Of a stretch of 64,000 nucleotides of DNA, positions 1 through 64,000 are shown piece after piece. Made by a program: the position numbers and the translations under genes. Source of the DNA: Okamejei kenojei (lineage: Eukaryota); contig CM069153.1 in assembly GCA_035221665.1 (NCBI GenBank), forward strand, positions 19,220,001-19,284,000. The letters are read 5' to 3'. The notes below the pieces were generated by a model. The model was not told the DNA's origin. It worked only from the letters and a program-made list of their open reading frames with translations, and searched no databases. Positions within the stretch are counted from its first letter, which is position 1. Each line of letters begins with the position of its first letter.

Positions 1-2418
1 GTGACAAAGTTTTATTGCTGTTTGTATGTGTGGGTGCCACAGACAGCTTTCATTCAGGTAGTACTTTCAATATATACTGTAAATGTGCCCAAAGGTGTTT
101 TGCAAGTCTGAATGGATCCAGTTTATGCAACTTTCTGATTTACCTTTTAACATGACAATTTTCAGTAGATTCTTGAATCCTTTCCATGTTTGTTTTATCT
201 TATCTGAACTGCATGGTTGCCATAGTTCTTGGTCGGTCCTCATATTGAATGAGCAAAATCAACTTTTCATACTGAGTTCTTATCAGCAGCAGAGGGTACA
301 GGCAGACAACTGGCTGCCAGAGCAATATTAATATTGTACTGCTGCTGACTATCATTAGGGAAGAAGCAGCTGATGATTAGAAGATTAGGAGGACAGTACA
401 AAACTTGCATGGTCCCATTTCATGACACCGCTTATAAATGTTGATAAGTGGCCGATGTCGACTTAAGTTGTCATTCTTCCTATCACGCAGTCGATGTCTT
501 GAATTTCCCTCTCCCAAAGCACCTGTCATGTTCCAAACCTCATTGTAGACCTGTTCAAAATAATTTCATCAAAAACAGCTAGACAGTTTTGGGAACTGTC
601 AAATTTTGTGAATTCAATTTTGCTGTTATGTTTTTCTGACATCTTTGGAAGTAAAATTGTTTAAGTATGCATTATTTTGTACAGATAATTCAATTTGTTC
701 TTCAGGAAAATAATTGAAACAGACTTAGTTATCTAATGGTAGCACTCTTCATCAAATGCTAGTATGTTTTTTTTTTAACCAAAGTGCTTTTTTTTAAATG
801 TTTCATCTCTTCCTACTTAAACAGAGGAGAAGAACTGTGGTTAAAAATTCAACCAGAGTTCACTGGCATTAAATATATTGGCATATTGACATGTAATAAA
901 GCAAGTGAGCAGAATTGTGAGCTTCTTCAATAATATTATCTCTCATAATTATACTTTTTTCCATGCAAATATTATAATTTCAAGATGACCTTCCTCTGCA
1001 GTTATGCATTTATTTGTGTCAATAAATTTGAATGATATCCGAAAGGAACTATACTACTTAAACTATATTGTTCTCCATCAACACTCTGCTGTACACTCAT
1101 TGTTTGCCCAAGACTCTGGGTTATTAATCCAGTACTTTAACCGTTGTGGCATTTGCAGTATGCTTAAAAATCTTGTTCGTACTGAAATTACTGAAGGGTT
1201 TCCGGCAGGATCTAATTGGCCAAAGTTTCTTTTTTGGGTCGTGTTATGTCAAAGAAACATCAGTTTTCAAGTGCCTTGCTAAGTTTTCGTTCTCATTTCC
1301 TTCCTTATTGAGATTATTTCTTCGTCACCTTCAGCCTCAGCCAACATCTGGTTATTTGTGGAAGTGAAAACTCAGAATTAGTCTAAAATACATTGAGATA
1401 CTGGGAAAAAAAAACAACTGCTGGTTATACTAATGTGAAGAATTATACTTTTAGAAAGTTACCTTCAAACTTCTTGTCATTGAATGAGACTTGAAATAAA
1501 CAAAATTCTGTTCTAGCTGTATCCAAAACAATGTACAACTAAACTACTTTGATTCATTAGCTGTCCTGCATAAACAGAACAGGGCAAAGAAAGCTGGACG
1601 TGTGACTTGCACCATGAGCTAAAACAAGTGTTCTATAAATTTGCACCTGGCGTCAGTCAAATAGCTGCAACCCAATCAGCAAGTGTCCAATGTTCTGGGT
1701 CAGTTACAAAAAAGTACACAATATAGCAGCTCTTAAGTCTGTTTTATGCCATTGTACTAGATCAGCTGTCAATTGTGTGCCTTTCTTGTGAGGGAAATTC
1801 TCTCTAACATTTAGACTTTGAAGTAGTAAACCAGCTGTTTCAAGCACCATTTGGACATACTGTATGTGTGTCCATGTGTCCTTCAAATAGTGCGCAAGTC
1901 TGAATGTGATATGTTTATTCTTGCAAGGAATACACTTTTGAATCCTCCCAAAAAACTTTCATTCAGAAAATACTCTTTAACTGGAACCAATTTGTATATG
2001 CACATGGGATCTGTATAAAAGTGGTTTAACTAATGAACATCACACTTCATTTCAACTATACATTAAGAGCAATAAAATATAACACAATATGAAATTATCA
2101 AATATCCAATTAACATGACCCAATTGGGTTAGCCTAACCTTCAGGTTCCATTAAAACCTTTACAGTACTGCTAGTATGCTGTGCACCATGGAAATCCCAC
2201 TGATCTGACACAAAGATCTTGAAAGGACTATGAAAATTAAATACAGCCAAAGCCAAACAGTAAATGGTTTCAGTTTGAAAAGCAGATTTCTTCCAATTTT
2301 GTCTGGTTGTGATATTTAAGAAATTGTCTTTGGTGGATTTCTTATGATCATCAAAGTAAACAGTGGCAAAATATCCACACTAAATTTTATCGAATGTAAA
2401 TTACTGAAGACAGCCTAA

Positions 2419-3163
2419 TGGGCCTGTCCCACTTAGGCGACTTTTTAGGCAACTGCAGGAGACTATGCGGTTGCCACATGGTTGCCACATGTTCGCGGGT
2501 GGTTGCCAGGTAGTCACCTTCATGGTCGTGATGAGTACCTGCATTCTGGGAACTGGTCGCTGCCTCATTATGATTGACGCAAATTTTTCAACATGTTGAA
2601 AATTTAGCGCCGTCCAGAATGAAGCTGCCATGGAGAGTAGCGAGAATTTTTGTGCCGTAGGTGCATTGATAGTGGGTTGCCAGGAGTTCGAAGGTTCTCG
2701 TAGGTTCTTGTAGCTTAAAGCCGTTGCTAACCGGTGAATTTCATTGGGGAAAAAAAACGTAAGCAGTAGTTTTCAGAATCAAGGATAATGTCTGCCAAGC
2801 TTCACAGCCATGTATCTCAGGCTTCTAAAAGTTGTCGCCACTCCTTCTCCCCCCCCCTCTCCCCCTCCCTTCCCATCCCCCCCCCCTTTTAAGGAACTTC
2901 CCGTACGCTTTCACCGTTGTAATTACAGCGCCAACCTTCCTGTTCATCGCAGTGTGTGTCTGTATCACATTGGCTTTGCACTGCGTGAATTTCACTCAGA
3001 CTGCGCTCCCCCCGCTTGCCCTGTCCCCCGCCTGCATAACGGGCTGGTGAAGGAAGCGATGTGTGTGTTCCACTGGACAGTCACCGTTCCAGTCGCCGGT
3101 TTTTCAGGCGACTGCCGGTGAGTTGACAGTCGCCTGAAAAATCGCCTAAGTAGGACAGACCCA
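2419..3163. mobile_element. Non-autonomous DNA transposon, PIF/Harbinger-type MITE
   Basis: TIRs TGGGCCTGTCCCACTTAGGCGA...TCGCCTAAGTAGGACAGACCCA, flanked by TAA and TTA (TWA target). No transposase ORF. Confidence 0.8.
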
Positions 3164-3659
3164 TTACAGGCCATTCTGCCGTAACTTGCACTTCGAAAGA
3201 ATTCATAAAAAGAGGTGACATTTGTCTATTGAATGATGACTCACTTCTTGTACAGCTGCCTTCAGTCCAAAAGTAATATTGCTGGGCAGATTCAGCAACT
3301 TATTCAGCAGACTAATCATAACAAATTTGAGCAACTTTACATTTGCATTGCTAATTTTTTTTTGCATGGGACTTGTTCCACGGATGCTACAGCCATAGGT
3401 GGCTCTTGTAATATAAAACCAGCTGTAGCCATACTCAAATTCAGTTTTTATTCAAGAGTTCATTTTAATTTAGAAACTCAACTGTGCTCAATTTCACTGT
3501 GTCATGAACATTTCTATAGTAGTGATTCAGTGAAACAATTCAAACTGCAAAATAACTACATCAACCTTGCAAAAGGTTACCAGCTTCATGCGTTGTTACA
3601 CTTTGTGTTCTGGTTTATTTGTCTCTGCCCAATTATGAACTGACATTTATTTATTTTCT

Positions 3660-4055
3660 GAAACATAGAACAGTACAGAACAGGAACAAGCTCTTCAGCA
3701 CACAATGTCTGTGCCGAATATGGTGCAAAATTAAACTAAACCCTCTGCCTGCACATGATCCATATCTTTATATTCTCTGCATATCCATGTGCCTTATCTT
3801 AAAGCCTCTTCATTGCCACTATATGTGCTTCCACCACCATTCCTGGCAGTGCGTCCAGGCGCCTACCAATGGGGGAAAGAAAATTGCTCCTCATTACTCC
3901 ATTAAACTATTCCCCCTTCTCCCTCACCTTGAACCTATGCCCTCTAGTATTTGTCGTTTCCACCTTGGGAGAAAGATTCTGACTGTGTACCCCGTCAATG
4001 CTTCTCATCATTTTATAAACTCTGCCTCTGATGCTTCAGAGAAAACAATCTAGGT
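3660..4055 (-). mobile_element. Older CR1 LINE 3' fragment
   Basis: catagaacagtacag...aggaacaagctcttcagcacacaatgtctgtgccga tail, related to the copy at 58758-58925. Confidence 0.65.
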
Positions 4056-4652
4056 AGTTGGGGATCTATGCAGCACCATGGCCAAAATATCATCAGTCTG
4101 GAGTTATCTTTATTAAAGTAGACTCACTTTAGCTTTGTTTCTGTGCGGTTTTAGTTTAGAATTTAGTTTTGAGATAGTTCATCATTCTTTAGAGAAATTT
4201 TGCGATTTCATACCTTAATTAAGTGGCATTGAAAATAATGTTTAGTGCTTTATACCATCATAAGTCCAGCTCAAATCCACCAGACACTCTATTGATCTAC
4301 TTAGAAATCCTAAATCGTAGTGGATTTAGTGGGGAAGGAAATGTGGGTGTTGCATTATTTTTCTTTGGATAATGTTCATCTACTGTTGGAAACTGTAAAG
4401 GCGAAATTATGATTCTGGATTTCCTTGGTCTTCAAATTAGAAATCAGTAGAAGATTTCCCAGAAAAGGGCTTAATTTTAAAATACCTTCTGTGATATTTC
4501 TCCATAGTCCTATTATTCTGCATAATTTCAGGTTCACTTTACCGACGTGCTTTGAAAATTTATGTTTTAATCTCCTATGTAAAATGTGAAATGACTTTTT
4601 AGGATTTATACTGTGAGCTGAACGCCTAACATTGTTTTATAATTCCATGCAG

Positions 4653-4723
4653 TTTTTCGAGGTGCCCTTTGACTCGAACATGAACAGGACAAAGAACCGA
4701 CCTCTTGTCAGGGGGCAGATTAG
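4653..4723 (+). CDS. COX10: COX10 (protoheme IX farnesyltransferase / heme O synthase) internal coding exon, 71 nt
   Basis: ag|TTTTTCGAG...ATTAG|gttagt translates to [23 protein letters not shown](S), the UbiA-family motif region of COX10. Canonical splice sites; phase joins the exon at 14044. Not in the ORF track. Confidence 0.95.
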
Positions 4724-7576
4724 GTTAGTCTCCTTTCACCATTGTACTTGCTACTTTTAACAATTTCAAGTATTTTTTTAAGGATTTATAGAATTAGAAA
4801 TGTGTGTTGGTACAGGTCCACCATCAATTTTCTGGCATCCTTGGTTCCAGAGTCTTGTCGGATTATCCATTTCGCCAGACCAACAGAGGTCGCCTAATAA
4901 TAATTCAACAATTATGGGCCCACTGATTATACCCCTCCCGTGTCTCTATAGTACCATGAATTGCTGGAATTACATTAAAAATTAGCAATTAACAAATAAG
5001 TAAATAATTAACTCTTTCATGACAGAGGCACACATCGCTAAAGTGCGTGCACCAGACGCAATGCTCTCTTAATTTTATTCAGTTTAACGAAAAATCGGTG
5101 ATGGATCTGTAATATGCAATGTGAACTAGAAAGACAGGCACTTTGGTGTCTCTTCCAGACTTCAAGATCAGTCGTCTTGAATTTTTCCACTTCCATTCTA
5201 TTTGCCTCTATCATGTGAAGCAAATTGAATGAAAGTATAAAAATTCTCAATTGCTTCAACTGTCTCTGAACAACCAGCTTATTCCATTGGGTTCAGCAAT
5301 TCCACATAATGAGCATTCAATCGTTCTACATTTTGAAGCATCTGATGTTCAATTTCTCTGCTCCAGTAGTATCTGCTCAAAATAAGATGCTGGTGATGAG
5401 AAATTGGGAGCTGTAAAGTAGCAAAGAAATTTAGCTCTCCGTGAACACAGATCACTAAAAGTTGCCCTACAGGCAGAAAAACTAATAAGAAAAAGCTCAT
5501 GTACTGTTGGCCTTTCTCTAAAAAAGGTCGGATAGAAAAAGAGTAAGTTATTCTCTAGTTGCATGGAGTTTGAGTTGTATTGCCTCTGGACTAATTTTTT
5601 GTTCAGTTATTCATTTTGTTCACATTATTCATCTCAAACACTAATAATGCAGAGATTCACCATAATAATATCAGAGTTTCTAAGATTTAATTTTGTAGAC
5701 CAATTATACGGACTTGGCTTATATTCCCTCGAGTTTAAAAGGCTGAGAGGTTGTCTATTTAATTAAGACGTTTAAAGGGATTCAGTAGGATAATTCCAGA
5801 GAAACTATTCCATGCGGTGAGGATTCCCGAACAAGAGAAAATAATAAGATTACTGCCCGATCAAGTAGAAGTTAAATTAGTTTCATAAAAGTAATAGCAG
5901 AAATTTAGAACACTTTCACTCCACACAAAATAGTTATTGAAACTTCTGTACTGTACTTTCAAGGCTAGATAAGATATTTCTTGGATAATGTTATCAACCC
6001 TGAACCCTGATATTTACCCTGAAAATCATCTGACTGACACAGCTAAAGTGGCTATATAATAACAGTGATGTATTATTGTGGTTCCAAAATGTATTTCCCT
6101 GGACATAAATAGACCTAAGTTTTCAATGCAAAAGCATAATATATCTCCTCTTCGATAAAAGTGTTTTGACACTATATACCAGGGATGTAATTTTTTGGCG
6201 ATAGATTTTGTAAAAATAAAAGTGACTAATTGGAATATATGCCTCCTGCACATTTTGAGCTGCACATTGCATTTCCAAAATTGCCTATCCCCCATAGAGT
6301 CATTTAAAGTATTGGTTTCAGGTCTCTCCCATTAAGGGAAAGAAACAATCAATGAAATGCCATTCTTTTGTTAAAATGTAAACTAGCCTATATTGTTAAA
6401 ATCACTGAAACAACACTGTCCTAAAGATTTAGATGAAAAAATGAAATGATTCAACGCAGATTCCACATGTACATTAATTTAATGTGCACTGTGATTTTGA
6501 TCGCAACAATTACAGAGTACTCTGTGACGCTTTACTCTCTCACCAGTGTGCTCTGCCTCAAAGGTATAAAACTTAAAGCATCATGATGTAAAATTCCAGT
6601 GCTCTCACGACCTTGAATTCTTACACATTAATCTTGCATGCAAGCTATTGACCCTTCACATTTTAAGACATTCTTTCATTACTTTCCGGCAGCTAGGGGG
6701 CCATGCATCCAGAGGTGTACAATGCAGGTTTCCAACACATTAATTGCAAGCTTGGGCACTTGATAAATTTGACTGGGTTATACCTCACGCTGTGTGAGGA
6801 AACATCCCAGATGCTCATCTATAAACTTGGAGTCACAGTCCATTTTGCTAACTGAAGGCTCCATCTGCTTTTGGTGAGGAGCAGAGAAGAAAGATGGACT
6901 CCTAATTGAGCTGTCTTCAGCGTTGCTCTCATCTTCTTCCAGAGGTCAAATTGAGTTAATTTTATGGAACTATCCTCACTAATGTGCAATTCATGGTTTG
7001 TAATTCTACCTATTTTAATTCCAAGAGCAGGCAGATAGTTGTAATTCCAAATTTTAATTTTCTAAATGTAATCTCTATAATGTTATGGATGTTCCACCTT
7101 CGGCAACTGAAACTTGTTCAGAGCAGTAAAATATTTAATTAAGCATTTATACGATCATTAAAGCTCAAAATAAGGCAGTATCTCTTTTTACATCACTTTT
7201 ACAATATCTCATAAAATGTATACTCATCTTACTAAACTGCAAATTTAATTCCAATGTCACAATCTGTTAACTGAGTAATTCCAATTTTGAAGAATATGTA
7301 CACACAATTTCAGTTAATTTGTGAGCATCCTATTGATTTTCTTGCAGATTGTCAGACTGTCATATTATGTTATCCCTCAGATTCCAATGTCAAATTCTTT
7401 GAATTTTTTTTTCACTTAACTGAGAAAGGGGGGCAAAAAAAGTAGCGAGTGATGAAAGCTCAGAAAACCTCTGGAAGTAAAACAATTTTCCGCCCCTGTT
7501 TTGGTATCGTGAGTTAATGTGTAGTTGCATAGCACATCATAGGGTTCTTTTAATTTTTAGGTATTATGTAAAATAT

Positions 7577-7790
7577 CATGGTGGCGCAGTGGTAGAGTTG
7601 CTTCCTTATAGCATCAGAGATCTGAGTTCGATCCTGACTACAGGTGCTGTCTGTACGGGAATTGTACGTTTGACCTTTTGAATTTTCTCCAGGTGCCCCG
7701 GGTTCATCCCACACCCCAAAGCCATACAGGTTTATAAGTTCATTTGGCTTTGGTAAAAAAAAAGAATTGTCCCTCGTTACAATGGTGTAG
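7577..7790 (+). mobile_element. V-SINE (HE1-like), partial
   Basis: ggtggcgcagtggtagagttgc...gagttcgatcc head plus V-domain. Confidence 0.8.
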
Positions 7791-7797
7791 AATCTGG

Positions 7798-7892
7798 ATA
7801 TCTGAAGAAGGGTCTCGACTCGAAACGTCGCCTATCTCCTTCGCTCCTTAGATGCTGCTGCACCCGCTGAGTTTCTCCAGCATTTTGTGTAT
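7798..7892 (+). mobile_element. Short Penelope-derived hammerhead element
   Basis: TCTGAAGAAGGGTCTCGACTCGAAACGTCGCC...cccgctgagtttctccagcattttgtgt. Confidence 0.8.
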
Positions 7893-9164
7893 CCCATATT
7901 CAATGGCCGGTTTCGATGGGCTTAAGATACCTGCGGCTGTTACACGCATTTATCCGCACATTTGCTCGAATCCAACGTTAATCGTGTTTTCTTCAGTGGA
8001 GCTCAGAAGTCCTGGGGTTTTGTCCGCATGTCTTGAAGGTGGCAGAGGAGATGGGAAATTGAAAAAGTAGACATAGAGGAACATTGAATTTGGGATTTTA
8101 TAAATAAATGTGTGGAGAAACAAGGAAGTTATGTTGAATATTCATGAAATACTGGTTTAAACCCATCTTGAGAATCACGTGAGTGTGTACTACTTTTGAA
8201 AAAAGTCATCACAGAATCTACATGAATAAATTATTTTATAATATTCAATAAATGTGTTTATTATGTATCCTATCACACCACATTTCAAAGCCAATTGTTT
8301 CAATGGTTGAGACTGGTTTATTGAAGAGAACAGTTTAGCCTATTAATATAAAATAGGATTTATGAATGTTAAATGTGATTTTTATTCATAGTTTCTGCAA
8401 ACACTCCCTCCCATTTCAAATTGAATCCCATTCCTCAGCCATGAAAGCTGAATGAAGCAAACTTTTTTATGACATTTTATTTAAATTCTATCATATTTAT
8501 GTTTATTCTGACCTGTCCATTTCACATTGATCCTGTGTAAGTTCTTATTATGTTTAGATGAAGTATTAAGTGGAAGAGTAATACAGCATTCATGCCCGCA
8601 ACAGGAGTTTTTTAGGAGAATCTTTAAGGAGATTGTTCTGAGAAGCGTTTAATCCAATCTTTTTTTACATTTGGAACAGGCAATGTTGAATCTTGAAGGC
8701 TCTTTCAATTAAGTTTAATTAGGAATTGTGTTTTTGGTTAATTATTCTGGTCTTTTTTTTGCATTTTTGCTCTTAAGTTGATGTTTGTAGAAAATGTTAA
8801 CCACTTTAACACATTAATATGTCAATCAGATGTGTTGATCGGCATCATGAATGCAGAACAATAGAATGGAAAATAAAGATGACAGTCATAAATACAAGCT
8901 GCTGGAGTCTGAAGAAAGGTCCAGCCCAAAACATTGTCTGCTTGTTTTCCTCCACAGATGCTGTCTGAACTACTGAGTAACTCCAGTCATTTGTTTTGGG
9001 TTCAAGATTCCAGCAACAGCAGTCTCTTGTATCTGTAGGGGTTTTTTTAAGTTGCATCTTACTTGGTTCCCTTTGGGTGACAATTAAACATGTAGGACTC
9101 AGCCACTTATCCCAGTAACAGCAGTTCATATTGCCTTTGGTGCATACTACAGTGGTTTAGCAGA

Positions 9165-9580
9165 CTATAGAGGATGTTTGCCAGGACAAGAGGGCCTGAG
9201 CGAAAGGGAGAGGTTGAACTAGCTCGGAGCACAGTATAGAGGTATAAAATTATGAGAGCAATTGATCAGGTAAATGCGCAGAGTCTCTTGCTCAAAGTAG
9301 GAGAATCAAGAACCAGAGGACACGTTTAAGGTGAGGGAGGAGGGAAGGAGATTTAATAAGAATCTGAGGGGTAACTTTTTCATGCAAAAGGTGGTAGGTG
9401 TGTGGAATGAGCTGCCAGGTGAGGTAGTTGAGGCAGGTACTATTGCAACATTTAATAAACCTTTAGATAGGTTTAGAGGGATCTGGGCCAAATGCAGGTA
9501 GGTGGGTCTAGTGTAGATGGGACATGTTGGCCGGTGTGGGCCGAAGGGTCTGTTTCCAAGCTGTAAGACTCTTAGACTCT
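9165..9580 (+). mobile_element. Older CR1 LINE 3' fragment
   Basis: Degenerate CR1 ORF2 C-terminus (SRTRGH, VGVWNELP-like) plus 3' tail ggccgaagggtctgtttcc. Confidence 0.8.
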
Positions 9581-9805
9581 ATTGGAATTTGTCCCTAAAT
9601 ATGGATTGAGGATTGAAACTTGAAGGCCATCTTTTTTTTAAATGTCCTGTGAATGTATGAAATTGTTCACTTGTCTTATCTTTGTATGTAATCCAAAAAG
9701 TAATTTTCTCTCAATGTTATTATTCCTGATGTGGCAGATCTGTTCTTCTGTGAGGGTGAACCTCAAGCATCATGCTGCTATAACCTCAGATCTAACAGAC
9801 AAAGG

Positions 9806-10075
9806 GTAGCATGGTAGTGCATCGGTAGAGTTGCTGCCTTACAGTACCACAGCCCCGATTTTGATCCTGACTATGACGGAGTATGTTCATTCTCCCTGTG
9901 ACAGCGTTGGTTTTCTTCGGTTTCCTCCCACATTCCAAAGACATGCTGGTTTGTAGATTAACTGTGTAAACTGTCCCTAGTGTGTAGGACAGAACTAGTC
10001 AATGGGTGATCATTGGATGGTGGGAACCCGTTGGGCCGATGGGCCTATTTTCACACTGTATCTCTGAATTTAAAG
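9806..10075 (+). mobile_element. V-SINE (HE1-like)
   Basis: Same head, V-domain and tail as 13477-13790, more diverged. Confidence 0.8.
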
Positions 10076-11734
10076 GTGATCTTTCCAAAATGTTTAACTT
10101 CTAAGCTTTCCTTTCTCTACCCATTCAATCAGTGTTGCACATCAGACCCCAGACAAAAGAATAAATGCTCTCTCTGCCCCCAATCACGCCGATCATGCAG
10201 GCTCCCAGGAGCACTTTGCAATCGGTCAGCTTGGCTTTTTACCTGAAATTTCATTTTTGTTTATCATCCCATCAGCATTATCTTGGAGCATCACTAAAAA
10301 AAACCTTGAATTTTATTACTTTATCTAAATATCTGCTGATCATTCACACTTTAAATGTTCTGCTATCTGAAATCCAAACCTCACATAACAAATTTTAGGG
10401 GCAAAAGCTTTTGAAAAAGAAAACTTCAAAAGCACTCCAATGCTGTAAAGAGCTTACAGGTCTAAAAAAAAAATCTATTTTTAAGTGAATTGAAATGTAA
10501 TTTGATTCCTCTTTACTGTGTTAAAGTTAATAATCCCTCTGCTGTGATAAAGCATAAGTGGCTGCCCTGATCATGGGACAATTGTGTAGCCAACCTTCAT
10601 GTGTTTAAAGTGGTTGCCATCCTCATTTGACAGGCTACTGCAACTCCATCATGTTCCTGGTTAGATACGGGATGATGGATAGGAAGTAACGCCTGGCTCT
10701 GCTGCAGAACTTGTTCATGCTATCCAATTATGAAGCAACAACACCTGCCCCCAAGAACCCTTTGTAAAAGATACTGTCATTAATATTTACCTCGGGGAGC
10801 TCCATAGACCTTTTTTGGTGAAATAAGCCCACATTCCTTAAAAAAAAATGTCAATAAGTGAAAGTTGTTTTTAACAATTATATAAATAGTTTATCGAGTA
10901 AAGAATGAAAATAGTGCTGGAGTTTGCACAATAGATTTTGAACATTGCCTGAAGGCAGGTTTAGAATTCCTGAAGTGTTCCTTGAGATTCAAACCGATAA
11001 TTTTTAGATAATGTCACATTTTGATATTTTGAGGCAATATTGGATTTTCCTTCCTTTTGTGTGAAATATTAATTTGTTGATGATGTAATGGAATGATAAT
11101 AAATCAACCTTGTTTATGTCCACATGCTGGAGCAATGGTACAATCATAAATCACTGAAAAAAATATATATATTATCTCATAAGAGACATAAGATTGTGCA
11201 GTGGAGCATGACCACCTGACTGATTGGACCTCCGTCATTGGACGAAGCCTTTGTCAACACCATCTGGTAGCTAGAATGCAATGACCAACCCTCATTAAAT
11301 AAAATTAACACACATCCATCTTCTGCTCCTCAGAACTGGAAGAAGGATTCCGACCCGAAACATCACCTATCCATTCCCTCCACAGATGCTGCTTGACCCT
11401 CTGAGTGATACACGCTACTTATGCTATCTTTTTTTGCATTCATGTGTTGTAAAATCCATCATTCAGAAAAGTAATAACGGTATATCAACTCGCAAACTGC
11501 ATCTCTGCTGCAAAACAGATCAGAGTCTCTTTGAGCTGCAGATGCAAAACTGGAATGAATCCCTGGCACCCATAGGTTTTGCACATCTGCAAATTAAGCA
11601 GAAATTGTGGACATCAGCTATCAGAATTGAGGAAGGGCTGACCAGCAGATGATCTGGCTCCTCCCACCGACTTTCATGGAACATGCAGCCCATTTACAGT
11701 ATAGTGCTGGTAATGCACTAGTAATTCAGCAGAC

Positions 11735-11918
11735 ATGTGGAGCTGCAGATGCTGGAGCCTTGAGCAAAAGACAAAGTGCTGGAAAAACTCAGTTGTTCTG
11801 GCAGTATCAGCGGAAGGAATGGACGGGCGACGTTTCAGGTTGGGATCCTTCTTTGGTCTGAAGAAGGATCCCGAGCCGAAACATTACCTGTTCATTCCCT
11901 CCACAGATGCTGCCTGAC
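11735..11918. mobile_element. Palindromic Penelope-derived element
   Basis: ...gacgtttcaggttgggatccttctt-tggt-ctgaagaaggatcccgagccgaaac...; a further single copy lies at about 11335-11430. Confidence 0.75.
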
Positions 11919-13476
11919 GCAATTCTGCTATAATTCAGAAGCCTGAACTGACAATCCAAACATCTGACATCAACATCCAGCATGACAGCAGAGAACTACA
12001 ATTTAGTTAATAACTGTAATAAGAAAGAAAAGACCAACTAACAGTAATCTAGACAACCAAAAGCTTGTCGTGAGAACTAATTTGGTTCATCAGTGCCCTT
12101 CAGAAGAGGAAGGTCAGGTCTCTACGTGATTTCATGAAAATGTGATAACTAGGGATGGACAATGATTGCCATTGAAGTAACCAATGATCCTGACAAATGA
12201 ACAAATAAGGTGGTAATTCAAAATAAAACTGACCTGATGAAACCAGTTATCCCTGCCTCGAATGGCAATTGATTCCCGAGTTTGTTGCACTGAAAATAAT
12301 GTCATGTCACCATACGGATAACCTGCTATTGTAACTCTTGGGCTGTTTGCACTAGTAATTCCAAAGGAATTAGGTCAAACTCAGGAACAACTCATTTTTA
12401 ACATGATTGTAAACCAGGACAGTGCAGTAAAAGTTACAAACCACCATTGTTCTATTTTGATATCAATGTTTTTTATATCACCATTTCACCTTAGTTTAAT
12501 TTTTTTTCTTTCTAGAAGCCAGTTCTTCACTACTGGAAACATCCTCTCCACATCCATTCTATCTATGCCTTTTCGTTATTCGCTTGATTTCAATGACGGC
12601 ACCCCTCATCCTTCTAAACTCTGGCATGTATGGGCCCAAAGCCATCAAATGTTAACCCAATAGATTGCTGGATATTTGCAAAACTAAAAGATTTGGGAGC
12701 AGGGCCAGAAAGTGGCTTTCAAATACAAACTAGGGTCTTGCTTAATAATAGACAGCCTCCTGAAGGGCTGAATGTGCTACTCTTGCTCCTGTTTCTCATA
12801 TTATTATATGCATTCTACTAGCCTGAGCCTGAGTAATCATGCACATCAGCAGGGGCTCAGCTTTGTTCACCTGGGTTTGCTGGGAGCAATTTGTGTTTGG
12901 GAAATCAAGCAGCTGAAATCTGGAACCCAACCTGTCCTTTTCTCACGCAATAAACTCCAAAACATCAGGAAAGATGCCACTGATTCCTAGAACTTAATTG
13001 TATTAGTTCAATTAAAATATGGAAATTACAACCCTATTTCCACAAGCCAATTTGTCGTCCTGAAGTTGTAAAAAATGATTTAAATATATCCTGCTGAAAA
13101 TTGCTGAATGTTGAATAAACAAATAAGCTTGATGTGTAATGATTATCACTGTTTGTGTGCAATCTATGGTTCATTTAATCACTGCTGAGTTTGTGTTCAG
13201 TCAGCCTAATGTAGAGCAATGTTTGTCATGTCCAGATGGGTCATTAAATAGCCTACGTGAAACATCCTCCCATTATTCACTCTTCCAGAGGTCCTTGCAA
13301 ATGTGAACTGATAAATGTGCTGTTCTTATTTCAGAAGAGTAAAAAGAAAACGTGCAGTTCCTACAATTAATAGTTTTTAATGCAGTCATTTTGAAAACAA
13401 AATACTAATTTGAGAATTCAATGCACTCCATCATGCCCATCCTTGATCGAGGAAATTAATATTTGCCTAACTATAA

Positions 13477-13790
13477 GGGCAGCACGGTAGCATAGTGGTT
13501 GTGTTGCTGTCTTACAGCGCCAGAGACCCGGGTGCGATTCTAACCATGCTGTCTGTAAGGGTTTGTACGTTCTCCCTGTGACCGCATGGGTTTTCTCTGG
13601 GTGTTCCTGATTCCTCCCACAATCCAAAGACGTACAGATTTGTAGGTTAATTGACTTTGGTAAAATATTATAAATTGTCCCCAGTACAGTATGTAGGATA
13701 GTGCTAGTGCATGGGAATCATTGGTCGGCACAGACACGTTGGGCCGTAGGGCCTATATTTCCACGCTTTATCTCTAAACAAAACTAAAAG
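13477..13790 (+). mobile_element. tRNA-derived V-SINE (HE1-like), full length
   Basis: A/B-box-like head (ggtagcatagtgg...gggtgcgattc), V-domain (gtttgtacgttctccctgtgaccgcatgggttttctc...tccaaagac) and CR1-like tail ending tctctaaacaaaactaaa. Confidence 0.85.
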
Positions 13791-14043
13791 TAGCGTAAGC
13801 AAGTTCATTCATAATCACAGACTAAACACCTATAACTGATGTAAATGTTTTGTGGCATGGGATGGTAAGGGAGAAAATGAAAACTGGCAACTTTTTGAGT
13901 TTATAATGTACTGTATCACCAGTTGTGCATCCCTGAGATCTTAAACAGTGTGTTGTTGGAACGTAGAGATTAACTTTTCTTCTGGCTACCTGTGAATTAC
14001 ATATCCAGCTTGCTGATCTGTGTGTTTTCTTTTAAACCCTTAG

Positions 14044-14276
14044 TCCTTTACATGCAGTATCCTTCGCTGCCGCCTGCAGTGTGCCCGGTATAGCGGTTTT
14101 GGCACTTGGAATTAACCCACTAACTGGAGCATTGGGAGCCTTTAACCTTTTCCTCTACACATGTTGCTACACCCCAATGAAACGGCTGAGTATTCTCAAC
14201 ACCTGGGTGGGCTCTGTGGTTGGTGCTATTCCTCCAGTCATGGGCTGGACAGCAGCCACTGGCAGCATCGGCGCAG
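14044..14276 (+). CDS. COX10: COX10 penultimate coding exon, 233 nt
   Basis: tag|TCCTTTA...GGCGCAG|gtaagt translates to (S)[77 protein letters not shown](G), closely resembling vertebrate COX10. Phases are compatible on both sides. Confidence 0.97.
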
Positions 14277-14637
14277 GTAAGTCCTTAACTAATCAATCTT
14301 CCAAGGAAGAATAAAGATGTACATTGACCATACGGCAATTTGATTTTGTAAAAATGCATCTATATCAATTGTAAATATGAATTGCCATTTTAAGATGAAC
14401 AGCTTGGAGGAACAAAATCTCCTATTACCTGATACAACTGTTCATTGGGTGAGACCAGGTGGAAAAACCTTAATAATGTTGTATCATTAGTTGAATAACT
14501 AAATCCTGCACCTGGAAGGTATTCTATACCTGTAGGTTGATTGAAAGATGAATCAAATACAGTGGAGGAACAACCTATTGGATCATGCTGAGTAGATGAA
14601 TAAGGAATAGCTGACTTCTTACAGATGTGTATTATCA

Positions 14638-14925
14638 CTTTAGATTTTAGAGATGCAATGTGGAAACAGGCCCTTCGGCGCACCAAGTCCACACCGACCA
14701 ACGGTCACCCCGTATTCTAACGCTATCTTACACACTAGAACAATTTATAATTTCCAGAAACCAATTCACCAACAAACCTGTACGTCTCTGGCATGTGGGA
14801 GGAAACCAGCGCACCCAGATAAAACCCACGCAGTCACAGTGAGACAGCACCCGTAGTCTGGATCAAACCCAGGTCTCTGGTAATTCCGTAAGGCAGCAGC
14901 TCTACCACTGTGCCTCTGCTGCCAA
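14638..14925 (-). mobile_element. V-SINE (HE1-like)
   Basis: Reverse complement of the family consensus. Confidence 0.8.
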
Positions 14926-15805
14926 AATGTTTATTTCTGTAACATAAATTATATTCCTTTAAACACTTATTTCGAACTGATCTAGTCATATTTCTAAAGT
15001 GCTCTCCCTCATGAAACCATCAATGTGCGCATCAATATTGTTGGGTTAAGTCTGTTGTTCGTGCATTAAATGGCCACCAGTTTTATAATTTAAACCAATT
15101 AGTTGTGTTTGGTTGTTTACGCAGGATGTCATTGAGTCTCTGTTCCTGTGAGGATCAAAGTGATAGTTCAATGAATGTTCATCCCATGATTATTTCTAAA
15201 CCTGACTCTTTCCGGCACCAAGGTTTAATTGGACATAAACAACGTCTGCAGCCATTTAGATGAATGAATATTTTCCGGGCACACATTCAAATCATCGAAT
15301 ACACTTGACATGCTTGTTGCTAAATGCTATCTTATTCCTAAACCAAATGCAGAAAAGCACAAGTTAAAGGCTTACAACTAATGCACAAACCACCCAACTG
15401 CTGATCTAGCCCTGTCCCAGTGGACACACAATGGCCCTTATCATTAATTGTTCATCAGATAAAGAGATTTTCTCATGGTGGGTGGTGGCACTGTAGAAGA
15501 GCACTCGACACGATGCATCCTTGGTGGCCTCAGATCACCGCGATTCCAAGGACCAATGTTTTATCCCAGATATTAATGATACAAAAAGCTGCTGCAATTT
15601 TCACTCATTGAATGTTTTTACTTGAATGTTGCTTTATCTAAAGTGGATTAATGACGACGTTGCTGCCCTGTTGCTAGCAGGCATATTCAAAGTTCAATGG
15701 TTGGTGAAGAGTAAGCTCAAAATTGAGTTTTAAACACATTCCATTTTTTCATACACTGTGGTCTCCGCTGTAACCCTATTTAAAATGAGGCAGATTTGAG
15801 TGGAG

Positions 15806-15901
15806 GGTTACACAAAAAGCTGGAGAAACTCAGCGGGTGCAGCAGCATCTAAGGTGCGAAGGAGATAGGCGACGTTTCGGGTCGAGACCCTTCTTCGTTA
15901 A
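15806..15901 (-). mobile_element. Short Penelope-derived hammerhead element
   Basis: Reverse complement of GAAGAAGGGTCTCGACCCGAAACGTCGCC. 15-bp TSD CAGATTTGAGTGGAG at 15791-15805 and 15902-15916. Confidence 0.85.
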
Positions 15902-16704
15902 CAGATTTGAGTGGAGCTGTCTATATTTGTATCTCTGGATCTCAGCAAGGCAGGACTCCCCCAAGTGTAAACAAATCTTCATTCCATTACAACCACAAAC
16001 TCAGAGTAAATGCAATATAAGGGCATGCACGCTCGCTTAAGTTAACATTCAGAATGTGTATCTGAATAGGTCCTTGTAACAAATTGCAATTAACGTGATG
16101 AACAAATGTCAAAATCATTTTAGTAGATGTCAGTTATCTTAAATCAAGGCTACATTTCAATTCATTTATAACAATTCAACACCCAACATGAAATGTATGT
16201 GGTATAATTGTCTTTCTGGAACCATTAGCATTTTCCTACTCCGTGTTTTTTTGTATAAGTTCTAAATAAACTGCTGCCACTAGCGGCCACACTATAATGG
16301 CCTTTGAGCTACCTGGGAACAGTAAAGCTCGCTGTTTCTCTGACATATTTCGAAGTGAACCTAGCATATGTAACTCGTAATCTGTCATCAGAGTGACCCT
16401 GCTCTGAGACACTAATGTAAACGGGGCAGTTTCAGGATTGGTCATCTTCACTGACTAGATACCCATTCCATCTGCTAATGTAAACAAGGCTAATGACTCT
16501 TGCACATCCTGTCACTTCCATGCTGTGAACCATAAAGAAGACAGTCAAAGGGTAATTACAGCATATCATTTTTGTCCTTCCTGTGGGGAGAATTATAATT
16601 ATCATCATGATAATGAGTTCTTCCTCAATTCATAGTTTTTTGTAATTGCACATTGTGTTCTATTTCTGCTGTTGTGTCCTTTACCTGTGATTAATGAAAT
16701 CATT

Positions 16705-17245
16705 GAACCATACAGCATGGAACAGGCCATTTAACCCAACTCTTCCATGCTGAGCCGAAGCTTACTTCTGCATTAACCCTATTGCACAGCACTTGGTCCA
16801 TGGCCTTCTATGCCTAAACGATTCAATTGTTCATCTGGCCACTTCATAAATACTATCAGTAATTTAGTTTTCAGTCTTTCACCACTCTTCACAGGCAGTG
16901 CATTCCAAAAACTTACCACACTTTGGATGAAGAAGATCATCCTAATATCATCTCCGAATTTCACTACCTTATCCCCTTACCCTCACCCTATGCAGCCTAC
17001 CTTTACCTTTGATATGGGGAAGAGTATCCCGCAGCCTGCGCTAGCTGTACCCTTCGTAATTCTATATATCTGTTGTTTCCCCTCTTAACCTTCTCTCCTC
17101 CAGGGAGAAAATACTTAGTTTCTCCAAACACTCTTCATAAATGAACTGCTTCATCCAAGGCAACGCCATGGTGAATCCCCTCTGCACCTTCTCCAGTGAT
17201 ATCACATCCTTCCTATAGCTTGTAACCAGAATTGGACACATTACT
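16705..17245 (-). mobile_element. Older CR1 LINE 3' fragment
   Basis: Minus-strand remnants YRKDVISLEKVQRGFT..LP, FSLEERRLRG and FFIQSVVSFWNALP. Confidence 0.8.
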
Positions 17246-18769
17246 CCAGCCACGGGCGGGGGATGGGTGTGTGGGGGTGGGGGGTGTTGTGGGGGGAGGG
17301 GGGTGTGGGTTGGGGAGGGGGGTTGTGGGGGTAGAGGGGTGTGTGGGTGGGGGAGAGAGATTTGTGGGGGGGGGGGGTGAGCTCGGAGAAAAGACAGGGA
17401 AGAGCCATGGGTGAGAGGAGGTTATGACGGGGGAGGGGGGATGAGCCAGCAAGGGGGACCAGAGGGGTAGTGGCTGTAATTGGCGGTGCAATGGGGACTC
17501 ACAGCAGGTGCTGGTCGCTGATCATTCTCCTCCGCCGGGATCAGAGTCTCCGTTTTCCGTTTGGCGACATCTCCGACTCCAGGCTGGGCTGGGTCTCCGA
17601 CTCCAGGCTGGGCTGGGTCTCCAACGCTGGGCTGCTCGGGGCTGGGCTGCTTCGGATCCCTCCGAAAATTGTGTCCGGTTGGAAACCTACGCCGGCTCTC
17701 CGCAGCTCCAGTATAGACGCGATGGTACAGGAAGAGGTGGACCGTCCTGGTGAATGACTGGGGAAGAGACTAATGCGCGCGGCGCTGAACGGCAGAAGAG
17801 ATCGATCTGCACATGCGCGATTTTTAACATTTTTTAAACCTCGCTAATTTTTACGACAGTCAACTGATCGGAACGAAACTTGGTGCAATCGCAGCATAGG
17901 AGAACTGTGAGTGAACTGGCGAAAAATCGTAGCACTATTGTGAACCGTTTTTGCGCAAATAGAAAGACCGCACAAACCAGAAGATAATAAGATCAGAGTT
18001 TTAGTTATGTATAGATACTTTAATATAATATACTAATGTATAATGTAGATAAAATATAGATACATAATACATTCATATTTTTCAGGAAGTAGATGAATAA
18101 ATGCTGGAGTAATAGATTCCACAAATACAAATCCATCATCAATCCATTCCATTATAGGAGGAGGCTTATAATTTGCTAAAAAATACTTTCATTTCATTAA
18201 CTGCAAAAAATAAATTAATGATGCAGGGCTATGATTGTCTGTATCCTTACTTTGGGAATGTCCAAGGTTTGTGACAATGTTTCTGCCTTATGGGGGCTTC
18301 CCATTACTACTAAATGACACAGTGTCATCGATGTCTGCCTTTGCTGAGAGATAGAGAGTGATCCATGTTATTTAGTGCTTCATCCTTTATTGCCTGGGTG
18401 AAGGACAATGTTGTGCACAAGGAAGATTGATGAGGGACTTTTGTTTACACGTGTGTGTGACCCATTCTAGTGAACCCATCCTAGTCATCAATGGCTTGGA
18501 GCTCCTTCTTCAAGCGTGCTCAAACACCTGTGATGGCTGTGCATTACAGCTCAGTGACTGAGATTGGGGTGGAGGTGATGCAAGTTAAACAGTTTCCATT
18601 AAGATTAGTTCCACTCCAGTGGAGGATCTGTTGGTGTTGGGATGGAATAGTGAGGCAAGGAAAATTAAAAAGGTTGGACTGTGACACAGTCTGCACTGGG
18701 GCTGGGTCTACATTGCATCTGTTGGTTAGGAGTATAGTTTGCAAGACATCATTTGGGAAACAAAGAATA

Positions 18770-19397
18770 GTTTAATTATTGTCACTGCACCAAGGTACAG
18801 TGAAGAGCTTTTGCTTTTGCATACTATCCAGTCAAAGAAAGACGATCCATGAATACAATCAAGGCCCCACAGCGCACAGATAAAGAATAAAGGGTACACT
18901 GAAGATAGACATAAAATTCTGGAGTAACTCAGCGGGTCAGGCAGCATCTCTGGAGAAAAGGAACAGGTGACATTTCGGGTCAAGATCCTCGATCAGACTG
19001 AGTTACTCCAGCATTTTGTGTTTATCTCCAGTGTAAGCTAGCATGTGCATTTCCCTCTTACACATAAAGGATACATAATTTAGTGCAAAATATAGCATTT
19101 AGTGCAAAATATAGCATTGAGGTCCGATATAGTCAGAATAAAGATTATTCAAAGGTCTCCATTGAGATAGATGAGAGGTCAGCATTGTACTCCAGCTGTG
19201 AGAGGCCTGTTCAATTGCCTGATAACAGCTGGGAAGAACTTCTGAATTTACCTGATGGGAGAGGGGAGAAGGAGGGAGTGATCGGGGTGAGACTGGTCTT
19301 TGATTATGCTGGTGGCCTTGCTGAGGCAGCATGAAGTGTAGATGGAGTCATTGGAAAGGAGGCTGATCTGCATGATAGTCCACAACTCTCTGCAATG
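18770..19397 (-). mobile_element. Rex1/Babar-type LINE 3' fragment interrupted by a Penelope-derived element (18899-19063)
   Basis: Minus-strand remnants resemble the Rex1 C-terminus (LQRVV, IYTS.CL, SIIKDQSHP, FPAVIRQLN). The insert has a 12-bp TSD, ATAAAGGGTACA / ATAAAGGATACA. Confidence 0.7.
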
Positions 19398-19645
19398 TAG
19401 ATGAACTTCTGGGATCAACTAGATTTGAGAAGGATTCTCCACAGTCCCTCTGGGTTGACAGAGGCAAAGGATTCTGTAAGCTTGAAAAAGATCATGTATG
19501 GCAGCTGATCCCTCCTCCTGCATTAAAAAAAAATGCACTTCCCAATCCTGTTTGTCGTCATGTCGGAGTGAGGAGAGAGCTGGTAAAGGCCTTCTCAAAT
19601 GGATTTTCTACCCAACATTGCACAACAGTTTCCACCCTACAGATG

Positions 19646-20040
19646 GTAGACAAAAATGCTGGAGAAACTCAGCGGGTGGGGCAGCATCTATAGGAATAGG
19701 TGACGTTTCGGGTCAAGACCCTTCTTCAGACTGATGGGGGGGGGGGCGAAGAAAAACGGAAGAAGCGGAGACAGTAGGGTGTGGGAGAGCTGGGAAGGGG
19801 AGGGGAAGGAGGAAGAGGGCAAGGAGGAAGAGGGCAAGGACTACCTGAAATTGGAGGTCAATGTTCATACCGCTGGGGTGTAAACTACCCAAGCGAAATA
19901 TGAGGTGCTGCTCCTCCAATTTGCAGTGGGACTCACTCTGGCCATGGAGGAGGCCCAGGACAGAAAGGTCGGATTCGGAATGGGAGGGGGAGTTGACGTG
20001 CTGAGCCACCGGGAGATCAGGTTGGTTAATGCGAACTGTG
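19646..20040 (-). mobile_element. Penelope-like element 3' fragment: GIY-YIG endonuclease C-terminus followed by a hammerhead-like pLTR motif
   Basis: ORF 19713-20009 reads VAQHVNSPSHSESDLSVLGLLH..SESHCKLEEQHLIFRLGSLHPSGMNID, matching the typical PLE GIY-YIG end (H..........E...I..L....P.GMN). It runs into CTGAAGAAGGGTCTTGACCCGAAACGTC. Confidence 0.88.
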
Positions 20041-20334
20041 CAGAGGTGTTGTTTACAACTTCCAATGCTTGCTCAAAGGCCCATGTGAAATAAATTTGTG
20101 TTTGAATTTCTGTCCCCCACTGGAGAACAACTCCATGTCGGCTTCGATATTACTTTGTAAGGCCCAAATCAATGTTTAGGCTGCTGTTAGTGGATTGGGC
20201 ACAAATCTGGACACAGTATATAACTGATATAACTGCACATAGCATGCCCTTGGCTCCTACCCACTTTTTTTGCGTCTGTAATATGATTAATATCTTGCTT
20301 TTGTAAAATGAATTTTTAAGGAAATTAAAACACT

Positions 20335-20474
20335 TCACATTTTTAATCACATTCTGAGTCATTCATTAGCACATATGACATCTTAAGTAGATTAAATCTG
20401 ATGCCACATTGATCTACTGTGAAATTAGTTTTTGTGTTTACACCATTTTTTTAATAAGACATTGCTGTGGACTT
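20335..20474 (+). repeat. Copy A of a 140-bp inverted dispersed duplication (partner 63774-63913)
   Basis: Manual alignment gives about 11-12 differences in 140 nt, with a 36-nt identical core TTCATTAGCACATATGACATCTTAAGTAGATTAAAT. Confidence 0.9.
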
Positions 20475-20939
20475 TGACTAATAAGGCAGAATTAACCTGA
20501 ATCAAAAAGTTTTAAAAATATATTCAGTATTCACTTTTAAGTACTCTTTTTAATTCAGTATTTGTTTCACCTGGTTTTAAGAAGATGTTATGCATTGTTA
20601 ATGGCAAAACAATGTGCACTCTGCGCATTGTAATGCGTAAAAGAATAATCAGAGTTGATTTTGCCATACTTCAGAAGGGCTTCAACCTAGAAAAGAGAAA
20701 ATGTTTTGTATAAGATATTCTTAAAGGGGAAAAAAACAGTGCTGGAGTAACGGTGGGTTAGGCAGCATCTGTGGTGAACTCAGATGCTGAGTTACTCCAG
20801 CACTACTTTTTTTTTGTAAACCAGCACTCGCAGTTTTTTTGCTTCTCTATATTCTTAACGGAATTCAATAATGTGGGGCAAGAAAGTTTTAATTCCTTAA
20901 TGTTTCAAACCTAAGACATCTCCCTTTCTCTTTGTTTAG

Positions 20940-21364
20940 GTGCCTTGTTATTAGGTGGCATTCTCTACTCCTGGCAGTTCCCACATTTCAATGCATTAAG
21001 CTGGAACCTCAGAGAGGATTACTCACGAGGAGGCTACCGTATGATGTCGGTCACGCACCCCGCGCTCTGCAAACGGGTGGCATTCCGCCACTGCATAAGT
21101 CTCATTGGACTATCAACGCTCTGTCCCGTCTTTGATGTGACCACGTGGACCTTTCCCCTCATTTCACTCCCAATAAACTTGTACATCAGCTATCTCGGCT
21201 ACCGATTTTACAGGGACTCCAGCCGCAGCAGTGCCCGCAAACTTTTCTTCTGTAGCCTCTGGCATCTTCCAATGTTGCTGCTCCTCATGCTGACCTGCAA
21301 GAAATCGATAGCTGGAAGTGAGAGTACGATCCATCACAAAGTTCAAACAGAAATGCAAGTGTAA
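20940..21364 (+). CDS. COX10: COX10 terminal coding exon, to stop codon TAA
   Basis: Polypyrimidine tract then tttag|GTGCC. Translates (G)[40 protein letters not shown]...[24 protein letters not shown], with the WQFPHF and DY..GG..M COX10 motifs. Confidence 0.97.
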
Positions 21365-22139
21365 TGTTCTTTTTTTTAAAAGAAAACTTCAGAAGGTAGC
21401 TACAGTTATTTCTGTGCCATTTACCATAGTCCCATAAAGTGGGACAGTTTAATTTCTGTTCCTCGACATTTTACGGTTTATTATTGCTGTATGTGATATA
21501 TGCATTATGCAAACAAACTTCACTTTTCATAGGAATAGGTTCAGGCTTTTCACCCCTCAGGCATGCCTCGCTTTACCTTTCAGTTGTAATTTGGTCTCAA
21601 TTCTTTTTCGCTGCCATAGCTCCATAGTCCGTCAAACCTGTATAGCTTAAAAAATAGGGGTATACACAGGTCATATGGTCCCTCGTCATCTGCTCTAACA
21701 TTCAGTAAGTTCATGGTTTGAACAGACCAGAACTACACTATACTGCTCATCTCAATGCTTGACTTCCTAACTAGCAGAAGTCTATTGATCTCGGTCTTAA
21801 AGGCTCCAGATATCCCGATATTCACAGCCTTGTGGGAAAGAGGTTTCCAGATATCCACTAGTTGTATGGGAATAAATGTTTCGCAATCCCCTTCCATAAT
21901 CGCATAATTCTTTTGTTCTTCATTTGCCCATTCATTTAAATCACTTGACTATCTATATCTACCCTAACAAATTGTTTATGACTCTTTAAATCCCTTGATC
22001 AAGATTACACCTTGAATTACTGTGCTCAGAGGAATATAAGCAAAGTTTATGCTACTGTCTTCAAAATTTAACAACTAGCAGGTTCCACATCTCCCTCATT
22101 GTGTCAATAAGGTTATTTTGTGATTTCCATGAATGTAAA

Positions 22140-22266
22140 AGAAGGGTCTCGACCCGAAATGTCACCTATTCCTTCTCTCCAGAGATGCTGCCTGTCCCGC
22201 TGAGTTACTCCAGCTTTTTGTGTCTATCTTCGGTTCAAAGCAACAACTACAGTTCCTTCTTACACA
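22140..22266 (+). mobile_element. Penelope-derived short element in the presumptive COX10 3' UTR (CTGA half-core missing)
   Basis: gaagggtctcgacccgaaatgtcacc...gttccttcttacaca. Confidence 0.8.
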
Positions 22267-23436
22267 CAACGTCCTTTAGTATACTGTTATGGCTGTGGAT
22301 GCCTTAAATGCACAATACATGCACAAGGACCGAACAGATTAATGTATCACTAAGTGCTTTTGAACACCAGGGAATGTTCTGAAGTGCTGGCCAGAATTTC
22401 AGGAAAGATCATTGGACCACAATTTGCATTATCGTGAAATTAGTTATAAAATATGTCATTCAGTGTGTTCTTCAGAGGAAACTAAAAGAAATTCTCAATT
22501 ATTGTGACACTTTGTTTAATTGCAAATTGCAGGTATCTGCCGTTAATACTTGAGGATTTACAACCAAGTTTACATTTCTCTTCCAACTATAAATGTGTGG
22601 TTAGCACTGACATATGTTCAGAAGTACTCAGACAGTTTATTTTGCGACGTTAAACTATTTTAAATTAATGAGTTTGAACTGTTTCAAGGTTTTATGCCTG
22701 AATTGCATTCTTCCTGCGTAAGTTCAATTGAACACAGGTCATTCAGCAATTGATATTGTTGACCATGTCCATTGCAATTGATATTGTTGACCATGTCCAT
22801 TGAAATTGATGGTTGAAAATCGTTCAGATCTCATATTGGGAATTACGTTATGAAACTATGTAAAAAGATTAGCATTTAAATACATTTAAACTGCATTTAA
22901 TGCCACAGTGTTGATACTTTGATATCAAAATTAGGAGATGGTGTGATTCTTCAAATTCATACCACATGGGATAGCAGACTTGTAACTACCATCCTTTCAC
23001 CCCAACAAAGCTCAGAGATTACTTCTGTAGTTTCAAGGTGACAATGTATAAATAGAATAACCATATTTTTAGCAACAGTAATGCAGTTGTAAAATCCAAA
23101 GTGTTTCATATCTATGTACCTGGTTGCTGTAGAAATGACAAGTGTGGTCAGGATGTGAAGTAATCCTCCAGTAATTAATCACTATCATTATGATGATTTA
23201 AAAGAGTGGAATCAGAACCTTAAGCAAATAAAGTCTTGTGAATGTTTGTAATAAATGAGTATAACTGATCAATGTGAAATTAGTCACTTTCTTTTTGTTT
23301 GAAGGCTCGAGAATTCTGTTGTATGGTGACAGTTTGCAACGTGAATATGCAATGCAGACTGTTGTTCGAATGCTGGGCCCTGTGGAGTAGTTTTTAATTG
23401 AAATGGTACAAATGTGTTTAGATTCTATTGTGCCTT

Positions 23437-23480
23437 TGTACTTAAAAGTAAAATAAATGTTTTATATTAGTTTGTGTAAA
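23437..23480 (+). terminator. Candidate COX10 polyadenylation signal (AATAAA 23452-23457)
   Basis: TGTA upstream, AATAAA, then T/GT-rich downstream sequence. Alternative AATAAA hexamers lie at 21871, 23227 and 23250. Confidence 0.4.
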
Positions 23481-24790
23481 TACGAGTCAATCCCATGTTA
23501 TGTCAGGGATTATTACTCTGTCCTTGAGGACAGATTGTGTTTCTCTGAAAGGATTTGGATAACATTTATTAGAGGTCTCTTTAAAATAACTACTCTTAAT
23601 TTTGTTTCCAGGAAAACGAAAACATATTTCACCTACTGCAGGTGGATAAATCTATTTGTTAACTGCATATACTCCAATGATTAATACCTCAGTTACTAAA
23701 GGGATACGTCTTATTGTCCTTTCAAAGTTTGGAAGATTATTTTTGATGGCCAAGTTAAAAAAGATTCCAGAAGAAAGTAATTGGAATCTTAACTTTACAG
23801 AATCTTTTACAACTGTAATAATAATAATAATAAATTGTACTGTGGAGATAGGCAACTGAACCCATTGTGTCAATGCCGGCCCATACTGGTTGAGCAACAT
23901 TGGTCTCCTGTAATTCTATTTCCTACTTCTTTTACTTATTATCCTAATGTTCATGTTAAATACTTGGTAACTTCATTTTGAAAAATATTTTATAGGAGTC
24001 CATACCTTCCCAAAGTTCTCAAGTTTATAAAAACTTGTTCCTGAATACTGGAATATATGTACATAAACTCTTCCAATCTTTGAACACTTAATGGTGCTAA
24101 GCATGAACATTTAAAGTCAGATTTTCATCTGTTACGGGATGTCCGCTCTATTTGCTAAATGTACCACTGAAGAAGGTTCTTAGCAGTGTTACTTTAGTCA
24201 ATATGTTCAGTGCTCCTAAAAGTGTTGTTTTGAGAGATTGGTTCCTAGAACTTTACAATGGAGGAGCCAAGTCTCATCAAACACCTTATGATGTAGATAT
24301 AGCTATTTTCCCATTGTTATTGAAACTTTCATGAAATCAGTGAATTCCATCATCATCCATCTCAGAGCAGCACATGCCCCAATAGGAATTCCTCAGTGGG
24401 ACCTGTGATCAATTTTTTTTTTTTCTTATAAATGTAAGTTTTTTTAAATTTTATTTGTAAATTATCTCACAGAGAAACCAAGATGCGTCTGAGAAAGATA
24501 TTCAAAAGTATTTTGAGTGGTCAGGTACTCACTCATCTGGCAAACTTTCCAGATTGTGCTTTCTTGGTTTATTGTTTCCTTCCAAATATTTAATATTTTC
24601 CAGGTTTTTATCTGCAGTTTATCACACCTTTTAATTCAATGATGGCACTTCCACCTATAAGCTGCTCATAGATATGAGTGTCAGTCCGGAGCAATGAAAC
24701 TAGCACTTCAGTGCAGTGTTTCAGGGAGCACTGCACTATCAGTGGCACAAGCTTTCAGATGGGATGTTAAACTGAATCCACATCTACCCT

Positions 24791-26959
24791 ATGTCTGAAG
24801 AAGGGTCTCGACCCGAAACGTCACCCATTCATTCTCTCCAGAGATGTTGCCTGTTAACAAGGGAAATCAGGGATAGTATCAAAGCAAAGGATGATGCGTA
24901 CAAAGTAGCCAGAAAAAGCAGCATACCAGAGGACTGGGAGAAATTCAGAGACCAGCAGAGGAGGACAAAGGGCTTAATTAGGAAAGGAAAAATAGATTAT
25001 GAAAGAAAACTGGCAGGGAACATAAAAACTGACTGCAAAAGTTTTTATAGATATGTGAAGAGAAAGAGGTTAGTTAAAACAAATGTAGGTCCCTTGCAGT
25101 CAGAAACAGGTGAGTTGATCATGGGGAACAAGGATATGGCGGACCAATTGAATAACTACTTTGGTTCCGTCTTCACTAAGGAAGACATAAATAATCTGCC
25201 GGAAAATAGCAGGGGACTGTGGGTCAAAGGAGGAATTGAGTGAAATCCAGGTCAGTCGGGAAGTGGTGTTGGGTAAATTGAATAGATTAAAGGCCGATAA
25301 ATCCCCAGGGCCAGATAGGCTGCATCCCAGAGTACTTAAGGAAGTAGCTCAGGAAATAGTGGATGCATTAGTGATAATCTTTCAAAACTCTTTAGATTCT
25401 GGAGTAGTTCCTGAGGATTGGCGGGTAGCAAATGTAACCCCTCTTTTTAAGAAGGGAGGGAGAGAGAAAACGGGGAATTACAGACCAGTTAGTCTAACAT
25501 CGGCAGTGGGGAAACTGCTAGAGTCAGTTATTAAAGATGGGATAGCAGCACATTTGGAAAGTGGTGAAATCATTGGACAAAGTCAGCATGGATTTACAAA
25601 AGGTAAATCATGTCTGACGAATCTTGTGGAATTTTTCGAGGATGTAACTAGTAGCGTGGATAAGGGAGAACCAGTGGATGTGGTATATCTGGACTTCCAG
25701 AAGGCTTTCGACAAGGTCCCACATAAGAGATTAGTATACAAACTTAAAGCATACGGTATTAGGGGTTCAGTATTGATGTGGATAGAGAACTGGCTGGCAA
25801 ACAGGAAGCAAAGAGTAGGAGTAAACGGGTCCTTTTCACAATGGCAGGCAGTAACTAGTGGGGTACCGCAGGGCTCAGTGCTGGGACCCCAGCTGTTTAC
25901 AATATATATTAATGATCTGGATGAGGGAATTGAAGGCAATATCTCCAAGTTTGCGGATGACACTAAGCTGGGGGCAGTGTTCGCTGTGAGGAGGATGCTA
26001 GGAGACTGCAAGGTGACTTGGATAGGCTGGGTGAGTGGGCAAATGTTTGGCAGATGCAGTATAATGTGGATAAATGTGAGGTTATCCACTTTGGTGGCAA
26101 AAACAGGAAAGCAGACTATTATTTAAATGGTGGCCGATTAGGAAAAGGGGAGATGCAGCGAGACCTGGGTGTCATGGTACACCAGTCATTGAAAGTAGGC
26201 ATGCAGGTGCAGCAGGCAGTGAAAAAAGCGAATGGTATGTTAGCTTTCATAGCAAAAGGATTTGAGTACAGGAGCAGGGAGGTTCTACTTCAGTTGTACA
26301 GGGTCTTGGTGAGACCACACCTGGAGTATTGCGTACAGTTTTGGTCTCCAAATCTGAGGAAGGACATTATTGCCATAGAGGGAGTGCAGAGAAGGTTCAC
26401 CAGACTGATTCCTGGGATGTCAGGACTGTCTTATGAAGAAAGACTGGATAGACTCGGTTTATACTCTCTGGAATTTAGGAGATTGAGAGGGGATCTTATA
26501 GAAACTTACAAAATTCTTAAGGGGTTGGACAGGCTAGATGCAGGAAGATTGTTCCCGATGTTGGGGAAGTCCAGGACAAGGGGTCACAGCTTAAGGATAA
26601 GGTGGAAATCCTTTAAGACCGAGATGAGAAAGACTTTTTTCACACAGAGAGTGGTGAGTCTCTGGAACTCTCTGCCACAGAGGGTAGTTGAGGCCAGTTC
26701 ATTGGCTATATTTAAGAGTGAGTTGGATGTGGCCCTTGTGGCTAAGGGGATCAGAGGGTATGGAGAGAAAGCAGGTACGGGATACTGAGTTGGATGATCA
26801 GCCATGATCATATTGAATGGCGGTGCAGGCTCGAAGGGCTGAATGGCCTACTCCTGCACCTAATTTCTATGTTTCTATGTTTCTATGTTGCCTGTTCCGC
26901 TGAGTTACTCCAGCATTTTGTCCTACCTTCGATTTAAACCAGCATCTGCAGTTCTTTCC
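24791..26959 (+). mobile_element. Short Penelope-derived hammerhead element, split by the CR1 insertion
   Basis: Intact core CTGAAGAAGGGTCTCGACCCGAAACGTC at 24795-24822; the body resumes at 26897. 14-bp TSD TCCACATCTACCCT at 24777-24790 and 26960-26973. Confidence 0.85.
24856..26884 (+). mobile_element. 5'-truncated CR1-clade LINE (HER1-like), ORF2 RT region with two frameshifts
   Basis: ORFs 24791-25243, 25236-26126 and 26018-26788 contain [50 protein letters not shown] and KFADDTKL. 3' tail (TTTCTATG)n; 12-bp TSD ATGTTGCCTGTT at 24844-24855 and 26885-26896. Confidence 0.96.
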
Positions 26960-27174
26960 TCCACATCTACCCTCTTGGGTTGATGTACTATCAACCAAGA
27001 CACTGATCAACAGAAGGCATTAGAATTCACCCTTTTGACTTACCAGTAAGCTATCCCCCGTGTTAACATTTCTGAAAATAACGACAGCTTTATTGCCTCT
27101 GGAAGATTGCAGTTTGCAAATTAGCTCGGCCTACCTACATTGCAACAGTGATCAGATGTACACAGACCTTATAT

Positions 27175-27390
27175 TACAGAAAGTGCTGGAGTAACTCAGT
27201 AAGTCAGGCAGCATCTCTGGAAAACATGGATAGATGACATTTCCGGTCGGGATGCTTCTTGAGACTGAAGAAGGGTCCTCAACCCAAGATGTCACATATC
27301 CATGTTCTCCAGGGATGCTGCCTGACCCACTGTGTTACTCCAGCACTTAGTACCTTGTTTTATAAACCAGCATCTACATTTCGTTGTTTC
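27175..27390. mobile_element. Palindromic Penelope-derived element
   Basis: agtgctggagtaac...ttcttgagactgaagaaggg...gttactccagcact inverted arms. Confidence 0.75.
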
Positions 27391-29936
27391 TATTTATTTT
27401 TGGTTGTTAACGGCTTTGAGACATCCTAAAGTCATGAAAGTCGTTGTGTGTGAAAGTTTAGCCAACCAAGTGTAAATATTACAAAATATAAATAAAACAA
27501 ATTATGGCCCAAGAAATGTTGCATCTACTGAAGGATTAAATCACATAAAATATTACCTTGGCAGAAACCAAAACAAAATTGTTGAAAAATAAATCAGCTA
27601 GTTGATTATTTGTCAATGTTTTATTTGCCATCTTTGATTCTGTAATGTATTTCGTTTTAAAATATCCTTCACGCCCTCTTCGGTTATTCACTATTTTGAC
27701 TGCCATGTCCCTGACAATTAAACGATTAGTCCTAATTGAAAATAAAATTTTAAAGAAACCTGCTGAACTGGAATTCTGGCATTTGTTTAATTATTCTTAT
27801 TTACTGCCAATCAAGCAGCTTTTTTCATTATTACATAAAAATCATAAAAAAATGGCACGAATAAACTCTGGGTTAGTAACCTATAACTCGAGGGGGTTGG
27901 GTGGGTCGCAGTGGAGTTGCGTGTGCAATAAGTATGATCTGTGACAAGGAAGCGAAGCGTGGTTCGGGAAATCATTATGACGCATCAACGGGCAATGGTT
28001 GTACATTTTCATGGATCAGGAATCTCTCCCCTCCCAAGGAAAACAGTGTCACAAACACGCCGTGTTCCACCTAGAGGCCTCAGCAAGAAGTTCAAGAAAG
28101 CCAAATAGCACTTGAAGCTGGAAATTAAAATTGATGACCCCTCCCCCCCTCCACCCGTTTGATAACCTCCACAATGGGCAATTGGGGCATTTAGGGCTCG
28201 GGATTTGCAATGTAAAACTCGTACCTTAATTGAGATGCGGCGTGCTGTTTTGGGGTCAGTGGGAATGTTTTGTTTTGTCGAACGCTAATATCAATATGAT
28301 TGCACTGCACAAAAGATTTGGTTAAATGATCCGATTGTTTTACTCAATGCAAACGTATGATTCTGAACACGGTGACGTTTGCCCTGGAATTTCTCAAAGA
28401 GGGAAACAAACGCTGTCTAAAAGTACAGAGAAATGCACAGCCTGTCTACATTCACCATCCGGTCAAGTGCGTTTCGAACAAAGTACCAACGCCTCAAGTG
28501 CGTTTCGAACAAAGTTTCATGTCCCCAGGACGGATCCGAGCGGGACCATTCCAATGCTCGGTCGACAAGGTCCGAAAACTAGGCAGATCCGCTGTCTGCT
28601 GCCTGCTACAGTATTAAAAGGTCCAGACTCCTCGCCAAGCCCCTTCCCCGTAACCCCCTACTCCCTACCACTGACAACAAATGGGCTGGTTTAACCTCAA
28701 AATCGCGTTCAAATACCTTCGTGGTCTCTCAGCGGCTTCGCCCCTCTCTGTCTCTGGTCTCCTGCCGGTAAATCTCTCTGAATGTGGAGTTCCCCACATT
28801 GATGCAAACACCCTGGTTTCCTTTCCCAACTTTTGGCGGCTAGATCCCAAACTGGGTAATTACTTTCCTACACTCTTCAATTTAATCCAGTCTTTAGGAT
28901 TTAACCAAGCTAATTTCCTATCTCATATCTTCAGCCCTCTGTCGAGTCTGGAGGTACAATTTATGCCACTTCGCCCACTCCAACGCGGCTTTCTGGTCAC
29001 GACCCCGCGCTTTATCTACCCACTCGCCTTTATTTCCACCCTTTAATTTAAACGTGTGCATTGCCCTTGGCCTTCGTGTGGCAGCTAGTTCCACGGATTA
29101 ATCGTTGGATTAATTGATGACTATACGACGTGTTCCCACAAGTAGAAACATCCCTCGCCGCATCGACTCTCGAATCCCGTCATCCTGTGTTTGTTCAGAC
29201 GTTATGAAATTCCTCGGGGATGGAGATTTCAGCAAAGATAGATGGATACTTTTGGAAAATGCGAATAACGACATATAGCAGTAAATTCTCTTAACACATT
29301 GAGGAAATGCACATTAGTGCTTAAAACTGAGCGTAAAACTGTAGCATCTAGAAATCTTTAAACAAACAATTTTGAACTAAGTGTTTGGACGCGCTGCTAA
29401 TAAATGACTTCGCTTCTTCAATATCCCAGAACATTGAAGAAATGGTAATCTCGCTAACGTGTACATGAATCCTTCCATCCCACAACTCCCCTCTCTATTA
29501 ATTGTATGTGCTGTAGGTTATACTTGAAGGAGTTGTTAAAGAGCAATTAATCCCAAATTAAAACTCGCTGGAGGTTAAAGGTCACCAATAATTAAGATTC
29601 ATTGCATTTTCGGTCTCGTACAGCTGGGCGATGGCTGGTGCAAGAAACCACGCAGCTGGTCGAGGGCGGATTCATTCCACCATTAACCCTTTGTATGTAC
29701 ATTGACAGAATATCGGGCAGATGTATAAATCTCACTGACCGTGTATCCAAGCAATGTTATTTTTTCTGCTGCCATTGGGTAATTGTACCTCGCGTACCTC
29801 ATTCATTTAACTATTCTCAAACGGGTAACGATCTGTACGGAGTGAATCAGTCAGGCGAAGGGTCCCGACCCGAAACGTTGCCCATCCATTCCCTCCACAG
29901 CTGCTGCTTGACCCGCTGCGTTCTTCCAGCACTTTG

Positions 29937-30244
29937 CAATACCTCCAGATTCAGGGACAGTTCCCCCCCAGTTGTTATCAGGCAACTAAACCATCCTCTC
30001 ATCAACTAGAGAGCGGTCCTGAGCTGCTATCTACCTCATTGGAGACCCTCGGACTATCTTTAATCGAAATTTACTGGAATTCTTCTTGCGCTAAACGTTA
30101 TTCCCTTTATCTTGCATCTGCACACTATATGGCCGGCTTGATTGTAATCACGTATAGTCTTTCCGCTGACTGGATAGCACGCATCCAAAATAATTTCACT
30201 GTATATTAGTACACGTGACAATAAATTAAACTAAAATAACGAAC
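29937..30244 (+). mobile_element. Rex1/Babar-type LINE 3' end inserted into a Penelope-derived element
   Basis: TSRFRDS..PVVIRQLN, 3' UTR ending gtgacaataaattaaactaa, and 8-bp TSD GCACTTTG at 29929-29936 and 30245-30252. Confidence 0.75.
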
Positions 30245-31419
30245 GCACTTTGTGTTTTACTCAAGATTCCAGAAGTTGCCATTTATGTGGGTCAATTTAG
30301 TTGAAGCGCGCTCTACATTGGAAGGTTGGGTTGTTTGAAACAGTAACATTAACGTTTTGGAAGGGATCAACCCGAGGTTTACCAATTAGCCAGGAGAATA
30401 GCTGTCCACATTTGATTTGATAGTTATCGTTAAGTAAAGCAAGCCCGACCGCTCCAAGTGGAAAGCTCATCCTTATCTTTTCTGGGACATGTTTTTTTTC
30501 TCACTGAATAAAATAGCTAACAACAATTATGGATAATAAAGATACATTTCTTTCTGCTTATAATCTTTCAACCAACCAGTTGGTCGTTTGGTCGATGTTT
30601 TTTAGTGGAGAGTAAAACATCTCTACTCGTTAAAAACTACGTTCCACATTCGAAGTTTTTTTTACAATCTTTTTGTTACTCTCAATAATTGTGTACAAAT
30701 GGTTTACCCCAGAACAGAATGCAAACGATTGACTAGGTTTGCAAAATACATTCATATGGTGTTGTTATATTTCGAAACGGGCACTTGTGCGTGTAGTGCG
30801 ATCAGCTCACAGGGTGGGGGTATAATTTTTAAATTCCATCAGTCGCCAATAGTTTTTGAAGCCGGCGATAGATGTCTATAAAATACGACACAACCGGGTT
30901 GTCATCTTTCAACTAACGTCTCCTTTAGCAATTATATGGTGACTAGTTTACTGTCGCCACCGGATAGTTCCAGGGATTTACTTTATTTACGAAACGCTCT
31001 CTCAGAAATCCGTGCCTTAATAAATATTCGCTAATGTGAGTATTTATTCCCATTGCTCAGTCTAGTCTGACATTAGCGCAGTGCCGAGGAAGAGATGTAG
31101 GGTCGGGATTCCATCTCCGAGATTCATGTGTAGGAAGGAACTGCACATGCTAGTTTAAACCAAAGATAGACACAAAGAGCTGGAGTAACTCGGCGGGACA
31201 GGCAGCATCTCTGGAGAAAAGGAAGAGGTGACGTTTCAGGTGGAGACCCTTCTTCCAGAGCTGCCGTCTGACCCGCTGAGATACTCCAGGTTCTGAGATT
31301 CCTTACCCCGGACTGGTGAGAATCCCCAGTCTTCATTCAGAAAAGAGAGCGGGAGATTTCTGTGCATGGAAGGGAATCAAAGGATTTGGCGGCGGTGCTG
31401 TAAGTTGAAGATCACATAA

Positions 31420-31985
31420 TCCCAGGCATAAATAGGGTAGACAGTCAACCTTTTTCCCCAGGGTGGAAATGACAAAGACTAGAGGCCATTGTTTTAAGGC
31501 GCTGCGTCAAAGTTTAAAGGAGATGTGCGAGGCAAGTTTTTGTATAATTATATACAACGAGTGGTTTGTGGTGATTGAGGCACATACGATAGTGGTGAGT
31601 AAGAGGCTTTTAAAGGGGTTCATGGATATACTGGGGATGCGGGGGATATGAACTATGTGCAGACAAGTGAGATTAGTTTGTCTCGGATATCATTGGAGGC
31701 TATAGGGCCTGTTCCCGTGCTGTATTTTTCTATGTTCTATGAATGGCCGAGTTGGATCGAAGGGTCGAGTCGACATTCTTGTTCCAACTACTTATGTCCT
31801 TTCTAATAAATATTAAGTTGGGCCTATCAGATTTCGCAGATGGATGTAAAATGGTGTTAAGGGTTATGGGGAGAAGGTATGAGAATCGGGTTGAGAGGGA
31901 AGAATAGATCAGCCACGATTGATTAGCGGAGTAGACTCGATGGGCCAAATGACCCAATTCTGCTCCTATGACTTAAAAACTTATG
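31420..31985 (+). mobile_element. Two degenerate CR1 3' fragments
   Basis: TKTRGHCFK remnant and ttctatgttctatg tail near 31730; second tail from 31855 to 31985. Confidence 0.65.
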
Positions 31986-32071
31986 AAAAGATACCATATA
32001 CCATTTCAATGCGAAGCAGTGAAGTTATCCTCGGTATCATGATCAGCTTTAATCTTTCCATCAATAACATT

Positions 32072-32392
32072 AAACATAGAAACATAGAAAATAGGTGCAG
32101 GAGTAGGCCATTCGGCCTTTCGAGCCTGCACCGCCATTCAATATGATCACGGCTGATCATCCAACTCAGTATCCTGTACCTGTCTTCTCTCCATACCCCC
32201 TGATTCCTTTAGCCACAAATGCCACATCTAACTCCCTCTTAAATATAGCCAATGACCTGGCCTCAACTACATTCTGTGGCAGAGAATTCCACAGATTCAC
32301 CACTCTCTGTGTGAAAAATGATTTTCTCATCTCGGTCCTAAAAGACTCCCCTCTTATCCTTAAAATGTGACGCCTTGTTCTGGACTTCCCCA
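32072..32392 (-). mobile_element. CR1 LINE 3' end, same subfamily as 24856-26884
   Basis: Reverse complement of about 26565-26884 (FRTEMRKSFFTQRVVNLWNSLP...GYGEKTGTGY) with a CATAGAAA tail. Confidence 0.92.
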
Positions 32393-33028
32393 TATGGATA
32401 TCATACACTTTGCCTAAATATAAGATTGTTAAAGGGACGGTTATATTAATATACCAACGAAGGACCTTGTTATGAATCGATTGGCTATGTTTCCTAAAAG
32501 GTGACAATCATACATTTCAACATTTATTTTTAAAAGATCTCTCGGGCCTTCTGATGCCGTCAACTGGCAATATAAATGTAGCTTGTTCGTTTTACATCAC
32601 AACAAGAGACGAAAACTGAGTAACGAAGGGTGATGTCATTTACAAATTTAAATATGTTTCTGTATTGGAATCATTAGAGCTGTACAACACAAATCTGGCC
32701 CTTCTGCCAACTTGTCCATGCGGACTAAATTGTCATATCGAGCTGGATACATTTGCCTGCAACCGAAGAATAAAAAGGGCTAAAGAGCAACACTGCTGGA
32801 ACTTGTTATCCGGCTAATCAGCAGCTGTAGAGGCAGAAGCCGAGTCTACGTCTCAGGTCTGTGGTCTGTCATCTCAACGTCCGGGTTATTTATTAGAACC
32901 ATCCACTCAGTTTCCCTCTTTAACGTTGTTGCTGGAACCGCGAGATATTCCCAGCAACTTTTTCTCCCTAAATAATGGCAGCAGTTTTTTTTTAAAAACC
33001 TGATTTGGTGGTATATTGTATTTGAAGT

Positions 33029-33121
33029 CTGAAGAAGGGTCTCGACCCGAAACGGTACCCATTCCTTCTCTCCGGAGATGCTGCCTGTCCCGCTGAGTTA
33101 CTCCAGCTTTTTGTGTCTATC
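33029..33121 (+). mobile_element. Short Penelope-derived hammerhead element
   Basis: Starts at CTGAAGAAGGGTCTCGACCCGAAAC. 13-bp TSD TTGTATTTGAAGT at 33016-33028 and 33122-33134. Confidence 0.85.
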
Positions 33122-34714
33122 TTGTATTTGAAGTTGATAGAGTGATACAATTGGAATCCTATTTTCAGGTAACGTTTGCTGAAGGTGCAGATGCAGGTTT
33201 CCAGTTTAGGCTGATATTCCACATTGAAACGCAACATTTTTTTAAAGGCACTGCACTTTAGAAGAGATAAATTAATTGCGAATCCGGAAGCACTCGTCAG
33301 ATTTACGGTGATCTTTAAGAAAAATCCTTTTCGGGTGAAAACGGCCGAGGATTAGACGGGCAGTGTCAGAAGGGCGCCTTTATCTAAACCTGGATTGTTT
33401 CCAGATAATCCATTGTAATGGTCATCGTGGACAATGGACGAACCACAGAGAGGCTAATTAGGTGGATAAAATATGGATATGATACACTTTGCCTAAATAT
33501 CAGATTGTTGATCGGTCCACAGTGTAAACGTGCCGCTCTCATTCCTCATTTATAGGAATTTGGCCCAAGCATTACTTTTCTTGAGATAATGGTTATCATT
33601 GTATCAATTTTCAGTTGAATTCCATTTAATTTAGTTCATTGGCACGGCGTCAATGTAAACATCTCCCAGCCAGCCAGCAAAGATATGATCCACCATAGCC
33701 GACCTGACTGACTTGTGAAATGTGTGACACAAAAAGCTGGAGTAACTAACTGTATGTCCGGCTTGTTAGATTCACTTTACTTCATGGGAAAACTTCCAAC
33801 ACTGAACTGAGAATCCAAACAGCAAAGCTCAGCTAAAGATTCTCCACCGCAGCCATGTTTAACTGAGCGTGTTCATCCAAACACACTTGGAAGGGGTGGA
33901 AAGACTAATGATGACGGTCATACTGAACTGCATGGCTTATGGTCGCATTTCTTTCAAATAGTCAAAATCAGACACTTGTGTGGATTTTTTTTTTGAGAGG
34001 AAGGAAGCAAGGGTAGATGTAAAAACATCTGGTCTAACCATGTCAGATGCTTTTGGCACGGCTCTTAGTCCAGGAATCATTGTCTGTGTTCTGTGATCTA
34101 GAAACGGCTTCTTTTATTGTTTACCCATATTTTAATGCTAATTTGCAAACACAGAAGAAGCGCCCAAACAGATGTGAACCATTTGTTTGGGTTGTAGTTC
34201 ATTTGTCAGGGAGAAGGGAAGGCTGCCTCGCAGGATATTAAATATTACCTCGACCATTCACCGGCACTTCATATTTCAGAGTTAGAATAGATGTCGAGTT
34301 TGTAAGGAATAATGAATCTGTCCAGCGCTGCAGAAGAAGACAGACGAGTGCTTGGGGAATTTTAGAAATGGAGTAAGTATTCATAATAGTTCCTGACCAC
34401 ATCCCGGGAAGATTACAAACACTCTTCACGCCAGCTCCAGACCTTGTGCTTTAACCCTCGAAGTGCTGGACTTTCTTATTATTGTTTACAAGTATCTACA
34501 AGGCGACAGAATACTTTTAGAATCAAAACCACGTCTCCATCCTGACCATTTCCCGAAAACAAGTAACACTTTGAGATGTAAAATCCACGCCAGTGTCCTC
34601 GTGATACGAGAGTGATGTCCATTCCAACATTAAAACCTTGTATTTACTGTCCCGTCCTCTACAAGGAGTAAGTCGTTTATTCGTTTCAATAACCGGATGA
34701 ACTATTTTATATAA

Positions 34715-34960
34715 GACCATCTTACCAACAACTAGAGAGCGGTCTTGAGCTGCTATCTACCTCAATTGAGACCCTCGGACTATCTTTGATCGGACTTTAC
34801 TGGACTAAATGTTACTCGCTTTTTTCCCTTATCTCGTATCTGTACACCGTGGATGGCTCGATCGTAATCAGTAATCACGTATTGTCGTTCTGCTGACTGG
34901 ACAGCACGCAACAAAAGCTTCTCGCTGTACCTCGGCACATGTGGCAATGTACTAAACTCA
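34715..34960 (+). mobile_element. Rex1/Babar-type LINE 3' UTR copy
   Basis: caactagagagcggtcttgagctgctatctacctc... is near-collinear with 29990-30235. Confidence 0.75.
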
Positions 34961-37900
34961 ATATTAGTTTGATTGCCCCTTGTTACGTGCGTTTTACATG
35001 AAAACTTTTAACAACAATTTATTGCCTGCCCACCTCCAACATGGAAATGTTTTTCACAGCATCACTGCGTTTATACGCCAGCTATTTGTACTTGTCGTTG
35101 TTAACTCCGAGATATAACACTTATTTCCTGACTCTGATGGTAATTAACTGATCTCTGAATGCCTCATTGATCACCTGCCAGGAATCATTTGCTCTTTTAT
35201 TCATCTCAATGGGGTCTATCGTTTAAAATAAATGACCGCCCGTGTTTAAAGAGCGAAACTGTTTACATTTGATTATATTCCATGATCGATACCGGCAATA
35301 CAATACCTTCATATTCCATACGCTTAACTGTAGGAGCGAAATATACGCGCCGGTTAATATACGGCGCAGAATTTGAAATCTTGTTAATATTACGTATCTA
35401 TCCGCTTAGTGCTTTCGATCCCTACCCATTCAATCCCTACCCTTTCGATCCCTACCCATTGATCCATGTCCAATCAAAAACGATTCCAAAATATCGATTT
35501 ACATGTCAAAAAATCATTTTAGTTTTCTCGCGCAGATGGGACATGTTGGTCGCTGTGGGCAAGTTAGGCCGAAGGGCCTGTTTCCGCGGAAGCTGCATGA
35601 CTCTATGCCTCTACTAGCTTTGGTTCGATATATGATTTAGTCAGACTGATTTCCAACTCCAAATAAAGTATGAAGTTAAATTAGCCTTGGGTGTAATTTA
35701 ATACCAGCGCATGCTACAGTTAATTGTGGGGATATACATAGAGTTCACAGAAATTAATATGACTTCCTAATGTAATCTGTAAGGGAAAAATGCATTGATG
35801 TAATACTTCTTTGAACACACGTGAGTGAGTTAATTGCATTCATTTACTTCATACCCCACCAAGTGTACACAGATCTACACACACCGTGCAGAAACATGGA
35901 TATAATCTCTACTCGCGAACGCAGTTATTCAAATGTGACACGTTATTATGCTTCCGTTTCAACGCTAAACATTAACTGATTAAATTGGAGAATGTGACAA
36001 ACAATGAAGTTTTATCCTTAAAGGCAGCCACGCTACGTGACGGGAAAATCTAACGCATTGGGGAATATTGGTCTGTAAATTGATAGTTACCCGATCAGTT
36101 ATGAACGTGAATCTGAGGTTTCAGATGCAGAGTGCATGGTGATCGTGGTCGGTTATGTACCCATTGCCCTTAGCAATGCTTGGGGAGATTGTACATCGTA
36201 ATAAACTCAATGTGGAGAGTTACAAATCGATCACCCCCAGAGAATCAAATATTTTTTTTGAAGTGCCTTTGTTTAATTTCTTGCAGCCAAAAACAAGGAT
36301 TGTATGTGGATCGGATTAATCCAGTCGTTAATTAATAGAGGACTGATTACAGTTCAGAGTAATTATCTATCTAGTGTACTTGGCGAACATATCAGCAAAC
36401 TTTCATTTGTTGGATAGATTCGCTCATTCCAATTAAAGGAGGTATTATTCCGTCCTCTCCGCCTCTCCCCGCCCAACTGTCCGGAAATAAAGATCTTGGA
36501 ACACCTGCATGGAGGACGAAGAAGGAAAGTTTGGGTCTTTAAATTGGTTCAAGTCTGGAAACTGTTCCCAAACCTTGCGTGGTCATTCCTGCAACCAATC
36601 TGCATTTGCCGGGAATTGTGTCTCCAGTTTTGGAAGTGTATTAGTCACGCGTGTTAGGTCGTCGAAATCGCCCTCGCATCCACCCGTCAATTTTCTGTCA
36701 GATTCATGAATTGAAAATGAACCGAGCGCTGATCTGCGCCGAACCGCGGCTGCTCTACAGAGCCGGGGCCATCCGTAAACTGATTAATGCGATACAATTA
36801 AAATCATTATCAAAGGAAATGAGATGACCGGAGAAGACAAAACGAAGACTGTCTGCTTCCATTTCAATGTAGATTTCAATCCACGCCTATTAAAAGGACG
36901 GAGTAGATTTACAAAACCGATATAAGTTGAATGAATATTTTACCTCACAAGCAGACATTCTGAGTGACACCAGAACTTTACTCATTTATCATCCCGGCCC
37001 CGTTTGTGGCTCTTTCCTCATTATTCATTGTAGACCCATGAATGTTGCAAATTTACTGTAAAACTACCCAGTAACATATTCCCTCCCGACCCCCGCCCCA
37101 ACTATAGAAACAGCGGATAGACCCGTTTCTCGCCAAATCTTTGCCCGAACTCCAAAAAGAATGGGTTATTCCCGCTTTTGTTCCAAGGATTGACTTCAGC
37201 AACAAAAAAAACACTCAATTAATTATTTTATTGGGCTGTTTAAAGTGAGTCTGTTCCATTACAAATGAATTATTGTTAATGTTAATTTCCACTTAAAATG
37301 GGGAGTACCATTCATATATTTGCACATTTTAAGCTGTAATGTTTTTTGTTAAAATGCTGAATCATTCCAAAAATACTTCATAGAATTAAGAGATCAGGAT
37401 CTGGTACTAAAAGTAAACCCGAGGCTTTGCAGTTTAAGTGTTGATGTGTGTTTTGCGTTCAAAGTTGTTGAAAGTTGCTAAAAAAAAAAGCACTGCGCGA
37501 GGCGCTCGCTCTCGGAAACACCGAGGGAACATACACGTCCACTCTTGATGAACAGACATCTTAATAAAGATAATACACTACAAAAAAAAAAAACATTTGT
37601 GACTCATTTCACCCCTACCCAGAGGCCTAAATGACCGGAGACTCCACACTTGTTTTAATTGTCAATCAGATAGTGCATTAAAAAAATTCAACCTTCTGTT
37701 GAATTACAGTGTCAGGATTTTAGACAGTTATTCTTAACCGACGAGATATCACAGCGGACAATATAAACCGATCGAAATATGATCAACAGATATAAGATAT
37801 TAAAGGACATTTATTTCCACAACTGTGGATAATCTAAATACATAATGAAATTGGACGGGGATTCTGATATTTTAATTACCACAAAATGATATTTGAAATG

Positions 37901-38689
37901 TTTCATATTTACCACTTTAACTGTACATGGATATGGACGTTTAAAGTTATTAGTTCCTGTGAATTAGGTTCATCCACAACGGAGCTAAATCTAGTTTCAA
38001 ACAAAGTTTGATTGCGGATATCAAACTTTGTACAGCATGACGCAATGGACATTTTAGCGCCGAATGTTTCATAAATCAGGCTAATTAAACAAAGGAACTT
38101 CCAACCGACAATGACAGGAAAGATGATACATCGATGCCGGAATTCAGTTGGCTTTGTCCCCTTTGTGCAAATGTTGGTAACTTTTGAGATTGTCCCCTCG
38201 TCTCCGGCATCCGCATATCCTCTAGATTTTGGTTTCGTCCACGAATTAGCCGAGAGATTAATACTTTATAAAAAATAATTCCTTACATTGATTGAATCTA
38301 GCCCGTCTGCCCAGTCTGCTAATAGTGTTGCCTCTGCACCAGTCTCCCCATGCCGCTCTCAATATCAATTACCGAGGTACGTTTTCTACTTGAAACTGAT
38401 GAGAACCACCGTGAGGAAGGTTACGGTCGACCTACACAAAGTCGGGAGCCTATCTCGGGGTAAGCTGGCCGTTCGGGTTCGATTCACTCATTTCCGTCAG
38501 TAGCGGGAGAAGTCAGAGTGTGTTAAATGCAGCTTTCCGGTGCGATTGTGGGCACGTTTCACTCTGGCACGCTTGCTGGTTTGGGGATAGGCTTAGGACC
38601 AGCCGGCACTTACCAAATACGGCCAGCGTATAGTTTTTTTTTAAATAAAAAGGTACTGTAATGTATCGAGCGATAGATGGGTGGCGCGA

Positions 38690-38900
38690 TGGCCAGGGAG
38701 GGTTGTAAATAAACCCCTGGCAAAGTTGGACGGGGCTCCAACGCCAGGTGGGCATGACCATCACGTCTACCTTTGATACCGACTCTGGGCCAATTGAGAA
38801 AGCAGAGGGGCGGTCTGCGGGCGTGTCGGGCTTCAGCTGGCCCCGATTGGAGAAAGCGCTGAGCCCATGTCAGCTCATCTGCACTCAAACTCGCTCAGGA
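38690..38900 (+). promoter_or_regulatory. Likely HS3ST3B1 proximal promoter
   Basis: CpG-rich. TGTAAATA Fox-like site near 38704, CTTTGAT TCF-like site 38771-38777, CCAAT 38790-38794, GC box GGGGCGG 38807-38813, inverted CCAAT (ATTGG) 38846-38850. Confidence 0.55.
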
Positions 38901-39121
38901 GTGGATGGTGGAGCCGTCGATCACCCGGTGTCACTCCAGCAGGCTTTCGGGGTGTAACATTAAGCTGGGGAATTAGAGCGAGAGTCAGCTCGAAGCGGGC
39001 GCAGGATACAAGGGGGCCGGGCTGTTATCTCATTAGCCAGCGGTTGCTTTTCCAACGATGCGGCCACAACCAACAGGCTGGTGATCGCAATCCAGTGCTC
39101 GCACGCATCTCTTCCAGATGA

Positions 39122-39730
<609 letters not shown>

Positions 39731-40867
39731 TGAGTGATAGTCGTTGGGTTATTGGCGGGGGGGAGAGGGGGGGGGGGGGGGGGGGGAGAGATCCCAGCTC
39801 CGGTGGGGGGAGTGTGGGTGAGGGGTCAGGGGTAAAACTGATCGTCTCCCGGCGTTGTCGGTGCCCAGTGTCCCGCGTTGTGGCACCAACAGCAAGCGGT
39901 GTCACAAGCCGGGGGACTGCGCTCGCTTCAACTCGGGCCCGGGGGGGGGGGGGGGGGGGGGGGGGATGGGTTGAATCCGTTGTGAATGTGTTAATTCAAA
40001 ACTGAAATAGTTGTGCGGATGTTGGCTGCTGTAACCGACGCGTGGAATCGGCCGTCAAACTCCCGGCGCGGTTATTTGTTGCGCGGCTCCCAAACAAAAA
40101 CTGCATCTCCTTTTGAAAACCCAACTCCATTTTCCCTCCTTTGGCGATAGTATATCATGATCAGAGTTGTAACCCACAGCCCGAGTGAAGCACATTCAAA
40201 CGTCCGTGTCAGACAAGTTTTAATGCAACCTTCTACCTTTGGTGGGGCAGCGAGTAGTTAATTTTAATACTTGCTGCTTACGGTCGTAATAAACCTGCGC
40301 TTTAATGTTCACACATTCCTACAGGCGATTTATGTTGCGTGTCATTTTTACATCTCCGCTGTCTGCAGAGAAGTTTGAGTTTGCTGGTGTGAACATAAAA
40401 CCGGGGTGTGCAAAATAAAGCACTTTTCCAGCCCTTGTCCATTTTCACAAGTTTGAACCATATTCAATGATTGAAATAATAACTTGCGCGGATCGGCAGT
40501 CTTGACTTAATGTTCATCGCCGGCCGGAAAATCAAAAGGTACGAAGTTATACAATTAGTACGGATGGTGACACACGCGAAGAAAGGGTTTATCCAACGAC
40601 AAAAGGCAGCTGGAGGCAATATCTGTACGCTTAAACTCTTTATGGCGATCTAGGGGTACGATTTGGCAAAAGCATTCTTTCGGTGCGTTTGTCTGCAGTT
40701 TAATAACCCACGATTGAGTATATAACCGTCCACGCTATCTGGTAATAAAGGAGCTCCACTTGGTCGAAGACTGTCTATTCCTAATTTAGGTCGTAGTTTC
40801 AACTGATTATTTTCCCAGGATCGTACTTCTGGTGTGCACTGCGAATCGCGCGTGACTTCAATGTTGA

Positions 40868-40896
40868 TGTGTGTGTGTGTGTGTGTGTGTGTGTGT
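40868..40896. repeat. (GT)n microsatellite
   Basis: About 14 uninterrupted GT units. Confidence 0.95.
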
Positions 40897-43768
40897 CGAG
40901 GGTGGGGGTGGGATGATCGAGAAAGATCATTAAAATAAGTTATGGTGCAAAACTCATTGGGTTAAAACTGTAGGGAGCCGAGGGCAGTGCGCTTTTATTT
41001 TTATAGTGCTCCGTAGTGGCCCAAGAACAGGGTATATTTTGTCAGTTCAAAAGGTGAAACCCAGCAGACTTTTAGTGTAGATCCATCAAGTCAGGAAACG
41101 TCTCAGTAACACAAGCTGTGGGAATAACGCGGGATGCAGGGAAACAGGAGATTTCCCTCTTTCCAGCGAAACCCGCTGCTCTCTCAGCCAGCTGAAGATT
41201 CCTGTGAATGCATTCTGGAAGAGAGCCCTCATTTCCACCCCTCAAAGGACAGAGGGCAACCAAAAAAAAAAAAAAAATCTTCCCATAACCAATTTGCTCT
41301 CCGAGATGTTCCGTCCCCGCCAGTCACGGAGAGATGAGAATGTTTGTGTAACTTGTGGCCGCTGTGATTTTAAACACATGTTCCGGACACATAATGACAG
41401 CCCGCCCCCTCGGCTCACCTGCGAAGTCTGGTCTCCCGGCTAATTTGCCCATTTAAGACGCACCCATTCGTGTCCCCGGCCAAGAAGATATTTCTCAGAA
41501 CCTAGCCTTGGTAGAAAGTGACATGCAACTCGAGTTAAGAATCTAACCGGTAGAGCTGGTTTTTGCCCCATTTGTTCAAATTACAACAATACTCAAACAC
41601 GGCTTTAGAGGTGCCTGCACTAATGAATTCTAGTGATCTGATGATTGACAACAATTACTGGAAATTGCGTTTATCTTCTCTGAAGATTGTTGGCTTTACC
41701 GCGTCTTTACGCCCCGGCACAATGCCGATCGTTAGAATTGTGAAATTGTACAGATTCTTTCAAAACGAAGTTCCTCCAAAAATATTTTTTCTTGGAGCTT
41801 TCGTGTTTTTGTAGATGTGGTTTAAACGTGTTGTTGGCGGGGACTGATATTGAAAGCGATTCGAGATGAACCGATTATGAGGAAGAGCCCCGCTTTTTCT
41901 TCAAAGCTCGAGTCTAACAAAGCGGGTGAGAGGCAGGAGAGAGGGAGCGCGGGAGAAAAGTCCTTTCGCAAATTAAAAACTGAAACGAAATGACAATGTT
42001 GGGTTCGTAGTTGTTTTCAAAATATTGGAGTGTGTAGATTTAATTCTACCTGGCGATGAAACGCTTCGTTTCATTTATTCTTCGGGTTGAAAGATTTGTT
42101 TCAATTGAGATAAAAAAAACAAGGTGTCATTTCAGAGCTGGCGCGACCTCCAGAATCTGATGAGCGTTTTATTCTGATCTCTTTCACCCCCCTCCACATA
42201 CAAATACTTCCAATTGTCCTGTGTCTTCCAAAACGCCTCGGGGAGGGAAGACTTTGATGTAAAGTTTTGTATATGATGAAACGGCACTCTGCTTGAAAGG
42301 CAGAGAGTTGGGAGAAAGTTTCAGCTTCTAATGCCCCCCCCCCCCCCCAACTGCTTTTGAGAATAGTGCACTAAATATGTCAAGCATTTCATAATGATTG
42401 TTCGCAATTATTGTTCTATGAAGTGTATCCTACCGGAAAGTTATAATGAATTGTATAATTTGGAAGTCGTTAAAATACGATTTGTTTTTGTAAATATTGA
42501 GATTTATGGATTATTTGCTTAATTGCCCAAGGACAAGGATTTAAAAAATCGTCAGGGAAAATATAACCATGGATGTGAATACGCATTGTTCCTTAAAGTG
42601 GAGGGAATAATCTGAAAAAATAAAATCCCAACTTTAGCTGCAAGTGGCATTAAGGTAGTCCAGTGGGGGGGGGGGGGGGGGGGGGGGGTCATTGTTTCAC
42701 TTTCCAATATGTTCAATACATTACAACATTGAAATAAGTGTGTGCGTACACGTGTACGATTTTTACAAAGGAATCTATATTTCTGAAATGTTGGAAAATA
42801 CATTGATTGGAATCATGGAAAACGCGGGGCATGCTGTCCGGCAGTAGATTCGCGTGTAGTTCTTCTGCATTATGAGCAGTGGGGGATAAAACGACAGTTA
42901 AGTAAATGTGTAGAATATTTACGTGGCGGAAATCCCGCTTTTTTGTTGTTGATTTTTTGCGCTTGCCTCGGACTGCGTCGTGGCGCACTCGTTTGTTGAC
43001 TTGGATGGAGTGGAATGTAAATCAACATTAAACAACAACAACAACAAAAGGATAGGAAAGCAAAGCTCTCCAAATGTCTGCGTCCTTCTCCCGGCTCTTC
43101 AGAGACGTTTGTCTGGGACTCTCTGCTGTGAGAGCGGGGGAGACGTGTCAACAAGTGCGGGTCCTCTGGATTATCATTGGATGGAAAACACTTCAGCTTC
43201 ACTCCAGGAAGAACTGGAAGTCCATTTTAAACTGAATTTGAATAAGATGGGCAACTTTAGAAATTGAACGAAAGTCTTTCCTATTACACCTCCCGCAATA
43301 GAAAGAATAGGGACCCCGATAGAAAGCTTAACACTATTGACTTATTTGGCAATACATTTCAGTTCAAACTAATCTCTTCTTCTAATTTTTTGCTATTCAT
43401 TTTTTGCCCACCGAAAATGCACAAATTTGCTAATTAAATTTCAGACGACTATCCTACTTGGTTACTTAATTACACTCCCTACACAATCCAAAGCATATGT
43501 TAGTTTAACTTGGCAATATGTTCGGCACAGATTTTGTGGGCCGATGACCTGTTCTTGTGCTGTAATTTACCATTTTCTATGCGCATCCCACTGTCAATCC
43601 ATTTCGGTTAGGTATGCGCCCTAGCTGAGCGAGAAAACAAAAATAAATGGCTCGGTCAACAGCAGTCCCAATGGACTGCCGGAGAGTGGAGTTTTTAAGT
43701 TTGTTTCTATTTACTCTCATAACATAGAACAGTTGTTTCCACCTACCCAAATTTCCTTCGTTTAATCT

Positions 43769-43799
<31 letters not shown>

Positions 43800-44902
43800 A
43801 CAAAACCTTGGGACGGAGGTGGGAAACGAAATAAACAAGAGTGTCCATCTGCCAGGGTTTGGTCGGCTGCTTTATGTTTAGTTGGGAGATCATTGTAATC
43901 CGGCCCAACAGCGAGCGCCGGCTCATTATAACGGGTCTGGGGGCTGGTTGCGGTCCAGATATTGATGGTTTAACCCCGGACTCGTTTATCAACGGAGGCC
44001 AACGGAATCAATCGGGTGAAAAGTTGCTCCATACTGTATGTCAATCTGGAATAGCGTTGTGTCTTCTGAAATTGGATCGCGACCACAGATCCTTCGTCCC
44101 TTTGACCCGAAGAGCAACTAATTGCAATTTAGCAAACTAGAGTTTACTCAAAGTTCTTCTATTCCGGTGTCCACGGTGCTTATTAATATTAGTATTTTAA
44201 AATAGACGGAATAATGTCTCCTGTTGCTCCAACGTCCAGTTGTCATTCAGACTAAAACACCCACGGTTTGCCCTCTACATTAATTGGGTAGATACATTAG
44301 ATAACGGGTTGAAAGTTTGCTATTGACATTGCGTTTGTTTTTGAAGGTTTGTTGGGGGGGGGGGGGGAGAGGTTGCGGGGTTTTAACCTCGTTTTTCTTG
44401 CAGTGGTATAAATAGCCTGTGTTCAGAGGGCGGCGAGGCAGCTCGCTGTGAGTCCTGCGGACAGATGGCCATTTCCATTCCGTGCCACTGCTGCCACCGT
44501 CAGGCGGTGCCGATGCACGTCCTCAACACTCGTTCTTTCCACAGCCAACAAGTGCCGACCGAAAACCCCCCTCAGCAAATAGGAACTAAAAAAAAAAAAG
44601 AAGGGGGGGGGGGGGGGGACAAGTCTTCACTCCATCCCAAAAGATCGAGTTTGTTTCTGCCTCGCCTGTAGGAGTCTTGAAATTTAACTCTACAACCCTT
44701 TCCTGCCTGCGAATGGCATCTCTACCCTGCCACGCTACCAAAATACGAAAAATGCATATTCCAACCAAGTCAAGAGTGTTTAACTGCCATGTACACCGGG
44801 ACGGAAAAAAAAAGAAATTCTTACTTGTTGCAACTTTACAGGCACTGTTTATAGAGTAGACACCAGTCGCATTCCAAAGTCACATGGATATGAATACGAG
44901 TG

Positions 44903-45155
44903 GGACAGCGGTACAATTCGTGCCTGACAGCACCAAGACATGGGTTCAATCTTGATTAGCACGGAGTTTGCACGTTCTTCCTGAGACCGCGAGGGTTTTC
45001 TGCGGGTGCTCTGATTTCCACCCACACTCCAAAGACCTATACGTTTTGAGGTTAATTGGCTTCGGTAACAATTGTCCCTCGTGTGTAGGATAGTGCCAGT
45101 GTAGGGGCATCACTGGTCCTCGTGGACTCTGCGCTGTATCTCTAAAGTAAAAGTT
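44903..45155 (+). mobile_element. V-SINE (HE1-like)
   Basis: gggttcaatc B-box and cggagtttgcacgttcttcc V-domain. Confidence 0.75.
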
Positions 45156-48100
45156 TAAAGATCCACAACAATGCAAATTGCTGAATTAGTAATTGGCAGC
45201 AGGGGAGAATAGTGGGGAATGGAGTGGCTAAGAGGTGCCACAGACTTGATGGACCAAATGGGATCTTAATATCCTCAGGAAATCTACAAATTGACGATTT
45301 GTGCGACTGGGAATTGACGGCTGGAAGGTTTCTCTTTATTTCTCAAACTAGCCCTGTTTGAGAGGTTGTCCAGTTTCCTGTGGTGATCTCCCCAGCTGTG
45401 CGTGAGGCGGAGGCAGGGACAGGAGGGTTTACTCGGACCATCCTGAGGTCTTTGCTGAGCATTCAGTAACATGAAACTAACCCCCCCCCCCCCCCCACCA
45501 CCTCCATGAGTAACTTTTTAGAAAATAACAGCAGTAAGTTTTAGAAAGATTGAATAACTCCAGTTAAATTTGAATTAATATCTGTAACCAGAAACACTGA
45601 CTGGTCTAAACCCAGTGGGAAATGAACGGTTGCAGAAATTTATATCCCCGGAAAGGGTTTTAACCCGTGCTTGCATTGGCGTTTGAAAGAAGAAATGATT
45701 TGTCCTCAACAGTCCCTCTCAAAGAGTTTTAGGATAGCTGAGCATTTGCAAACATAAACTTCTGCTTTGGAAAACATTGGCTTGACTTGGTAATTGTAAT
45801 TGGTTGCCAACCATTATTTTCAGTAATGTGCCCGAAGGAAGTGCAGATACTGGTTTACACAGAAGATAGACACAAAATGTTGGAGTAACTCAGCGGGTCA
45901 GGCAGCATCTCTGGAGTGAAGGAATGGGTGACACTTCAGTTCGAAGATCTTTCTTCAGTTTGATTCAACACTTATTTTTTTGCCGGGCCATGTTTTGTGT
46001 GTCTGAAACCAAATAAAGATTATTGTTCAAACCCTTTGAAACCTAAAAGTATGAGTGTCTCTGGTTAGAATTATAATCTCATTGTAGTTTAATAGTGTGA
46101 GAAGACAATGATGAGACTCAGTCTTGCAGAAGGGTCTCGACCAAAACGTCACCCATTCCTTCTCTCTTCTCTTGCCTGTCCCGCTGAGTTATTTTGTGTC
46201 TATCTACATTCCCTTCTAGAATGGGATGGACAGTTTGCGACGGAGAATGTAAGAGCAGCGAGGTAGGGTGTTGGGGCCACCAATGGTAAGGCACAGATTA
46301 CCAATGTAATGCCATTTGACTTACGGAGCAGGAAAGGGGTGTGGTGTTTGGGACAGAGAGGGGGAGGCTGCGGAGAGTCGGGCATGGTGAAGGCATGTTA
46401 GTAGCATCAGCTGCCATCACCGATTGGAATCCAGTGGGTAAATATCCTCGCTTGTAGGGTTACATAGAAATTAATGGCATTCTTATTGCTGATGAGCCGC
46501 AGACCAGTATACTCTTGAGGGACTTATGCCTTGCCAATAATAGATGTATGTGACTTCAATGTCGATATACGTACACCATACAGGCCATTGGTGGAGAATG
46601 GACATTACTTGGGCTTGGCTCCTGATCCCCTTGTGATGAACAGTACTGTGGGAGAAGGAAAGGAAAGACAATGTATTTCACTTTTCAGTAAGGTCCAGTG
46701 TGCAGAATAAAATCTAACTTCATTATAAAAAGAAAAGCCCAGTTTTGTTCTGCTGTAACCTAATAAGGATTCTTGTTCAGATCCTAGGAAACCAGGATGT
46801 ATGAATGCGTCTGGTTAGAATATTAATCTCATTGTAGTTTAATAGTGTGAAAGGACAACAGTGTGACTCACCGGTACCTTAATTACCTAGAATAATTTGT
46901 GTGTTAAATTTCAAGTTCCTTATCAGAACTGTACTGTGTGCCAACTTTGGAGACATGGAAACTTGTTTTATTGAAGCGAATATCCTTATATCCTGGGGCT
47001 TCAATAGGCATTGCAGATATATTTACATGTGACTATATACATTTAAAATAATAGCATAAATTAAGAGATAATAGTATAATTCTATGCAATAGGCATTTTC
47101 TTTCAATTCGTATATCGTGCATTGTTTAAATTGTATTATCGAAACCATTGGAGCAGATCTCATTAAAGGGAACATAAAAGCAACACACTCTATTGTAGCA
47201 TAGTTGCTCCAAATGTGGCAGATCCACTGTGTTGCTGAAACTTAGGATCCAATTATATACTTAATGAATAGTTTGTATTTGGGGACCATCACTTGTGCTA
47301 GAGTAAGGACTCTGCGTAACCTTTGTCCAGCAGATTACAGAAGGCATCTTTACCGAAAACATTGTAATTGCCAAACAACATAAGTGGATGGGCGATGGGT
47401 AAACGACCTGCCTGCTTGTTGATTTTTTCCTTTGGTTCGTTTATTGACACAATGTCGTTTGCACACAAGCTCTTTTGCACGACAAATATTGATTCATTTA
47501 CCCACTGCTGTTTTCCATTCACGTGAATTCTTTTGGACTGCATTTTAAAAATTAATTGCAGCATTTATCATTGAATAAGGCAAGATGTGGGGAACCTTCC
47601 ATTGCAGTCTGATGAGGTTTGTCGCATGTTGGAACAAAGTTGAGCTGCCGTTTTGAATTTTTATCTTAACATTTGAGTGATTACATAATCTCTGAGATTA
47701 CGTAAAAATGATCGTGAAAAGAACCCCAGATATTGCTGGTGTAATTAGTTGTATATAAAGTATCAGTACCAGGGTCTGCCTGTGTTTGCTTTACAAGAAT
47801 TGAGGTTTTGAAGTTATCATTAATTCGTCTGTCTGAAGCAATGTTCTGTGAGGAGGACAATAACCGACAGGACAATTTAAAACATCATAGATAAGAAGAG
47901 GACAAGCAGTTCAAGAATGTGAAATGGTTTTAATGAGATAGCATTATTATTAATTGTGGTGGGGCTATTAACAATAAAAGACTACATTCTTTCAATTGCA
48001 CAATCTTGCACATTTACTATTTTAATTTTTATTGCATTAATGTGAGAGAAAGACATCTCAACTGTACATTGCCTGCACTTTTCAATGGTTTTGTGGAAAG

Positions 48101-50129
48101 CACGGAGCACGTTCATTTTATCAGAATCCAGACCAACATGCTTCAGACAGCTGCAATGTTTCAAATGAATCAATACCAAATTTCTTAAAGGGTTTTGAAT
48201 GCCGTTATGTAAACACACAGATTGAGTCTGTATTTAAAATTAATTTGCAGGGAAATAACTATTATGGAAAATTTACAATACACTTTACAAGTTTGCAAAT
48301 GGAGTTTTCATAACTACTTACATTATTAATTAAGAGTTTAATTCCAATTTTAAATGGCAATATATTGCATGTACGTTCGTAATAGCTCATGTGCAGGATT
48401 AGTTTTCACTCAATTATCAGAACAGAGCACTGGTAATATTTGTTTTATGGATCAGATTAATGTGTCACACTTATGAAATCAGTCAATTGTACCAATCGCC
48501 ATTATCTCACTTAAAAAAATATTCTTGCATATAGCTAACTGTTAACGCTGATATTTTTCTATTTTAAGGAAATTAAGATGAATTGAGAGTTATGATGAGT
48601 AGTAGTCTCTCAAAACCTTCAAGATCAATTTAAATAGGTAATAAAATGATTATAAATCAACTGCATTATCAGTGAAAATCACTAGATTTGTCGATGGGAG
48701 AGAAACTAGTGAAATTATGCAAGCTTGTTTTAATGCCAGAAAAATATCTGTACAACTAATGATATGTTACCACAATGATGTACATATGATATATCCCATG
48801 TACATACAATACATATATGATACATATAATCCTAATACATCATGGTATAATTCTTAATTTTTTATGACAATTTCATGATTATCCCTGGGACAGTCACAAT
48901 GACGTTGCTGAATGTTTGCAGTTTGTACGAGTATCTATGTCTATTAGAGCTGCTCTTACTGCTGCCTTATGGTTTCCAAAAATAATACATTTGCCTTCCT
49001 GCTCACTGTGTAAACATCACAGATACCTTGCAGTGAACATTAATGATAGCATATTTGATTGTGAATATTTTACTATCTGAAATAGTTGTTGCATGTGTTG
49101 CAATTTCTCCATTTATGCTGCCAATGGTTCTAGTGCTTTCACACGGTAAGGTGAAAATTACCTCATAATATAGCGTCAGTTTACCTCATAATATAGCTTC
49201 AGTGACACAAGAATTAGCATGGAAATTCACATTCCAAATGAACCATCTAGAAAATAGCTTTTCATATTTATTTGACCCTTTTATGTGAAATTCTGTAGTT
49301 AATTATTAATTGGTTGCTCCATTGTAAACGTATTTAGACGCAAAAATACAATTGCTTAATTTCTAGAATTTTTTATAAAAACTGTTGAAATTGTTCTTTG
49401 GAAAGTTACAGTTGGCTTTGCAAGCATTATGCTGTTACACTTGTTTTTACTTGGCCTGGGGATCATGGATGGGAAGTTTTCTGCTTGATATTCGATATGG
49501 TTAAGTCTTTGTGACTTAAACCATCATCCATTTATATCACATTTAATCTTATTTTTCTATCAGAATAATATACGCTTTTCATATTAACAATGGGAACATG
49601 GACACATTCATAATTCTTGGCAACACTGTTTGATTCATCTAGTATACCAGAGCATTGAAGAATGTGCATTGTGCTAAAATTACAACTGAATCCTTTCAGT
49701 GCAAATTAGCATTGCTTTCTGTTAACATGCAAAGTCTATGTCATTATAGAAGACATTCTTTTAATTGTACTTACTCTATTGATACAGGTCAAAATATAAT
49801 GCAAAGGGACTATCTGTTTGAGAAAAATAATTGTACTTTGAGTTTTTATTTATTTTGCTTCATTTGTATACATCCAACATTAAATACTTTTTTTTTTCAA
49901 ATGATTGATTTCTTTGACCCTGGTGTCCTTTTGGACTGCCAGTCCTTGACCAAACTGGTTTGCATTTCAGATTATGTAATGAACTGGACCATTAGTATTC
50001 TGGGTAAGGTCAGGCCTATATCCTGTAGTTTAAGGAACAAAGTAACAAAACCTCTTATCATTGTCGTTGTTTGATTGCCTAATTCACTACTCCGATAGGT
50101 TTAATGGGACAGGCAGGTTTAATAAAGTT

Positions 50130-50540
50130 ATGGAGTCACACAGCACAGAAATGGGCTCTTCTGCCCACCATATCCATGCCAAGCATCGGTACTTATCTAC
50201 AATAATCCCACTTGCCAGCACTTGTTCCACAGCCTACTATGCCTTTCATCAAGTGGATAATTAAATGTTGTGGGAGTACTTGACTCTACCAGTATATTTG
50301 AGATTGCAACCAGTCTATGGGTGGGGAAAACATCTTCCTGAGATTCCCTCTAAACCTCTTACTCCTCACATGGTTTATGTGAATCTATGCTTTCAGGTCT
50401 TAGATGCCTTTGCCATGGGGAAAGGTTTCTTACAGCTACCCTACATATGCTTCTGGTAGTTTGGTGCACCTCATTCACAGTCCCCCTATCAGCCCCCTCT
50501 GCTGCAATGAAAACAATGCTAGCTTACACATTTCTACAAA
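50130..50540 (-). mobile_element. Degenerate CR1 3' fragment
   Basis: catagagtca-like tail start (ggagtcacacagcacagaaatgggctcttctgccc) followed by decayed ORF2 sequence. Confidence 0.5.
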
Positions 50541-51865
50541 GCGCTCCGTGCTGTAGCATGCCAAACACACCACCTGTTCTGATATTTGTTGGAAACAGGA
50601 GGATCCAGTTATAAAATAATTCATCTCTTGCATTAGAGCTTTGGCTTGGAAAATAAACGTAACCATTCAAAGTCTAAACTGAGTGTTCCGCTGAAACCGG
50701 ATCATTTGAAAACTTACACTGAGGTCAACTTATTACACGTGGGATCATTTGTAGAACGTGAATCCAGATCGATTGACTTTCAATTGATTTTTTAAATGTA
50801 GTACAGAGTTTGTTCTGTAGTTTATAAAACGTTCTGACTTCTGCATAGCTTTTTCTCTCAATAAGATTAACCCGCATTTGTAAAATTGCAGGTTTGAAAA
50901 TTGTTAGAAACTAAATGACAATTCCTTTCTCCTTTCACCGTTATTTTTCTCTTGATTTCAGCACCGCGCATAATTTCATGATCGGTGGGAAAGCCTTGAG
51001 TGGCTTGCTCAGTGTATCAAGTTAATGCTGGCCAAAGACCTGTGATCGCAAACCATAAAATGCCCTTGTCTAAAGTTGTATGTAATTAGGCCACTGTGAG
51101 GCAAAAGACAATGTCCTCCCTTACAAAATGTTCGGCTTGAAGAGCACTTATCACCGAGTGCAATTAAGTCCCAGTGCACTGGAGGAACGGGTGTTGTATA
51201 AATAAAACACTTTCCTCTGTACATTAAAAGATTACTTTCTCTCCTGTATTGTTTGTGATCATTATCCCAACAGTCTCTACCTAAGCAGCATTAAAAACAG
51301 TGGGGAGCTGCAGAATCACATGGAAACCCCTTGCATCCTATCCCGTTCCAACTCCTTAGCTGGACACAATGCCTGGAGTGGCCTCTTCACAGCAGTGGAA
51401 TTACTTCTGCTGCACAAACCCCTTTCATCTTGCACTGAGAAGCAGTGGATTGTTTTCATTCTGAATTACAGAGACTAATTGTGAGGGGGACATGGGGAGA
51501 GGGGAGGGCTGATGCTACTGGGGTGGCCTGGCACCCGCTGATCACCACTGAATGTGGCCACAACAGTTGGGAAAACATGGCTGAGCCAGATAGGAATCCC
51601 CCGCTGAAGACGGAAACAAAAGTGATTCAGTCCAACAGGAACTCCATGTCAAACACCCATGTCAGCAGAAAGCCTTCAACACATGGTGTACCGTCAATTA
51701 TTGTTCATGATCATTCAAACAACTCTGCTCATCCAGCCTCTTTCAGTGCATATTTCTTTTTCCTTATTAAGGTTTGCTTTCCCCCGTAGCTGAAGTCAGC
51801 TGTATCCATCAAAGCCAGTTGATCTGTAGGTCTCTTGCACAGCAATAAAACCCTTCTTAGTTTTA

Positions 51866-52195
51866 TTTTTTTAGTTTAGAGATAGAGACTGGAAACAAGC
51901 CCTTCAGTTCACCGAATCCGTGCCAACCAATGATCACCTCTACACTACTTCTATCCTATATAGATCAGGGTCTGTACTTTTTCTGTGCACAATAATTTGC
52001 ATTATCCTGCGCATTAGGGACAATTTACAATTTTTGCTGAAGCCAATTAGCCTACAAGCCTGAACGTCTTTGGTGTATGTGAGGAAACCGGAGCTCCCGG
52101 AGAAAACCCATGCAATCATGGGGAGAACATACAAACTGAAAAGACAGCACTGGTAGTTAGGATCAAACCCGGGTCACTCTCCACTGTGCTGCCCA
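51866..52195 (-). mobile_element. V-SINE (HE1-like)
   Basis: Reverse complement of the family consensus. Confidence 0.75.
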
Positions 52196-53315
52196 AGTTG
52201 TTCTTGTTTTAGAAAAAACAGAAAGATGATTTTATGGGTTTCTAATTTAAGTGTTGGATAGTTATTCTAATATGAAGCTCCTTACTGATGTTAATGAAAA
52301 AAATTGAAGAGGGACAATAAGGGCATAAGACGCAGCCAGCACCAAACTAGTTCCATCAATGATTAACTCTTAATGCACCAGTGACTCATCCATCCATCAA
52401 GAGGCACAAACCTGGCATAAATACTCCTTTAATTTTACCAGAAAATGTCAATGTTGACTATAAAGTTGTAACGGTGCTGACACCTTGAGGGGTTCTTCTC
52501 ATGAAGATTCTTTAGTGATAAACTAACTTTTGGGAAGATTGATGTTCACTCTGTAAAATATTGCTGTTGAGGTTTAAGCCATTTGCAATCCATGAGGATA
52601 ATTATTTCCCACTAATTTTATAGCAGCAATAGCTCTCAGATCCCTGGCTAATGTAAATGAATGGTTAATTCCTCCCCCCCCCCCCCCCCCCAAGGAATAC
52701 ATGGAGAACATTTTAATCAATCGCAGATGAGTAGCCTTTAAGTTATGTGGTTTTGCTCATAGGTATTGGTGGAAGAGTTACTTTATGATTTATTTACACT
52801 TACAGTACACTCATTACTGGGTGCCACACTCATTACTATTGAGCATGGAAAAAGTAGTCCGTGAACCAATTTCATCATGCTTTATTTCAATGTATCATGC
52901 ATGCTCTCCAAAATGGCTTCTAACAAATGGCAACCGTTGTGCATTATGTAAATGGCAACATTCTGCTTTAATTCGTTGCTTTGCCATGGCGATGCCAACC
53001 AAGCAATGGAATTGTTGCAGAGAATAGTCTTAGTTATTCTTGTTAAAACAACAGAACATGAATATAAAATCTCCCTCGGGCTCATCCAGCCTCTTCAGGG
53101 TTCAAACCTCTCACAGTCTTGCAATATTTATTTAACCAGTTACCAAGCATGAGACACAACAGCAGAGTCATTCCAGGTTGTAACTGGATCGGTCTACATG
53201 TGTGGCAGATTTTGCATGGGCCCAGTGTTGTCCAACACTCCTGTTTCATGTGGAGATTGAAATGCCCAGGGTATGAAACCGATGGGAAGTAAAGGGAGAA
53301 ATAAAGAACAGCTGT

Positions 53316-53524
53316 GTAGGAAAGAACTACAAGAGGCTGGTTTAAACCGAAGATAAACACAAAATGCTGGAGTAACTCAGCGGGACAGGCAGCATCTCTG
53401 CAGAGAAGGAATGGGTGATGTTTCGAGTCGAGACCCTTCTTCAGTCTGACCCAAAACTTCACCGATTCCTTCTCTCCAGAGATGCTGCCTGTCCCGCTGA
53501 GTTACTCCAGCTTTTTGTGTCTAT
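53316..53524. mobile_element. Palindromic (inverted dimer) Penelope-derived element
   Basis: A minus copy then a plus copy joined at the hammerhead core, with one 14-bp TSD TAAAGAACAGCTGT at 53302-53315 and 53525-53538. Confidence 0.85.
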
Positions 53525-53719
53525 TAAAGAACAGCTGTTCCATTCCTCTCAAAATGATGGGGACTACAAATTGTTTTATCTGATGCCATCTTTAAAGTCA
53601 TAACATATTTCTCATTTTGCCTCATGCATCCGTGTTGGATAACTACCCGTCACAGAACCATGGTACGATGGTATAAGTGTCTCCCACATCATGCAATGCA
53701 TTTCCAGCAATTCAATGTG

Positions 53720-54270
53720 GAGTTTAGTTTAGTTCAGAGATACAGCGTGGAAACAGACTCTTCAGCGCACCAAGTCAGCATCGACCAACGATCACCCATA
53801 CACTAGTACTATCCTACACACCAGGGGCTGAAGAAGGGTCTCTACCCAAAACATCACCTATTCCTTTTCTTCAGAGATGCTGCCTGATACGCTGTCTGTT
53901 TCTCCAGCTTTTTGTCATTTATCTCACAATTTACAGAAGTCAATTAACCTACAAACCTGCACGGCCTTGGGATGTACAGTGGCGCAGTGGTAGTGTTGCT
54001 GCCTTACAGCGCCAGAGACCCGAGTTTGATCCTGACTATCCGTGCTCTTTGTATGGAGTTTGTATTTCTCCCTTTGACTGCGTGGATTTTCTCCGGGTGT
54101 TCCGGTTTCCTCCCGCACTCCACGGACATGCAGGTCTGTAGGTTAATTGGCTTCTGTAAACAATCCCTAGTGTGCTGAACTAGTATAGAACTAGTGTACG
54201 GTTGAAGGCTGGTCGGTGTGGACTCCTGGACTGAAGGGCCTGTTTCCACACTGTATCTCTAAACTAAACA
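53720..54270. mobile_element. Composite: minus V-SINE half (with a Penelope-derived insert at 53827-53924) fused to a full plus V-SINE (about 53975-54270)
   Basis: tttagtttag tail at the left, ctaaactaaa tail at the right, and CTGAAGAAGGGTCTC core inside. Confidence 0.75.
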
Positions 54271-54844
54271 CGAGACTCACTACTCCTGACCGTCAGAGTA
54301 AGCACAGAAGGATGGGAGGTATAAGGTGCTTTCAAGACATGAAATGGATTAGAGTCTGAACTATGTGGATCTGGTCCAAATTGTGTATTCTCACAAAAGA
54401 TATCTACTAAAACAAAAGTACTTGCATGGAAGCATGCATGGGAAAAATGCACAGGAACCTGCATGGAGCTGTAAATGATGCGGCTAAACCTTGTATCCGG
54501 TTCCAGAATGGTGTCAGTTCTACTGTGCTGCACATGAACTAGAAATCCCTTTAGCTGAGTATCCTGTGCAAAAAAAACAAACTGCTGGACAAATTCAGCG
54601 AGTCAGGCAGCATCCATGGAGGGAAATGGACAGTCCACATTTCAGGTTGAAACCATTCCCGTGGACTGGCACAGTAGAGGGGTGACAGTTAGTATAAAAG
54701 GGTGAGGAGGTTGAGACAAGACATAGACAATGGGTGGATATAGCTGGGGTGGGACAAGTGTAGATGGGACATCTTGGTTAGCATGGGCTAGTTGGGCTAT
54801 TTCCATACTGTACGTCTCTAAAGCACGTATGTAGTACAGTAGAC

Positions 54845-55100
54845 CATGGTGCAGTGGTAGAGCTACTGCCTGACAGTGCCAGAGACCCCAGTTCGATCCT
54901 GACTTTGGGTGCTCTCTGTACGTTCTCCCTGTGACCGTTCCGGTGCCCTCCCTCATTCCAAAGACATACAGGTTTGTAGGTTAATTTGGTAAAAATCGTG
55001 AATTGTCCCTAGAGTGTAGGATAGTGCTAGAGTACAGGGTGATAGCTGGTCGGCATGGGTTTGGTGGGCTGCAGGGCTTGTTTCTGTGCAGTATCTGTAC
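54845..55100 (+). mobile_element. V-SINE (HE1-like)
   Basis: ggtgcagtggtagagctactgcc...gttcgatcc head plus body. Confidence 0.75.
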
Positions 55101-55714
55101 ACTGTGCGGTTCCACACTGCACTCTGCCGCACAAATTGGAGTGGCTAACTTGTACTTTTTGTGGATTAAGTTACAGCAAATACCAATCTAATTTCATCCC
55201 TAATGTGCATCATTTTATCAAAAAACACAGTCTCTGGACTGGGCAGGGCATACCCAGGGAAAGACTTATCAGGTGCTATAAATTAAACTTTTTTAAAAGT
55301 GTGTTGAGAGCTTTGTTCTGATTGAGGCCCCAAACTGTTGTCACTTTGATAAGCCTCTGTTATTCCTGAGGTGATAAGATAGGTCAGTAACAGGTTACTA
55401 ACACCTCTGGCAAACAAGCAAAGATAAATAGATTAATCAGCTCACCATTAGTAGTCAGTGGTAAATGAGCATTTCTATTTCATGCACAAACTGTCTGTGG
55501 TTGCAGTAATCAATGGCTTGGATTACATTCTCCTTTCATTTGTTGGCTTTATAGCATGCATAGGTATGGCACAATCCATAAAAGTTATTTTAGAGAAAGA
55601 AACAATACAAAGTTCTGTAATAACGCATAAGATCAGGTGGCAACTGGAGAACATGGGATAGATGACATTTTTAAATCGATAGTCAATAGTTAATAGGATT
55701 GGGATCTTGCATTG

Positions 55715-55995
55715 TCATAGGAGCAGAAGTAGGCCATTCGGTCCATGGCGGATCGATCTATCAACCCCATTCTACTGCCTTCTCACCATAACCCTTGACA
55801 CCCTTACTAATCGAGAATCTGTTAATCACCGTCTTCAAAGTTCCCAAAGACTTGGCTTCCACAGCTGTCTGCGGCAATGAATTCCTCAGATTCACCACCT
55901 TCTGACTGAAGAAATTCCTCACCTCCTTTTTAAAGGTGAATCCTTTTATTCTGAGTCTATGCTATCAGGACTTAGACTCTCCCATTAATGGAAGT
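55715..55995 (-). mobile_element. CR1 3' fragment
   Basis: taggagcagaagtaggccattcgg...gaattcctcagattcaccacc resembles the 32072-32392 copy. Confidence 0.7.
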
Positions 55996-56479
55996 CTAGT
56001 CCCTTGTTCGGACTCCGTGTTCTCCAGAGATGCTGCCCGACCAACTGAGTTACTTCAGCTGTTTTTTGCTCAAGATTCCAGCATCTGCAGTTCTTTGTGT
56101 CTAATATTCTTTTTGACTTTGGCCTACTTTTTAACCTAGTTTATGACCTATTCTCCTTGTATGAAGCTCCTTGCCGCATGGCACTCCTTGTTTGGGGGAT
56201 GGTGAGAGCAGAGACCTGTTTGCACAATGAGTGTCTCTGTCAGCTCATTTTGTACAGCACATGGTGTAATTTACAAGCAGGAGAGAGATCCAAAGTGGTT
56301 ATTTTCCTCCATGGTTCTCGTAGGAAGGTTACACAACTGCTGTGTTACCAGCTTGGGCAGGAATGAAAAACACTGCTGTGACATTCACCCTGACAATGTT
56401 TCAGCAAGTTCAAGTCTTGCCACAAAATATTGCAACGCTCATCATAATGAGGAAAGTGGAAGTTTGAATGATTGGAAGT

Positions 56480-56793
56480 CACAGTGGCGCAGGGGTAGGG
56501 TTGTTGCCTTACAGAGCTTACAGCGCCAGAGACCCGGGTTCAATCCTGCCTGTGGGTCTGTACGGAGTTTGTACGTTCTCCCCGTGACATGCGTGGGTTT
56601 TCCTCCGAGATATGCAGTTTCCTCCAACACTCCAAATTCGTACATGTTTGAAGGTTAATTGGCTTGGTATTAATGTTAAAAAAAATGTCCCTAGTGTGTG
56701 GAGGATAGTGTTAATGTGCAGGGATTGTTGATCGGTGCGGAGTCGATGGGCTGAAGGGCCTGTTTCCGCGCTGTATCTCTGAACTAAACTAAA
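56480..56793 (+). mobile_element. V-SINE (HE1-like), full length
   Basis: Head, V-domain and tail ctgtatctctgaactaaactaaa. Confidence 0.85.
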
Positions 56794-57496
56794 GTAATCA
56801 ATTGTAGATTGTAATCAAGGCCTCATTAAAAACCTTTTGGAAAGGAGAACTGAGAAACTGATCTCCCTGCTCATATTAGCTGTCTCCCTGCTCATATTAG
56901 CTGTTATGGTCATTACACAATCAAGTTTTCTTTTCCAAACAAAGGTCTTCAGTAAATATTGAGATGCAATAAACTGCAGATGTTGGAGTCGAGCAAAACA
57001 CAATGTGCTGGAAGAAATCTGGAGGCCAGGCAGCATCTGTGGAGGGGATCGATAGATCCTTTGGAGTCTGAAGAAGGGTCCCAGCCTGAAAGGTTGCCTG
57101 TCCTTTCCCACCAGAGATGCTCCCTGATCTGCAGAGTTACAATTGCGCCTCGTGTTTTGTTTCTTCTATGAATATTGCTTGGTTTCCACGATTTGCCCAA
57201 AGGCTTTGGGAAAATGTCAGTGAACTGTGCATCTGGCAGAGGGAAATTCTTATCGGACTCTCTGAAATTGTAAGAAGCTACCATTTTCATTGACTTCATT
57301 AGAAATTTAGAAATAATTGACCTAGCTTTGCTAAGTCTTTTGTTGATGAATCACACGCTAGCAACCATTTCTAAGAACCGTCCAGTTAATCTGGTAATGA
57401 ATAGTTCACAGACAGCACCTCTGACTAATACAATGGTGCACATGGAGTGGTGGAGTGCAGGTTTGGAGCCGATATTTAACCACAATACTTAGCTCA

Positions 57497-57815
57497 GGGT
57501 GGCACAGTGGTACAGCTGATCGAGTCACTGCCTCGCGGCACCAGAGACTCTGGTTCGATCCGGATCTCGGGTGCTGTCTGTGTGGAGCTTGCATGTTCTA
57601 CTTGTGACCGCATGTGTTTCCTCCGGGTGCTCCCACTTCCCAAAGACGAGCGGGTTTGTAGGTCAGTTAGTCTCTGTAAATTGCCCCAAATGTGTGGGGA
57701 GTAGATGAGAAAGTGGGATAACACAGAACTAGCGTGAATGTGTGATTGATGGTTAGAATGGACTCAGTGCGACGCAGGGCGATGCAGTTTCCATGCAGTA
57801 TCTTTCAATGAATCA
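57497..57815 (+). mobile_element. V-SINE, divergent subfamily
   Basis: gggtggcacagtggtacagctg...ggttcgatcc head and V-domain, with a different (caat)n-like tail. Confidence 0.75.
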
Positions 57816-58392
57816 ATCTAAAACCTCAGTTAGTTCTTCCATGTTGTTCTCCAGCAAATAAAGAGGCCTAATCTGTGAAGGTGTCACTGTGTGATGGTCC
57901 AGCAATCCATTCTGTTTTTCTGTTTATATTACATGATGCAATGATGCCATGGCTCCAGATAATGGACACCAATATTAAGAGAATTAATGCAAAATTGTCA
58001 CTTTAAAACAGGTGAAAACTGCACGGAATCTTGTTTCAACTATGAATACATAGGCTCTTTATGGCATTGTGCAAACAAAATTCCTCTGCTTTATAGTCAG
58101 AAGTGGGAGTTGATGCATGTAGAGTCTGATGCACTTAATATCAAAGTGTATAAAGCACAGATGTTTCTAAGTTTGACAAGACTATACAAGTTCTCAAAAG
58201 ACTAATCTGTCTTAATTGAATTTATACAGTAGTTCATCACAAGATGTTTGACTTTTGCAGATCCTTTTCCAGAGCAAGCTTTGACATGCTATGTCTTTTT
58301 ATTTCCTATAATCTATGCCCCATGATTGCAGAGTTTCTGCTTTGGCAACCATGTGTTTACTTGTATATTATCGACTTTCTACTTAAACCATT

Positions 58393-58695
58393 TGTGGTAG
58401 CTTACAACGCAGCGGTATGAATATTGATTTCTCTAACTTTAAGTAACCTTTACTTTCCCTCTCCCTCCGTCCCTCCCTACCGTGGTTCTCTTACTAGTTT
58501 CACGGTCCTCCTGATTAATTTTACTGTTGGCAGCTGACGATGAGCCATTCTACATTTTCTTGAATAGCCTCTGCTTTGATCTGTCCTTTCAACACCTTGC
58601 GAAAGGGTCTTTGTACCTTTCCATATCTCAAGTTTCACTTTCCCCTGGCTCGCGGTCTGAAGAAGGGTCTCAAGCCAAAATGTCACCCATTCTTG
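58393..58695 (+). mobile_element. Second Penelope-like 3' fragment
   Basis: ggtagcttacaacgcagcggtatgaatattgatttctctaactttaagtaa = GSLQRSGMNIDFSNFK*, then a pyrimidine-rich UTR ending in GTCTGAAGAAGGGTCTCAAGCCAAAATGTCACC. Confidence 0.8.
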
Positions 58696-58957
58696 TTTAC
58701 AGGGCTTAGTTTAATTTGAGAGTTTTGTTCCTGACTGATAAGAAAGGTGATTTATGAACATAGAACACAGAACAATGCAATGCAGGAACAGGTCCTTCGA
58801 CCCACAATGTCTGTAGCAAACACGATGCTTAGATACACTAATCTCCTCTGCCTGCACTTGATCCGTATCCCGTCATTCCCTGCATATCCACACGCCTATC
58901 CAAAAGCTTCTTAAATGCCACACTCTATGGGGCAGAAATGTTCCAAAGCAAAGTATA

Positions 58958-59527
58958 GGGTGGCACGGTAGTGCAGAGATAGAGTTGCTGCCTTACAGCA
59001 CCAGAGACCTGGCTTTGATATTGACTATGGGTGCTGTCTGTACAAATGTTGGACGTTCTTCCTGTGAGCGCATGGGTTTTCTCCAGGTGCTATGGTTTGT
59101 TCCCTCACTCCAAAGACATACAGGTTTGTAGGTTAATTGGATTTGGTAACAATTGTAAATTGTCCCTAGTGTGTAGGATAGTGCTAATATCGGTGGTTGG
59201 CATGGACTCGGTTTTGTTTTTTAGTTTAGTTTGGAGATACAGTGCGGAACAGGCCCTTCGGCCTACCGAGTCCACGCTGACCAGTGAACCCTGTGCACCG
59301 ACACTATCCTACACACAGTAGGGACAATTTACAATTTTACCAAAGCCAATTAACCTACAAACCTGTACGTCTTTGGAGTGTGGGAGGAAACCGGGAGCAC
59401 CCAGAGAAAACCCACGCAGGTCACGGGGAGAACGTACAAACTCCGTACTGACAGCACCTGTAGTTAGGATCGAACCCGGGTCTCTGGTGCAGTAAGGCAG
59501 CAACTCTACTGCTGCGCCACTGTGCCA
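58958..59527. mobile_element. Tail-to-tail pair of V-SINEs (plus 58958-59210, minus 59215-59527)
   Basis: Two family copies in opposite orientation, directly abutting. Confidence 0.85.
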
Positions 59528-61088
59528 TGTTGAAGCCAGCAGCAGGCTGATTGTCGTGTTTGACTCACTAAAAGCTCCACGTTGGAGGGTATTTCCTCAT
59601 TTGGAAAAGTTAGCTCCTGCTTATTGAGTGCTTGAGTACCTTACTGAGTTTTTTTAATGGTTTTAAGGAAACTAAAATTAATGATCTGTATCATGGTTTT
59701 TTTTTTTTTTAAATATGATATTTGATGTTTTTTGATGTTAAAGGTATAACAAAGTAGGTTGATTGTAAAACTACAGCCAAAACCTTCTATAAAGCAGATT
59801 AAAGCATTAATCGGAGAAAGAGCCTTTCCTTTAGTCTATCTTTTCCCTTAAATGGTGCATCTGTTTGAGGTGGATCTTGAGACTCCCTTTTGATGTTTAG
59901 TTGATTTAGACACATCTTCAAAGCATTGGTGTATCTTTTTGAAATTGTGAATGGAGCTTGTCACTTATTAAAGCATTGGATGAGGCCCTTTAACCTAACA
60001 ATTGTTGATGGAACCAGTTATACCAATCCGGAATAAAGGAGGCCAGTGCAGTTAGCAACTTGCTTCCTGTGCTGAGCCTTTCAGCTTTGTCAACTCGAGT
60101 TGAAAAGTAAATGAAGAAACAAAAGAGTTGTAAGCAGAACGAACTAATGCGAAAGAATATCTATTTGCCGACAAAATCTTTGAATGACCACAAATCATAT
60201 TGATGTAGTTTCCCTTTCTATCTGGAGGGGAATCAGACTCCATAGTCTTTTGTTGCCATCAAACCATTGAATCACAAACAACCAGAATTACTGACTGTCC
60301 ACTTTTTCAAGAGTCAAGAGTGTTTAATTGTCATTTGTACCGGGAATGGAACCACAAAGTTCTTACCTTTTCACCATATCTAACGTACAGAAATGGGCAC
60401 TCACTTTATTTATTTCAGAGTGCAAATATCTAAACAATTCTAGTGTTTAAAACAAACCCAATGTATATTTAAAGTCGGGATGAAATCTTTTAAAATGAGC
60501 ACACTTGTGGCAAGTAAAGAACATGGATGTCACAGTGATGAGGTCAATGACTGGACGTTCTATTCTGTGCATAAACTTATCTACTCTGTGATGTTGAACT
60601 GAGCGTTGCACAAATCTATTTTTGGGTTTATTTTTGACTTGTGGGGGAACAATGTAAAATGTTTATTCCTTCTCAGAATGTACAGTGCTTGTGGATATTA
60701 ATCTAAAGCACTGTGATTACATTAAAACTTGCTACAAAAAGCATGTGGATGAATATCCCTGTATTAATCTGTCTTGGTCATTGTTTTAAGCTGCCACTAT
60801 TCAGAATTAAAATTGTTAAATCTCAACAAAATAAACATATTGTACTCGTGTCACCCTCCCTCAAGGCACCCTCAGCCAGTGGCCAAGTTATTTCTGCCAA
60901 CTCAGGCATAATTCAGGTGTACTGATACTAAACTACCAGTTATTGAAATGTTCCTGACCTTGTCGGGTCGCAGGGCACAGTACAGTTTAGATACACTTTA
61001 GTTTATTGTCACATGTACTGAGGTACAGTGAACAGCCTTTGTTGCATGTCAGCGGAAAGGCAACACATGATTACATTCAAGCCATTTA

Positions 61089-61415
61089 TGGGCCTGTTCC
61101 ATTTAAGCAATTTTTTTTTTTTAGGCAACTAAAAAATGTCGCCACATGTTCGCCGGTGGTCGGCGGGAGTAGTCTCCTCAGTCGTGCTAAAATTCGTAGC
61201 GTCTTTCTGGCCACCACTAAACTTTCAACATCTTGAAATTTTTTCGGCGACAGTCGGTTTGACGCCAATGAGCGTAGCTTGACTTCTCCTGACGTAGGTG
61301 CGGTTGTATATTGTTGCCAGGATAACGTAGGTTGTCGCTGGTTTTTCAGCGACCTGCTACGACTATGACAGTCGCCGGCAGTTGTCTAAAAAATCGCCCA
61401 AGTGGGACAGGCCCA
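61089..61415. mobile_element. PIF/Harbinger-type MITE with the same TIR family as 2419-3163, inserted into a Rex1/Babar tail
   Basis: TTA|TGGGCCTGTTCCATTTAAGC...GCCCAAGTGGGACAGGCCCA|TTA, a perfect TTA TSD. Confidence 0.8.
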
Positions 61416-61789
61416 TTACAGTGTATAGATACATGATAAGGGAATACATTTTAGTGCAAGGTAAAATCAGTAAAGTCAGATCAAGGAGGTATTTAGATAA
61501 AAACTGTTGAAATCTTGCATGTTGAAAGGCCTGACTAAAATTGATTTGGGTGACTTTGAACCTTAATTATATCTCTAAGTTTGTGCAAGAGTAAAATCCC
61601 TTTGCATTAGTGAAAACTGCTTACCACAGCAGATTACAAGTGCTCAGGGTTTATTTTAATTTTTTTCCTATGGTACGTTAGAAACCAGGCAAGATAGACA
61701 CAAAAAGCTGGAGTAACTCAGCGGGTCAGGCAGAAAAGGAATAGGTGACCCTTCTTCCGCCGATGTACTCCAGCGTTTTGTGTCAATCT

Positions 61790-62078
61790 TCAGTATGGAA
61801 ACAAACCCTTCAGCCAACCAGGTCCACACCGACTATTAATCACCCGTTCGCACACTAGTTCTACAGGCACTACACCCTAGGATTAATTTTACAACTAATA
61901 ATAGACCTACAAACCCACACATCTTTGGGATGTGGGATGAAACTGCAGAGTCCAGAGGAAACCCACGCAGTCACAGGGAGAATGAGCAAGTTCCACGCAG
62001 ACAGCACTCGCGGTCACGATCGAACCTGGCTCTCTGACGCTGGGAGACAGCGGCTCTCCCAACTGCACCACGGTGCCA
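61790..62078 (-). mobile_element. V-SINE (HE1-like)
   Basis: Reverse complement of the family consensus, immediately left of the Tc1. Confidence 0.75.
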
Positions 62079-62086
62079 CTCTTGTA

Positions 62087-63744
62087 CAGTGCGCTCCATA
62101 ATGTTTGGGACAAAGACCCATCATTTATTTATTTGCCTCTGTACTCCACAATTTGAGATTTGTAATAGAAAAAAAAATCACATGTGGTTAAAGTGCACAC
62201 TGTCAGATTTTAATAAAGGCGATTTTTATACATTTTGGTTTCACCATGTATAAATTACAACTGTGTTTCTACAAAGTCCCTCCCATTTCAGAGGCATTAT
62301 ATTGTTAGGGACACATGGCTTCATCTCAGCCAATGCACTCAGCACCAAGCCTTTCCTCCAGGTTTAGGAACTTTTATTGCAGTTTATCAACATGAGGACA
62401 AAGTTAAAAAGTCAATCATCAGCCAAACTTTAGGCTTACTAAAATCAACTGTTTGGAAGGGGTGGAAGATTGCAACCTTCACGCGGTCTGTCCTTTTTCG
62501 ACGAATGCAATCAACCCGGCGTGCACAATCAGATAAGATCAAATAGATCAAGTTGTCCAACAACTTTAGGCTGTGCATGCCAAACGACTTCATGAACAGA
62601 AATACAGAGGCTACGCTGCAAGATGCAAACCACTGGTTAGCTGCAAAAATAGGTTGGCCAGGTTACAGTTTGCCAAGAAGTACTTAAAAGAGCAACCACA
62701 GTTCTGGAAAAAGGTCTTGTGGACAGATGAGACGAAGATTAATTTATATCATGATTGCAGCTAACCAGTGGTTTTCATCTTGCAATGAGCCTCTATATTT
62801 ACGTTCATGAAGTCTTCTGCGGACAGTGGTCATTGACAAATCCACACCTGACTCCTGAAGAGTGTTTCTGACCTGTCGGACATGTGTTTGGGGATTTTCT
62901 TTATTATAGAGAGAATTCTTCTGTCATCAGCTGTGGAGGTCTTCCTTTGCCTGTCGATTAGTAAGCTCAAAGTATGGAGGAGAGAAGGAACTGCCCAAGA
63001 TCCAAAGCATACCACCTCATCTGTGAAACACGGTGGCGGGGGTGTTATGGACTGGAATGTATGGCTGCTGAAAGTACTGGCTCACTTATCTTCATTGATG
63101 ATACAACTGCTGATGGTAGTGGCATAATGAATTCTGAAGTGTATAGACACATCCTATCTGCTCAAGTTCAAACAAATGCCTCAAAACTCATTGGCCGGCG
63201 GTACATTCTACAGCAAGACAATGATCCCAAACATACTGCTAAAGCATCAAAGGAGTTTTTCACAGCTAAAACATTGTCAATTCTTGAGTGGCCAAGTCAA
63301 TCAGCCAATCTGAACCCAATTGAGCATGCCTTTTATATGCTGAAGAAAAAACTGAAGGGGAGTAGCCCCCAAAACAAGCAAAGCTAAAGATGGCTGCAAT
63401 ACAGGCTTGGCAGAGCATCACCAGAGAAGACACCCAGCAACTGGTGATGTCCATGAATCGCAAACTTCAAGCAGTCATTGCATGCAAAGGATATGCAACA
63501 AAATACTAAACATGACTACTTTCATTTACATGACATATCTGTGTCCCAAACATTATGGTGCCCTGGAGCTGTAATTTCTACATGGTGAAACCCAAATGTA
63601 TAAAAATGGCCATTATTAAAATCTGACAATGTGCACTTGAACCACATGTGATTTTTTTTTTTCTATTACAAATCTCAAATTGTGGAGTACAGAGACAAAT
63701 AAATAAATGATGGGTCTTTGTCCCAAACATTATGGAGGGCATTG
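62087..63744 (+). mobile_element. Tc1-family (DD34E) transposon, IR/DR type, defective and internally rearranged
   Basis: TA|CAGTG...CATTG|TA with long TIRs of about 200 bp. Transposase remnants WKKVLWTDETKINL, VKHGGGGVM, LQQDNDPKHTAK and WPSQSANLNPIEH give 34 residues between D and E. Frameshifted. Confidence 0.93.
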
Positions 63745-63773
63745 TATATCCTAGATAAACTGTCCCGTGCAAG

Positions 63774-63913
63774 AAGTCCACTGCAATGTCTTATTTAAAT
63801 AAATGTGTAATCACATAAACTAATTTCACAGTAGATCAATGTCACATCAAATTTAATCTACTTAAGATGTCATATGTGCTAATGAAAGACTCAGAATGTG
63901 ATTACAAATGTGA
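63774..63913 (-). repeat. Copy B of the 140-bp inverted dispersed duplication (partner 20335-20474)
   Basis: Reverse complement aligns to 20335-20474; the flanks are unrelated. Confidence 0.9.
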
Positions 63914-64000
63914 TTAAGATTATTTTGGTATTTGAGAATTATGTACTTTTGAGGATTCTAGACACAATGTTTAAAACCTAAGTTCTAAGCACCATTTTCC

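Follow-up and report, generated by a model that had tools for sequence, protein, structure and literature searches.

Results

Short repeats and endonuclease ends in the skate window

The window, a stretch of 64 kb of skate DNA that was analysed as a whole, carries a family of short repeats that are the ribozyme-bearing terminal pieces (pLTR) of a Penelope-like element (PLE). A profile built with nhmmer from 7 window copies gave 32 matches at E<=0.01, which fall into 24 loci (about one per 2.7 kb) and cover ~2.97 kb or 4.6% of the window; 10 shuffled windows gave no match. Every position at which the original prediction had placed one of its roughly 20 short copies holds one. Coding sequence is absent from 22 of the 24 loci, and at two (19.7 and 58.4 kb) the unit is joined to the C-terminus of a PLE GIY-YIG endonuclease, which bears out the earlier assignment to a PLE pLTR end. 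The features are as follows, with + values counted from the hammerhead core.

7800..7897, plus strand: single stub, intact core at 7802-7829, without tail
8888..9035: head-to-head insertion, short inverted arm and tailed plus-strand arm; older subfamily
11330..11430, plus strand: single decayed stub
11730..11918: head-to-head pair, axis 11857 (base before core), tail on left arm, 8-bp duplication 11722/11931
15807..15897, minus strand: single stub, start +3, 15-bp target duplication 15791/15902
18896..19065: head-to-head pair, full left arm, CTGA microhomology, right arm from +65, tail right
19642..19734, minus strand: endonuclease-joined hammerhead, intact core 19729-19702, with ~65 nt 3' extension
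19731..19844, minus strand: GT...CAG spacer, 114 nt, 85% pyrimidine, putative pLTR intron
19845..20051, minus strand: PLE GIY-YIG endonuclease, C-terminal ~69 codons, 5'-truncated, small indel near stop
20727..20845: head-to-head pair without hammerhead, arms from +45 and +64, tail right, 10-bp duplication 20715/20849
22135..22268, plus strand: single tailed stub
24793..24855, plus strand: 5' part of split stub, perfect core 24795-24822; the split copy as a whole is bounded by a 14-bp duplication (24777/26960)
24856..26884, plus strand: RT-bearing LINE fragment inside the 24.8-kb stub, presumably CR1-like, 12-bp duplication (Pfam RVT_1, E 1e-28)
26885..26957, plus strand: 3' part and tail of the split 24.8-kb stub
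27176..27390: head-to-head pair, axis 27264, tail on right arm
29847..29965, plus strand: decayed stub, possibly with short inverted arm
31127..31293: head-to-head pair, tail left, right arm from about +36
33026..33121, plus strand: single stub without tail, 13-bp target duplication 33016/33122, cleavage triplet mutated
33722..33748, minus strand: weak 27-nt fragment of 3' part (nhmmer E 0.0015)
45827..45963, minus strand: tailed stub, possibly with short inverted arm
46118..46206, plus strand: stub with internal deletions
53313..53524: best-preserved head-to-head pair, axis 53445, tail on left arm only, 14-bp duplication 53302/53525
53826..53924, plus strand: single stub inside another repeat
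54566..54662, minus strand: strongly decayed stub
56020..56100, plus strand: tailed stub from about +41, without hammerhead
56962..57160: decayed head-to-head pair, tail on left arm
58396..58443, plus strand: second PLE endonuclease, last ~15 codons (tblastn 75-80% over 15-16 aa, E 0.02)
58443..58655, plus strand: GT-starting spacer, 213 nt, 68% pyrimidine; AG before the hammerhead decayed in this copy
58655..58694, plus strand: decayed hammerhead, 3'-truncated
61690..61800: head-to-head pair with internal deletions, one removing the 3' half of the hammerhead

The endonuclease end at 19.85 kb is 79% and 73% identical to the Leucoraja proteins P0001 and P0002 and is found by tblastn with P0060, a protein holding both RT and EN, at E 2e-12. 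The second endonuclease end, at 58.4 kb, is joined to the unit as had been claimed and aligns at the DNA level with that at 19.85 kb, yet only ~15 codons of it remain (tblastn E 0.02). The hammerhead was said to follow the endonuclease directly; at both loci a spacer intervenes, of 114 nt (19844-19731) and 213 nt (58443-58655). As in D. virilis Penelope, where an intron reaches up to helix I, the skate spacer is intron-like with its end at helix I, and at 19.7 kb it takes the position of that intron relative to helix I; the end of the 58.4-kb spacer matches the loose-end consensus of public contigs at 19734.

Pfam returned no match for the window endonuclease piece itself; in its homologs GIY-YIG is matched at E 1e-4 to 8e-3, values near or below the cut-off, a PLE-type RT occurs in two of them, and no PLE RT lies within the window. 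A CxxxxCxxC linker precedes the GIY-YIG motifs in 19 of 148 short homologs, and a CX2-5CxxC linker is present in the close homolog P0002 (73%), in P0019 and in P0060, in a region outside the window fragment; Nematis shares the motif. Judged by this Zn-finger-like linker in the homologs rather than by a tree, the relatives of the 19.85-kb endonuclease appear Neptune-like, of the Neptune or Nematis type.

The hammerhead motif

The 28-nt hammerhead core quoted in the original prediction has a single exact occurrence in the window (24795-24822). The bare core pattern, found 12 times, is at chance level (shuffle mean 4, maximum 12), whereas the core together with ACGT and the triplet, found 3 times against a shuffle mean of 0.03, is above it. 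An Rfam scan of the window gave no hammerhead match at E<=1 and only 3 weak miRNA-hairpin matches. The majority sequence of the stub alignment (A1) fits the CUGANGA, GAAA and UH core with an extra base before helix II and a palindromic helix III, and in that form the minimal type I hammerhead of PLE type holds; the core is complete in 3 of 22 arms, and in 12 of the 22 the CG of the palindrome reads TG or CA.

The helices are short. Helix I, expected to have several base pairs in a minimal type I hammerhead, has 2 bp at best, is paired in 61% of alignment cells and has a probability of ~0 in predicted monomer folds. The "5-bp helix II" of the original prediction would need a 2-nt loop; the monomer forms only 4 bp, the fifth pair having probability 0 in all 7 predicted monomer folds. 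An active dimer fold is calculated at ~-6 kcal/mol against ~-23 for the best cofold, in a model that leaves out tertiary contacts and protein help.

The covariation check on helix II that accompanied the original prediction returned the shuffled level (0.181 compared with 0.183; 266 of 500 shuffles as high), although the test is weak because the copies are neutrally decayed paralogs, and identity in the core does not clearly exceed that downstream (0.88 vs 0.84, p 0.12). The 24791 copy, the best copy of the original prediction, is not intact, being split at about +60 by an RT-bearing LINE of ~2 kb, its remainder lying at 26885-26957, and the 20.7-kb locus, listed as a ribozyme copy, lacks the hammerhead. 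None of the window arms starts or ends at the cleavage site. With neutral core decay, covariation at the control level and a core identity excess at p 0.12, the sequences indicate that the minimal hammerhead is a passenger in the stubs.

Ends, pairs, tails and target duplications

What stands out is where the stubs start: for most of them this is one point, give or take a few bases, immediately before the hammerhead motif, 19 of the 24 loci starting at -4..+6 of the core. As geometric truncation would, at best, place <=4% of starts in this interval (p ~4e-22, the interval having been picked after seeing the data), plain truncation is no explanation for the sharp 5' boundary. The 3' ends fall at two positions, about +95 and +132.

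Nine of the 24 loci are head-to-head pairs, which had been overlooked, as had the fact that a tail of ~37 nt is optional; judged by eye, 8 of the 9 pairs have it on a single arm. Three pairs are symmetrical exactly about the base preceding the core (axes at 11857, 27264 and 53445). A search for the axis hit the expected centre in no more than 3 of these 9 pairs, arms being deleted or short in the rest, and the inverted pairs vary in junction, arm length and side of the tail. The quasi-palindrome TCAG-W-CTGA is native at 19735-19726. No tandem array of the unit occurs in the window.

Target duplications of 10-15 bp abut the short unit at five loci. Of 24 intervals searched automatically, three had duplications (15, 13 and 13 bp), and of 2000 random intervals 11 had one of >=10 bp; closer inspection extended one duplication to 14 bp and added one of 10 bp and one of 14 bp. 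Most of the 24 loci have no clear target duplication.

In a weakly supported tree of 18 arms an older subfamily (8.9, 11.3, 11.8, 29.9, 54.6 and 57.1 kb) has no endonuclease-linked member within the window, and the short copies at 7.8 and 15.8 kb cluster with the endonuclease-linked 19.7-kb copy (support 0.85).

Public sequencing contigs

Contig depths summed over a public DNA run (X1), which do not measure copy number, come to 1.2-2.7 million for the endonuclease, ~7 million for the best hammerhead and 3' bins and ~20 for unique flank; endonuclease-bearing relatives are abundant and reach about one third of the summed depth of the hammerhead segment. The commonest start by public contigs is the A of an initiator-like TCAGTCT. 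At 19732, 1108 contigs break into heterogeneous, AT-rich flank, and since more contigs at the 19.7-kb reference (1544) continue into the pyrimidine-rich spacer, long copies are common too. Among 12 listed of 391 loose ends are breaks at 53444 in 208 and 1252 contigs, with AGT as the last shared letters, these breakpoints being forced by mismatches in the reference copy used. Opposite-strand joints of the unit are seen, as are, in small number, head-to-tail joints whose units lie 2-9 letters apart.

Discussion

The layout of the stubs is the published layout of Penelope-like insertions. In EN+ PLEs an inverted truncated copy and a one-sided tail are standard (PMC8557442, PMC3846280, PMC2377424), and the skate stubs share four marks with them, namely the pLTR, an adjoining inverted 5'-truncated copy, an optional one-sided tail of 30-40 bp and a target duplication, besides the link to a PLE-type C-terminal GIY-YIG endonuclease. 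Unlike the published insertions, most skate inserts are without any ORF, the whole insertion measuring 90-215 bp. The short repeats are likely to be stub copies of the RNA of the parent element and not a separate mini-element. We propose that they are probably short pLTR insertions of Neptune-like Penelope elements, made as run-off copies of uncut parent RNA in which the hammerhead is a passenger.

The GIY-YIG endonuclease would cut both target strands 10-15 bp apart, and the RT would prime inside the RNA at one of two sites, ~95 or ~132 nt past the core, the interval between them being the optional tail. As the copies cross the GUC site without a scar, the template would not have been cleaved by the hammerhead. 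The cDNA would stop after ~100-140 nt by run-off at an RNA 5' end formed by the A of TCAGTCT, three bases before the core. We lean towards this RNA start as the cause of the stop; stalling just upstream, where a pyrimidine tract and a splice-acceptor-like site lie, is a less probable, though possible, cause. D. virilis Penelope starts 46 nt upstream of an intron ending at helix I and, as the skate spacer resembles that intron, by analogy the RNA start would lie further upstream than the TCAGTCT start needs. Where both nicks prime, the two cDNA ends would anneal via the AG-W-CT quasi-palindrome or other short microhomology into a head-to-head insertion, and inserted copies would then decay.

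Several steps have a counterpart in vitro. In the passages of Frangieh et al. 2024 (PMC11167929) on the Anolis element PAc, the tail is delimited by two internal RT starts lying ~100-150 nt beyond the hammerhead, resembling the skate stubs, cutting and extension take place on both strands, RNA that has not been processed serves as the main template and the hammerhead cleaves only with protein. PAc is a Poseidon element, not Neptune, and so of a different clade from the skate parent, and these passages describe neither fixed 5' ends nor short head-to-head products.

Solo stubs are already known as a kind, in the form of PLE ends with minimal hammerheads that are dispersed through many animal genomes. 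In the passages of Cervera and De la Pena 2014 (PMC4209133) drawn on here, such min-HHRs are dispersed in thousands, singly and in opposite-strand pairs, they are attributed to truncated PLEs, and weak activity is expected of those in metazoan PLE pLTRs. The extra base before helix II, the G10.1-C11.1 pair, the loopless palindromic helix III and a short helix I are common to both; the skate stubs differ in a helix I of only 2 bp, a helix II of 4 bp and a density of ~1 per 2.7 kb. Their host is a cartilaginous fish, and the main-text passages and one supplement of that paper name no shark or skate; nor do the passages describe a sharp 5' boundary.

The original prediction saw in the repeats a separately amplifying retrozyme/SINE-like family. 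On such a model short master copies derived from the pLTR would be transcribed and mobilised by PLE protein as a self-propagating non-autonomous family, which we consider unlikely. Fixed ends, the density of loci, the lack of coding sequence at most of them and the few head-to-tail joints in public contigs speak for it; rotifer pLTRs suffice in cis for trans-mobilisation, non-autonomous PLEs occur in Chlamydomonas, and vertebrate retrozymes have been proposed as pLTR-derived. Against it, the window holds no tandem array and no copy bounded by the cleavage site, and junctions, arm lengths and tail side vary among pairs. Neither strand of any of the 18 arms tested has a Pol III B box, an antisense match to the A box occurs in 6 of them and is not common to the subfamilies, and the window has no tRNA genes. 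Moreover, the 7.8- and 15.8-kb copies group with an endonuclease-linked copy, and the endonuclease end is itself very abundant in public contigs. With the core intact in so few arms, no covariation, no start at the cut site, no tandem array and the best copy split by a LINE, the retrozyme/SINE interpretation is unsupported.

Non-LTR retrozymes (Cervera and De la Pena 2020, PMC7229834; Li et al. 2026, bioRxiv 10.64898/2026.07.22.740005), reported in one chondrichthyan, are, like the stubs, non-coding, related to pLTRs, furnished with a type I hammerhead and found together with PLEs. They are head-to-tail tandem units with complete hammerheads in succession, whereas the skate copies are single or head-to-head and mostly broken, and no run of at least two consecutive head-to-tail units with a complete hammerhead is present in the window. 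A SINE-like minority may exist among the stubs. In its fullest form, that the skate Neptune pLTR is a self-propagating Penelope-dependent SINE, with its own initiator three bases before the hammerhead, parent-free transcription, reinsertion by PLE protein as monomers or twin-primed hairpins to a density of about one per 3 kb and rare head-to-tail dimers with active ribozyme, we hold the idea to be improbable. If short copies do self-amplify, they would constitute a vertebrate SINE that depends on PLEs; a literature search, with Repbase and Dfam outside it, found none.

The same parent could have been copied with the opposite polarity, the 3' end of an antisense template folding back at TCAG-W-CTGA and self-priming to give head-to-head inserts with the intron kept, a scheme that Arkhipova et al. 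2013 put forward for the inverted junctions of PLEs. The quasi-palindrome is native and lies at the axis of 3 pairs, but its fold-back stem is only ~3 bp, the predicted symmetric arms contrast with unequal arms and a tail that is one-sided in nearly all pairs, and another PLE has been shown in vitro to prime inside its sense RNA at the boundaries of the tail (passages of PMC11167929), all of which makes this route very unlikely. Still more improbable is that recombination or deletion reduced longer insertions to solo pLTRs, in the manner of solo LTRs: rotifer solo pLTRs without target duplications were so explained, and most skate loci have no clear duplication, but duplications abut the short unit at five loci, and direct-repeat recombination would leave a complete pLTR, endonuclease end and spacer included, and would yield no head-to-head arms.

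The use of the stubs is mechanistic. The routes by which PLEs come by pLTRs, tails and inverted ends have yet to be settled, and up to 2024 in vitro work on full-length PLE proteins was limited to a single one, according to the passages of PMC11167929. A very large natural set of inserts that share one 5' boundary and two 3' boundaries, with target duplications and annealed head-to-head junctions, yields predictions at the level of the base: a template uncut by its ribozyme, two priming sites and priming on both strands. Short of a SINE, the stubs would preserve strong-stop cDNA of PLEs on the scale of a genome, placing the start of the RNA, the two RT starts and the intron of a vertebrate pLTR to the base. 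The pair at 53313..53524 is predicted to fold as one long hairpin.

Short hammerhead-bearing units as probable stubs of Penelope-like RNA

Based on our data we propose that the short hammerhead-bearing units of the window are probably stubs of the RNA of a Penelope-like element (PLE). The abundant short-repeat family of the original prediction was borne out: a profile built from 7 window copies gave 32 matches in the window and 0 in 10 shuffles, and the matches collapse to 24 loci, 7 match pairs being the two arms of one insertion each, those at 24.8 and 26.9 kb a single copy split by a LINE, and one locus a weak 27-nt fragment. Pairwise identity among 18 arms ranged from 55 to 97% (median 70%), and an exact 30-base pattern sought in metagenome contigs had 0 matches. 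The family is real, abundant and belongs to a known kind of element.

The hammerhead had been said to follow a GIY-YIG endonuclease C-terminus directly at two loci; the linkage held at both, near 19.7 and 58.6 kb, whereas the adjacency did not, as spacers of 114 and 213 nt lie between. At the first, 69 codons (20051-19845, minus strand) precede the unit and are 79% and 73% identical to two Leucoraja proteins (P0001 and P0002), the closest named proteins to the endonuclease piece being those of Leucoraja erinacea, which marks the host as skate-like; at the second, ~15 codons are left (58396-58443). The piece is matched by 152 cluster representatives at E<=0.001. One homolog (P0060) carries both RT and GIY-YIG domains, and in three (P0002, P0019, P0060) a CxxxxCxxC linker stands ahead of the GIY-YIG motifs, a mark of Neptune and Nematis elements according to excerpts of PMC8557442.

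Spacers from stop codon to hammerhead
19844-19731, minus strand: 114 nt, GT...CAG, 85% pyrimidine
58443-58655, plus strand: 213 nt, GT start, acceptor decayed

The skate spacer is placed as the intron of the D. virilis Penelope pLTR is, which in partial texts begins 46 nt past the RNA start (PMC2377424) and extends as far as the 5' end of helix I (PMC4209133). By this analogy the GT-started, pyrimidine-rich spacers are a putative vertebrate PLE intron. When upstream flanks were searched for traces of a spliced template, 0 of 11 single-copy flanks exceeded the 99% null level in their match to either the spacer ends or the end of the endonuclease, and 3 of the 11 sat at the 95% level. Public-contig joints skipping 118-126 nt over the spacer were not counted as splicing, the letters between them being unknown. 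The PLE endonuclease C-terminus also occurs fused into unrelated predicted proteins (P0001, P0002, P0005, P0021), with LINE RT, DUF4518, GPCR and NYAP as partners; these fusions are probably gene-model artefacts or exonisation of an abundant repeat.

A sharp 5' boundary and head-to-head insertions

With the C of CUGA as +1 and the cleavage site at +28, the unit starts at -4 to +6 in 19 of 24 loci; two others extend into spacer and endonuclease, three start at +41 or later, and none of the 24 starts at +29 as a cleavage product would. A geometric truncation model places at most 4% of ends in the -4 to +6 interval (p ~4e-22, the interval having been picked after seeing the data). Public sequencing runs agree with this boundary, as assembled contigs (X6 and X8 probably DNA, X19 a guess) that are not informative on transcription, cleavage or splicing. 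In run X1, 1108 contigs on the 19.7-kb copy leave it at 19732 (the A at -3) and continue into heterogeneous flank, and 1544 leave it at 19734 for pyrimidine-rich sequence resembling the 58.6-kb spacer end (among the matches listed, 24 of 1301). On the 53.4-kb arm, where breakpoints are set by mismatches in the reference copy, 208 contigs of X6 and 1252 of X11, which has another organism code, break at the core with AGT in common and then AT-rich flank; the 3' breaks fall at the +95 end (422 and 1960 contigs) or at the tail end (239 and 999), in each case among the matches listed, 12 of 391.

The A at -3 we take to be the +1 of an initiator-like TCAGTCT; a splice-defined 5' end would fall two bases deeper inside the unit. 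The bases around the A also make up a quasi-palindrome, and an automatic search placed the symmetry axis at position -1 in three pairs (11857, 27264 and 53445); the search missed the other six pairs, whose arms are short or deleted. Head-to-head pairs were found at nine loci (8.9, 11.8, 19.0, 20.7, 27.2, 31.2, 53.4, 57.0 and 61.7 kb), the second arm of the 19.0-kb pair being joined at +65 via a CTGA repeat, and by eye a short inverted arm is possible at three more (29.9, 45.9 and 46.1 kb). The 3' ends lie near +95 or +132, and the 37-nt extension is carried by a single arm in 8 of the 9 pairs (by eye; 61.7 kb is ambiguous). Exact direct repeats flank six copies; repeats of at least 10 bp flanked 11 of 2000 random intervals.

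Exact flanking direct repeats
15.8 kb: 15 bp
53.4 kb: 14 bp
split 24.8/26.9 kb copy: 14 bp
33.0 kb: 13 bp
20.7 kb: 10 bp
11.8 kb: 8 bp

In excerpts of PMC8557442 and PMC3846280, the published PLE layout comprises an inverted truncated copy, a one-sided tail of 30-40 bp and a target duplication; in those of PMC11167929, RT starts at two internal sites that bound the tail of the Anolis PLE, cutting and extension take place on both strands of the target, and the main template is unprocessed RNA. Two cDNAs started from opposite nicks and annealed by their 3' ends would yield the observed head-to-head junctions. Literature listings, with subscription journals, Repbase and Dfam outside the scope, yielded no direct report of a chondrichthyan PLE hammerhead or of PLE twin priming.

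Alternative origins of the short units

That the units are a self-propagating short element, retrozyme- or SINE-like as originally predicted, is unlikely. The units have fixed ends, coding sequence is lacking at 22 of 24 loci, the older subfamily (8.9, 11.3, 11.8, 29.9, 54.6 and 57.1 kb) has no endonuclease-linked copy in the window, public contigs contain a few head-to-tail joints in which 2-9 letters separate the units, and trans-mobilisation of pLTRs is documented in excerpts of PMC8557442 and PMC3846280, all of which would suit such an element. However, retrozymes are defined by tandem units with consecutive complete hammerheads (partial texts of bioRxiv 10.64898/2026.07.22.740005 and PMC7229834), and none of the 23 TRF rows of the window is a tandem array of the unit; a Pol III B box is absent from the 18 arms tested, which speaks against a SINE. 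The endonuclease end is itself abundant in run X1, its summed depth lying within ~3-fold of that of the hammerhead, and therefore parents or long truncations are abundant; summed contig depth is no copy number, and the better-conserved hammerhead gathers more subfamilies. An antisense Pol III promoter in the unit was rejected. Antisense self-priming is very improbable as the source of the units, and recombination relics are scarcely to be expected.

One head-to-tail joint, in the runs on 19580-20120, had depths of 165 and 100 in two runs, and such joints may be true dimers located at other places in the genome. Same-strand joints on the 53.4-kb arm (for example 53 contigs, 53444 to 53357) were not counted as tandems, since the letters between are unknown and they could be two nearby copies.

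The hammerhead and its decay

The majority sequence has the predicted core, with an extra base before helix II and a loopless ACGT palindrome, as in the minimal hammerhead defined in excerpts of PMC4209133; the predicted 5-bp helix II is 4 bp in the monomer, and helix I is 2 bp. CUGANGA is kept in 12 of 22 arms, GAAA in 16 and ACGT in 8, all three being intact in 3 (7.8, 19.7 and 24.8 kb), and the palindrome exhibits CpG decay in 12. The proposed check for helix II covariation came out negative, its score equalling that of the shuffled control, and as a test for selection the core had no significant excess of conservation over the 3' part (p 0.12). An Rfam scan of the window returned no hammerhead family match and three weak miRNA matches below cut-off, which are hairpins; RNAalifold on the 3' part of 18 arms gave 4 pairs, no compensatory change and -1 kcal/mol.

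Helix II exceeded a probability of 0.1 in one of seven monomer folds. For the two best copies the active dimer has ~-6 kcal/mol vs ~-23 for the best cofold. Because these folding values come from a nearest-neighbour model and, in excerpts of PMC11167929, the hammerhead of the Anolis PLE cleaves in the presence of protein only, the motif may be active in the parent RNA. In the head-to-head insert at 53313-53524 a long hairpin (-134 kcal/mol, z -18) encloses the motif. Such head-to-head stubs are probably intronic and would form long RNA hairpins, possible substrates, on this model, for editing or small-RNA processing.

Other repeats and genes in the window

A nested insertion at 24793-26973 places an RT-bearing LINE fragment inside a stub with a perfect hammerhead core; the fragment comes with a 12-bp duplication and, at the LINE 3' end, an 8-mer repeat, and another piece of this LINE occurs in inverted orientation at 32072-32392 (90% over 321 nt). 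Besides this LINE piece and a DDE transposase, the window contains another abundant family, which has a tRNA-like head, presumably resembling an elasmobranch tRNA-derived SINE; ARAGORN called no tRNA in the window, this family included. A third family often adjoins it, and the 53.8-kb stub sits within a third-family copy.

Other features of the window
20.9-21.4 kb: UbiA-family gene exons
39.1-39.7 kb: sulfotransferase exons
7570-7750, 9803-9970, 13476-13665, 44890-45070, 53968-54160, 54835-54990, 56472-56665, 57532-57670, 58957-59150: tRNA-like-head family
near 14.8, 52.1, 59.5 and 61.9 kb, minus strand: tRNA-like-head family
14646-14710, 51875-51939, 53733-53797, 59229-59293, 61781-61845: third repeat family
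20335-20474 and 63774-63913: inverted repeat pair, 140 nt, 91% complementary, 43 kb apart
62085-63746: DDE transposase remnant (Pfam DDE_3), long terminal inverted repeats, 93-97%

The 140-nt inverted pair is a young repeat without class. The UbiA gene, sulfotransferase, LINE and transposase we take to be COX10, HS3ST3, CR1 and Tc1, the transposase remnant being Tc1-like.
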